Source: Lepidodermella squamata (taxonomy: Eukaryota; Animalia; Gastrotricha). From it: 64,000 bases of DNA. Each line of letters opens with the position of its first letter. Positions within the stretch are counted from its first letter, which is position 1. The notes beneath the pieces are model-generated. The model worked only from the letters and a program-made list of their open reading frames with translations, made no database searches and was not told where the DNA came from. This document shows, one piece after another, positions 1-64,000 of this stretch. Location of the stretch: assembly GCA_047495785.1 (NCBI GenBank), contig JBLDXI010000003.1, positions 124,001 to 188,000 on the forward strand, read 5' to 3'. Both the position numbers and the translations under genes were made by a program.

Positions 1-316
1 TAAATGACCCCCGACTATTCTAAATAGTTTTCTGGTATTTAGCGATTCGAAATTGTTTTAATTTTTATTCTAAATAACCGGCCGTGCTAAATAGCGAACT
101 TTTTTACTGTGCTATTTTAATTAATTGGTTATTATCTGGTTAATTTTTTAAAACAATTAATTATTAATTTATTCCTTATTAATTTATTAATAAGGAGAAC
201 TTTATTAATAAATTAATTATTAATTAAGTTTTAATTAATAAATTGGTGTTTTTTTAAGACTATTGTTTTATTTTAGCCATTTTATTGTTTAATGTTTGCT
301 TTTATTTTTCTGGCAG

Positions 317-915
317 ATATGGGCCGGCGACTAGGCATGCCGCAGCTGATCGACATTGCGGCGCAGGTGGCGCAGGGCATGGCGTTTCTCGAACAGGAGA
401 ACTACATCCACCGCGACCTCGCCGCCCGCAACATCCTGGTCGGCGCCGGCGGGCTCAACGTCAAAATCGCCGACTTCGGCCTCGCGCGCATGGTCAAGGA
501 CGACTCGGGCTCGGTGTACGAGCCGCGGCCCGGCACCCGCTTCCCCATCAAATGGACCGCCCCGGAGGCAGCCAACCGCAACGTGTTCACGGTCAAGTCC
601 GACGTCTGGTCATTCGGCGTCCTGCTGTCGGAAATCGTCTCGCATGGCCGCGTGCCGTACCCGGGCATGTCGAACATGGAAGTGCTGCAGGCGGTCGAGT
701 CGGGCTACCGCATGCCGATGCCGGCCTCGTGCCCGCCCAAACTCTACCAGATCATGCTCGACTGCTGGCGGCCGAACCCGGACGACAGGCCGACGTTCGA
801 GACGCTGCAGTGGCAGCTCGAGGAGTTCTACAACTCGGGCGCCGAGGCCGAGTACCGAGACTCGGCCGGCTTTTCGCTCGCCACCTTTCCGACCAGTGCC
901 AGTGGTTTCAGTTGA
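317..915 (+). CDS. Terminal exon of a Src-family non-receptor tyrosine kinase (Src42A/FRK-like); upstream exons lie outside the window
   Basis: Acceptor tttctggcag ends at 316. Translation contains [20 protein letters not shown], activation-loop [21 protein letters not shown] and PYPGM, then the tail [12 protein letters not shown]...EYRD with the regulatory Tyr. TGA at 913-915. Confidence 0.93.
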
Positions 916-2497
916 TCAATTGAACGCTATGAAATAATTCATCAAAGTCTTCCACACAATCTATTCATTACAAACTACAATAATAATGCTATTCTGACTG
1001 AGTGAGTGAAACAGCAAAATTCGCCATATTTGATTGGGGAAATTTCGAAAAAATCCGAAAAATTTATTTTCAGTGAAAATTTTGAAAAATGTGCGGTTTC
1101 ACTTATTTTTTTATTTGAAACTAGTTTGGCTGAAATTGAAAAATATTTGATTTGTTTCACTTAATTCCTAGTGAGAAGGATTATGGAGTAATTTTATGCA
1201 ATTTCGAAAATTCAATTTTATCGAATTTCAACTTATCGATTTTTTCTCAACAATAACAATGAATTAGGGTCTGAACGAATATTTTAAGACTGAACGAGAT
1301 TGAACGAATTTTCTCAAAATTTCAATTTAGAATTTTTGGGATTTTATGAGTAAAATTAAAAATTGAAGACATTCGGAATTCTTTAATTTAGGAAATTTTT
1401 CCCACATTCTCTGGTTCGATTTTTAATTTTGGATTATTTTTCGAAATCTCGAGCTCAAATTTGGCGAATTTTCCTTATATCCTGTTCTTCGAAGCAATGA
1501 TCCTTGAAAAATCTAAAATCCAGTATTCTTGACTCTTGAGGTGCGCTACTACTAATTATTGAAAAAAAATCTAGCTGGTTGTGTATGGTCGCCATCATCG
1601 ACGTTTTACTCTGTACTTCTCATTTCGATACTTATTCTCGACTCATCTGGTCCGTTGCTTTGATCGTTGCTTCACTCCTCCTTGTTTCTGTTTTATGCCC
1701 TCGCTTAACCTTGCTTTTTACCACTCTTTGCTGTTTGTTTCGCCCTTTTACTCGAAGACGACAGATGAAAATCAGGTTTTATTTACATCATGATTAATTT
1801 TTTTTCGATTAATTTGAGTCTGCTGATTGATGACAATTTTTTTCTTTTCTGTTTCTGCTCTCGAAGAAGATGAGTCTCAGCGCGCGCATGTTCAGACAAG
1901 ACGGGTCGTGTTATTTTTTGTACAAAAATTGAAGTTGTAAAGAGCCAAATTGCATTGTTGCAGCGTTTTATTTTCCCGCCCGCCCGCCCTTTTCAATCAA
2001 TCAGTTTTATCTCACCCCCGTGACTACTATATCTATTATCTACATCGTGTATTGCCGTTGAGCCAAGCAAATTCAATAGTTGACCTTGTTCTTCCAGTTC
2101 TTCACTGAAACTACCCAGTTTGTCGCCAAACTTGATAATAATTGTTGTCGTTTTTTGCTCGCTCCTGTACAGAATTTTGCAGCTCTCGCGCAACGAATCA
2201 CGGAAATATTTGCAATTTCACTCGATTTGAAAATATTTAAAATCATGGAACTTCGATGAAATTGCAAATGTATCTCGCTGAGTGCGATCGTTCTGTCAAC
2301 TACTCGACTGAAAATGATTCATAATAATATTATGTACTTCATGATTATTTAATAATTTAATTGATATTCTCAAGTGAATGAATGATGACATTTTTGCAAA
2401 AAAAATCACGGAGAGAAATGAAGAGCCATTTCATTCAGGTGTTGTCTTTTTTCCTGAGTTTCTCACAACTATTATTTTCCTAATTTTTTCTAGCGAA

Positions 2498-5400
2498 ATG
2501 TTAGTTGATTTGAGAGCAGCTCGGCTTGAAGTCGAACGCCGCCTGCTGACTGCGACTGCGAGTAGCCCGAGTGCGGCCGATGAAGTCGCGGCCTTCGTCA
2601 GTTCGACCGGTCTCACGGCTGATGAGACAAAAAACGTGGTTGACGTGGCGGCGAAGGGCGCCCTTGGCAATGAACTCGCCGCTTCTGGCGCTAATATCGA
2701 GCGATTGCGAGCTGCGGTTGACGCGGAACTCGACGCATTGGCGCGTCTCGTCGCTAACGGCTCCTGTTCACCCCTAACTCTAGCTAATTTACTCACAGGT
2801 GAATATTTCAGCTGCACAAAAATGTTCGAAATGATGGAGCCTCAAACTTCGTTTGTTCACAAATTCAAAAATTGAGTTGATTACAGCGGCGCTTTTCATG
2901 TTGATTTTTGGAATTTTTGGCCGAGATGAAAGGATATTTATAAGAATTTCAAATTTTCTCAAAAATTGAGTGCTGGAAACCCGTTAAGCGGATCGCCGTT
3001 TAGATTTTTCGGTAATTCCTGTAGAATTTTCGGGATTTCTAATGCTAAAATTTGGGGAAGAGCGACAGCTTACAAAAATTGCAACCTATTTTGTTCGCCG
3101 TATTTTCTAAAATGACGCAAAATTTATCTTTATTTAATTCTAATTTCAGAATTATTCGAACAATCGTCCCTCGGCGCGTGTCAAACGTTGTTTTCAGTCG
3201 TCGAATCTCGAGCCGCGCTGTGGCGGTCTGACGCGTACTTCGAAGCGTGCAAAAACACGCTCCTGCGAGCGTGCAATGACCTGCTGAGACGCGCCTCGAA
3301 ATCACTCGACACCGTTTTCTGCGGGAGAGTGCAGCTCCTACTCGCTCGGCTGTTCCCACTCGACGAAAAGTCCGCGCTCAACCTGATGGGCCAGTTCAAC
3401 TTGGAAAATCTGACCATGGCCAGCAAAACGCCAGACCACGCTGATGCCGAGTTGTACGCGAAATTCTGGTCTCTGCAGGACGTGTTTCGCAACCCGAATG
3501 CGCTGCTAGGCGCGCCGGGCGTGGAGAAATTCGAACATTTTGCGGCGACAACCAAATTTGTTCTCGGCGTTTTCGCAACTCTGCCGCTTGACGACGACGC
3601 GGCTGCCACGGCTCCAACAGATTTGTCGTGAGTCTCTTTTTCAAAATTTTTACGTTTCTGAGTTACTTACTGGAAAGTTCAAGTTTCAATTCTTTCGCCG
3701 ATTTTGTGAAACCACTACAGCGTGTCCCATATGTAAGGCAAGCAAAGAAATACTCGGAAATAAGTTCAGAAACTCTAAAATGAGAGACGAAGCCGCATCT
3801 CATGGTCAGAATCTTTTTTGAAAAATTCAAAAAATTACCAGGATATTGACCTAGTTTGACACTTGTTAATGGGATTAAAAAAGTCCGGAGAAATTAATTC
3901 AAACCTGGTCAAATACCGAATATTACCGAACCAGTTACCATCGGGTTTTTGCGGGGTTACTCGCGGATAACAGATAGAATTTGTTCTCTGTGGGTTCAGT
4001 TTGATAAAATAGTTGAATCTCCTGCAAAGAGTTGCCAAATTAGGAAATGGTTGCGCAACTTCTGGGACACCCTCTATGCTTCATCATGGAATTCCTATTT
4101 TTGTCTTGAGACTAATACACTATAGTGTATTAGTCTCAAGATTTTTGTACTTGGATCAGTAGGTATCGGTTTCAACTTTTACCAGTTCAGAAGAATTACT
4201 ACGGAAATGAACGGTTTTCACTCCGTGATAGTTTCCGGAATATCTTTTTGCCGAACCAAAGTCGAAATATGTCAAGAGTCATTTTTTTAATATTTTACGA
4301 ATTTTACGAATTTTAGGCTTAGCATGAATTTTGAACCGAACATCTTATAGAAAATGTTGCGCTAAATTCAGTGGTGAATTTCCTAGAATTATTGAAGCCA
4401 ATCTTGACCTTGGATTAACATCCGAAAATCGATTTCAGGCAACTAGAAAAGTCTAAAATTTGGTTCCGCTAACAGGAAGACCAGATAGTTTCCCCCAAGG
4501 TCGCTTTTTGATGGGTTTAAAGAGTTTTCTTCTGACAGAGACAATTTGAGGTGAAATTGAAAACCGAAAATTGATACCACTATAATTCCATATTTTAATC
4601 GTCGATATATATATCTCACCATAATAGAAATCGATCAAAATTTCGATTGAATATTTATGTTTTTGTTGTGTAGCAACAACGCGTCGATTGGCTCTGAGCA
4701 AGTGTTCTTCTCGAAATACCTGACCAATGAAAAGCTGCTGGACCTGCAACTCGCAGACGCCACCGTCCGGCGCTGCGTGCTGCTGCAACTGCTCATCACC
4801 CTGCAGTACCTGCTGACGCCAGCGAAAGCGAAACAGGGCCAGTCGCTGACGGCCGATTCGGAACGCGTCGCGCGTGAGTTGGGCGAGGCGGCCCTGGCGC
4901 AGTTGCGACGCACGCCGCCGCGGGGCGAGCATTTCGCCACGGCTGTCCAGCGCCTGTTGACCTCGGAGGAGGCGTGGTCGCGCTGGAAAAACGACGCGTG
5001 CCCCTCATTCGTGAAAGCCGCTGAGCCGCTGGTTGCGAAGCGCCTGCGCCGCAAACGCCCCCTAGGTAAGCGAGTCCTAATTTAGGCTTAGAAATGGATC
5101 GAAAAATGTGGTGGTATGCATTTAATTCCGCAAAAACCGGCGCTTTCGACGTTTATTTTTCACGTCATTGTCATTCGAAATGGATTGGTTCTGTCGAGGG
5201 TCTCCGGGGTTTGATCTCAAGAGACAGAGGATAGAGCAAGCTAGTCCTAATGCTTCAATGTTTCGATTTCTTCCACACTGGGTAACAGAGGCTTTGGCCT
5301 GGTTGAATAGTGCCAGTACCAGCTTTAAGACTGTGGCTGTGTAGTACAGATGGATAATATGGTCATCTTTGAATATTTTTCGACAGTTCGTTTTGCTGAA

Positions 5401-7791
5401 AAGTAGATGATGTCAACGAGAATACTGCAAATGCTCCGTTCACCAGGCCGACCTCAGTCCAAATATTCGACGTCAACATGACATGCTTGATTGAAGCCTT
5501 TCGATAGAAATGGGACATTTTCTAACCCACCGGCCTTGTCAGAATTTGCGTCATCAGCATCAATACGGGCGACAGACTTGCCACTCGAGCATAGCATTTT
5601 CGAATTTCGCCTTTTGTCCTACGTCGACCTTTTGGTAGTCTGACTGGTCGAGGAACAGTTAGTTGTAGCCAATCGGAGCTAATTGAGCCCAGTCCCCCGT
5701 CATTATGAATGATTTATTAGCGGATTTGGCAAAGGTCAACAGGAAGCCCCTCATGGCCGAAAGTAGGCTTTAAAACCAATTTTGACAGAGGTAAAAACTA
5801 AAACGCGAATAAGGTTAGTTGCTAAGTAAATTTAAGAGTGGGATGATTGTTGTGCCACAAAGCGCTCGGTTTTATCAAGCCGTCTTCGTGCACCTCCAGC
5901 TGAGCTTGGCAACGCTAGGCGGTCTTGCCTTTACCTTGTTGCAGAATCGAAACGATGCTTGAAAAAGCGATCTCCATGAAACATTCGTTCTTGTTCTACA
6001 GGAGCTCTCGCGGCTCCAGGTCTTGGCGTCGTCGCTTTTCATCATCGGCCGAGATTCGAGTAACTCATGAAACTTGATTGTTTGTTCGCCTTCACTCGAG
6101 CTAAATCGGTAGTCGGCATGGCGAAGATGTTCATCGATGAGAATGCGACGAATAATCTGAGAAATTAGATCAAAGCTGCAGTGATGAATTTTGTTAGCCG
6201 GTTGTAATACGATACTAGGCCGAATTCGTCGTACTCGCTTAACAGATCGTCATCTTCGAGAAACAGACCAATGTGTTTAGCTGAGTCGATGCTCATGGTA
6301 ATATGTCTTTGGCCACATGTTTTCCCGAAACGCCAAACGAAATGTTTGTAGCCCGCATCCAGTTGCTGAGTAGTAGAGCCTATAGGAAACATCCACTAAA
6401 CGATGTATATCCTAATCACCTTTTCGAAATTTAAATGCGAATTCACTTTTCATTTTTAACTTGAAATCGTAGAAATCGTTCGAAATTTAGAAAATGGCTC
6501 TGCTAAAAATTGATTAAAATTGTTTCCTGATTCACAACTCTCCTAACGAGCATACTTTTTACACTACTTTCATCAGTTGAGCCAAATTGTTATTTGAAGT
6601 ATGTTCCAACATGCGTTTTTGCTCATTTTAGGCGACGAACTTGCCGCTGCGACTTTGGCGAACAAGCCGGCGAGACTGGGCGCCCCCGAGCTCAACCGGC
6701 TGTTCGCGACAACGTCAGCCGCCGGCGCCGGTGCCGACAACTTGCCGGTGTGCCGCGCGGCCACCGCCCAGCCGGAACTGCGCGACTTCTTCACGGAAGC
6801 CGTGCGGCAACTCGAGCCCGGGCTCGGCCTCGAGGAGTCGGCGAAACAGCACCGCAAGTCGGAGTGGCAGTGGCGCGCACTGCGCCTCCTCGCCTCGGCC
6901 GGCCCGCAGTTCTTCGCCAGCGGCTCCGATGGCGGCAAACCGTCGGCGCCCGCGAAGAAACTCGCCATGGCCGTGCCCGACTTCCTGGAGCTGCAAATGC
7001 GAGCTCTCGCGCCGTCTCTCGGCATCAAACTCAACGATCCGGTAAGCTTTGGATTAACGTGGGAAGAACTGAGTTCAAGATTTTCTCCTCGGAGGGGGCT
7101 CCCTAAGGGAAAACTCAACTAAATCGCTTGAAATTCTGGCGGTTTCACCAGAAATAATCTTTTCATGCACGGCTCCTGCACATTTTTGATGGCGTCCAAA
7201 TAAGCATAAACTGAGTTGAAGAAGAATCCAGTTTTTGCATGTGATTTTCTAGAATTTGTGACGCATTCTTTCGTACATTTTCAGGTTGCCCAACCTGCGA
7301 AAGCACCTCCCGCCGCGAAAACTGCCGAGCCGGCCGCCGCCGTCGTGAAGAAGGAGGAGGCTGTCGAAGCTGCGGCACCTACAGCAAACTCCCAGCAGCG
7401 GGACGACGCAATGGAGGCTGATGGCACGCTGGACGAAGCGCCGGTGGACGATAACGACAAGTCGATGGTGAAGGACGAGCCGGTTGCCAAGGACCAAGGG
7501 CCGTTGCTAGGCACGCACAAGGCAGCTGTGGCGCTGCTGATCTCAGCGCACTGGCAGACGCTGGCGAAACAGCTCGCCTTCGACGAGGACGAGGTGGCGT
7601 ACTTCGAGACGCAGGACGCGGGCGACAAGGCGAAACAGGCGCAGCGCATGCTCGAGCTGTGGGAGGAGCGCGAGACCGATTTCGGCAAGAAGCCGGCCCT
7701 GCCGTTGTCGAAGCTCGAGGCGGAGCTGCGGCGTTGTGCTGGCTGCGAGTCAATCGCCGACCGCCTCAAACAGCTGCCCGGCGTTGCGTGA
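2498..7791 (+). CDS. THOC1: THO complex subunit 1 (Hpr1/p84) with C-terminal death domain; 5 coding exons
   Basis: Exons 2498-2798, 3150-3627, 4674-5065, 6632-7041 and 7285-7791, all GT-AG and in frame. Motifs FCGRVQLLLARLFPLDEKSALNL..QFNLEN, YAKFWSLQDVFRNP, FSKYLTNEKLLDLQL.D...RR..LLQ, WKNDACPSF and WRALRLLA match THOC1. The last exon has the death-domain pattern W..LA..L.F...E....E.......QA.RML..W. Confidence 0.93.
3913..3967. repeat. Dispersed repeat fragment; similar copy at about 17786-17840
   Basis: ataccgaatattaccgaaccagttaccatcgggtttttgcgg compared with ataccgataactaccaaaccagttaccattgggttttccggcgg. Confidence 0.6.
4104..4141. repeat. 38-bp perfect palindrome in THOC1 intron 2
   Basis: tcttgagactaatacacta|tagtgtattagtctcaaga is its own reverse complement. 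Confidence 0.9.
5400..5990 (-). mobile_element. Decayed transposon coding remnants in THOC1 intron 3 (PIF1/Helitron-type helicase motifs and a FLYWCH-like fragment)
   Basis: Minus strand, broken by stops and frameshifts. FIMTGDWAQLAPIG (~5712-5668) matches the PIF1 GDxxQLxPV motif. AGGLEN... followed by VMLTSNIWTEVGLVNGA (5482-5432) matches PIF1 VML..N....GLVNG. RCQAQLEVHEDG......WHNNHP (~5915-5840) resembles the end of a FLYWCH finger. Confidence 0.65.
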
Positions 7792-7983
7792 TAACAACTT
7801 TGTTTTATAATTTGAAATAGTTGTAATGTTGCAATCTGGAATAAAATCGCTGTTTCCTACTAGAATTGACTTGTTACATGGCGTTCTAACAATAGGGATT
7901 TCTGTTTTAGCGCGAGCTGCAAAGGCTAGAGGGGCGTGTCTATTACTCAGATCTCGTGACTTATCGTAAGTTAGCTGGGCTAT

Positions 7984-8724
7984 AACATAACATAACATAA
8001 CATTTTCTTTATTGTTCAGCACTTTTGACATTAAAAGAACAGTAAAAAACAAAATTAGAAAAAACAACAAAAAGGCGTGCTGAAAATAAAAATCACTCCG
8101 GTGTACACACCCTGCCGGACAGGTCACGGTGGTGACCTCGCAAGCAGAGCGCGTGTCGGAGGAGGACCAGTCTAGGGGACCGATCCTAGTCAACCCGAAA
8201 TCATTTTTCATCAGTAATACAAAATATGCAAAAACCCTCGAGAAGAATCAGATTCATCACCCCAGACTATGAATTTTCAGCCTCCACTCATTTCTGTCCT
8301 TCGCTAGATCATCTGCATCCTCTAAATTTTGAATTCCCACCCGCCCCAAATTTTTCTTAATACAGTCGAGCCACCTTAGCTTAGGTCTGCCTCTAGGACG
8401 TTTCCAACCCTCCGGCACGTTCCAATACCGTACTCGGTGGGTTAGCCGTTCGGGGTCCATGCGAGCAACATGGCCGTACCACCTAAGTTGATGTCTTGCT
8501 AATACTATCGAAGATAATTTTTGAGTTTCACATTTCTCTCTAATATAATCATTCCTAACTCTGTCTCTCAGAGTGACACCGCAAATGCTACGTAGGCATC
8601 GCATCTGACAAACGTTCAGTCGCCGTTCATCCTCACTGGTCATCGTCCAATTTTCACCCCCAAATTTCGCAACCGGTTCTACTGTACCTCGAAGACACTT
8701 CATTTTTACGCTAATAGGAATAGA
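7984..8724 (-). mobile_element. 5'-truncated non-LTR retrotransposon (RTE-like LINE 3' end)
   Basis: ORF 8703-8257 has the RT C-terminal motifs QMRCLRSICGV, QLRWYGHVARM and RPRGRPKLRWLD. Tail (ATGTT)4 at 8003-7984. Flanking 12-bp direct repeat tagctgggctat at 7972-7983 and 8725-8736. Confidence 0.9.
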
Positions 8725-9142
8725 TAGCTGGGCTATGACTTTGATTTTTGATTTTTAAACGCTAGAGATTTCCGATACTAACGTGGGGCCGAAGGCAGAG
8801 CTTTTTGTCCTTTTTCGTCACAAGTACTTGAACCTAGTTTCGAACGGTATCCTTTGAGGTATTCAGAGCTTAACTGCTCAACTGAGCCAAATTGTTCCTC
8901 TATTCAGAATATGTAATAAAACATTCAAGCACCTGACGTAACTTGGAAGCTGAAGATGTGAAGGTTCACAGAGAGTAAAAGTTGATGATCTTTCGGCTTT
9001 TTAGGTCATTTAAAACTTTCCCTGAATTTCCAGTAGGTGATTTAAGTAACATTAACAGCAGGATACATAAGTCTAACAAATAGGTATTTCATAATGACTT
9101 TCCAAATGAAACATGTATTTATTGGAATAAAAAAACCAATAT

Positions 9143-10150
9143 TTAACCGGAAGCTGCGTTAATCACCGAATTAATCCAAGGCATAAAGCTGCACAGGCGA
9201 GTGAAAACACTCGGTCCTTTCATGGCTTTGTAACAAAGTCCGCCGTTTGCCACTATTCCCATCTGCACGAAATAGCCGTCTCGAACACAAGCGAGCGGTC
9301 CACCTGAATCTCCAGAGCACACCGCCTGCGTCTCAGTGCCAGCACACACGGCATTTTCGAAAATGTAAGAATCTAGAATGTAATTGGCGCAATCTAATGG
9401 TGACAGCAGACTCATCATAGTCGCTTGCATGTTGACGGGCTGGGATACATTATCGGACAAGCCCCATCCGGTGACAATTACCGCCTCGCCAGGTTGACAC
9501 GTGTCATCGCAAGACCGCGGCAAGCAGATTGGCTGGATGTTCCACGAGGTGAAAGACAACGGCGAGCTCAGGCGAATCAGTGCTACGTCGTTTATTGAAA
9601 TGTTCTGGTACAAAGTGTAGTTTGGATGAACGGTGATTGTTAGCGCACTTCGAGTTGTTGATCGACTATTGCGATTGCTCGAGCCGAAAGCCATGGAGAC
9701 CCCGGAGGTTGACGTCAGGCTTCGGACACAATGGCCGGCTGTTAGTACGTAATTTGCCGATATTACGGACGCGCCGCAAAAAGCTTGCGGGGTAGTGAGA
9801 GAAACCTGCCACGGAAATTCGTTCGGTAGGGCCTGTTACATATTAATTGTTTTCTTGAGAACTTTATGATCTGTGGTAATTTTATTAATTACATCTCTGC
9901 CACTGATGATGCCGAGTCCCCGCGGAGTTTCGCCAACGTTGTAATAAGAGCTGTGGCCACACGATCCATTTATCGAAGCCTTCGCTGGCGTAGCGTTGTA
10001 ATTGGGAATCAACGCCGTCAATGGTTCCATTTTACCTGGCGCTGGTCCTGATTGACAAGCCTCAGCGTCATCTTCGACGAAAATGACCATTGCAAGAAAT
10101 AAATTGAGAAAAGCGAGGATGCAGCATCTTGCCAAGCTTTGTAGAAGCAT
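9143..10150 (-). CDS. Secreted or membrane-anchored S1A serine protease, non-tryptic specificity predicted; 2 exons, ~315 aa
   Basis: Exons 10150-9893 and 9832-9143. Hydrophobic N-terminus, CG...IISG, EFPWQVS and FCGAS. Catalytic triad TTGHC / NDVAL / GDSGGP is intact. Confidence 0.88.
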
Positions 10151-10712
10151 AGCGTGTAAAATGGAACTAGGTCAGCCTTTTGCCGCCTGCAAGCTGCAAG
10201 TTTCAAATTTATATTTGAGAGAACTTCGGTAATGCTTTAGTAAGTAACTTGTAATGTTTTCTGAACTTTACTACAGCTTTTCTTAATTGGTGCTCGTCAA
10301 GTATAGTAATTCTGCATCGGTGACTTGATGATTGCGGCAAAAAATACGTTAGAACATGTGTTCACGAATACCTTCGTTGTTGGTGCAAGTGTAACGTGTA
10401 CATAATAACTTGGAGTTTTTGCAGTTCTTTCACGCAGGTAGAACGTTACTCGATGTGGCTTTTCTATTGCTTTTCTGAAATTGTTGAAGTGATGAGGGAT
10501 AGTAGATGAAAAAATCGATACACTAACCAATCACTCACGCTTTCCCATTCATAACAAGTTATTAATTTCTATTACGCTCTCTACCAACAAGATTTAGATG
10601 GTGTTAATGCAAAATTCAAGCTTCAATATCCATCTGCTTTGAACGGCCTTTTAATTTCTTATTCTTATTAATAGTTCCACTTCAAATCGGTCTTTTCATA
10701 TTTCTGAAAAAG

Positions 10713-11351
10713 TATTCTACCAACTGCTGTGGGCAGCCATGGTATAATCAAGAAGATTCAAACTCCGCGAAATGCGATGGGAGCTTGCTTTCAATTGCAG
10801 CAACAACCAGCCTGAAATGTCCTCACTTCTTCGCGAACACCCCTGATATTTTGCGCCATTCAACCTTGATTATCGAGTTTCCTCGAATGAACTGTAAAGC
10901 AGCTGCCAATTATGTTGGAATTTACAGCGGAATTTTCGGTCAATTAGAAATGCGTGCTTTTGATCGGAGCTTCTACCACTTTGCGCCAGCCGATGCGTTA
11001 CCTGGGACAAATTTGTTCAACCTTACTACCAGCTCGGATACCATCCTGGATCTCCACCGGATTGCTGAGATATTGAGATCAGGAGGCGAAACAATCTTCC
11101 GATGCGGATCAATCACTCAGGTTTGATAAAATTACTGGATTCTACAGCTCCAAGGTTTTTGTGACGCCCCATTGTTTTGATTACAGATCAGCCAATGGCT
11201 GGGATATAAACTGGCCTGGAGCGATGATTTCATTTTCAGCCACGAACTTATGGATCGTGTTCGAAACCTGACAGCACCATGCTGGACTCGTTCCACTGGA
11301 CCGAGGAACTTGGTAGCTGGTGGCTCAACGATGATTTTGAATTTTCAATAA
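10713..11351 (+). CDS. Possible orphan spliced coding region; 5' end not found
   Basis: Open frame 10713-11120 (STNCCGQPWY...CGSITQ), donor CAG|gtttga, acceptor ttacag at 11186, in-frame exon 11187-11351 ending in TAA. No family recognised. Confidence 0.35.
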
Positions 11352-11848
11352 AACTATGCCATACATACTTGAATCTTTTGACTTCATTCAACCATGATTC
11401 CACGCATGATTCCACGACGATTCCACGATATTGTTGATTTTTCTAGAATATTCTTCAGTTCAACAAAAGTCCGCTAACCTGTAAATGTTTGAAGCTCCTA
11501 CGGCCGGACATCCTGAAATTGGGATATTTCATTACGCATTACGCTTTGCATTACGTCATATGCTTACTGGCTGTTCGCTCCATTTCCGTGATTTTTCAAA
11601 GCCTAAAAACAGGCCGCTCTTATAGAAGTGTGGGCAAACTAAAAACACAGTTCTTAATGCGATGTAAAACTCCCATCCGCCTCCATGATCCAGACAATTC
11701 AAAGAGTTAAGTGATCCCGTGATTTCACGCCTTAAAAGCATATTTTCGATTGCTGCTCTGAGTAGAACGCCACACATTCCTTAACAATTTATGAGCGAGA
11801 ACACTAGGATTTGAAATTCGAAGCTGTTAAATATCATTCGACCCGGTT

Positions 11849-14800
11849 ATGCTAAGACAAAGTTTCATCATTTTACAAGCGGCTTTCGTGCTGACAGTTT
11901 CCGCTGGTTATGATCCGCAGCCTGATACCACTTCGCTAGACCTACCAATTGGATACAAAGGACCACCGCTGTATATTTCGCAATGCTCTTTCGACGGTGA
12001 AAATTCGACGGTAAACAGCAATGGTACATTCACAATGTACTACAATGCGCAAAAAGTTGCAAATGGCTACCAACTGAACTCAATGTCGGGCCCGAATTCG
12101 TCACCGGATCAATCTTTCGCATTCCTTGAGAGCCTTGTAAGTCAACTCGTTGGAGCTGCTGTGAAGCTAATTATTTAATTTCCTGAAATCGCATATAAAC
12201 AGGCTGTAAATCAATATGCTGACAAAATGATACATTGGCGTCTTGAATATGACGTTGAGCTGCGTTACAAAACCAGTGGGCCTTCAAACGCATGGTTCGG
12301 ATTTTCCTTCACATCAAATCGATTTGCTATTAGTAAGAGCTCAACACATTACATTATTTATTAAAAAAACTGGAGCCACCCGAAATTGCTATGCTGATTT
12401 GAAATATAAACGCCCTAACCCTTAAACCTCGACTTATTCAGGTTTCAGAATATAATTTCACTTTCATAGATGTCTCGTCAAATTCGTCCCTATACTACGA
12501 CGTTTTCACGAGATATGGCACCGGCATACTCGCATTTCTAAAGTTGCAACCGGGCGGCAATATGGTCATCACCTGGAGGAGTAACTTGGACGATGGCATC
12601 TATGCTGCGCCACCTTTCAACGATTCAAAAGGAGGCAATACTTATAACTTCGACTCGAGCTGTGTCATGCCATCGTCAGGCTTCGCAACATTTCGCATGA
12701 TCTTCCAAAGCGTCCATGATATTCTAACTGTTTGCCTCTAATTTCACTCGTAAATTGCATTGAATTTCGAAATCTTACACAGGTAATGGCCATTCCAAGT
12801 TCTGGCTCGGCTGCTTGTTCAACTGTAATCAGGTTCGGCGGCTATTCTTACTACATTGGCTACCAGATGTTATTCGGCGTCCATAAACCTATTTTATACG
12901 CAATTAACGGAGCCGATGGGGACGTTCTTGTCAAAAGAATGCAAGTCGATTCGTCCATCGACCGTAAACTTTATTAACACAATCTGTTTTAGGTACCTGT
13001 GGGGTCTAACCGAGGACAATCCAGCCCCTCCAGACCTGTACACACTAGCACTCCCCCCTAACACTGGTAAGACTACTTTTGGCGGCTACGCAAGTTACGA
13101 CTATACGGGTGAATATAATTGGACGACGAAGCGGATTTCCAATACGGCGGGTGCGAAAAGCTGCGCGCTAATCAGCAGCAATCAGCTGCCGAGAGCATTC
13201 GGCTCACCAGTTAATAAATAGTCTATTTCAACTAATCTTACTAAACATCAATGATTGTATTTAGTATTACTTCAAATACTTTGGCGACTGGCGCATCGAA
13301 ATCGACTTTGATGCGACTTGCAGCCCAGATGGATCTGAAGCCTGGCTGGGCGCGATCTTCAGTCTCGATAGAACCGACCCTGACGTTGGTAAAGCCAATC
13401 GTAGGGGCCTATGAAAGTCATGAGCTAAATTACTTTTTGCAGTAACACTCGGAAATTCCTCTACTTACAATGGCGTAGATGTTCTTATGGGCTTCGGAAT
13501 CTGGCTGAAATTGCTCGCCAACAAGGGCGGTGAATTTTCCGCTGGCTACTATCCGACCTTAAGCAGGAACGTGACAATACCTCCCCCTGGCACCATAGCT
13601 TCAACTTCGCTGGGATGTGGAGATCCTGCATTTTTCGATGCATCTGGCAGTGTGAGTTTCCGCATCATTGTACAGCATGTCAACGACGCTATGAACGTAT
13701 CGCTGGCGAAACTGCCGGCGAATGGAACTACCACTTCTTACGAGTGTTTCACAAACTTCCCGGTCCCCGGATTTCGAGACACCGCCCTGAACAAAGCTAT
13801 GCAGTACGCCGTGCTTGGATCGGGGAGTCCTAGTGCAACTGTTTATGTCCGAAAGATGTAATTCTTTACTTGACTGACAATCATTAAATATTTCCTATTT
13901 TGAAAACAGGATGGCTTGGATGTTGACTGAAGGAGCTGCACCAACAGTGGCTCCAAAATCGACGACCACAGCAAGTTTCCCAACTAGCCCAACTAGTTTC
14001 TCAACTAGCCGGGCCAAAACTCCTCTAACAACAACAAAGAAACCACCGAGTAATCTCGAAACTACGGACCATGATAAAGCCCCAATTCCTGAACCGGTGG
14101 ACGGAAACTACGAGCCGCTAGTCAAGTACGAGGAACTCCAAGCGTGTCCCTATCTCGACCCGAGACGCCGATCTCCTGAGATGAATACCACAATATACCT
14201 GACATTCTCGGTGGATAGACTTGTTTCAATCAATCAGGTTGAAAGCGAGATATCACTCTGGGGCTCTCTGCTCGTCCAATGGCCGGTATTTTCCTGTTCA
14301 GCTGAATACACAGCCCCGAACGCTGACGCCACGGAGCGAGTCATCCCGGCGAACAACTTGGATATCTGGAGGCCGAAAATCGCCCTGACGAACTCGACTA
14401 GCGACGTCTATCTGAGCAACGACCACTACGGCGAGAAGGCTCAAATCATGTACTACGCTACGACGCCGAATCGAACGCTGTTCTTCCACTGGGACCGCGT
14501 TGGAACCTTTTCATCAGCATGCAAGTTGGATCTGACAAAATTTCCGTTCGATTCTCAGAAGTGCGAGTTCACTTTTCTAATGGATGAACCAGCTAGCTAC
14601 GTTGCAATCGGCGGTGTCTACGTCAAGTCTTACGATTCGCTGTCTAACGGTATTTGGACCCTGCTGGGCACTCGCACGAGTCGCGGAACTTGCGCATCGC
14701 CCTCCCGAACTGGAGCTGCTGTTTCGTATGGCAAAATCGCGTTGACTTACAAACGCGATCCAACGTACTTTGTCGTCAATCTAATGGTCCCTTGCTATCT

Positions 14801-15179
14801 GCTGATCGCCCTTGCCCTGGGCTCGTTGATGATGGAGCCTGATATGCCGGATAGGCCTGTTCTGTGCGCCACGTTGATGCTGGCCCTTGTCGTAGCTCAG
14901 GGCGATGTAATGAACAGTGTTTCGTCCAATTCGAAGCAGCTGTTGTACACCAACTACGTGTTGATGCTGTCCGGCATCGTAGCTTCTATAGCCATCTACG
15001 AAGTCGCAGCTACAGCCTTCTCCGTTAGCAAGCGATTCCACTTTCTGAACACGGAGGAAGTGAGCTTATGCGGGCGCCTGCAAGTTCCACTGATACGAGG
15101 TATCGACATGCTCATGTTCGTCACATCGTTCGAAGCCTTACTCATGGTCAATATGTACTTGGTCATCTTGACGCAGTAA
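11849..15179 (+). CDS. Atypical Cys-loop ligand-gated ion channel subunit with two N-terminal beta-rich repeats and a mucin-like stalk (copy A, 953 aa)
   Basis: Exons 11849-12136, 12203-12332, 12470-12729, 12783-12940, 12993-13209, 13265-13388, 13443-13857 and 13910-15179 total 2862 nt in frame; intron 4 is GC-AG. Signal peptide, loop A IWRPKI, Cys-loop CKLDLTKFPFDSQKC (C-x13-C), pre-M1 KRDP, four TM helices. Confidence 0.9.
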
Positions 15180-18100
15180 CAGACATCACATACTTTTCAT
15201 TATTTTGGACTTGAAAACTCGGAATTGACTTAGCATGGTGTATTAGTATACCCATTTCGGTGACAGACTTACATGCATAACATTTTTGACTAAGTTTTTT
15301 CCGCGTAGTGTGTTTCGAGTCACGTCTCCATGTTAATTTCAGTAATATCCCTGCTATCACCAATCTAACCAGTAGATATCATGATCACACGATAATTTTA
15401 CACTATCTGTGGTCACTTTACGAACTTCAGCAAGTAGTGGCGATATTGATCATGAATATTGATTTTAAAAATCATTGATGTTTCCGACATTCTGAGATGC
15501 CAATATGAGGAAGTTTTTATAAAATGCCTGCCAACCTAACTACCAAGTAGTATTGCCCTTTGATTGACTCGGATTGAGTAAGGTATTCGTGGTGCGAGTG
15601 CCAAGTGGGCCTACACGATATACTTGACGCTCTGTTCCAGCACAATATTTTTTATTATCCTGCCTATTTAAAACGCGATCACTAAATTGGCGATCAGCCG
15701 ATATTGATTCCAGGTAATTTGATTGGTAGTTTGAAAATCAATGATTTTTCTTATATATCGAAGCCTCGGAAGTCAACATTAAAAAATACTCTGCCTATCT
15801 AGTAATAAACAAGGTTGCTAAAATATGAAAAATTTGAAATGAATAAAGACTTGTAATCATGTAATGAAAGTACTTATTAACTTGACCCTTTTGTGAATAT
15901 GGAAAATACGTGGTGTATTTATGCTTCCTTTCAATAAAGGAAAATCAGGAATTGATCCTATAGATACACAAGCTATTTCAAAGCCGTTGTATCGAAAGTT
16001 TTCGGCGAACTACAAATCACTAAATTCTCGTTTTTTCACGAATTCACCGGTCCTAGAAGTAAACTCGGCAATAAATCGTCAGGAAACAAAAAACTCCTGA
16101 ATACTGAAATTTCAAGTCTCCACTTTTCTACAGCACAATAAGACTTTTCCCTCCCCATAATGGACTATACGACAAGAGACAAAAAAGCGGACAAGAGAAG
16201 CAATTACCAAATGTCACAACATTTTACGTCCTCATAGCGAGCCATGCATAAATCAGCCGGCTGCCAAAGGAAAAAATCTGAGGAAAAATCAGTGCAGTAG
16301 ATGCAATAATACCAGTATTTTCCGATGATACAAAAAAATGAGGCCAATATCTCGCAGCAACAGCGAATTGGAGGACCTGTTAGGTTACACCAGCAGGCGC
16401 ATTTCCCACCGCCGTTCCGCTTCGCCGCTCTTCGCTAAAAAGCTGCAAAATTACTTGAGGGTAAGTCATATATCACCATTTTTCCGAAGTTGAAACAAAA
16501 ATTCCGAAGTTGACCGCGAGAATTATGACTTCACCAGCAATAATATGCGTGTGGCGGTTGCAAGCGCGACATACCATTGCTGTGGGAAGTCACCATCTAG
16601 CGAGTCGAACATGCCGAAAAAAATCTCCGAAAAAAAACTGCAGTAATAACAATGATCGACGCGCGATGACGACTTTGTGATGGCGACTTGTTGGAAAATT
16701 AACCGGCTCGCATGGCGTTATTTGCGATGACAAGACGGAGAGAGAGATTGCGTTTTGTTGACGCCGCACCTGTCTCTAGGGGGTGGCCAATGGCTGGCTG
16801 GCTGGCTGGTCGCCGATTTATTGCCCGTCGTCGTCGTCGTCATCGCTGTTATTGCGATGAAAGATCAAAACAATAACGCGCGCGCTCGGAGGGCGATGGC
16901 GAGCGCGCCTATAATAATGATAATGACAACAATCGTCGCGCGCGCTCGCAACATTTTATGAGCTGACTCTTTGCATAAATACAAAATCATGTGTTTTATT
17001 TATTGCAGCTCTGAGCGCGCGCGCAGTTGGGCGCTCGCGCAAATCATAACAATCGCGAACGCGCGCATCTGCCGCGCGCAAATATACGCGCGCCAATAAT
17101 ATCCGGGACTTTTCGCAATTAAACAACAGTTGACCCGGACCAAAAAAATCGAGGCTTTTCGATGTCCATGTTGTTGTTATTGTTATTGTTTATTTATTTA
17201 TTCTATTGTTGTCTGTCATTCAAGTCGCGCAACAGCTAGGGTGTTGTATAATGCTGAGCGAATTTCCGCCCGGGTGGTCGCCGATCCCCTGGTGGCCGCT
17301 GCGATTTTCAGCCGTCGCTAGTTATCACCAGCGCTATAAAAAGCCTCGAAAAATCCTCATCCCTCATAAAATCTCAGCCAAGTTTTGATATGGCTTTGAT
17401 TATCACTGCGTCAAATTGAACCTTTCGTTAAGCTTTGAAAATACATACCCTCAAAAACTAGTATTTCATGGTGGAATTGAAAAATCCTCAAAATTCCCTT
17501 GAAATTTCAGTTTAGATCACTGCCGTAACGTGACGAGTAACAAAATGCGGCCCATTTTTCTTAGTTTTTATATTTGCTCAGTTGTCATTTGCACAAATGT
17601 CGCATCCAGAAACAGAGCGCACAATATTTACTGAATTTTCAGCGATCATTTTTGTTGCAGATTTCAAGAGATCACTTATATGACTTGCAACTCTGAAATT
17701 TTTGAATCGATGATATATACAGTAGAAACAACGCAGCTCAAAAAAATAAACGTAAAACTAGTCAGAATCCGGCGTAATTTCGTCCATACCGATAACTACC
17801 AAACCAGTTACCATTGGGTTTTCCGGCGGATTTTTCGCGAAAATCGGGTTGGAAGGATGGGACAGTGATTCATTTGAGAAGCAATTTGAGAAACAAAAAT
17901 TCAAAAATCCCAATCAAATCGAAAATACCGAAATATTTATCAACTAAAAGTGATTGATTTGTTAAATTATATCGCTGAAGTGCAACTTGTAAACTGGCCG
18001 CTCATGGCGCGAAAGGCATGTCATATGGAAATCTGAATCTGCCAGGCAGGAATAACAACAGGAAAATTGAAATTTAAAACTCGAAATTTTCGGGAAATAT

Positions 18101-20657
18101 TGAGCTGGAACCTAAATTTACATACATTTAGTTTCATTTTCGATAATTTTTTGTTTCGAAATAATTTTCATGACATTAAAGTTTTCATTGATGTTATGGT
18201 TCGATTTCGCTGTTTGTTACCGTAAATAATCCGGAGATTAACCTCAAAATGAGTTGTGCGAGGTCTATCGATAAGAAATAACGATTTCTGCAATATTTTT
18301 CGTGCGAATAAAAGAAAAATAATAACAGCAAATTGGCGCTGAAAAGTTAACCCAGATGCCGAGGTGCTTGAGTGTTGCATCGCCTCGATAATACAGCAAT
18401 ATCCATACCTATGATAATAATAATAACGAAATCGGACACACACGTTGCTACTACTTGCTACACGCGTGAGTATTTTTCGCGCGAGCGTGAAGATGCGCGT
18501 AAACACGCGCGCGCGCGATATTATACCCGGCCGCAAAATAATAACGCGCGTGGGCTTCGGACATGTGATGCCGCCGAATGCGAGTTCCAACCCACCGCAG
18601 CCGCAGCCGCCGGCTACAACATCAGGTATAAGAATACCCGATACAACGCGCTCGGTTATTCACATCGCTGTCAATAACAGCAGTAGCAGCAGCAGCAGCC
18701 AGGTTTTCGTTGTGCTTGTAATATGTATCGCTTTCAGTTCATTATCTGCTATCAACATACATATATCAGGCGAGCAGCCAAGTGTGTATGGTGCGAAAAA
18801 TACAAATAAAAATCGCATTGTAACCTTATTACCCCTCTCTCTAATACTCAATGTTCGCCATGTGCTCAAGCTCGACTCAAGTGCGCCTCACCGCTCCGAA
18901 GCGCCGCCGCAAAAAACCATGGAAAATGCCGTTTTTGGTTCGTTTTTTAAACGTAATCATCATTATTATCGTGTATTTTTTGGCTCGCTATTGTGTTACA
19001 CATTAGCGCGCTATTAATGACGACGGGCGACAATAGGCCGGGCAGGCAGGGCAAACACACTCCACAGATGATGATGATGGCAGTTGGATACAATAATGAT
19101 GCCAACTGAGCACACCTGTGATAGTAGTACGAGGCTTTGACCCGCTATCGTTGAGCTGCTCAAGAGACACAATACAGCCAGCCACGCGCGGCCCTCATCA
19201 TCATCAGATACATTTCGCGTTCTCTTTTTTCTGTTCGTCTTGCGTTTTTATTGCCTTGTATCGTTATTACTTAATGTTTGTCGCCAAGGCGTTGGGCCCG
19301 TTGTCGCGCTTCATCAGACAGCATCCCGATCGTAATACACAAAAAAACAAGGTAACAACACAAATCACCAATCGATTGCTCAAAATATTCGAAACTGGGA
19401 ATCAAATATCCTGTAAAACCTTGTCAGAAAGAGGTTTTCGAATTTTCCCCTCCTAAAAATTGTGGCAATTGGGCTGAATTCTGTGAAGACGCAAACCTTC
19501 AATTTTCGATTTTCTAAATTTAAGAAAATTGAAAAAGAACGAAATTCGCTCTCGCACTTCTTAATATTTCCCATTAAACACCAACTTGTCTTAATTAAAA
19601 TAAATTACTACTATTTTTAAATGATAATATTCCTGTTCAAAATGCTACAGCCAAGGTTTTTGATCCATTGTAAATTCCCTGAGAGGATGAATATTTGAAA
19701 TATTTTTATGAAACCTGTATTTTTCCCTTCATTTTCGGACTTTGATTAAGGAGACTTCAGGATTATAAAAATCTTACGGTCTAGATTAAGATTTAAAAAA
19801 TGAGAATTGGCCAACATTATGGACTTGCGAGTCCCGAGGACCCCCCCGGAACCCATGACCCAGCGAACCACGTGACCCAAATATCGCCCAGCAATCGATT
19901 TTCCTTTGTATATTTCGTCTCAGGTTAACACACACATTTTTAACTATTTTCCGATATAATTAGCCATTATTTTCAGGATAATTTTAGAAAATCGGTAGAA
20001 CGGTTAGACATTTAATAAATTGATCGGTAGAAACAATTAAATTGTGACCTTTCCTCAGTAATTAACTTCTATATAGAGCATAAGATTGACACTGGGTGGA
20101 GCCCGCTATTACAGTAATTTATTATCGTCCATTTTTTGGTAATAGGGTGACTAATAATTAGGCCGATAAACGCGCGTGAGAGAGTGCGTGCGCATTACTA
20201 AAAAAGCGAGACAAAAAATCAGTGCGCGTACACAGTTATTTTATACTTCTTGGGCACTATTTTTATTAGCCCTCATTACCAACGTGCGATAAAACACTCC
20301 TTAGTATATAATAATAATATACTTAGACTTCACCAAACACCAGAGAGGCGAAATAACGACTCGCTAACAAGTGAGTCAATGTTGTCTGTCGCAAAAATTG
20401 GCCGAAAAAATCAATCGATTGCGCCGCGGCCGATACACCACAAGTGGTATGGTGGGTCCTAATTTTCCCACCCAGCCACCATCATCATCATCGTCTTAGT
20501 GCAAATTTATTTAATAAAATAATAACCGCATCATAGTAAAGGGCGCCTTCGTTGCATAATAATTCACAGCCGCGGGAGACAGAACTCATTTATTCAGCAT
20601 TATTTTTGTAATTTCAACCAGCCGTACCGGCGGCCTCGCAGCTATTCAAGCGTGGCG

Positions 20658-23600
20658 ATGGCGATGATCAGCAACCAACGGCCGGGCTTCAACCGCATCA
20701 CGAAGCGAAAGCGCAGCCGCGTCGGCCTCGGCCCGGTCGTGCAGGGCCCGGATGCCGGGCGCATCGTCCTCAACGTGTCGGGCCGGCGGTTCGAGACCGA
20801 CCGGTGGACGCTGCGCACGTTCGCCGACACGCGTCTCGCCTGGATGGCCATGAACCCGTCCGCGCACCAGGAGTTCGACGCCAGCCGCGGCGAGTTTTTC
20901 ATCGACCGCCACGCCGGCTGTTTCGAGTTTATTCTCAATTTTTACCGAACTGGCAAGCTGCACATGCCGACGGACGTCTGCGGGCCACTGTTCGAAGATG
21001 AACTCTCGTAAGTCCATTCACCAAGATTTTCAACAAATTATGAAAATGTAGCCATAAATTAACATATTTTTGCTTTTTCTTTATAATTTTTTAATTTGAA
21101 TAAAAAAAGCAAAAAATAAAAATAGAAAAGGTCATTCCCGCGAGGCGGACTTGAACCACCGACCTAAGGATAGCTGCCTTTCATCTACAGTCCTCCGCTC
21201 TACCAGCTGAGCTATCACGGGTTTGATGACCTCCTGCTCAGTAATAATGACTCGTTGAAATTATTAAGGCGATAAAACGTGTAGCTTAAGAAGAACAAGT
21301 CCCGTCCAGTCCAAAAGGTGTATGGCCACTGGGAGGATCGAACTCACGACCTTCGCGTTATTAGCACGACGCTCTAACCAACTGAGCTAAGCGGCCAGGC
21401 GAAGACCGAGCTCGTATTCCCTAATTTTAAGTAAAAATTTCAAAAATTCAAAAATTGAAGAAATGACTGATAATTAAATAGTTACCTGAATTTCGAATAT
21501 TATTCCGAATTTTCAATAGAACGAAAAAATCAAATTATAACATGTTGAATTTTTCGAAATTGCCTCAACTTTCGATACTTTCTATAAAAAAGAGGGAGAA
21601 ATGGCATTGACTTGTTGCCAAAGGAACGCGCTGTCTCAGAGCGGCAAACTAGCCCAAAAATCCATAACATGGGAGATTCCGAAATAATCAAACCACCTAA
21701 CAAATCTCACTATTTTAGGTCAAATTGAGTAATCGTCGGTCGATATCGTTTTTTAGAGCCGATACCTATAGATATTTAAAATCAGAGATTTTTCCAGTAT
21801 CGAGTGGTCCCCCGCTGTAGTTTAGATTCAAAAATTCCGAAAAAGGCTGCGTGAAGCTCGATTTTTTAAATTAAGCACAAATTCTTTTCTGAATTCGAAT
21901 TTTGCTGATTTTTGAAATGACAGACAGAATGATTGTTTGTAAGTAATCTTTCTTGACAATTTTTTCACAATTTTATCCGCAGATATTGGGGCGTCGACGA
22001 GCGTCTGATGGAACCGTGCTGTTGGTCTCGCTACAAAACCTACCGGGACACGGAAGACCGGATGCGGAAAATGCTGCAAGAGGCGCAGGCCAGCTACGTC
22101 GGGTCCGGCTCGTCTCAGGGCGACTCGGACGCGCTCTCGCTATACTCAGCCATGGCCGGTGCCAACGCGGTACCCGGCTCCACCGGCGGCCAAAACGGTG
22201 GCAATAACGACGAGGTCGACAACCACCAGATTCTGCATAATATCATCGATTTTTTAGACGAAGAGAACAAGAAACGCGAAAACCGGGTGTTGTACTACTG
22301 GAAGCAGGCGAGGCGGACCGTGTGGACGGTGATCGAGAGCCCGAACCACAACCTAGCCGCGAGGATCTACACGACGATATCGCTGACGATGATTGCGATA
22401 TTCATATCGGTGTTCTGCCTCGAGACCATCGACGAATTCCGCGTGCCGAAGCAGTCGCTCGCCTCGGCGCCCATGCAACAGTCGGCGATCGACGCGCTGC
22501 TCTTCTACAACGTCTCAGCGACGCCGATTGCGCCGACTGATGCGACGCCCATGTCGCCGCTTTTATACCGGTCTCAAACTAAGTAAGCTAGAAATTGAAG
22601 ATGGAAACTTCTAGAATTTTAGTTGGAATTATGTTGCGGAACCGGGTTACACTGTTACACATCAAACTTACATCTTATTTTTCCAAAATTCCGATTTTTT
22701 GAAATTATGGGAGTCACGAAGAATCATCGGTGATTTTCGCGTTTTTTCCAATTCCGATGATCGACCTTAATCAAACAATATTCAGAAAAATTTGAATAAT
22801 TTTCGGCAACATTTTATTGATTACCAAGTTCCAGGTCAATTGGGAAAATTTGAGTTTCTAAGGAAGTTTGAATACTCCCATTTTTTACCTGCATTCTTAA
22901 TTCTTGGAATATTTTCTTCTGAAGCAGCAAGCATACCTTCTGTGTTTAATATAAAATTGAAGATTCTTGAAATCACCCACATTTAAAGACGTTCTTATAT
23001 TTTTTCCGCTGAATAGTTCATTATTTAATGCATTCTTTGAATAGGGCAATTTATTATCTTTTTCTGTCATTTTTTTAATTTCAATTTCAATTTTACCCTA
23101 AAATATAGGGTTCGAACTCGAATTTTCCCAATGAATAGTTTTTCTTTATTAATAATATCAAATTGTCACAACTAAATATTGTCCCTTACCATTCGATCTC
23201 ACTTTCAAGTTCAATTAAACTTCGGCCAGCCACGGCCATATCGATTCCAAGTATCAATTTACAAATCAGTGATTTCTCCGAAGTTACAAGTCATATGGGA
23301 AGCAGTTTTCCAACTATCTGATGGTACCAGGCAGCTTAACTAAAATATCCCTGGTTAACAGGGCGCATCAGAATAGATCAAAAGTTTTCAAAAAATTTGG
23401 GAACTTAGCGATGAAAGACTCAGTGAAGTTCTGGAACTTCAATTTCACTGGTACTCATAGTTGGAAAAATTTCGACGTGGAATTGAATCCCGATTCCTGA
23501 CTTCGCCCAAGTTTAGAAGGTTTCAAGTACAGAACATGGCGTTCATTTCTCTAATTTCTTTAATATCAATTTTTAAATGCTTGAATTTTGTTACTGCTTC

Positions 23601-25463
23601 TTCAGCCCTCACTACGTGCTGGTGGCGCTCGACTACGCGTGCATAGTATTTTTCACGCTCGAGCTGATCGTGCACATCGCCGTGTGCCCGCGGCCGCGCC
23701 AGCTCTTCAGGTCGTTCCTAACTTGGGTCGACATCATCACCATCATTCCGCTCTACTTCGTCATTGTGTTCGAGGCGCTCGCCGACGACGAGTACTCGCT
23801 CTTCATCGAACTCGTCAAATCCGTCAAAATTCTACGCATCCTGCTCATTTTCAAAATCGCCAACAATTTCACCGGCGTTCGAGTTTTATGGTAAAATTCA
23901 GAAAATTAGTTCAATTTAAATTTTGAAAGATGAATTAAAAAATCAAAAATCAAAAATCGTTAACAAATTTCAAGATTTTTGAGAATTGTCGAGAACATTT
24001 TACTAATTTTATTGTAATATTTCAGGTATACTTTCAAAGCGTCGGCCAAGGAACTGCTAATGCTGATATTTTTCCTCGGCATTGGCGTACTCTTCTCTGG
24101 CGTCCTCATTTACTACGCCGAGACAATGTTCGGAACTCGCCATTCCGAATTCTCTTCGATACCGATTGGTTTCTGGTGGGGCCTGGTAAGTTCTAATGTT
24201 GAGAAATATTGCAAATTTCGTTTGAATTGAATTTTATTCAGGATTTAAAAATTAAAAATTTAATAGCAATTTAGAATTTTTTAATTTCTGAAATTTTCAA
24301 ATATCTTGATTTTCCCATTTGCTCTTTCAATTTTAAATATTCATAACATTTGAAAAATGTTTCATTTCGATGATAGGTGACTATGACGACGCTTGGCTAC
24401 GGTGATTTCTTCCCGCGCACGCTACCCGGCTACATAGTAGGCGCGTCGTGTGCCATAATCGGTGTGCTCGTCATAGCCCTGCCCATTCCCGTCATCGTCA
24501 ACAACTTCACGGTGTACTACGCCCACGCCCAGGCGCTGTCTTCCATGCCGGCTCGGCCCAAAGTCGTGCTAGCTGCGTCGGCGGCGCGGCGGCTCCAATC
24601 GGCGCCGTCCAGCCTCGACGACGCGGCGTCGATCGGAACTAGGTCAGCGAGGACCTCGCTAGGGGTGCTGCACCCGGCCAACACCCAGCAACAGCCAAAA
24701 CCCGTCAGATTAGGTGAGCCTGTCTATAATTCAAAATCAATATTTTTGATCATGGATTATCGATTATCGATTGGAAAAATCGCCAATATCATTGATTTTT
24801 TTAAATTGAAACTTTAAAATGTTCTCACCAACTTCCAAAATTTTGCAGAATTTTTAAATTAAATTTTTTTTCAATTTCAATGAATTTTTAATTTCATTCT
24901 CCCACAATATTGGCAATTTTTTGAAATCTCTTTCATTTTCATATTTTCCAGCTAATAAATTTTCGACATCCGCCACGAATTTGCTGAGGCGAACCTCGGG
25001 TGCAACGAGGCGTGGTGTGTTGGCGAAAGCGGCCTCGACCACGGTCTACAACCCCGTGGCGTCATCCGCGTCAGTTCAGCCTCGAAACCGGCCATCCCAC
25101 CACCAGTTACTGCCAGTCACCAGCATCAACCCCGGCGAGCTAGTGCCGTTAGTCTCACTGAGCACGCCTCGGGCGCCGTCGAACGACTCTGAGGACGGCC
25201 CGGATGAGTGGTGCTCAGTCGACCGGAGCCAGGAGTCGTTCGACGCGTCGCAGGCCGACGTCAGCAACGTCGACGACAGCCGAGGCGACGTTGCTGCCGC
25301 GCCGACAACGAGCAGCAGCAACAGCAACAGGCAGAAGCTGTTCGTGAGGCGAGCGAGGCAACAGTCGCTGAGCGGCGCCGGCTCGGAGACATCGTCGCGC
25401 GGTGACCGGCGCCGGTTGACCTTTGCCGCCATCCCCGACATTGAAGGTGCCGATGATTCGTAA
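20658..25463 (+). CDS. Shaw/Kv3-family voltage-gated potassium channel; 6 coding exons seen, extra 5' exon possible
   Basis: Exons 20658-21007, 21983-22582, 23606-23890, 24026-24185, 24377-24713 and 24952-25463, in frame. T1 domain [10 protein letters not shown]...FFIDRH...[29 protein letters not shown]...EPCCW is Shaw-type. Also [17 protein letters not shown], filter TMTTLGYGD and [10 protein letters not shown]. Confidence 0.92.
21136..21221 (-). tRNA. tRNA-Tyr(GTA) with 13-nt intron (21172-21184)
   Basis: Reverse complement CCCGTGATAGCTCAGCTGGTAGAGCGGAGGACTGTAG[atgaaaggcagct]ATCCTTAGGTCGGTGGTTCAAGTCCGCCTCGCGGGA. A and B boxes present, intron in the canonical position, T-run downstream. Confidence 0.95.
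21323..21396 (-). tRNA. tRNA-Ile(AAT)
   Basis: Reverse complement GGCCGCTTAGCTCAGTTGGTTAGAGCGTCGTGCTAATAACGCGAAGGTCGTGAGTTCGATCCTCCCAGTGGCCA. Cloverleaf with one T-stem mismatch; TTTT terminator just downstream. Confidence 0.93.
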
Positions 25464-26134
25464 ACAACAAAATCGAATGCTGCTACATATTTTGAATTTG
25501 TGCTAGTTTTATTTATTTTTTCATAACTGAGATTCTCCTCCGAGACAGCAATAACGATGAGCGGAAAGTTGAATAAAGAAGCGATAAGTATGAGTCATTT
25601 GTCAATTAGTGCTATTTACGTGGAAAAGTGCCAAACTACCTAACACTGCCGGATAGGACTCGAGCCCTGCCAGGGATTTTGTCTAGTGCAAGTGATGGCT
25701 CAAATACAATCAGGCGCGGGTGAACATTTCTTCGTCATACTGTATTAAAATTCTCCGAGGACGGAAATAATACGAAATATTAGTAGTGTATTTTTACACG
25801 ACATTTAAATTTCTATTATTGCCACTGACATTGACAAGTGGATAATTAGCGCTTTTACATGTTACGAAGCTGGCATCCCACGTCGAGTTTTTTTGAAGAA
25901 TAAATTACTGATGAGTGCAAGGTGTTTTTTTCAGGTAAACATACAGAAGTCTGCCACTCAGTGCATAATAATCAAGCTATGAGGGATGCTCAACAACCCA
26001 GTTACGCACGGCCTTTCGTCAAGAGGACAGGCGTCCGCGCAGTCTTGGGGTGGCATCGTAATTAGTCAAGAGGCGGCACCGCCGTACTATATAATCAGCT
26101 GTTTCATTATCCAGCATTCTTACAAGTCAGAAAA

Positions 26135-26556
26135 ATGATCAAGTGTTTGGTAGCCGCTATTTTGATGGTTCTGCTAGCTGAATCACAAGCTGGTAGGGCT
26201 TAACAACTACCTACCTATATTTTCCCACCTTTTTCCATCTGTATTCTAGCTTCGACGTTTTACCAGAAATTATGTGATGGTAAGCCGAAAGGGCAGACAA
26301 TCAATGGTGAAGATATTTGCGCAAAGTATACGTGTTACGAAAATGGCCAAATTTCGATGATAGGGTGAGTGCTATATGGTCATTCTCATTTTAGGATCCA
26401 TTTTAATGTCCATTTCTTTAACATATTAGTTGCCCATCGTACATTATGGCTGATGGGAAGCCGCCACCGTGCAATCCGGATGCATTGGAATCCTATCCAA
26501 GCTGCTGCAACAAATGCCCAGACATGGATACGATCTTCGCGGAGTTGAATGCTTGA
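26135..26556 (+). CDS. Small secreted 8-Cys protein, single-domain VWC (SVWC/La1/Vago-like), 99 aa; absent from the ORF track
   Basis: Exons 26135-26192, 26250-26364 and 26430-26556. MIKCLVAAILMVLLAESQA-ASTFYQKLCDGKPKGQTINGEDICAKYTCYENGQISMIGCPSYIMADGKPPPCNPDALESYPSCCNKCPDMDTIFAELNA. TATA-like tatataa at ~26088. Confidence 0.82.
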
Positions 26557-27268
26557 TGATATTGAGAATATGAAATTGGCTGTTTGGTCCAAGCGAAGCT
26601 ACTATTTATTTTATAGTTTTTTTCACACAGTTCAAACAAGTAAAGAAATTGTTCGGACATACGTAATTTCTGACTCTTCACATGCAGTAACTTGAGGTTG
26701 AGAAATCAACGTGGCAGAAAACGATAGATGATTTATCAGCCCCTTCGTGCTAGCGCAAACCATCTTCTTAAGTCAAGTAGGAGTAGGCGGTCTCATTAGA
26801 AAGCTATGAAACAATAGAAAGGAGGGAACGCTACCAGTTGGAAGGGAGAATGCATTTTGGCCGAATTTTCAAGCTGAGTTCAGCTGAGAAGCTATCCTAT
26901 AGTTGAGCGATAAAGCTAGCTTTAGTTTGCCGTGGCGAGCTTCGACGATCTTCGTTATTTCAGCATTTCGAGCCGCGGTAAAAGTCTACAATTGAAACAG
27001 TAGAACAGAATAAAGTGGATTCGACTGCGCTCGCTATAACCCCCGACACATCCCAGTTTCCGCCTGAACATTTAATGGTTGATTTAGTTTCACTATATCG
27101 TGTCAATTATCAACTCAGGCAGCATTTGTTTCTTGCACTTTTGCGTGACACCGGGTGATTTGCCTGAAAATGTCTGTTTTTCGCAGCGCTAAGTGCTATA
27201 TAAAAGACTTCATCAGTTAATTCTCAAAAAAACCCACTTTTTCTTCAAGATAATACTTAAATAAAAAA

Positions 27269-27721
27269 ATGAACAAGTTCATCGCGCTGGTTGCTATCAT
27301 CAGTTCGGTATTGCTGGCCACGACTTTTGCCTGTAATGAAATGTTCGAAACATGATTTTCCAGCCTACTATTTGTTTTTATGCTGATAGCTGTGAGCCTG
27401 TACCCGGCGAAATTCTACGACCAGTTCTGTAAGGGCCGCGAACCTGGCAGCAGTTACTCGAATGGGACAGAGTGCATGCAATACAGTTGTCTCAAGTCGA
27501 AAATGGTGCAAGTCGCCGGGTGAGTGACGAATCTCTTAGCTGATATTCACGCTTATTCTTTTTAACCCTATTACAGCTGTGGTGTGATGGTTGGTGTTAA
27601 ATGCGATCCGAATCCTCCTGCCACCTATCCTGCTTGTTGCAGAAAATGCCTTCCAGGAGAGGACAATGAGAAGCGCGAAGACGAAGGACAACAAGGTGGC
27701 GATGAAGACGACGACGAATGA
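27269..27721 (+). CDS. Second SVWC-like secreted 8-Cys protein with a KR site and acidic tail, 112 aa; absent from the ORF track
   Basis: Exons 27269-27332, 27390-27519 and 27577-27721, same intron phases as the first copy. ...QFCKGREPGSSYSNGTECMQYSCLKSKMVQVAGCGVMVGVKCDPNPPATYPACCRKCLPGEDNEKREDEGQQGGDEDDDE. TATA box tatataaaa at ~27197. Confidence 0.82.
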
Positions 27722-28991
27722 TTCTTGGAATCATATTCTGATTAAAGCTTACCCTGACAAACTAGTTGCGTGAATACTGTTACCGATGAAAAGCCCGGTT
27801 GAAAAAATCCAACTTTATGAGGGCTAAACACTTCCTTGTGGTGATCCTTACAAGTATAATTATGTATTCAGAAATCTGATATCTGATATCGATGGCGGGC
27901 TTTTTATTATTTTTGGGCGAAAATGGAATAGCCCAGAAAGATATATAGTTGTCGAGAAGAAAAGTGGAAGCTGGAAGTCTTGAAATCAGCTGTGTAGCAC
28001 ACTGCAGGAAGATTAGAAAACCCAGCGATAATATAAAAATCTGCCTGATTGCAGCATCAAAGTGCTGCTTAGAAATATTTTAACGTGTACCTAATCGTTT
28101 TACTGGCGAGTTGATGGGCTTACTCAAACCTGATATCCGGGCGCAAAGAGCACTGATCACAGGCGCGGTTATCTCAGATGTCCGACAAGGACAGCCCAAG
28201 TCCGGCGGCCCGAGTGCGGGCCCATTGCTCAATAATAGCACTCGATCCCATTGCTCTCCGCAGTGCTCGGGCCAAAACCTCGGCAGGCCCCTTTTCACTC
28301 ATTTGTTCACACACGGGCACTTTTTAGAGAAGCCCGAACGCGGAGGCTGTTTCCCGACCGCATACAGGCCGGCCCAAACGGACCGAAATCGGTCTTGGGC
28401 CTAAACACTAACTCAGGAAAGTGCGGCGAGCGATAGTCCTTCATCTCTTTTCTGACTCTTTCTTCAACGGAGAGCTGAGTTGGCGGCATTTAGCATTTCT
28501 TCTGCGGCGGGAGGCTTAAACATTCGAACAAATCCTACACCATTTTGTTGCTCTTCTTTCACCTGGGCTCATCTACTGGGTGGCTGATCAATCTCTTAGA
28601 CCTGCCGCCGACAGGTCGACACGAGCTCTGAGCTCTGGAGCTATTTTGCGATATTTGACATCGTCAACAAAAAGGGAAAGGATCTCCAAGCCAAGAGGGA
28701 TTAACCTCAGGTTAGCCGCAAAATCTTGAAAAATGTGTCCAAGTACGCTGAGAATCTTGTCATTTGTCATTCTTATTTCGGCCGGTCGAACTGGGAGTAC
28801 TCCCCGTCTTCCTGCTATAGGCTATAAGTTGTTATCGCATCTCATTTATATCAGATTTAGCGACATCGATTCATGTTATCGCCAAGCTCGACTCTTGATA
28901 AGCAATTTACAAGATAAAAACCAGACCAACATTGCAACATTGGTTGTAAAGCAAAAAGAGCTTACTTTTTTATTCTCAAATTCGATGAGGT

Positions 28992-30632
28992 ATGAGTGAG
29001 TCAAAAGATATCGGCGATGATTTCTATCGCGCCTGTCGGACTGGCGATGTATTCAGGGTGAAGGAATGCGTCGAAAAAGACAGCAGTCTTCCCTTCGAAT
29101 TCTTCGAAAACTGGAATACCTTCAGCGACAGAGAAACTGGTCTCATGGCCGCTGCTGCTCACGGTCATGTCAATATCTGCGATTTTTTGCTCCGTCACCC
29201 GGGTGTTGACATCAATTTCGTCGGCGAGGAAGGCGAGACTGTTTTAACTGTAGCTGTTGCGTTCGATCAACTCGGAATCGCTAGATTTTTGCTGGAAAAC
29301 GGTGCCGATATTAACAGCAATCGATCAGGCACCACCAGTGAGACTCTGTTAACACGAGCTCGTCAAAATCCACAAATGGTTCGCCTATTGGTGGAATTCC
29401 GAGCCGACGTCAACGCAACTAACGGAAAAGGCTGGACGCCCGTAATGTGCAGCTGCGAATGTCGCAGATCCGATATTGTACGTTACCTAGTGCTAGAGGG
29501 ACGAGCCTCAGTCTCACCTAGTCCGGCGTTTGAGTACTATGGCGAAGATCTAAGTGCGGTATCGATAGCTGCTCGTATTGGCTGTTTGCAGTTGTGTCAA
29601 TTTCTCGCAGAACGAATGGGCAGGTAAATTTTAGCAACTACTTGCTAGCCTTCTGTCAACGATTTCTTCTGAAGCGAATTCGATGCAGGCTCAGTGTTGA
29701 GATCGGCATGCCATGGCGCTGGCCGGATGAACAGCTCGAAAGACCCATTCAGAGTTGCCGAATGGGCCTTACAGCAGTTCAAGCAAGATTTCTCGCAAAA
29801 AGACAGATACGGCAACACGGCATTGATCATCGCTGTTTCTAGGGATAACCCCGAACTTGTGGAACTCCTCCTGAAATCGGGAGCCGCTAATACGCTAAAG
29901 ATGGCAAATAAACAAGGCGAAACAGCTCTGTTAATGGCCTACCCTCGTTATATTCAGGCTGACCAGTGGTTTAACTACGACGCTATGATCCGTCTGCTTC
30001 TCAAGTATGGCGCAGATGTACATGAGGCAAATCACATCACCGGCGAGACGATTGTTATGCGCTTATTCAGAATCGATATTCAACCGGATACAGTCGAATT
30101 CATACTCGATTGTGGTGCCGATGTTAAGGTCAACGATTCTTCGGGCAGCGGCGTGTTACAGGTGTTCTGCAATTCAATTCTCGATCGAAGGAATCTTGAG
30201 ATGAAATCTACTGATCAAATGGCGAAATGGCTGAAACTTATTGCCGTCGGATGCGGACTCCAGTTACCATTCAATGAAATGCCGGAAGTAATCCCTGAAA
30301 TTTGCTCGCTGCTCAGCGATGAGGAATTTGAGCTTGCTTTTATCACGTTGGACGCTCCATTTATATCTATAGATTTCGAACAATTGAGGCGCAAAGCGTC
30401 TCTCGTCCATGAAGACTTTTACCGCCAAGATTTGAGGCGAAGGAGGCGCGAAAGAATTGATGACCTCGAGCGTAGATTGGAAAGATTGCGGCCTTTGACT
30501 CTGGCGAGGTTGTGCCGAATCAACATTTTACGCTGCTTACCTGTTGGCTGGCAAAGGAGAGGTCTTGCTTTCGATGAGCTCCGCAGATTCTTGCCAGGCC
30601 CACTTGTCCAATATCTAAGATTTATTGCTTAA
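28992..30632 (+). CDS. Ankyrin-repeat and SOCS-box protein (ASB-like E3 adaptor), 2 exons, ~529 aa
   Basis: Exons 28992-29623 and 29675-30632. Several ankyrin repeats (ETGLMAAAAHGH, GETVLTVAV..FLLENGADIN, GNTALIIAV). C-terminal SOCS box PLTLARLCRINILRCL...LPGPLVQYL. Confidence 0.88.
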
Positions 30633-31048
30633 AGATCAAAAATCAAAACATGCAATTCTTCTTGCAAGAACATACTTACTATTCCATTTTTTCAACTCTT
30701 CACTCTTCAAAAAAGAGTTTCTGCTTGAATAAAAAAGCGCAAGTGCGCTCTGATCACTACGTTCTCTATGATGACTTTTTACTTCAATGTTCCAACCTAT
30801 CGAAATATTTAAAGAAGCTACAGCACTGGTTTCTGTCACCAATTTTCCGCGCCCCCAAATCAACTACCCGCTTTTCCGAAACGACCCCACCTTCAATAAT
30901 GAATGAGTTGCATTAATTACGACTGTCGTTACAGGGCGGAGAGGCGGTTGAGATGGCCACCGCCTCTTCTTATGCTCGTATCATTTTTGAGGCTCAAAAA
31001 AATTATTTTATTTTACGGTGAACAATTTTATTGTTTCAAGCGCAATTT

Positions 31049-31728
31049 TTAATGTGTTATAATGGATGAATAACTGGGGTTTGGCCCTTGGACGATAGGC
31101 GTGACAACAGCTACCGTGACTCCATGGTGATGATGGCTTAGCTGTTGCCGCTCCCGACACGCCTTAAGCATGCCGAGAATGCCCACAACCGAGTAGATGA
31201 AGGCTATGAAAGTTCCGATCACAGTTTGAGCGATCAAAACATCTGTTGACATGCCGATGCAGTTGAAACTAGTCGAAAGGTCGTTGTACCATATCGCAGC
31301 CATTGCCGAGACTTGGCCGTAGTAAGACATTCCCTTCAAGAAATCCTGAAAGCAAAAAATAGGAAATTGTATTCGCGTCTATTTTCTGCGATGAAGCTTA
31401 CGAAAATGAAGGTCAGAAGTCTCTGCTTATAGCGATGGACAAAGAGATAGGCCAACGATCGAAGTATGGTCATAATTGGCAGGATTAAGAGGGCCAGATA
31501 TTTTGATCCTTCACTGCAGTTTGCAACGAAGGAAGAAGCCATCCCGAGGTAGATGATGGCTAAGATTAAGACCGCAGTCCTAGCGATACCCCAGCTAGTT
31601 CGCACCCTTTCAAGAAAAACCTGGCTAGCTTTAGGCTTCGGCTCTAAGGGTAAAGGGTTCGATGAGTAGCCAACTGGCTGTTGGGCCCAGTAGGCACGTT
31701 GCTGGTCTAAGCTAGCCGTTTTCTCCAT
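31049..31728 (-). CDS. Small four-transmembrane protein, paralog 1 (207 aa)
   Basis: Exons 31728-31402 and 31345-31049. Q/P-rich N-terminus (QQRAYWAQQPVGY), four hydrophobic segments, one Cys in each predicted extracellular loop. Confidence 0.75.
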
Positions 31729-32519
31729 CTTTTTTTGATGTCGTATCTGAAGCAACCACAAAAGTGATAATAATGCTTTGTTAAAGAACTGGTATATTCA
31801 GTGGCATGTCTTATCTGCGCACTGATAGCCGTGATTCAGCACATTATTCAGACCGATATTTAATTGCGTTTCAAAAATAAACTTACGGTAAGATAAGCTA
31901 GCATAAATTTGGTAGCAAAAAGAAGCGGTGTATTTTTTTGAAGCTTTTTCATTATAATTGTTGCTCTTATCTCCCATTAATCATATCGAAAAATAGAGCA
32001 GAAATTGGGTGAGTAAGATTTACAAAAGCACCTTTGTTTGATCCAAGGTAATCAAATTTCCGAATGTTGGGAAAGAAAGGAAAAAATGAGCGGGCATTGA
32101 ATTAAAACCTGACCATATGCCCCTTATTTCAATTGTCTTCAACTATTCTAAATTCCAGTTCGAGACTACAGCGTTTCCAATGAGTTGCAGTTTTCTTATT
32201 TTAACTTTTTTTGGTTATCATCTTCGGAATATCATCCGCAATTTCAACACGAAGAATATTTTCTGAGGAAACCAGGAGAGCATAGGTCACGGTAAATAGT
32301 TCGGAAATAACCTACTCATTCACGTGAAATTGACTTGGGAAATTGACACTATAAAATGGAGTAAAACCGAATTATTAGCCCACCTAACGAATACTGAGGG
32401 CAATTTTCCTCCCGTTTCATATTGAGTCCAGATCATATAGCACAATTGGTTTATTTATTCTTATAAATGGTCTATTAATTATTCTATGAAATCAACGCGC
32501 GGATTCAAGGCCTGTCGAT

Positions 32520-33101
32520 TTAAATTGCATTGAACTTTGCAGCCTTGCGTTGCTGTAGATACATTCGTAGACCGATAGCAGCGAGAGCTAAATGAAAAAC
32601 TGCACCAACGGCTCCGATAGCAGTTTCAGCAATAATAGTATCGTCAGACACCTCGATGCATTCGACTCGAAGATCCGAGTCGACAAACCAAATGATGCCC
32701 ATAGCAGTGATTTGGACGCTATACAGTACACCGTACGCAATATCCTGCAAATCACTTGTACAAGAGAAGAATTCGTCTCAATTACCGGAACTTACGACAA
32801 TGAATGTGAAGTTACGCTGTCTGCATTGAATGATGAACAGAGAAGCCAACGATCGGATGATAGTCAATATCGGCAGAATGAACAAGGCTACGTATTGCGA
32901 AGCGCTGTCACACGCTGAGATGAAAAAAGCAGCGAAAGCCAGGTAGGCAGCAGCCAAAAACAGGAGGAATATGCGAGATGCGCCTTGGAATGTTTTAGCC
33001 CGAATCACGAACGTTTGCATGCATGTCGGATCTGGTTCGTGGTTCAAGCTGGTTCGCAATTCAACGCCAGTCGATTGAGTCTGTTGGCCTGCAAGCTCCA
33101 T
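32520..33101 (-). CDS. Small four-transmembrane protein, paralog 2 (176 aa)
   Basis: Exons 33101-32796 and 32744-32520. YVALFILPILTIIRSLA aligns with YLALLILPIMTILRSLA of paralog 1; same intron position. Confidence 0.75.
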
Positions 33102-34356
33102 TTTGGTTACAGTTTTGGCGGCGCTTAATTATTAGAGGAAATTAAGCAAGTATATTGTCCAGTTGTGTACTCAAACTCGCGTATTTATCTGCCCACCTTC
33201 GGTTATCTTATCTTCACATGATTAGAGAATCACGCGAATACAACTTGATACGACTCGCGGACACGTTTGCCACCCACTATGAAGCTGCTGTAATTTTATT
33301 ATTTTAAATTCCAGGAGCTTTCCGAATGTCGAGATTTCTGAATTTTAGTAGGTTATGCCTTGGAATGTCACGTATTCTGAGCTAATTTTGAAAAGCTTGA
33401 GTTGCCGATTGAATAGGCTCTTTTCGCCTCTCGAATAAGGTTAGTGGAACTTATATTGTATCGCTATGCCCTCATTTAATGCCCTCGTAATCTCACAAGA
33501 CGCACACGTTCACGCTCAGGTCTATCGCAAACAGACTCCAAAAAAGCATAGGTTTTACTACAATTGCCTTTCGTGACTCACAAATGTCCGTCAATCGGAC
33601 AGATTTCCAAAGGATGTACAACAACTGTGCACTTTGCACACAGATATTGCTTATTAGTCTTCATTCTTCATTCATTTGTCCGGAATCAAGGCCGGAATCA
33701 GTTAGATGCGACTGATGAAGAACATTTTGGCTCGTCTACGGGTTGGCAATCTTCAACGGTTCTGTGTAGTCCATAGACAAATAATAAGAGACTGGACACT
33801 CTTGCCTTTGCAATACTGCCGAAATTATTCGAATTTACAATTTAAAATTCCTCCTTAAGCACATTTTCAATTAAATATAGGAATTTCAGCCCTCACTATA
33901 TCCTGGCGTTGCAACGGCAGTTTTCATTGGCTGTGGACGAGCCGTGGCCATAAAAGGCAGTAGCTCACGCTCTATTCAACCATATAAATTTGGAAGCTGT
34001 ATCATAAAGATTTCGTCATAAATCAGGGCTTTAAAAACTTTGAGAGCCTGCCTTGCAATTTGCCCCACCTCAGATTCCAGAATGGTACTTGGTACTAATG
34101 GGATCGATGCAGAATTTTATTAGCTTTCTTTTGTTTCTGGTCCACCGAGATGCAACGGGTCAGCATTTCTCCTATCAAACACATTTGTCAGGCTTTGACT
34201 CAATTAAGTTCGGCATAAACCTTAGGTTTCTCGTGGAGAACATTATCCCGCTGTGCTTTGGCTCACGCTTCGCGCACGTAAGCTACAACCCCTTGATCTT
34301 GCGGTTCCTGAACTATTTAATGCAAATTGAAGAGGAGAATCGTCCTTAAGATTATC

Positions 34357-34412
34357 CATAGAGATCAGATTAACCTTATTTTAACCTTAATCAGGTTAAT
34401 CTGATCTCTATG
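34357..34412. mobile_element. 56-bp minimal TIR element with 8-bp TSD
   Basis: Perfect 20-bp inverted arms catagagatcagattaacct / aggttaatctgatctctatg, flanked by agattatc on both sides (34349-34356 and 34413-34420). Confidence 0.8.
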
Positions 34413-34673
34413 AGATTATCAAGCAAGCTTATCAACGGTGTTCATGTTATCGAGTGCCACTGTTCAAATAAATACAATAAAAACCGTTTCATTGCGTGAA
34501 TCGTCATACTTTGATGCGTATCATTTAAGTAGGCGTTGACTGAAATGATTAAAGTGGAAAATACTGAATCGAATTTTACTCATCTCATAAAATGGATCAC
34601 CGAACTGAAACCTGAGATGTATTCCGCAAGCTATATCGTAACATCGCAACTCGCTGTTAATAGTGTGCATTGC

Positions 34674-36052
34674 TTATTGTTGAACTGCGTACGCAACTGG
34701 GGCGTTTTGAACAATGACAGTCTGAGGTGGTGGGCTGTAAGTAAGGTGCGGCGTCTCCGGTTGGCCCAAGCAGCTGCAGCAAGCAGCACTGCAGCCAGCT
34801 ACGAAATGCGCGAGAGTGACCAGCCCCCCAAAAACACCGACAGCGTCGATCGTGCTGCTATCTGGGAAGCACCAGTAGGAAGGATCAATCGGATAATAAC
34901 CGCTCCACGTGTAGCCCCACATCAAATAATAGGCGATAACGAAGAAGGCAAAAGTGCCCCACGACATAATGCCAACTACAATGTCCTGAAATATTGCGAC
35001 AAGTAGTAAGGGAAGGCCAGGTTAGTTTACAGGCTTACCATAATCCCACTTGAACGCGTAACCTTGATTTTTGGCACGAACAAACACGCGGGTTGGTAAA
35101 GGATGTCGAAAATCGGGACAATGAGCGCGAATGCATATGGGGCAGGATTGGAGCAGTAATTGAAAACCAGAGCGACGCTTGTCAGAAAACCGATTGATAA
35201 TAGCTACACATAACAGATAATTTTCATGATTTTTATTAAGACGCTACGCAAAATAAGGTACTAAGATACTTAGAAAATGATCGAGCGTCGAGAGAATGTG
35301 GGAAATTATGAAGCTCCTTAGTCCTGAAGTCCAGATTATCAGCCTTTCTCGGCCGAACATTTTCACGCAAGCTGAATCTATGAATTTTCAGGCAAATAAA
35401 GAAACTACTCGGAAAATCGTCAACTGTACGCCAAACTAGGCATGCATCAGGTTTTGAATTCACTGAAAATTTCAATCGCGCTAGTTTTTGGGATATAGAT
35501 GCATCAGGATGAACTCAAAGGATTCGTTAGCCAGGTTACTGTTTTTCATTTTGTCAAAACAATTGATGAAAATAAACCAGCTAGTTAATGAGACAGATCT
35601 AGCAGAAACAATTTGCGAGATGAGGAATTATTGATTGAAAAAATAGAAAAACACCCATCAGTTTAAAATTCTGAATTTGACTGCTTTGAGTTGAGTGTTT
35701 TCAAAGTTGAACCTTCCACTAGCAACTAAGCATTTCTACAAGCCCACTTTCTGCAAATTTTGCAATCTACCAATGCATTCTACAAGGCTTGAATGCTCTA
35801 ACATCTAATTTCGATTGGGATATCTATCAAAAAGAAAAAATTAATTACGAATATGAGAACTCGAAAGATTCCATAGCCTGTTCGAATTCGTTGGTTGAAC
35901 GCTTGCAGTGGTGTCAGGTGTTCACAATGAGCGGCGACTGTTGGTCCAGGCTGAACGTAAACCACCTGAGGCTGAGTCGGAGCCGCGTAGCCAACTGGTT
36001 GCTGGGCCCAATAGGCCTGTTGCTGCTGTAGTCCGTCTTTTTGCTGCTCCAT
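34674..36052 (-). CDS. Small four-transmembrane protein, paralog 3 (226 aa)
   Basis: Exons 36052-35849, 35203-35039 and 34985-34674. Shares QQQAYWAQQPVGY with paralog 1; last intron is at the same phase-0 position before an Asp; P/Q-rich C-terminal tail. Confidence 0.75.
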
Positions 36053-37880
36053 TTGCTGTTTCGCTTGTAGTATAACCACAAATTCTCTGACACGTTTTGC
36101 TTTTTAAATGCAAAGCTACTAGATAAAAGTGATGACAAAATCGCCTATCCTTTGCTTGATGTTATCTTTATCTGCCTTTATTTGCTGGTGATAATAATTT
36201 TATTGTTCTTCTTGTGGGCCGCTAATAATTCCCTATCGATAAAGCTATTCACGCGAGCTAATTCACACGTTATGTCTTTTTACGACCGCGTGTAAGAGAT
36301 AACTGTTCATTTTTCATTGCGTACACAAATGAATGTAGGTAGATGCATGGAATCTAAGTATGACCGAGTAAATGAATCATCCGTCTTTGCTGGCTATATT
36401 CTCGCATTTGTTAATACACTTATACTTGAGAAAATTCATAAACGATTGCGGAGACAGAGCGTAATTCGCGTAATTACAACGATTTTTATGTTGGAAGCGG
36501 AGTAGCTAAGTGGGCGGTGCAGTGAGCTCATTCAAGTGAGTTCATTTAAGACGATAAGGATTACGCAATCGATGCTCTGTCAAGAGTTAGATCTCCCCTG
36601 AACGATTGACCCAATTGTAAGACGCAATCATATCCTACTTCAGAGTTGAAATAAATAAGTCCTCGTCCACACAGAGGTCATCGTTTTTTATTTTCCCGCC
36701 TATGTATCACGATGTAAAAGTTTTTTATTCAAGGCCAATCTAAGTACTAAACAAATGTTGATTATGGAAACTTGATATTGAGTCGATAGTCGGTAGTTCC
36801 AACTTATCATGTATCATTCGCAAAACAAAGAATTCCCACGCTGTCTTGAACTGGGGCTTGTCACATAGCCTGGTTTCCCCGAGTGCAACTGATTCATTTA
36901 CACCTAAACTTCAGACGAGTAGTTCATTGAGTAGATGTAAAGATGTACCGGCTATTTTGCGGCGACTATTCGGGCGCGTTCTTTATTCAGGATGCGGCCT
37001 TTATACAGTATTTTACGGTAATTAAAACGCTTGGAAAGCTCATAATATTGTCATTTTGAATGAAAAATGTCATATTTTTACCCATATGGTGAAGCCAGAT
37101 GTTTTCAAAAAAATCCTCTTTCAAATCTGCTAGGGGGTACTCGGCACCCCTTCCACTTTTTGGGTCTTCTACAAGGGGGTACGTGCCACCCCGATTAACG
37201 ATTAACACGAGTACTACGCTACGTCCTTGTTGCGTCCGTGCGAGGAGAGATAATTGCATACTCTTCCATTGAGTAAACAAATTAAGGGAGATGCGAGAAA
37301 TCTAGGTTAGTGTAGCTAAGCAAATGAATCTTCTTTTTGCGGCTAATTTTCGCAGGTATACAGCTGCTATTCTCATGGTTATATTCTTCGAACATTTATA
37401 AACTGATAGGAATTCGACAAAGTCGTGCCCAAGTTTTTTTCATTTTGACTAATTCACCAAAACACGGCTTCGTGATGTTATTTTCAGTTATTGGAAAGAT
37501 GCCAGTATTACCAGCGTAACTGTCATCGCACCCGACTCGTTCAAGATCACGCCTTGATCCCAATATACAGCACGCGATTTAGCAACATTGATTCATCATT
37601 TTATTTTTTTCGATAAATTTACAACAGCTGAACAGGATGAACAGCCTCAGTAAAACCCATCGTATGAAATCCGTCGTGCCTTCACTGAGAAATTAGCATT
37701 TTGGCGAATTACAGATAATCATTTCCGATCAACAGCTAAACAAAGATGAGACCACCCGCAAGAAAAGGGAAGAAAACGTCTTGTTTGATGTTTCGGATTA
37801 CCCGAGCGAACCTCGTCGCATTGTGCAATTTTCTTCCCTTCTCTAACGTGTACAGGCGACGTGTACGTGAAAAAAGTCGA

Positions 37881-39575
37881 TCATTTGGCAGACATCCCTG
37901 CACCCAAGGCAGTTGCGAAGCCAGTGGCGACATTCGACGCGTGATCAGCCCCGCCGCCAGCGAAGTAAATCGTCTTCTCCGGCAGGTTCTTGTTCTTCTC
38001 CACGTCGATCTCAGCCAGCAAGATCGCACTAGTGTGCGGTCCACGAATGGCATCATACGCCGCGGCAACCGTCCCAATCTCCCGACCCTTCGCCTCAGCC
38101 AACAACTCGATCTCTTGTTTCTTGGCCTGGGCCAACTTGACGACATTCTCACTTTCCTGGGCAGCTCGAAGGGAAGACGCTTCGATTTCAGCCCTAGCCA
38201 TTTGCATTGCCTCGTAGTATTTTGCATCGGCCTGTCTCGATTGCGAGTAGTACTCGGCATCGGCCACAGTTTTCTTCGTCATCGCATCGACCTCAGCTAC
38301 CTTCAGCACACCCTTTTGCGTCTCAATCGCGATGTGGTTCTCCAGCTCAACTTGCGTAGCCTTGATTTGGTTTTTCAGAACACTCTCAGCCTGCCGCTCA
38401 AGATCTTGGCCGAGAGAGCCCTCCAAAGACCGGTCAAGGACAGTGAATGATTCAAGGACGATGCCGTACTGAATCGCCTGTTCGCCGAGGTCTCGCATAC
38501 ACTCCATCTTGAACGCCTCAAGCCATGGCAGGTGGTCGTTATCTGGGATATCGCCTTGCAACTTCTTCGCCCTCATAAACTGCTGATAGCTCATCCGTGA
38601 GACAACAGCATTCACCGCGCTCTGAGCCGGGTTTTGAAGAGCGGTAAACGCGTCGTTGTAATGCTTCGCCAACAGCAACGGCTTTTCGAGACGATACCTC
38701 AAATTCACGTGAAGAATGACTGGGACGCCCTCAATCGTGTAAGCTGGGTTGGTTTTGAAGGTCGTCTGTCGTTCGGCCAGTGAAAAGAACCCGCGGAAGG
38801 TCGTTTTCGTATTCGTTACAACATGCTGCCCAGCCGTTAGTTCGATCAATTGATCAACGCGTTGCAGAATCAAAACATGATTAGCTGGGACGTTGTAGAA
38901 GGTCGCAACGTTAGCTTGCGTCTTCTTGTTATCGCTCGTCATGATAGTAGTCCAGATTTCTCGTTTCCACCCGATGATGTGCTTCGAGGGAAGCTCGCGA
39001 ACTGCGTACTCATCGCCTAGGTTCAGCGTGTCGACAATATCGACGATTCTGAACCGGCCCTCGGAGCCGTAGGCTGCGAATCCTCCGTTGCGAACGCAGA
39101 AAATTTGGTTGTTTGGCGCCATAACGACTAGGCATTCGCCCTGGCCTACCTGGGCGAAGGTTAGGCCGTTGAACTCGCAGGGCTCAGTTAACAGCCGCTT
39201 CCCCTCCCAAGTATGGGTGATGCTCAAATTCCAATACCTGCCAGGCTTCACTGCGACAACCGGGCGGCCGTTGTAGGAGATCAACCCGATTTCTCCCGGC
39301 TCGAGAATGCGCCCGAGCACTGAGTGGAGCCGTTTGTGGGTGATAAGGTGGTGCTCGCCTTTTGCCACCATTTTTCGGTCGAGTGATTGAAGAGCTGCTA
39401 GCATGTTTCCTTCATTACCAATGTCGACGAAAAACGAGTGGTTGCGGATGAAATCCGGGACCGACCAGTCGTCCATGCCGTGGCTGTCACTGTTGAACGC
39501 TGTTGATGATTGCGATGCTGGCATATCGTTGAGCAACGGCTTCTTTGAGCTCGCTGAGCCGTAGGAAGCAGCCAT
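37881..39575 (-). CDS. Intronless SPFH/band-7 (stomatin/flotillin-superfamily) protein with repeated N-terminal beta modules and a coiled-coil tail, 564 aa
   Basis: Single 1695-nt ORF from ATG at 39575. SPFH core AYTIEGVPVILHVNLRYRL...A.SAVNAVVSRMSY...L......YGIVLESFTVLD, followed by an A/E-rich helical region (AEAKGREI). Confidence 0.8.
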   Translation of the reverse strand: MAASYGSASSKKPLLNDMPASQSSTAFNSDSHGMDDWSVPDFIRNHSFFVDIGNEGNMLAALQSLDRKMVAKGEHHLITHKRLHSVLGRILEPGEIGLISYNGRPVVAVKPGRYWNLSITHTWEGKRLLTEPCEFNGLTFAQVGQGECLVVMAPNNQIFCVRNGGFAAYGSEGRFRIVDIVDTLNLGDEYAVRELPSKHIIGWKREIWTTIMTSDNKKTQANVATFYNVPANHVLILQRVDQLIELTAGQHVVTNTKTTFRGFFSLAERQTTFKTNPAYTIEGVPVILHVNLRYRLEKPLLLAKHYNDAFTALQNPAQSAVNAVVSRMSYQQFMRAKKLQGDIPDNDHLPWLEAFKMECMRDLGEQAIQYGIVLESFTVLDRSLEGSLGQDLERQAESVLKNQIKATQVELENHIAIETQKGVLKVAEVDAMTKKTVADAEYYSQSRQADAKYYEAMQMARAEIEASSLRAAQESENVVKLAQAKKQEIELLAEAKGREIGTVAAAYDAIRGPHTSAILLAEIDVEKNKNLPEKTIYFAGGGADHASNVATGFATALGAGMSAK

Positions 39576-39846
39576 TTCCAAGCTTTTAGCCGTGAGTGAG
39601 CTCTGAGATCTCTGATAAGAGAAACTGAATGTCTATCAAAATGCAATAACTGAATTATTGTCGGATCTGGCGAAAAGGAAACGCAGGGCTCGGAGTGGGT
39701 TGTTTTGATCTGATAGAGAGTGAAATTCTTGTGAAGGAAATACAGATGTAGTCACAAACATCAGGCTATAGGGATATTTGATAGGAAATGGAATCAGTCA
39801 GGTGATTTCAATCAATAATGATGTCAACTATAAAAGCCGCACATTA

Positions 39847-40674
39847 CCGTAATCCGATGCGACTTTGAACAGGTACAACTTTGAACATTTCAAGCAAGTC
39901 AGCTGTTCTCTGAAACCATGGTGATTTACCGCTTCGGAATTTTACTGAATATAGGTATCGTTGAGATCTAACATTTTGCCAAGTTTCATCAACACAGCCC
40001 CCACAGTCTCTTCCTTAAAAATTCCCGAAAAAACAACGTTTTTGGTCTACTTTGAAGTGGTGTCCTGCGAAAACCGTAGCAGATATCCGTGCACAAGTAC
40101 CCAAAAAGGCACGCCCTTCTATACAGTGGATTTCGAATGGCATGAGCTCAAAGTTGCAAGGGTAGCCGGTACAACTTTGAACACGATAGAAATTCATTAT
40201 TTTAACTTTGAGGGGAATGTTTCAAGTTTTTTTTACGAAATTTCTGAACGCTGCTATGCTCCATAGAGAACGTGGTGATCAGAAAAAACACTTCCTATCT
40301 CGTAATGGCAACGATTTAGTTTCAAATACCGAGTAAAAAGTCCACCATAAACATTTTGAAAACTTATTATTTTTCAATTTTCACGCACAACGCAAATCAG
40401 TGGGGTGAAAATCGCAAATTTCACGCGAAATTCTCAGCGCACAAATAAATTTTCTATTTCACGAAATCTTTGTGTTCAAAGTTGTACTTTTGGGGTACCC
40501 CTTGCCAAATCCTTACGCTTGCGAATTTCCGAGAATAAAAAATATCAGGATGCTACGCAAGGCGGCCCCTATCGAACTACGTTGAAAACCAGACCAAAAT
40601 CGCATATGTTGAATTTACACAGCACATTGAAGTTTGCATGGACGTAGGGTTTTCAAAGTTGTACCGGATTACGG
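39847..40674. mobile_element. Non-autonomous Tc1/mariner-pogo-type element with TA TSD
   Basis: ta|ccgtaatccg ... cggattacgg|ta; subterminal repeats tacaactttgaa / ttcaaagttgta. Confidence 0.75.
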
Positions 40675-41535
40675 TATCTTTGAAGTTGAATTTGTTAGAC
40701 TAATTGAAAGCGGTCAAAGATAAAGGAAAAACTGATAAAGGCACCGTTGAGTAATGTAGCTTTGGCTAATTTCAGGGTCGTTCCGTTAAAAGTTTCGACC
40801 TTTTATAGGTTTCTTGAGCTGAATCATGTCCTGTGAATAACGCCTAATCAGTGATTCATTGAGAATTATAGCCTACTATAATGAAAAAATCGTGCAATGT
40901 AAAGTGTGATTTATTCTCATTGATAAAGCTATAGCAGATGCTTCCGTGTGGGAAAATCGATAAAACTACGCGGGCTACGCGAATGTTATAGTACATCCGA
41001 TATTTTGTATGCTTTTTATATGTGAGAGGCTGTATAGCCCCTGCCCATTAATAATAGCACTATGTAGCACTGCTCGAATATATACGTGGTAGGAATAGCA
41101 CTATATTGCCGCGTATGTCGGATCAATATTATATTATTTATTATAAGAATCAACTGCAGTGCTTATGCCGTGTTTTGGCGAGGGCAAACGATGCTGAGTC
41201 ATAAATAGTCCATTAGTAAATATTGTAATGGGAGATGGACCGTGGCCATTTCATTACTAAGCGTGCTCAATTTACCTATATCATCCGGAGAGCTTACGCA
41301 AAGCACATCCATGCTACAAGACATATAAGAAACAGCCCAAGCCCTAGTAAACCGCCGGATTCCTTTTCAGGTTAAAAATAATGTCTCCTGTGGGTTCAGG
41401 GAATTGCAGATGGCAAAATAAAATAAATGGGGGAAAACATAACATAATCGTGTTCCAGTGTCAAAGCGCCTCTGCAGAGGTGGAGTGAGATTGATGTCGA
41501 ATACAGCTTCCATTGCCCAGAGGTTTCCTAGCATA

Positions 41536-41920
41536 TCAATGAAACGGGCAATAGGAAATTGTGCGACGAAAAAGTGATGGAAGAAAGTTGATGGGAGTGA
41601 TAGAGTGAGTGACTTTAGCGTAGAGCAGGTTGTTATTACGGTTCCCAGAAAGATAAGTCATAACGACCTCATAGACAGTTTTAGCTACTACAAGCGCTGA
41701 CAACATGAGAACATAATGTGTACAGCAGCTGTTTCTTAGTCTAAGATGTGCGCTCAAAACATCAGATTGGGTCACGACTATCGCTAACTTCACAGTGGAT
41801 CAGAGAAAAGACCGATCGGCGACATGAGGCTTTCTTCATGAGGCAGGAACTTGGGGCGGGAATAATAAGGGGAAATGTTGTTGTAGGATGGTCCCGTTTG
41901 AGGACCGTTTTCCATTGGGA
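41536..41920 (-). pseudogene. Highly decayed relic of the Cys-loop channel family (M1-M3 region)
   Basis: Frameshifted fragments LKRD...LIIP, HVADR, AIVVTQSDVLS and YVLMLSALVVAKTVYEV match the paralog text KRDP...NLIIP / VADRP / ALVVAQSDVLS / YVLMLSAVVAAITIYEI. Confidence 0.7.
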
Positions 41921-42552
41921 TCCATCTTGAGAAACGTCAGTAAACCCTAGCCGTATTATGAAGAGACTATATAGTGCAAAGTGAACTAGGTTGATGTGGC
42001 ACCTGTAGATTTAAATTTTTCTGAAGCAGTAAGAAAGCTGGTTGCAAGAGGAAGCGAGTCATTTTCCCTCATCCCGGACAATTTTTTATTTGAAAAAACA
42101 GCGAGTTGAGAGCAGCTATTTTTGTGTTAGCATAATGTGACCAAATCCGTCAAACGCTATGCTTTTAGTCGCATAAAGCATAAAATAGCAAGCCCACGCG
42201 AAGAAAATTTCAACGTTTTGCTATCGCAAATCGCTTTAGGCATGCATGGTTGATTGTAGCGTTATAGTTCGCACCGAAAATTCGAACTTGCGATATGTAG
42301 CTATTGACCCAGTAAAGTATACTGGATACCATTTTGCAGCGAGCGGATGGCTTCTATTATTGTCAGTCTTCCAAACGCCGCGTTGTTGATGCATTGATTT
42401 CTGTGCGAACCCAGCTGGCAGGCGAACGATTTGAGTGGCTTCTTCGAGGCAAAGATTCGCTGTTTCCAGACTCGATCGAACCAAGGCGACGGATGATCTT
42501 GGGGATTCGTTCTAACATCTAGTTCAGCATTCGAAGTATGAAATATTAAGAT

Positions 42553-43815
42553 TCAGACTGCCATGCCCAGGTATAAATTGATAGCCAGCAGAGCTTCGAA
42601 AGCCACCATGAAGGCGAATGAGTCGACTATTCGAATGAAGGTAATTCTTCGCACATCAATACTCACAATTCGTGAAAATACCTTCTCATATTCAGGATTA
42701 GCAGCGAGATTGGTGAGAGCTATCACATAGACCGTGATAGCTGCTACAACAGCTGATAGCATTAGAACGTAATTTGTGTATAGCAGCTGTTTGGGGGTAT
42801 CGGAAACGCTTTTCAATACGTCAGACTGAGCCACAACCAACGCGAGCATGACAGTCGAACACAACCTTCGAAGTCAGGCTGCATGAGGAGAGAACCGAAA
42901 GCGAGACCGATCAGAAGGTAGCATGGTATCATCAAGTTGACGATAAAATAAGCCGGGTCGCGTTTGTAAGTTAGCGCTATCTTTCCATACGAGACAGGGG
43001 ACCTTGTTCGGGAGGGCGAGGGACATGTTCCGCGAGTCGTTTTAGAATAAACCAAACTCCACATGCCATCGGAAAGTGAATCGTATGACTTGACGTAGAC
43101 GCCTTCAATGGAGGCATAGCTAGCCGGCTCGTCCATTAGAAAAGTAAACTCGCAGGTCTGAGAGTCAAAAGGGAATTTCGATAGATCCAGTTTGCAAGCC
43201 GATGAGAAGGTTCCAACTCGGTCCCAGTGGAAAAACAAAGTTCGATTCGGCGTAGTTGGATAGTACATGATTTGAACTTTTTCACCGTAGGTTCCGTTGT
43301 TCAGATATACATCATTCGTTGAGTTGGGTAACGCGATTTTCGGCCTCCAGAATTCCACGTCATCCAGAGGTCTGATCCTTTCCGTTTGATCAGCAGCGGG
43401 GGCAGTGTACTCAGCCGAACAGGACAAAACCGGCCATTGAACGAACAAGGAGCCCCACAGGGATATTTCACTATCCGCTTGAGATTGAGACAAGTCTTTC
43501 CGCTGAAAAGGTTAGATACACGGTTGTATTCAGCTGAGGAGATCGACGTTTCGCTTTCAGAAACGGGCAAGGTGCGATATCTATGTACTCAACCAATGGT
43601 TCGTAATTTCCGTCTAGTAGATCAGGGATTGGAGCTTTGTTATCAGGAATGGTCAGAGACTCCGAGTTCGGCGTTGAAATAGTTTTGGAGGTATTTCTAG
43701 TCGATGCGAATCCAATCGATAGAGGCAGCGAGGTAACATTCGGTGATGGATCATACCCAGCGATAACTGCGGCAATAAAAGTTGTTTCAACGATAAAAAA
43801 AGTTGTCCGAAGCAT
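42553..43815 (-). pseudogene. Copy B: intronless Cys-loop channel lacking both N-terminal repeats, with two frameshifts
   Basis: The signal peptide and GYDPSPNVTSLPLSIGF run straight into a short stalk and the ligand-binding domain. A 2-nt deletion at ~43482 gives an immediate TAG. A 10-nt deletion at ~42865 removes DRPV. Otherwise very similar to copy C (both end YLGMAV). Confidence 0.85.
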
Positions 43816-44872
43816 TTCGTGTCAGATTGATATTGTGGATTGTTTTGCATCTCGCGCAGCTGCTTTCGAACATGAATAATTAAGTGTGATTAAGCTAGAG
43901 AATACTTCAAGTAGGCGACATGCATTTCGAACGTCAGTGGGGGTCTCATCGACTGCTATGATGCAGTGGAGGGTGTGGCGTTCTCAACACCCCAATGTTC
44001 GGCTGCGCTCATCCAACTCCATGAATTGAAAATAGAGCTGTGCTTCTTATATTTAGTTGAAAACGGCTGTAGTGGCGTGGCACTCAAAACTCAACGCTCA
44101 AACAACACTCAAAACCGAAATTTTATTCCGTCGATACATGGAACAAAAACATTGGGTAAAGTTAGCGGTCTAAGTTTGAAGTTTGAAATAGAAAAAAATG
44201 CGTGTCAGACATATTTTTTTTGAAAGCTCATACGCCCAATACAGAGCAGCTAACCAGCAGAGCTTCGAAGAATAAAATCCGGTACATTCAACTTAAGTGG
44301 GTAAATGTTATAGAATATAGTATATGTCGTATCGTATAAGGCAATTTCTTCCAATAGCCGATTGAGACATCTCTATGAGCAATCCGAATTGTTCCCAATG
44401 TCATTTTCAGTTATTTTAATCATTTAAATTTGGAAACCAAGCAAGATTACAGAATAGCCCTTCGCCTATCTAGCAGAGCCCACTTTCCCTAACAACTTGT
44501 ACCGCATCTGTGTGTTTTATGAGTTTCTAAAAAGCTAGCGCATTTTCACTGTAACTGTCTTCTGGCCTTCTGGGTCTATTTAAACTCTTTATTAATCAAT
44601 TAGAAGTCTAATCGATTGGGCTACTCGGGTTCTTTAATATGTGATAGATCATAATTCAATAACCTGAAAGTTGATGAAAACATCAGTCAAAAAGTAAATT
44701 TCCGATTGCTCATTGAGATATCTCTATCGGCCATTGGAGGGATTGCCTTATACGATACGACATATATATATTGCACGACTGAGCTTATCGAACTACTTGC
44801 TGATTGAACTCCATGTTCAGCTGGCGATTATTTTTCATGTTCATAGTTCGAAATTATTCATGCTGAATTATT

Positions 44873-47800
44873 TCAAACTGCCATGCCCAGGTATATATTA
44901 ATACCCAGCAAAGCTTCGAAAGCCACCATGCAGGCGAAGGTATCAACTAGCCGGATGAAAGAGATTCGACGCCCTGCTACGGTCACAAGTCTCGAAAAAA
45001 GCGAATCGTAGTCAGAGTTAGCAGCTAGATTCGTAATAACGATTTCGTAAATCGTAATAGCTGCCACGACAGATGATAGCATTATAACGTAATTTGTGTA
45101 TAGCAGCTGTTTCGAGTTCTGCGACACGCTGTTCAGAACATCGGACTGAGCTACAACCAGTGCCAACATGATCGTTGAGCACAACACCGGCCTATCGGCG
45201 ACATCAGGTTGCATGATGAGAGAACCGAAAGCGAGGACGATCAGAAGATAACATGGAATCATCAAGTTGACGATGAAAAAAGCCGGGTCGCGTTTGTAGG
45301 TCAGGGCGATCTTACCATAGGATACAGGAGCTCCTGTTCGGGAGGGCGATGCGCAAGTCCCTCGACTCGTCCTCGCGTTTATCAGAGTCCACATACCATT
45401 AGAAAGCGAATCGTAAGACTTGACGTAGATACCGCCAATGGCAACGTAGCTAGCCGGCTCGTCCATCAGAAAAGTGAACTCGCAAGTTTGAGAATCAAAG
45501 GGGAATTTCGATAGATCCATTTTGCATGCTGACGAGAAGGTTCCGACCCGGTCCCAGTGGAAAAACAAAGTTCGATTCGGCGTAGTTGGATAGTACATGA
45601 TTTGAACTTTTTCACCGTAGGTTCCGTTGCTCAGATAAACATCAGAAGTTGAGTTTGGCAGGGCAATTTTAGGCTTCCAACAGTCCATGCTACCAGCAGG
45701 AATGATCCGTTCTGTCATGTCAGCATTAGGAGCTGTATATTCAGCGGCACATGTGAAAACCGGCCATTGAACAAGCAGGGAACCCCAAAGAGATATCTTG
45801 CTCTCGGATTGATCGATCGAGATCAATCTATCTACTGAAAAGGTGAGATACAAGGTCGTGTTCAATTGAGGAGATCGGCGTTTCGGTTTCAGGAACGGGC
45901 ACGGTTCGAGATCCTCGTACTCGACCAATGGCTCGTAATTCCCATCTAGCGGATCAGGGATTGGAGTTTTGTCATCGTACGTCCGAGAGTTGAAACTAGA
46001 TAGATAGTTGGGCGGTGAAGTAGACAGAATAAGAGCTGCGGTGGCCGACTTGGATGAGACACTAGTACTCTTTGCTGGTAAGCTTGCCGCTGAGAAAGTC
46101 GAAGAGGCAAAATTTGTTGAGCCAGCGGTTGTGAAGGCTGCCAAATTAGATGACGTCGAGCTGCTCGCAACGGAAGTTGTTGACGTTGGCGCCAATGTCG
46201 GCGTATTATCTGAACTGAATTGCCACAGTAATCTGAAATAAATGCAAAAATACAAAGAGGTGCTAAATAATACACGGTCTATGATTAGTTGATTAGACCG
46301 CATTGATCGCACAACAGAGATGCAGAGACCTTTTCTCCAGCACCTCTCTACATTTCAGATTTGCCATAGGTTTTTTCTCTATTATAAGTCCAGGAATGGT
46401 ACAAAATGCTAACAAAGTTAAACAAGTGAGCCCAGTGCTTTGGATTTGATTTGATTTGATTTGATTTAGACCCAATTTTCACTGATTTAGATTTTAAATG
46501 ATTGATTTACGCATTCTGATTTGATTGATTTTGATTTAGCCTTGGTGATGCAATCAAAAAACTTGATACCGCGAAACCAAGACCACACTTCCTTTTTGAT
46601 GAAAATATGCTATGGAAAGGGATGGTTACTTCAAATTCGCGTTATTTTAACAATTTCTTGACATTTCGAAGCCCCCAACTCCCTAAAAATCCCGATGTTT
46701 CGCGATTTATTGTGATTTATGGTTGTCGATGATTTGATTTGATTTATTTATTGCTGGAAAATTGGGACAATGATTGATTTTGATTAATTGAAGGAGGTGG
46801 GACTACTCCAAAACAAATGACACCAAAATAATAGCAACCATAACAGCCAAACATTTTGGCTGTTTTGGTCTCTTTCGTTTTGTCTTGGCTGTTTTGGAGT
46901 AGTCCCAAGGAGGTCCGTGATTTAAGCCGTAAATCAAATCAAATCGAATCCAAAGCTCTGAGTGGGCCATGGTTTTTGACCCATTTCAGAGCGTCCCGAG
47001 CATTGGCTCTTCCGGAAAATTTTTAAAAAATCTAGACAAATTAATTTATCCATATTGAGAATTTTCTCTATCCAACGATATACAATTTTTGCAGTAATTA
47101 ATTAATCTTGACTTTCCGATATTTTTTGGCTTCAATATTAATATCATTATCACGCAACTTGGACTTTGGATTCTCGCGCCGCTTGGCTTTTTTCAGATTT
47201 GTTCGCAGCGAAAAATCTGTATTCTAGCCAAAAAAAATCGGAAAATCAAGATTAATTAATTACTGCACAAATTTTATATCGTTGGATAGAGAAAATTCTC
47301 AATATGGATAAATTAATTTTTCTAGATTTTTCAAAAATTTTCCGGAAGAGGCAACCGTGGCAGAAGAATGGCAAATTTGCCAAAAATCAGCAAAAGTAGC
47401 TGTTTTCACCAAATTCTATAAAATTAACACTGCGAGCTTACAAGATGTACCTGGGCTCATTCGATAGACCCTGAAATCTAGTATTTATCTACTGAAACTC
47501 AAAAAATTAGAAAAGGGAATATTTGGTAGGTCGATTTTTGAAATTAATTAAAATTATAATGGGTGGATAGGGCGTTGAGTGGTATAAAAAGTGGTCGCGT
47601 GCCGCAGTCTTTGCAATAACAGCTCCAATAAATTCACTATAGGAAGATCGTTTGCGTCCTATCTGTTACAGTGTTGTCTATGGTCCCGAGTATATTAGCA
47701 TGCCCATTAGCATGAAATTTGAGGAGGTATGCCATTATAAAACGATCTAAAGTACGTACGCTTTTCGAAAGGCAACATAATTTGGGGTTCCAAATGCATT

Positions 47801-50800
47801 TAGAGAGTATCTCATTGATTTGAAGTAGGCAGCGTTGCGAAAACCAGGAACCGGGAAATCCTTGAAGCAACTGTAAGCTGCCGTCGTTCCGTTGGCTGGC
47901 AGTTTCGCTACGGAAACGTTAACGAAATCGTTAACGACCTGAACAGCGATGCGGATACTCATATTTCCATTTGAATTGAAAAATGCCGAGTCGCCACATC
48001 CCGGAGGCGAGAATGCTGTCCCAGGTGGCGGAACAGTGACGTTATCTGTTTTGTTTGGGTAATAGCCGATGTAAAACTCGCCTCTGCCCGGGAGAAGATT
48101 CTGCCATATGCCAAACCCATAGAGACCACTGAGGCCGGCGTTAGGAAAGCTAGAGTTGCTGATATTCACTACGAAAACGCATTCCGTGCTTCTACAGAGA
48201 AGTAGGCTCTGAGTAACTTACTTTTTGTCAGTAGGATGGTGTCGAGATTGAAAATCAATCCCAGCCAACCTTGCGATCCATCAGCGCTGCAGGCGACGTC
48301 GAAATCGAACTCGATGCGCCAATCAACATACAAATAATTGAACGACTGAAATACATTTTCGAGATAATCGACATTGTCGGAAGGCGGTAAAGGGATATTT
48401 TACGTAGATTTTATACTCGCTGCCATAACCACGGGCGTAAAGCGCATAGCGTTTTTCGATTGGCGGGTAAAGAGGCCTGATTGTGGTATTGTGCTCCCCA
48501 GTCATGTCGAAGCTCACATAAGGGTTGAAAGTAGCCCTGGCGGCATTTGCTGGCAGCGCTAACGTGTAAGCATCTGGAATTGGCGGATTGCTATATGTGA
48601 GACCCCAAAGGTACCTAATGAAGCAAAAAAAGCAAGTTTTGTTACTGAAGCGATAGCGAGATTCCAGGAAACAACAAAACCCCCCTCTGACCCGCCCAAG
48701 ATTCCTCTGATATGGTCAGATTCTGATATGTACGCCACACGCTCCACGAAGGCCAACTTTGAACTTTTCGGTGTGTTTTAAAGAAAAAAATCATTTGAAA
48801 GGTGTTCTCACTCAAAAAATATAAAGAACGTGCTTCAACAAAACTTCACAAGTAGACGAAGACAGTTTGAAAAATTGAAAGTGAGCCTTTGTAATTGACG
48901 AGATTTCGTGCGACAGTCAGAATGGGAGCGCAAGCGCAGAGGAAAACCTGCATCTCTAAACCCGAAATCAGAAAAAAACCAAATGAGCGTTATCAAGTAA
49001 AAATTGGGGGTTGGGAAATTTTCTGTACTTTCCAGCAAAGCGCAAAAACTGTGCTGATTCGAAAAGGGACGATTTTTGGGTTCAAAGATGTCCTTACCCA
49101 GTTTTTCTTGAGGATTTAGTATTTCCAAATTAACAAATTAAGGACCAGAATTTCGGAAGATTGCTCAGCTCAGATTGCCCCAAAAATTGTCGAATATAGA
49201 TAAAAAATAACAGCAGAATGTATTGAAACAATAAATGAAATCAATGATAAATGAGGTCAATGACTGATTATTAACCTAGTTTGACTCCTTAACTGATCTT
49301 GAAAGTGGCACCAACATTGCACGATTTCAAAAATATTGATCGCCTAACCCCTCTTTTCACTTGTTAACGGTCAAAGTTGATCTTTTACAGGGTCAGGGGT
49401 GATCTTATTCTTATTAAGCTTTAAATTTACATTTTTCTCACGAGAGCCTCTCCGTCTGCTCCATTGATAGCGTAGAAACTAGGCATAAGCGTGCCGGATA
49501 GCATCTGATATCCAAAATTATAAATGGTGGCGGCGAACGCTATCTCAGTTGAACAGGCTGCTCCACCAGACATAGGAACAGCCGTCATCTTGATATTGAA
49601 AAATCATTGCACCCGGAAAGCAACGAGATGAGCCCTTACTGTTATAACGTCCAAGACGTTTTGGTAGATCATGCGGAAGTTGGCGACGCCTGAGGACGGC
49701 ATGACGCAGCTAGTGTTGAACGTCGATGTTGCCGACGACGAGGCGTTGAAGGGAGGTGGAATTGGCGGGCCAATGTCCATGACCAATCTCCACGTGACTA
49801 TGGCTCTACCGCCTGGAGCAAGCCTGAGGAATGTCAATAAACCGAATCCATAGTTAGTGAACACGTCGTAGTAAGCCGAAGAAACCGACGAGACATCTTG
49901 GAGGTGGAAACAGACTTGGATTAAAGTCTTCTACAAATGGGAAGCTTACTTTGGTTCATGCGATTCGAAGTTAATGAAAATCCGAACCAGGCATTTGATG
50001 AGCCGTTGGTTTTGTATCGCAGCTCAACATCGTACTCCAAACGCCAGACTAGTAAGTAGCCTGCATAATTGCTGCCCACTGCCTATTTTTTGTAGAGGGC
50101 AGTTTGATAAACAAGACAATTTTTCATTTGTATCTATATCCTGACATACCGTAACGAGTGGTAACTTTGGAAAAAACGTGTTTTTCGAACATTAAAAATC
50201 AGCCTTATTTGCTCCTAAATTTCTGAATTTTTTACAAAAGGTGGGGATGGTGGTTCTTGAATTTACTGCAAATTTTAAAAAATTTCAGAATTTTACCTGA
50301 CCTTTGACCTTTGGCTAATTTTATTAGACAATTAGAGGGTAGTTTTGGACACTCATTTGCATATGCAATTTCATTGCAATTTCACTGTGAAATATCTGGT
50401 TTTCATAGTTTTTCATTTAATCTTGGGTCAGATTTCGAAAAAAATTATTAACAGATGGCGCATCCTCTGTTTCTCAGAAGTTCAATAAAAATAGGTTTCT
50501 GCGCAGCAGCATACTTAACCCGTCCAAAAGTGTCCAAAATTACCCCAATTTTCACCTGTTTTTTAGGTAAATGCCCTGCCAAAACGCGTCGACGTATTGC
50601 CATTTTATCTTCGATTATAGGTAGAGTATAGATAGGAGAATACTCATGCCAACTTTCATTGAAAACTGATCGATTAGAAAGATAGATAGGGGGTCCCAAA
50701 ACGGCACCCAAAGTCTAACTGCTTGCAACTTGTTCCGAAATTGGATTTCAGCTCCAATTGCCTTGATTTTTATTTCAAACGGAAGCTGAAGAGACGAAGA

Positions 50801-51301
50801 ATTTTATGCAAAAACCCCCATGATTTAAACGTTCAACCCTGGAAAGCTAAACACCTGCAAAGCCGAAAGTGTCCAAAGTTACCGTGTCCACAATCACCAC
50901 ACGTTACGGTATAGGTGGATTTTTTAAGTACCTATTCTCATACACGTTATCGTGGAAAGCAAAACATTCTGACACGCCTCTCACCTGAGGTGAAACATGG
51001 AATAACCAACCTGGCCTTGTAGAATCGCCAAGGATTCATTTGGCGACGAATTTGCAGCCGACATTGAGTTCAATTGATAGCCGTTCGCAACTTTTTGAGC
51101 AGCGTAATACGTTGTGAACGTGCCATTGCTGTTCACACTCGCATTCTCGCCATCGAATGAGCAGTGCGGCACGTAGATAGGCATTCCTTTATAGGCCGTC
51201 GGTAAAGGCAAGGAGGAAACATCTGGCGAAGGATCAAAGCCAGCGAAAGCAGCTGCGATCAGAGTTGCTTCGATGATGATGGGGAAAATCGTCCAAAACA
51301 T
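44873..51301 (-). CDS. Atypical Cys-loop channel subunit, copy C (980 aa)
   Basis: Exons 51301-51011, 50082-49950, 49896-49640, 49588-49431, 48614-48404, 48345-48222, 48168-47760 and 46232-44873 total 2943 nt in frame. Intron phases are identical to copy A. Cys-loop CKMDLSKFPFDSQTC. Confidence 0.9.
46433..46960. mobile_element. hAT-like MITE in the last intron of copy C
   Basis: TIRs cagtgctttggatttgatttga / tcaaatcgaatccaaagctctg; 8-bp TSD agtgagcc / agtgggcc (one mismatch); internal (gattt)n arrays. Confidence 0.75.
46799..46906. mobile_element. 108-bp GG-terminated MITE (Merlin-like) nested inside the hAT-like MITE
   Basis: TIRs gggactactccaaaaca / tgttttggagtagtccc; perfect 8-bp TSD aaggaggt at 46791-46798 and 46907-46914. 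Confidence 0.8.
47007..47350. repeat. Long fold-back inverted repeat (~125-bp arms, ~95-bp spacer)
   Basis: 47007-47131 (ctcttccggaaaatt...ttttttggct) is the near-perfect reverse complement of 47226-47350. Confidence 0.85.
50149..50909. mobile_element. Non-autonomous Tc1/mariner-pogo-type element in intron 1 of copy C
   Basis: ta|ccgtaacgagtggt ... accacacgttacgg|ta; subterminal gtaactttgga / tccaaagttac. Confidence 0.7.
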
Positions 51302-53004
51302 TTTGCGTCAAATGATTTCCAATCTCGAGAATCACCGGCGCGTTTCGTGCATGAATAATACATTTTGCGAACTGAGAGAGCACTTCGAACCCACGCTGAT
51401 TGGTGCTAAAGCTTTCTCAATTTGTTTTCTGGGTTCAAAATGTTATTTTTCTTGAGTTCGATTGCCGCAGAGTGCTCGTTGAATTGATCAATAATCTTCG
51501 TGGATGTACATTAACGTCATATTTTGCTAGCGATGTGAAATCAAACGACAGCCTTGTGAACTAGTATTGTCCTTTGCGAACGACTTCATGTCTGTGTAAA
51601 CAATGTCTACTTATCCTACTGCGTAATTACTCCTACGATTTCATCATATTCATATTTAATGTAAAGTAAAGTAAAGATTGTAAAGATCGATTCCCGATTC
51701 CCCCTTCCACAGCTCATAGGACTAACGCATCTCTTGTGAGGCAGAACGGTTCAGGCTGAACGGTTCAGATCGAGGTTGTATCCCGGTCATTTTTCTTCAA
51801 ATTTTGCAGAAAAGTATGGACATTCATCCAGTCTCTTAACTTATTTCGTTCGTAATGCCTATCCAAGAGATCAGGATACGGGGCCTTATTTTCTGTGCCG
51901 GTAAAATCGGTATCAATTGTCATTCTCCATGAACTTCATCTGCAAACGAACTTAGCTAAGATTCACTGCTTGTCCAACCGTCAAAGTAGCTCAAGTAAAT
52001 CTCTCGAAAAATGTGCGCCAAATGTATGCATTTCCGTTGGAATGAAGAGTAGATTCTTGCGATAAGCAAAAACCATTTAACATATTCAAGTTTCAGGTAA
52101 ATTATTCGGCTCGGAAAAACGAGAAAGTTCAGAGATAATTAAAAGTGAAGAAAATGCGGGAGAAGGTTCTGGTTCTGTTCATGTCTGCTGAGATAATTGC
52201 ATTGCTTCCATCTACTGCGCTTTTCTAATTCAAATCGATTCCGCATTTGGTTTGAAAAATCGAGTTTTGTGCAAAATCGTTTCTGCAAGTACAGGTGTAG
52301 CGTGTAGCGGCTGAATGATTGTTAATGATATTATTATTGATGATGATAACTGGATGATTCAGCGCGCTAGATAATTGGTTTTTCACTTGTTATTGTTACC
52401 TTAATACTCAGTGCGATCAAGTGTGGTTTTCCTTATAAGGATGAAACGATAATCGATGTTGCTGATCCATAGACTTTCCTTGTATGGTCAAATAGATACA
52501 ATTCATGCTGTATAAATACCACGGATCGATAGGATCAAAGTGGTCTTGTTAGCTCTGGTTTAGCTTTGTTACACCGCTAGTATAGTTCGTGTAGTCTGTA
52601 GCATTGCTGGAGTCAAGTTCTAATGATTGCTGTAATTGCTGATAATAAAGTGTAGAGTTGAATAGAGTTGACTTGTGGATAAAGAACCCAGTGGTTACAC
52701 AGGCATCCCCAATCCTACCTGGCATTGTCATCTCAGTAATTAAGGACTCGTGCAAAATAATCAATTACCACCCGTACAACAAATAATTATTAAATGTAAA
52801 TACCCGTGGCTTAAGGCAATCTGATGCTTAGTATAAGACGGAACATTTATTTTCCAATAAACTACAACACATGTACATTGACAACCGATAGAAAATAGTG
52901 AACACTTTTGCTCAGCATAATATGAATCAGCCACTGAAGCATCATGAGCTTGAACAATATGGTTTATCAAGTCAAAGAAACCGCTTTGCCAATTAGGTGA
53001 AATT

Positions 53005-53415
53005 CATAGAGAAAAAAATGACCAGAGTAAGCACTCAAGCTATCAAATTTTGATCTGCATTATTAAAGAAGTGCTTTCTCAAAACGGATATCACCGTTTT
53101 CTACCAAATTTTGCATGCCTATAGAACGCGAGCTGCTCTTTTACGTGGTATAAGATTTGAATTGAGCCATTGCTGCTCAGTCTTCATCTCATCAAAATAG
53201 TTGAAACCATAGTGAAAACGAGGTTTTTGTATCGTGACAACGGTTGCGTTGCACACCTCAAATCTTATGCCACGTGAAAGATCAGCCCGCGTTCTATAGC
53301 CATGCAAAATTTGGTGAAAAATGGAGATATACGTTTTGAGAAAGTCAACTTTGAATCAAAATAAAGATTTAGAAATTTTAGCTTGAGTGCTTACTCTGGT
53401 CATTTTTTCTCTATG
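53005..53415. mobile_element. 411-bp fold-back MITE with CATAGAG ends and 8-bp TSD
   Basis: TIR catagagaaaaaaatgaccagagtaagcactcaagcta with its inverse at 53379-53415; inner arms also inverted; TSD gtgaaatt / gtgaactt. Confidence 0.82.
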
Positions 53416-53484
53416 GTGAACTTATATCAAAGTGTTGCAATGAATGAACGGAATATTTGCAGTGGTCAATTTTCACGAATTTTT

Positions 53485-56400
53485 TCACTTTGTGAAGACG
53501 ACAAGGTACATGTTAGCTACTAGTAAAGCTTCGAGAGCGATGCAAAAGACCAGCAAATCGAGGATTCGAATGAGCGGCAAGCAGAGCTTCTTGGAGATCA
53601 TAACATCCATACTGGTTAAACACTCAAACCTCTTGCTGATCACCACGACTGTCGCGGCAATTTCGTAAACAGCAATTGTGGCGACTATTCCTGAGAGCAT
53701 GAGGACGTAGTCAGTATACAAGAGCTGTTTCGAGTTCTGAGATACACTTGACAACACATCGGATTGCGCAACGACCAAGGCTAGCATGAGAGTGGCGCAT
53801 AGCATCGGTCGATCTGGTACATCAGGTTCCATTAGCAAGGAACTGAATCCGAGGAAAACAAGGAGATAGCAAGGAATCATCAAGTTGACGATATAGTAAG
53901 TCGGATCGCGTTTGTAGGTCAAAGCAATCCTTGCGTATGAAACAGCTGCCCCAGTTCTCGAGGGAGAAGGGCATTTGCCTCGGCTTGTGCGCGAACCAAC
54001 AAGGGTCCACATGTTGGTCGATAGCGAATCGTAGGATTTGATGTAGACTCCGTTTATAGCGACGAAATCAGCAGGCTCGTCCATCAGAAAGGTGAATTCG
54101 CACGTCTGAGAATCGAACGGGAATTTTGTCAAGTCCATCACACAGGCCGATGAAAACGCACCCACTCTGTCCCAGTGGAAGAAGAGCGTTCTATTAGGCT
54201 TAGTTGCGTAGTACATGATTTGAGCCTTCTCCCCGTAGTTATCGCTGGTCAAATAAACGTCAGTTGTGGAGTTGGTCAGGGCTATTTTCGGCTTCCAGAA
54301 GTCGAAGTTATTCGCGGAAATGACTCGCTCAGTGGCATCGGCATCTGGAGCTGTGTATTCAGCCGAACAGGAAAAAACTGGCCATTGAACGAGCAAAGAA
54401 GCCCATAGCGATATCTCACTTTCAACCTGGTTAATCGCGACCAGACGCTCTACGGAAAAGGTTAGGTACAGAGGAGTATTCACCTGGGGAGCGTGTCTAT
54501 TCTTATTCAGATAGGGGCAAGCTTCGAGGTCCTGATAAGTGACGGTAGGATCGAAATTCCCGTCCAAAATATCAGGAATAGGGGCGCGATCAGGGTTGGA
54601 ATTGTTGATTAAAAGATCCTGAGATGAGACCATATTTGGGGCTGATGTTCCGGAAGTTAGCGCCGAAACTGTACTTGTAACCTGAGCTTTAGCTGTTGTA
54701 ATTATCGGCATAGTAGTCGGTTGAGGTGGTTGGACCGTTACAGTAGTCGGTGGCATTGTTGTTACACTTGGAGAAGTGGTTGTTGATGTCATCATAGCTA
54801 TTCCAGTTGATGAGCTAAGACTGGTCGAAGTGCTGGACCTCATCGATGTACTACGGCTTGTCGATGTGCTAGGGCTTGCCGATGTTGTAGTCTGTGCGAC
54901 ACTTTGAGTCAAATGCCATACCATGCTGCGTAAAATAACCAGCATCATACAAACATGTTCCTAACTATTATAAACGCCTACATTTTCTTTAGCATAATAG
55001 CACTTGGACTCCCTATTCCCTGCAGAGCGTATAAGAGAGAATGGTCAAAGGCCATGCTTCGAAAGCCCGGAACTGCGAAGTTGGTGAAACAGGTCAGGGC
55101 TGTAGCGGAGGGAAATTTCGCGATCGAAACATCTACTGAATCATTGACGTGTTGAACAATGATACGATAGCTCGCGCTTCCTGAGGCGTTGAAAAACGAA
55201 GCGTCGCCGCATCCTACTGGAGAAGGTGTTGTTCCATTGGGTGGAACTGCGGCGCCGTCGATTTTATTCGGGAAGTAGCCGGCGTAAAACTCGCCGCGAT
55301 TCGCCAGCAAATTTTGCCACAGGCCGAAGCCATTCAAGCTTTTAATAGTGGGACCGCTGTCTGATGAATACGCAAAAATGATTTCAGATGACTATTTCAC
55401 GTATCAAAATGTTGTATTTTATTTACCTATCCACGGGTAGTTTGCGTAAACACTGAAAATTACGCCAAACCAAGCTGCCGTCGAGCTGCACGTCACGTCC
55501 AAGTCAATTTCAACGCGCCAATCGCCAAAATAGTTGTAGCAGTACTAAAAAAGTCATATTTGTTATAATGCTAATTTATGGGTGAATTTAAAATGACCCC
55601 AGAGTAATAAGTAGTGCCGATAAGTCCATAACTTTTCGGATAAGATGTAGGCTGCAGGGGCATCGTTGTCCAGTTGTATTCTCCGGAATAGTCGAGACTT
55701 GCATAGCCGCCGAAAGTCGTCTTGGCGTAATTAGGAGGCAGAGCGAGGGTGGCCAGATCAGGCGTTGGAGGGCTATCTTCGATAAGGCCCCACAAATACC
55801 TAATAGTAATATATAATCTGCAATTTACATCATCTGCAGTTTTTCGGAAATTCTGTTTGGCGAAAATTCACTATCATGCAACCTTCAATTTTCCAGCATT
55901 CACCAGGTTGAAAAGATTTTTCCAATTCATTCTCCCACTTTTATCAAAAATCTTCAAGTCTCAACTCGTGTTGGACTATTTACCGTACTGCCCGGAACAA
56001 AAACCATGACATTTATAAATTTCAAACGTCGATGAACCCCTGACATTTAAAAGAGACTGACATTTATTTATCCGAACCAACAAGTAACTGCCTAGGTAAC
56101 CACAATGGCATGCAATTCCCCTAGATTCTACGTATTTTGACCCACAAAATTGATCCAAGAATAGTAATCAGAGCCAATCAGAATAGCTGATATTACCTTA
56201 TTAGTGACCTTCAATATGGCCCCTGCCACTGACCTGACATTTATTTTTTCGAACGACCTCTAACCTCTGACATTTATTTGAGGCTGCCATTTATTCGAGG
56301 CTGACATTTTTTTCGGGCAGTACGGTAGGTCCACGTGGTGAAATGTAGGACCATGAATAGGGCCATGACTGCAGAGTACAAACGAACGATTTTGTTTCAT

Positions 56401-58056
56401 TGGATATTGAATCTTCATTTCTCAATAAGGAATCCCGGCGAGGCCATGTCCTCTCGGGTAACTCTTCACGGGGAATCCGTCTATTTCTAATATTGACAAC
56501 TCCTAATCGATTGTCGAATATCGATTATCGATTTTGAAGTGATTTCTTGACTTTTTAAGCGATCAAAGTGATCGGCGCTTGTTACTTTGTGGATATGATT
56601 ACCCCCACCGATTTTTCTTTAACAAGGGTGAGTTTTCGACGTCTATTCCACTATAAAATTATGATTCTGCTGGTTTCAAAATGGGCCAATTATTCCAAAA
56701 TGTCCAGCTTCAAGGGGTTAAGCTTATCCCCTTCAGAGTTTTATCGCAGCTCTCTGGGGGATCATTCTTCCCCCTTAGCCCCCAGTCTCGTAACACTGGC
56801 TTTCGTTGGGCATCCCAGTTAACACTGGACCTGTCTTGAAATTGCAATTTCTTTCGAAATCCCAATTTCCAATTTTACCTTCCGTTTCAGCCCACCGAAG
56901 GCAGGCACTGAGGGCATTACCTCGAGTTCGCGGCATGGTTGCCACCACAATTACAGCAGCAAACAGCACGCTAAGGTATAATATCGCATTTTTCTTGTTA
57001 GAAAATTTACATTCTACATTCTACTACTGTGCTTTCAAGTCATATGATGGGCGATAGAAGCTTACACTCTTTTAACGACGGCATCTCCGTCAGCACCGTT
57101 GATGGCGTAAAAAGATGGCAAAGGCGTGCGCAACAGTATTTGGTAACCTTGATAGTAAGGGGCGCCTTGAAACGTTATTACTGTTGAGCAACTGGCTCCA
57201 CCGGAACCTGGAACAGCCGTAATCTGCAAATGAAAAAATGCTAAATTCAGAAAGGAGAAACCTCAGTCGACATACAGTTAGGACATCGAGCACGCTCTGG
57301 TATATCATGCGAAACTTTGCGTTGCCAGACGACCCCATGACACAGCTCAGGTTAAGGGAAAAAGTGTTGCTTATGCCATTGTTGAAAGGCGGTGGCGCTA
57401 GATTGCCGTCGTCATTGCCACCGTTGTACGTGGTAATCAACGGCCCGCCCGGTTGCAGCTTGATCAAAGTCAGTAAACCGAAGCCGTATTTAACAAAAAC
57501 ATCGTAGTAAGAAGATGAGTTCGACGAGAAGCCTGTCAGCAAGTGTGAAATAGTCTCCGACGTGATACGAAGGAATTGTATAACTTACGGGGTATCAGCC
57601 GATTTGATGACCAAATGAATGCGAACCAGCCATTCGAAGGCCGACCGGGATCGTAATTCAGCTCAAGCTCGTATTCCATTCGCCAGTTTATCAAGCTGGC
57701 ACCTAGAGCTCCAACAGGATTCTTTTTTACGGATAACAAGTGAAGCTGATTGCAAGGAGGATATAAAATCGTACCTGGCTGGTTAACATAGCAAATGATT
57801 CATTTGCGGATGGGTTTATTGCATTGATTGAATTCAGCTGGTAACCAGTTGTCCCCTTTCCAGCAGCGTACTGCGTTACGAACGAGCTGTTGCTGTTGAT
57901 CGACGGGTTTCCGACGTCGAAAGAAAACGAGGGGATGTACAAGGGCGTTCCTTTGAACCCATTCGGTAGTGGCAGCGCGGTTGTATCCGGGGTGGGGTCG
58001 TAACCAGCTGAAACTGCCGCAACCAAGGCTGCTTCGAAGAGAAAAAGTCTGAGCAT
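53485..58056 (-). CDS. Atypical Cys-loop channel subunit, copy D (~989 aa)
   Basis: Exons 58056-57775, 57721-57589, 57532-57276, 57223-57066, 55799-55598, 55544-55427, 55360-54982 and 54925-53485 total 2970 nt in frame; two splice sites are weak but phase-consistent. Longest S/T/P stalk; Cys-loop CVMDLTKFPFDSQTC. Confidence 0.87.
55983..56325. mobile_element. TA-flanked MITE in intron 4 of copy D
   Basis: ta|ccgtactgcccggaacaaaa ... tttttttcgggcagtacgg|ta; internal repeats of tgacattta. Confidence 0.78.
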
Positions 58057-58689
58057 GCTACGCGCAAATGGATGCTGTATCGAAAAACAAACTGTTGTGT
58101 ATGTGACGCAATTTTCAGTCGCATGAATTTCTTGGTCCATTAGTGATTGGAGCGTCATTGCAGACGCCCGCAAGTGCAACGATTATTTCGTGTAAGCTGA
58201 AGTGGCTTACTTTCTGCTTGATTCATGCGTGCCTGGACTACCCGCATTTGCTTTCAGCCTATAACGGACTAGTGAATATCAAAACAGCAGTGAATTAGTT
58301 CTGGGCTGCGAGCTTCAACCACGCATTGATGGATTCGAGAGATCTCTCCGCGCTCGTTTCGAAATTCTCACTTCGACTCGAAAGTAGAAAGTGTCCTTAT
58401 GCGAACAGGACGTAAATAGAACAATCTGCTGTTGGGCGTGAGAGTGGGCGTGAATGTTTTGGCAGCGAGTAGAAAATGCTTTTTCATGAATTGGGAATGG
58501 GTGAACCAACTGCAGCTACTAAAATAAAGAATCCAGCACCTAATTTAGAGCTCCAGCACTAAATTTGAAATTCACTCTCACTAATCCCATTGAACACTAA
58601 ATAAGCAACTCCATCACTAAATAAATAAAACCACCGCCTAATTCGTGAATAGGAATGTCATCTTGCCTGGAGAGCAGCTGGAGAGCAGT

Positions 58690-58745
58690 TACTTCGAGGA
58701 TCATCCAATCGACACGCCGATGTCGATTGGATGATCCTCGAAGTA
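58690..58745. repeat. Perfect 25-bp hairpin with 6-nt loop
   Basis: tacttcgaggatcatccaatcgaca-cgccga-tgtcgattggatgatcctcgaagta. Confidence 0.9.
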
Positions 58746-61147
58746 TTCCCTATCCCCTATGTCCAAGCAAGATCAGTCAGCCATTAAAACTTGCTTTTTC
58801 ACACTTAGACATTACAAATTTGGTTTGATGTAATCGAAAGCAGGGGCAGGCATCACTTATATATATAGTTCAAAAGTCAAACGTTTGCCAGCCCGTAGGC
58901 CATGAAATTGTGTGCATGTGCAAATAAGGCAGGATGACAAAATCTAGGATAATAATGAAATCTAGATAAAATTGGTCATGCGCCAAAATAGCTGTTTTAG
59001 TCTTTGCTACCAGCCACTCACCTCCTACTGAAGCGAGACGTGGCAAGCAATTTCAGTCCTATTTGCATCCTATTTATCTGTATCTGTATCTCATTTCAAA
59101 AGGTGAAAGCTGACTGTGACCGCCATTACGCAACACCTATCCGTCAAAAAATTACTTCGATAATAGAGATTTCCGCTTCTCAATTAGCTCAAAATTGGAA
59201 GCTGAAAGTCTCAAAGCTGAGAAGTCTCAAAATTTCGAAAAAAGCCAGTTATATTACAGTCCACAGTACCACTCGGGGTCTCAACATGATGGTCCCGCGT
59301 AACAAGCAAATGGCGGCGTTCAGGGGGAAGTTCCCAATAAAAAAAATGCTGGCTCTTTTGCATATGTATAAATAATTTCAAGTCCGCATTTCTCTTAATT
59401 ATGAAAGCGAGCCTGAATTCGCGGGAGAATCATTTCCTAATCCTAAACTCCTTGACATTTTTCGGAACCTTAAACCCATTCCTACCTACAGCCCTATAAA
59501 AGTTGCTGGAGCTGTCACGCCTGATGAGGGTACTATGGAATACTGTGAAAATCTAGGCATTCATCGTCTGAGGGCGCGGGTCGAGAATGCCTTAGAACCT
59601 AGCCTGGGCTTAACAGCAGTAATAGGCACTGAATGCTGATATCCAGTGCTGGAACTTATTTTTAGGTGTCTTTTATGCATAAGCAACAGCTTTCAGCATT
59701 CTCCCAACAGTATTTTATTCGAAAAATTTTATTCGCGTTGTGCTTGCTTCATCAAACCTGATTTTCAGCGAGAGTTGAAGTTTCAAGTTGAAAATCAATT
59801 TGCCAAAAATCGCTAGCCGTTGTGTTTTATATGCGTTACGCTTCATAGCCCCAGACAAAGCATAGAGATTCGCGATCGAAGCCAGGCTGGTTCGATCATT
59901 TCGTATGCAGTCGCAGGGGCGAAACGTGGAACGAGGAGCAGCAGCATAGAGGTGAGTATATAAAAGGTCACATTTTGGACCAGGCCTGCATACGAGCGCT
60001 AGTCGTTGTGATGAACCATCTCAATATCGGAGCGCTGATTTCTTTCGAAGAGTTGTGCGCTTATCCAAATCTTGAAACGCGTGAGCCTATGAAAGAATCA
60101 ATGCGTGTCAGGCCGCTTCAAAACTCCCGTTATCCGGAATCCGAAATTACGTAAAGAAATCATGTGACGGGTTAAGACTTGATAATCTCCGGCAGTCGGA
60201 TGCTGGTGAAGTTGCTACGGCCACTGCTCGCTATAAAAAACTGATCTTTGCGCTAATAATGGGCGATTATCACGAAGGAGATTTTTAACCGATTGCAGAA
60301 AGACAGATGATGGACTATTTGGGTTATTTTAACCACAATGCCTAACCGATGGACTTTATGTAACTGAGAAGTAATTCTAAAAAGCAAGTCTTTTATTCGA
60401 CGCGCCGCGCACAATGGAGTATAAAGTGTGCGCAAACCGCAAACATTTTTTTGCCTCGCTTTTTTTGAATAAATTTTCAACCATAAGTGATGCGAAGCAG
60501 CAGTTTTCAGCAAATTGAAGTGCAGATGTGGTCTGATTTTCCCCTAAAAGCTTGTTTCAAACAGACGCGTGCCTTCAAGAAGTTAAGCAAGAAATGCGTT
60601 TTGCTATTTTTCATAATTTTTTTAGTTTTGTAAAATGAATAATTTGCATTCGATGTCGACTTAGTTGATTTTCCCTCTTGCCAGAGGCTTCAAGGTTTTT
60701 TAAGAGATGGTCCGTGATGGATCCAAGTCACCTATGCTTGAAAGGAAATTGCACATTGCACCACTATCCAAAACTTGAGGTTTTATTAAATTGGCACAGA
60801 TCAATCAAAAATTCCGCAAAATTCCACTTCTTCTCACAGGGTGATGCCATCCAGCTTCAAAACCTGTAAAATGTCTTTTTTTAAAAATGACAATTTTTCT
60901 AAAATTCACGGACAGCATTTTCCTCATCAATTTTGTCTCCCGAACCTCATCCCAGCAAAAATTTGTGGAAAGTTTATCCCAAGCTAGATCTATCGACTGA
61001 CGAAAACCGCATTGAAAATTCCTCATGGTTACGAAGTTATTCAATAAACGCGAGCCAAAAAAGTTTGCGCATACTTTATAAACAAATGAATTTGCGATAA
61101 CGAAGAACTTCAATGTTATTGATTTTTCTGTTGTAACAAGTTTGCAG

Positions 61148-61310
61148 CAGAGCTGGAAAACTTGCAGAAATGACGCACCAGGTGCGTAGGAAATTTTGAG
61201 AAAATTAGGCAATTTTGGCTTACGAAACAGTCAAAAATGTAAGGAAATGGTAGTTTGGTAGGAAATTAAGAAACCGGTGCGTAGGAAATCCTACAGGTTT
61301 TCCAGCTCTG
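61148..61310. mobile_element. 163-bp hAT-like MITE
   Basis: TIRs cagagctggaaaac / gttttccagctctg; perfect 8-bp TSD gtttgcag at 61140-61147 and 61311-61318. Confidence 0.85.
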
Positions 61311-61402
61311 GTTTGCAGTAAGGGAGAACAACTTCAATTCTATCGAATTTAGACTTAGACCGAGCCGCCAGATTTTTCAATTCGAAATTTGAAACTGAAT
61401 AT

Positions 61403-63727
61403 TTACATGACAGTAATCACAAGATGGAGATTGACGCCGACGATGGCTCCTAAAGCAACTAGAAAAGCCATGACATCGATGAGCCGCAGCAATGTGACTT
61501 CATATCTCCGTGCTACCATCGTTTTCGCCCCATACAAAAATCGTCGATAGCTTGCAGTATTACAAATGGCTGTTACAAGAATTTCGTAGATGGTGATAGC
61601 TGCTACAACCGCTGACAGCATTAGAACGTAATTCGTGTAAAGCAGCTGTTTCGAGGACTCAGAAACGCTGCTGAGAACATCAGATTGCGCTACGACCAGC
61701 GCTAGCATAACGGTCGAGCATAGGACAGGCCGATCCTCAACACCAGGCTCCATGAGTATCGATCCAAGGGCCAAAGCGATTAGCAAATAGCACGGTATAA
61801 TCAAATTGACGACGTAGTACGTTGGATCGCGTTGGTAAGCAAGGATGATCTTGCCATAGGAAACAGGCGCCCCAGTTCGAGAGGGCGATGGACAAGTTCC
61901 CCGATACGTCTTTGAGTTAACCATGGTCCAAATTCCATTGGAAAGGGATGCATAGGCTCGAACATAGACCCTAGCTATAGAAACATATGCAGCCGGCTCG
62001 TCCATCAAAAAGGTAAACTCGCATGTTTGCGAATCGAATGGGAATTTTGTCAAATCCATGCTGCAAGACGATGTGAAAGTTCCGATTCGGTCCCAGTGGA
62101 AGAACAGCGTTCTATTGGGCCTCGAAGCGTAGTAGATGATCTGAGTCTTTTCGCCATAATCTTGGCTGTTGAGATACACGCTTCTTGAAGAATTGGGCAG
62201 GGCTATTTTCGGCTTCCAGAAATACATGTTATCAGCCGGGATGATTCGTTCGTTCAAGTCAACGCCAGGCGCTGTGTAGGTTTCGCTGCAAGATTCGACC
62301 ACCCATTGAGTCAATAGAGAGCCCCATAGCGAAATTTCTCTATGAGCCTGGTCTATCTCGATTAGTTTCTCGATCGAGAAGGTCAAATACAGCGATGAGT
62401 TCATTTCGGGCGATCGGCGACTAGCTGCTATATAAGGACATTTTTCAATATCTTGAAAGGTTACAGCTGGTTCGTAATTCCCGTCTATTGCATCGGGAAT
62501 TGGTGATTTATCCAGAAACAGTAGCGTTTGGTCGGTAGGAGCCACTTCCGTTGTTTTGCTACCCGACTTCCTTGTCGTCCTCCGTGAAGATGTGGACGAT
62601 ATTGATGATGTTGACAATGGAGCTGCTGTCGGGGCAATGCCGTCACTTAGCAGCCAGAATAATCTGTAAAAAAGATATTTTCTCACGCGGCTACAGAAAT
62701 TCAGGAAATTATTCTCACGCTTTTCGGACAGAAATGCTAGCATCTTGGGTGCCAAGTGCTAGCATTCCTAGACAAGCTTTCGAGAACGCTTTTGATCCAA
62801 AGCCAGGTACAGGAAGATTTTGAAAACAGGTGTAAGATGGCGTAAGGCCTTGGCCGGGCATTTTTGAAATCGAGATCTATTCAGAAAAAACTTTACTCTC
62901 CAGGGATGCGTAAGCCACAGTTAAAAAAACATAAAGAATTATGGGAGCTTATTGTGGCTGTTAAATGCTGCTTGAACCACAATATTAATGAAATATGGCT
63001 GAAATGCTGTAATAGCCAGAAACTAACGTTTATTTCATCGTTGACATGTTGAACAGTAATTCGATAACTCGTGTTGACATTTGAAGAGAAAAATCCGGCA
63101 TCACCACATCCAGGCAACGAAGAACTGCCTGTTGTTGGAGGTAACGGGAGGTTTGCTGTTCGATTTGCATAATAAGCAGCGTAAATTTCTCCTCGATTAG
63201 CGGCTATTACTTGCCAAATGCTAAAGCCGTACAACTCTGCTATGCCAGTTACATCGTTAGTTGTATCTGACCTTGCTGAAAAACATTTGTTTCAATTAAG
63301 ATGGGAAAAATCATGATTTTATCAGCCTTACTCCAGTTAGGACTGGGGCCGCTTAAGCTGAATATAACACCAAGCCACGTCGCAGATCCGTCAGAACTCG
63401 GCTTCACATCCAATTCAATCTCGAACCTCCAGTCTTTGAAGTAATTGTTGATCGGCTGATACAAATATAAGATCATCTATATTTTTTGGAAATATAGCTA
63501 GTAATCTCACGCTCAGGAAATAAGTTGCGGTTTGAGATCCTGGCTTGATGAGCGAGTAGGAATTTCCATCATTGTTAGATTCTGTGAACCTAGTAATTGA
63601 TGCAAACTCGCCGGTGTAGTCAGCGCTGACGTAGCCACCGTATCGCAAACTGCCGTAATTGCTAGGAAGAGGCATCGCGTATAAATCAGGCTGCGGGGGA
63701 GAGTCCTCCGTCAATGTCCAGAAATAC
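61403..63727 (-). CDS. Atypical Cys-loop channel subunit, copy E (3' part; 5' exons beyond the window end)
   Basis: Exons 63727-63511, 63455-63332, 63275-63028, 62876-62719 and 62663-61403 in frame. Encodes repeat 2, stalk and channel; Cys-loop CSMDLTKFPFDSQTC; has one more intron than A, C and D in this region. Confidence 0.87.
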
Positions 63728-64000
63728 CTTAAGAAACGATTAATAAAATAAATCAAACCGCCAACTTGCCTTTTTTCTAAAAATGTCCCTTGAAAAAGAC
63801 AGTTGACACTCTGCTTTCAAAGCGATAATAATAGAACATTTCTTGCAAAAGCATTGGTTTTGTAGGTTTCGAATCCCAGACGACCCTTGAGTTTTATTGC
63901 ACGCTTTAAATCCGCAGAAATTTCCCGAAATTTGATCAACTGTAGGAAAAGATGTTGACTTACACTCGCTTGAGAAGTGCATCTCCATCAGCTCCATTAA

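Follow-up and report, generated by a model that had tools for sequence, protein, structure and literature searches.

The chemotactile receptors of cephalopods are divergent, nAChR-like channels that have been expanded in tandem, lack the acetylcholine site and serve contact chemosensation. They are of ordinary length and carry neither N-terminal modules nor a stalk. A different elaboration is found in DeCLIC, in which an N-terminal domain modulates gating kinetics (PMC9897478). The literature describes such domains as unknown in eukaryotic pentameric ligand-gated channels (pLGICs) (PMC9897478), and the first-pass annotation likewise placed them mainly in prokaryotes. Here we analyse a 64,000-nucleotide stretch of the genome of the gastrotrich Lepidodermella squamata (contig JBLDXI010000003.1, positions 124,001 to 188,000; referred to as the window), in which Cys-loop channel genes carry a long N-terminal extension.

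A local family of extended channel genes

Genes A, C, D and the partial gene E were rebuilt with canonical splice sites (Table 1), and the shared architecture that had been proposed for them was recovered. Intact genes encode, in order, a signal peptide, two modules, a Ser/Thr/Pro linker, a Cys-loop ligand-binding domain (LBD) and four transmembrane (TM) helices. The introns of all four genes are GT-AG apart from one GC-AG intron in A, and most are 51–66 nt long; in gene E, the equivalent of exon 7 is divided by an additional phase-0 intron. The family is locally expanded, as originally suggested, with A, C, D, E and a decayed copy, B, lying within this one 64-kb window. In a tblastn comparison with gene C, the matching segments of B are spread over three different frames (C residues 1–33 at 43815–43720, 614–667 at 43644–43483, 665–871 at 43493–42873 and 878–980 at 42864–42556).

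Table 1 Positions of the channel genes and their parts in the window
Feature	Position	Strand	Description
Gene A	11849..15179	+	8 exons, 960 aa, single open frame, splice dinucleotides checked
Gene A exons	11849-12136, 12203-12332, 12449-12729, 12783-12940, 12993-13209, 13265-13388, 13443-13857, 13910-15179	+	
Gene A exons 1-4	11849..12940	+	Signal peptide of ~20 aa (hydrophobic N-terminus read from sequence) and module 1 of ~265 aa
Gene A exons 5-7	12993..13857	+	Module 2, ~250 aa
Gene A intron 7	13858..13909	+	52 nt, GT-AG, phase 2, from module 2 to channel exon, best-scoring junction
Gene A stalk	13910..14081	+	57 aa, 49% Ser+Thr+Pro
Gene A Cys-loop LBD	14082..14750	+	Cys-loop residues 742-756; Neur_chan_LBD match; aligns to nAChR subunits
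Gene A TM domain M1-M4	14751..15179	+	M3-M4 loop ~38 aa; stop codon included
Isolated TM-like fragment	41611..41832	-	Resembles C residues 869-943, 45% identity
Copy B	42556..43815	-	Decayed paralog: signal-peptide remnant, LBD and TM; two frame changes; no modules, no stalk
Gene C	44873..51301	-	8 exons, 980 aa, single open frame, architecture as in A, stalk 89 aa
Gene C exons	51301-51011, 50082-49950, 49896-49640, 49588-49431, 48614-48404, 48345-48222, 48168-47760, 46232-44873	-	
Gene D	53485..58056	-	8 exons, 989 aa, single open frame, architecture as in A, stalk 114 aa
Gene D exons	58056-57775, 57721-57589, 57532-57276, 57223-57066, 55799-55598, 55544-55427, 55360-54982, 54925-53485	-	
Gene E, partial	61403..63727	-	Module 2, stalk 53 aa, channel; module 1 past window end
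Gene E exons	63727-63511, 63455-63332, 63266-63028, 62876-62719, 62663-61403	-	

The repeat structure of the extension reflects an internal tandem duplication, given that modules 1 and 2 are 29% identical over 143 aa (blastp, E = 2e-8). Both N-terminal halves can be aligned end to end in every paralog, and the intron positions and phases of module 2 in gene A mirror those of module 1. Values of dN/dS are 0.13–0.20 for the modules and 0.07–0.15 for the channel, and are higher for the stalk. Purifying selection acts on the N-terminal exons, and the window genes are real and selectively maintained. The linker between the modules and the channel is mucin-like, as first described, with 53–114 aa of which 43–54% are Ser, Thr or Pro. 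This stalk evolves fast in both length and sequence, and is probably disordered and O-glycosylated.

The extension and the channel form one gene

The junctions that join exon 7 to the last exon (13857/13910 in A, 47760/46232 in C, 54982/54925 in D and 62719/62663 in E) had been marked for confirmation, and each proved to be the best-scoring phase-compatible pair of splice sites. The introns that they define are all phase 2 and GT-AG, with lengths of 52 (A), 1527 (C), 56 (D) and 55 nt (E), and coding conservation reaches both of their splice sites. The metagenomic gene L001/P0151, the closest relative of these genes, aligns collinearly with A, C and D along 915 aa. A single unbroken ORF (601–3072) covers its two modules, a stalk of poly-Thr and the channel, such that the point equivalent to intron 7 of gene A falls within continuous coding sequence.

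An alternative is that each locus holds two genes, one for a secreted lectin- or mucin-like protein (exons 1–7) and one for a channel of ordinary length (the last exon), with the last exon either using a start of its own or being trans-spliced as part of an operon. The ATG that immediately follows the acceptor site in gene A would suit this arrangement, as would the RNA data, because the two runs available, both of them contig sets, contain no spliced joints in support of the junctions. However, C and E have no start codon between the acceptor site and the LBD, and no last exon opens with the signal peptide that a pLGIC needs for its extracellular domain. A two-gene arrangement is also difficult to reconcile with the preservation of the reading frame across all four junctions, with an exon 7 that is open up to the donor site in every paralog (there is no in-frame stop ahead of it) and with the presence of the entire arrangement in the single ORF of L001. 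We therefore regard two separate genes as very improbable.

The single-frame gene models and the L001/P0151 ORF thus bear out the earlier proposal that a single gene encodes both the channel and the extension of about 500 aa. By the same evidence, the window channels have additional domains before the extracellular domain within one polypeptide.

A divergent nicotinic-like channel

The last exon matches the Pfam family Neur_chan_LBD with 44.8 bits (cut-off 26; E = 1.3e-11), and a Neur_chan_memb match is reported for relatives but not for the window protein. The Cys-loop of A, C, D and E has the form C-x13-C and encloses FPFD. In gene A, hydropathy peaks at residues 826–844, 854–872, 882–900 and 939–957. 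The best PDB matches are nAChR subunits, with beta2, alpha3, beta4 and alpha6 as the closest solved structures (E = 6e-14 to 1e-10, the lowest value being that for beta2), and the alignments run from the LBD through M3. Within them, M1–M3 of the window protein align to beta2 and to alpha3, and the 9′ Leu of M2 is among the aligned residues. Judged from its sequence, the window channel is a divergent, nAChR-like member of the Cys-loop, or pentameric ligand-gated, superfamily, and its subunits presumably assemble as pentamers.

The pore is predicted to be cation-selective, because M2 has an acidic residue at −1′, a basic residue at 0′ and Leu at 9′, as in nAChRs. When the window channel is aligned to alpha3 and beta2, neither the aromatic box for acetylcholine nor the vicinal Cys-Cys pair of agonist-binding subunits is present; the positions concerned (Tyr in loop A, Trp in loop B and Tyr in loop C) hold Thr, a gap or Asp, and Arg-Thr-Gly. 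The agonist is expected to be something other than acetylcholine, because these aromatic and Cys-Cys residues are missing.

Relatives with N-terminal domains

P0151/L001, P0158, P0006/L016, P0007/L013 and P0004 fall in a channel clade shared with the window genes, at 26–35% identity. These metagenomic relatives follow the order of the window genes: after the signal peptide come one or two homologous modules, then a Thr-rich stalk and finally the channel. In P0004, P0006 and P0007, too, a Cys-loop channel follows an N-terminal extension and a Thr-rich stalk. In the window genes and in relatives of the P0151/L001 type, the first intron precedes a WR-x-E motif at a matching position. Furthermore, a profile built only from window modules and run against 943 ORFs detected N-terminal parts of pLGICs in L001 (3e-4), L013 (2e-3) and L016 (E = 0.03). 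Unlike the window genes, these relatives come from an intron-poor organism of 37–39% GC that is represented only in ENA metagenome assemblies, their modules are highly diverged from those of the window, and some genes have a single module.

More distant relatives also place an extracellular binding-type domain before a Cys-loop channel. P0033 has two Laminin_G_3 domains at the module position (Pfam, E = 6e-16 over two stretches), and weak Pfam matches precede the channel in P0027 (Laminin_G_3) and P0009 (EGF). Arthropod clusters in the ESM Atlas pair Neur_chan_LBD with Pentaxin and LDLa (88 members) or with LDLa and Lectin_C (63 members), and thus the architecture is less singular than the first-pass annotation had made it. 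Pfam recognises the N-terminal domains of all these proteins but not the window modules. Because distant relatives have Laminin_G_3, EGF, pentraxin, LDLa or C-type lectin domains at this place, eukaryotic pLGICs with N-terminal domains do exist at the level of predicted proteins. Our literature search found no paper on eukaryotic pLGICs with N-termini of these five kinds.

The fold of the modules

The modules had been likened to ConA-like/DUF1080 beta-sandwiches. The ConA-like part of this comparison stands as a lead, through Atlas neighbours, Foldseek and the Laminin_G_3 domains of relatives, and the DUF1080 part is unsupported. For residues 1–415 of P0151, all neighbours by language-model features in the Atlas are L-type lectin clusters (score 0.93), with 155–164 shared features, where 170 is typical of true family members. 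A module of this relative, compared by Foldseek with 350,542 chains, placed VIP36, pea lectin and ERGIC-53 at the top with non-significant values (E of at least 0.13). AlphaFold models of the modules were of low confidence both times (pLDDT 53 and 40), and the low-confidence model of a complete module has strands only within its modelled part. We treat a ConA-like, L-type-lectin-like fold as a lead only, because it is based on the modules of a relative and on non-significant Foldseek matches.

It is possible, though on balance unlikely, that the fusion is real and the modules are not lectins at all but a lineage-specific all-beta domain whose L-type lectin signal is noise, with roles such as protein-protein adhesion, anchoring to matrix or cuticle, or assembly or chaperoning. 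Such domains would explain a count of shared Atlas features below that of true family members, Foldseek values that do not reach significance and the absence of HMM-level similarity to lectin families. Indeed, the modules had no match in Pfam (window exons, E up to 1; members of the module alignment, E up to 10), PDB-profile or large-database searches, lectins were absent from the PDB-profile matches, hhalign found no similarity between window modules and the Laminin_G_3 regions of relatives, and a fold search with the model of the window's own exon 7 gave unrelated matches. Against this reading, the ten best named Atlas neighbours all belong to one clan, and an independent method ranked L-type lectins first among all chains searched. 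A length of about 250 aa suits an L-type lectin domain, and paralogous clades bear recognisable ConA-like domains in that position.

Possible function

We consider it reasonably probable that these genes encode maintained, divergent Cys-loop subunits whose stalk-borne modules bind a surface ligand, and that they form a sensory channel gated through the LBD. In this model, ten modules per pentamer would be held above the channel on flexible, O-glycosylated stalks, where they may bind glycans or another surface-borne ligand and thereby capture ligand for the channel, position it or tether it. The channel itself would be gated at or near the canonical LBD, and the receptor would have a role in sensation or surface recognition rather than at synapses.

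The modules could instead be the gating sensors, either by relaying the binding of a ligand or glycan to the LBD or, as in a mechanosensor, by opening the pore when tethered modules come under tension. The loss of the canonical acetylcholine-site residues and the effect of the DeCLIC N-terminal domain on gating kinetics (PMC9897478) are in keeping with this idea. A variable linker of 53–114 aa that is probably disordered and O-glycosylated would nevertheless transmit conformational change poorly, and its length and sequence evolve fast. A linker this long and probably disordered also speaks against a rigid allosteric link such as that of DeCLIC or of the amino-terminal domains of iGluRs, and we give gating by the modules a low probability.

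Equally doubtful is the more specific proposal of lectin-coupled ionotropic receptors, in which a cation channel would be gated directly, or modulated strongly, by a glycan that binds the ten stalk-borne, L-type-lectin-like modules; the glycan could come, for example, from food, from microbes, from mates or from mucus or cuticle of the animal itself. If true, such a receptor would count as an ion channel gated by glycans, and as the first pLGIC of a eukaryote whose accessory N-terminal domain is functional.

Comparison with known systems

The modules resemble L-type lectins (VIP36, ERGIC-53 and legume lectins) in size, at ~230–250 aa, and in an all-beta composition, which for the modules comes from a low-confidence model. 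These lectins provide both the closest language-model clusters and the top, non-significant, Foldseek matches for the relative's module, but similarity at the HMM level is absent. To our knowledge, no L-type lectin fused to an ion channel has been reported.

With nAChRs, the window channels have in common the Cys-loop with FPFD, WxP in loop A and the −1′, 0′ and 9′ residues of M2. They differ in having no Tyr in loop A, no Trp in loop B and no Tyr/Cys-Cys in loop C, in an M3-M4 loop of only ~38 aa, in additional conserved cysteines where the LBD begins and in an N-terminal extension of ~520–600 aa.

DeCLIC and, by their layout, the window channels would both have ten extra lobes per pentamer, the window pentamer being predicted. 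DeCLIC is a bacterial Pro-loop channel with lobes packed directly onto the extracellular domain, whereas the window channels are eukaryotic Cys-loop channels with introns, a signal peptide and a mucin-like linker. A prokaryotic Pro-loop channel of the DeCLIC type is ruled out by the eukaryotic gene structure, the Cys-loop and the 53–114 aa linker. As cephalopod chemotactile receptors are described, the window genes share with them a tandem expansion of divergent subunits that are nAChR-like and lack the acetylcholine site.

Gene models and exon structure

The window is eukaryotic, with a GC content of about 43%, and contains five mutually similar long ORFs that match Pfam Neur_chan_LBD. Short open segments lie upstream of every intact channel ORF and are conserved between loci. 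Gene models were obtained by enumerating donor and acceptor pairs that keep the reading frame and then assembling them. This procedure yielded complete proteins of 960, 980 and 989 amino acids for genes A, C and D, each encoded by eight exons, and a partial gene E that is truncated at exon 5 by the end of the window. Introns are mostly 51–66 nt long, a few span 0.8–1.5 kb, and all are of the GT-AG type with the sole exception of intron 4 of gene A, whose GC-AG reading is confirmed by the GT present at the equivalent position of genes C and D.

The neighbouring ORFs include matches to the C-terminal exon of a tyrosine kinase, to a Death domain, to a trypsin exon, to ankyrin repeats in two ORFs and to Band 7/SPFH, the last as a single exon of 566 amino acids. 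Judged by these domain matches, the neighbouring genes are compatible with a metazoan genome.

Features of the channel locus and its surroundings, in window positions
Feature	Position	Strand	Detail
Channel ORF	13911-15179	+	Neur_chan_LBD match
Channel ORF	42813-43493	-	Neur_chan_LBD match
Channel ORF	44873-46312	-	Neur_chan_LBD match
Channel ORF	53485-54948	-	Neur_chan_LBD match
Channel ORF	61403-62755	-	Neur_chan_LBD match
Gene A intron 4	12941-12992	+	GC-AG, donor GCAAGT; C and D have GT at the same phase-2 site
Gene E extra intron	62877-63027	-	151 nt, phase 0; within sequence forming the single exon 7 in A, C and D
Copy B, decayed paralog	42556-43815	-	Signal-peptide remnant almost directly joined to ligand-binding and transmembrane domains
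Transmembrane fragment	41611-41832	-	Isolated, 75 aa, 45% identical to gene C M2-M3 region
Neighbouring ORF	292-915		Domain match
Neighbouring ORF	7216-7791		Domain match
Neighbouring ORF	9143-9694		Domain match
Neighbouring ORF	28992-30632		Domain match
Neighbouring ORF	37881-39581		Domain match

Evidence that modules and channel form one gene

The first-pass annotation had proposed that the N-terminal repeats (here called modules 1 and 2) are fused to the channel through a junction between exon 7 and the last exon. All four proposed junctions proved to be the best-scoring pairs in our enumeration, and every one is in phase 2. The reading frame is kept over the junction introns of all four paralogs (52, 1,527, 56 and 55 nt), and conservation of the coding sequence extends to both splice sites. 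The last exons carry no signal peptide, and those of C and E have no start codon ahead of the ligand-binding domain.

A metagenomic relative, P0151, shows the same arrangement. Its contig, L001, carries a signal-peptide exon and a 48-nt intron placed like intron 1 of the window genes, followed by a single uninterrupted ORF (601-3072) that comprises the two modules, a run of poly-Thr and the channel. The 915-amino-acid product is collinear with A, C and D and continuous through the site of window intron 7. An N-terminal extension, a Thr-rich stalk and a Cys-loop channel are also combined in P0004, P0006, P0007 and P0158. Furthermore, a module profile built from the window alone, when searched against 943 ORFs, recovered the N-terminal parts of pLGIC ORFs in L001 (E=3e-4), L013 (the contig of P0007, E=2e-3) and L016 (the contig of P0006, E=0.03). 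An arrangement of two genes, whether as an operon or with trans-splicing, was rejected because the last exons have no signal peptide and those of C and E no early start codon, and because the L001 ORF is continuous. The comparative evidence argues strongly for a single gene encoding modules and channel, and the proposed fusion stands.

The locus is also represented in two public runs (X1 and X2; one labelled RNA, one unlabelled), in both cases only by short contigs of 90–99% identity. These runs are uninformative about splicing, as they contain no spliced joints and many 'opposite strand' or strand-switch artefact joints. In X1, strand-switch joints occur roughly every 100 nt and look like artefacts of the library or assembly. 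Over window positions 11700-15400, both runs differ by numerous substitutions and have several contigs for each place, which suggests an origin in other strains, other species or paralogs and not in the sequenced individual.

A duplicated and constrained extracellular extension

Each protein has the same order of parts: a hydrophobic signal peptide, a pair of modules with about 250 amino acids each, a linker and the channel. Homology of the two modules, as claimed in the first pass, is borne out by a blastp match within gene A (29% identity over 143 amino acids, E=2e-8) and by alignment from end to end across all paralogs. Intron sites and phases also recur in both modules, with a phase-0 site some ten residues before a W-R-x-E motif, a phase-1 site and a phase-2 site at the module end. 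The extra intron of gene E occupies the site that corresponds to the border between exons 3 and 4 in module 1. It seems to be an ancestral intron that has survived from the duplicated unit, and it fits the duplication of a four-exon unit.

The linker is 53–114 amino acids long and consists of 43–54% Ser, Thr and Pro. Between paralogs, dN/dS is 0.13–0.20 for the modules and 0.07–0.15 for the channel, with dS saturated. The paralogs are old copies under constraint.

A decayed copy is present as well. The reading frame of copy B changes twice (near 43490 and 42870), and neither the modules nor the stalk are present; a deletion, a retro-type event or an assembly error may lie behind this. The isolated transmembrane fragment is probably a scrap of yet another copy.

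Identity and fold of the modules

No Pfam family matched the modules, whether the window exons or seven module sequences were searched, the latter at E values up to 10. Nothing was recovered when an exon 7 profile from all copies was compared with 5.8 billion proteins, when the N-terminus of P0151 was used in a large-database search or when the modules were used in profile searches of the PDB. The last large search with the modules added only P0158, another paralog of the relative. When hhalign was used to compare the module profile with the N-termini of 13 relatives, among them the carriers of Laminin_G_3, the signals were weak and confined to P0006, P0007 and P0017. By these searches, the modules are sequence orphans and the family is new at the sequence level.

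A feature search of the ESM Atlas with residues 1–415 of P0151 returned named neighbours that are all L-type (legume-like) lectin clusters (score 0.93), which share 155–164 features, fewer than is usual for true members. The AlphaFold model of the complete second module of the same relative is too poor to use (pLDDT 40) and shows beta strands only over residues 93–252; Foldseek placed VIP36, pea lectin and ERGIC-53 on top for this model, at non-significant E values of at least 0.13. Exon 7 of the window taken alone was not recognisable in the Atlas, where its nearest clusters are unnamed. The model of gene A exon 7 was likewise too poor to use (pLDDT 53) and gave unrelated Foldseek matches. 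From the Atlas neighbours and the Foldseek order, we consider a ConA-like, L-type-lectin-like fold moderately likely. This retains the ConA-like part of the fold initially suggested, whereas its DUF1080 part is unsupported.

The channel

The nearest solved structures are the nAChR subunits beta2, alpha3, beta4 and alpha6 (E=6e-14 to 1e-10), with matches extending from the ligand-binding domain through M3. The Cys-loop has the form C-x13-C and encloses FPFD, and four hydrophobic helices follow, with an M3-M4 spacing of only about 38 residues. M2 carries Asp at -1', Arg at 0' and Leu at 9', which is the pattern of a cation channel. In the alignment to nAChR, loops A, B and C lack the residues of the acetylcholine site, the Cys-Cys pair included.

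Two extra cysteines are found at the start of the ligand-binding domain, in the stretches ELQAC-PY and QWPVFSC (14130-14300, + strand, in gene A, and homologous places in C, D and E). Neither varies among the paralogs or across the metagenomic relatives, a pattern of conservation that suggests a clade-specific disulfide.

Relatives

Among 1.84 billion representatives searched exhaustively with HMMER, no relative exceeded 35% identity; the closest cluster contains P0151 (812 amino acids). The last-exon protein has no exact match in public assemblies, and a metagenome scan with the channel alignment found 11 distant loci, none of which carries a module. All of the relatives trace to three metagenome assemblies in ENA (ERZ23486764, ERZ23486787 and ERZ27333047) of an intron-poor eukaryote. 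Contig L013 has two tandem pLGIC genes with N-terminal domains (5001-6761 and 11237-11761), and on contig L018 one such gene adjoins six tandem trypsin genes (1-5437 and 6001-8745).

Some distant relatives bear recognisable Pfam domains where the modules sit. P0033 has Laminin_G_3 in two stretches (E=6e-16). The Laminin_G_3 matches of P0027 and P0026 are weak, as is the EGF match of P0009. Most of these proteins have a eukaryotic Cys-loop, and the complete ones have a signal peptide. Structure neighbours in the Atlas include arthropod clusters with the architectures Pentaxin+LDLa+Neur_chan_LBD and LDLa+Lectin_C+Neur_chan_LBD.

Proposed function and comparison with known receptors

We propose that the subunits would assemble as a pentamer around a cation pore, and that this pentamer would bear ten lectin-like modules on O-glycosylated stalks. 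The modules would capture ligand for the channel, position it or tether it. Such roles are favoured over rigid allosteric coupling because the stalk evolves fast and is not only long but of variable length. Direct gating by the lectin-like modules is a possible alternative, as is mechanosensing through the tether.

As to whether this architecture had already been described, we found no account in the searchable literature of lectin, pentraxin, LDLa or laminin-G domains at the N-terminus of eukaryotic pLGICs, and the inventory of pLGICs by Jaiteh et al. deliberately discarded the terminal regions (PMC4795631). The architecture is thus unreported in that literature yet present in databases, where the Pentaxin, LDLa and Lectin_C versions exist as Atlas clusters. 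Animal Cys-loop receptors, here and in relatives, bear large, duplicated and selectively maintained N-terminal modules. Together with the database clusters in which this position is taken by a pentraxin, LDLa, C-type lectin, Laminin_G_3 or EGF domain, the locus suggests an overlooked modular class of eukaryotic pLGICs.

Should the modules bind glycans or surfaces, an ion channel and a recognition domain would be directly linked, which would represent a new receptor logic in chemosensation or microbe sensing. The bacterial pLGIC DeCLIC carries two jelly-roll N-terminal lobes (PMC9897478), and under the same condition the receptors described here would be its eukaryotic counterpart, in which the action of accessory domains on pLGIC gating could be studied.
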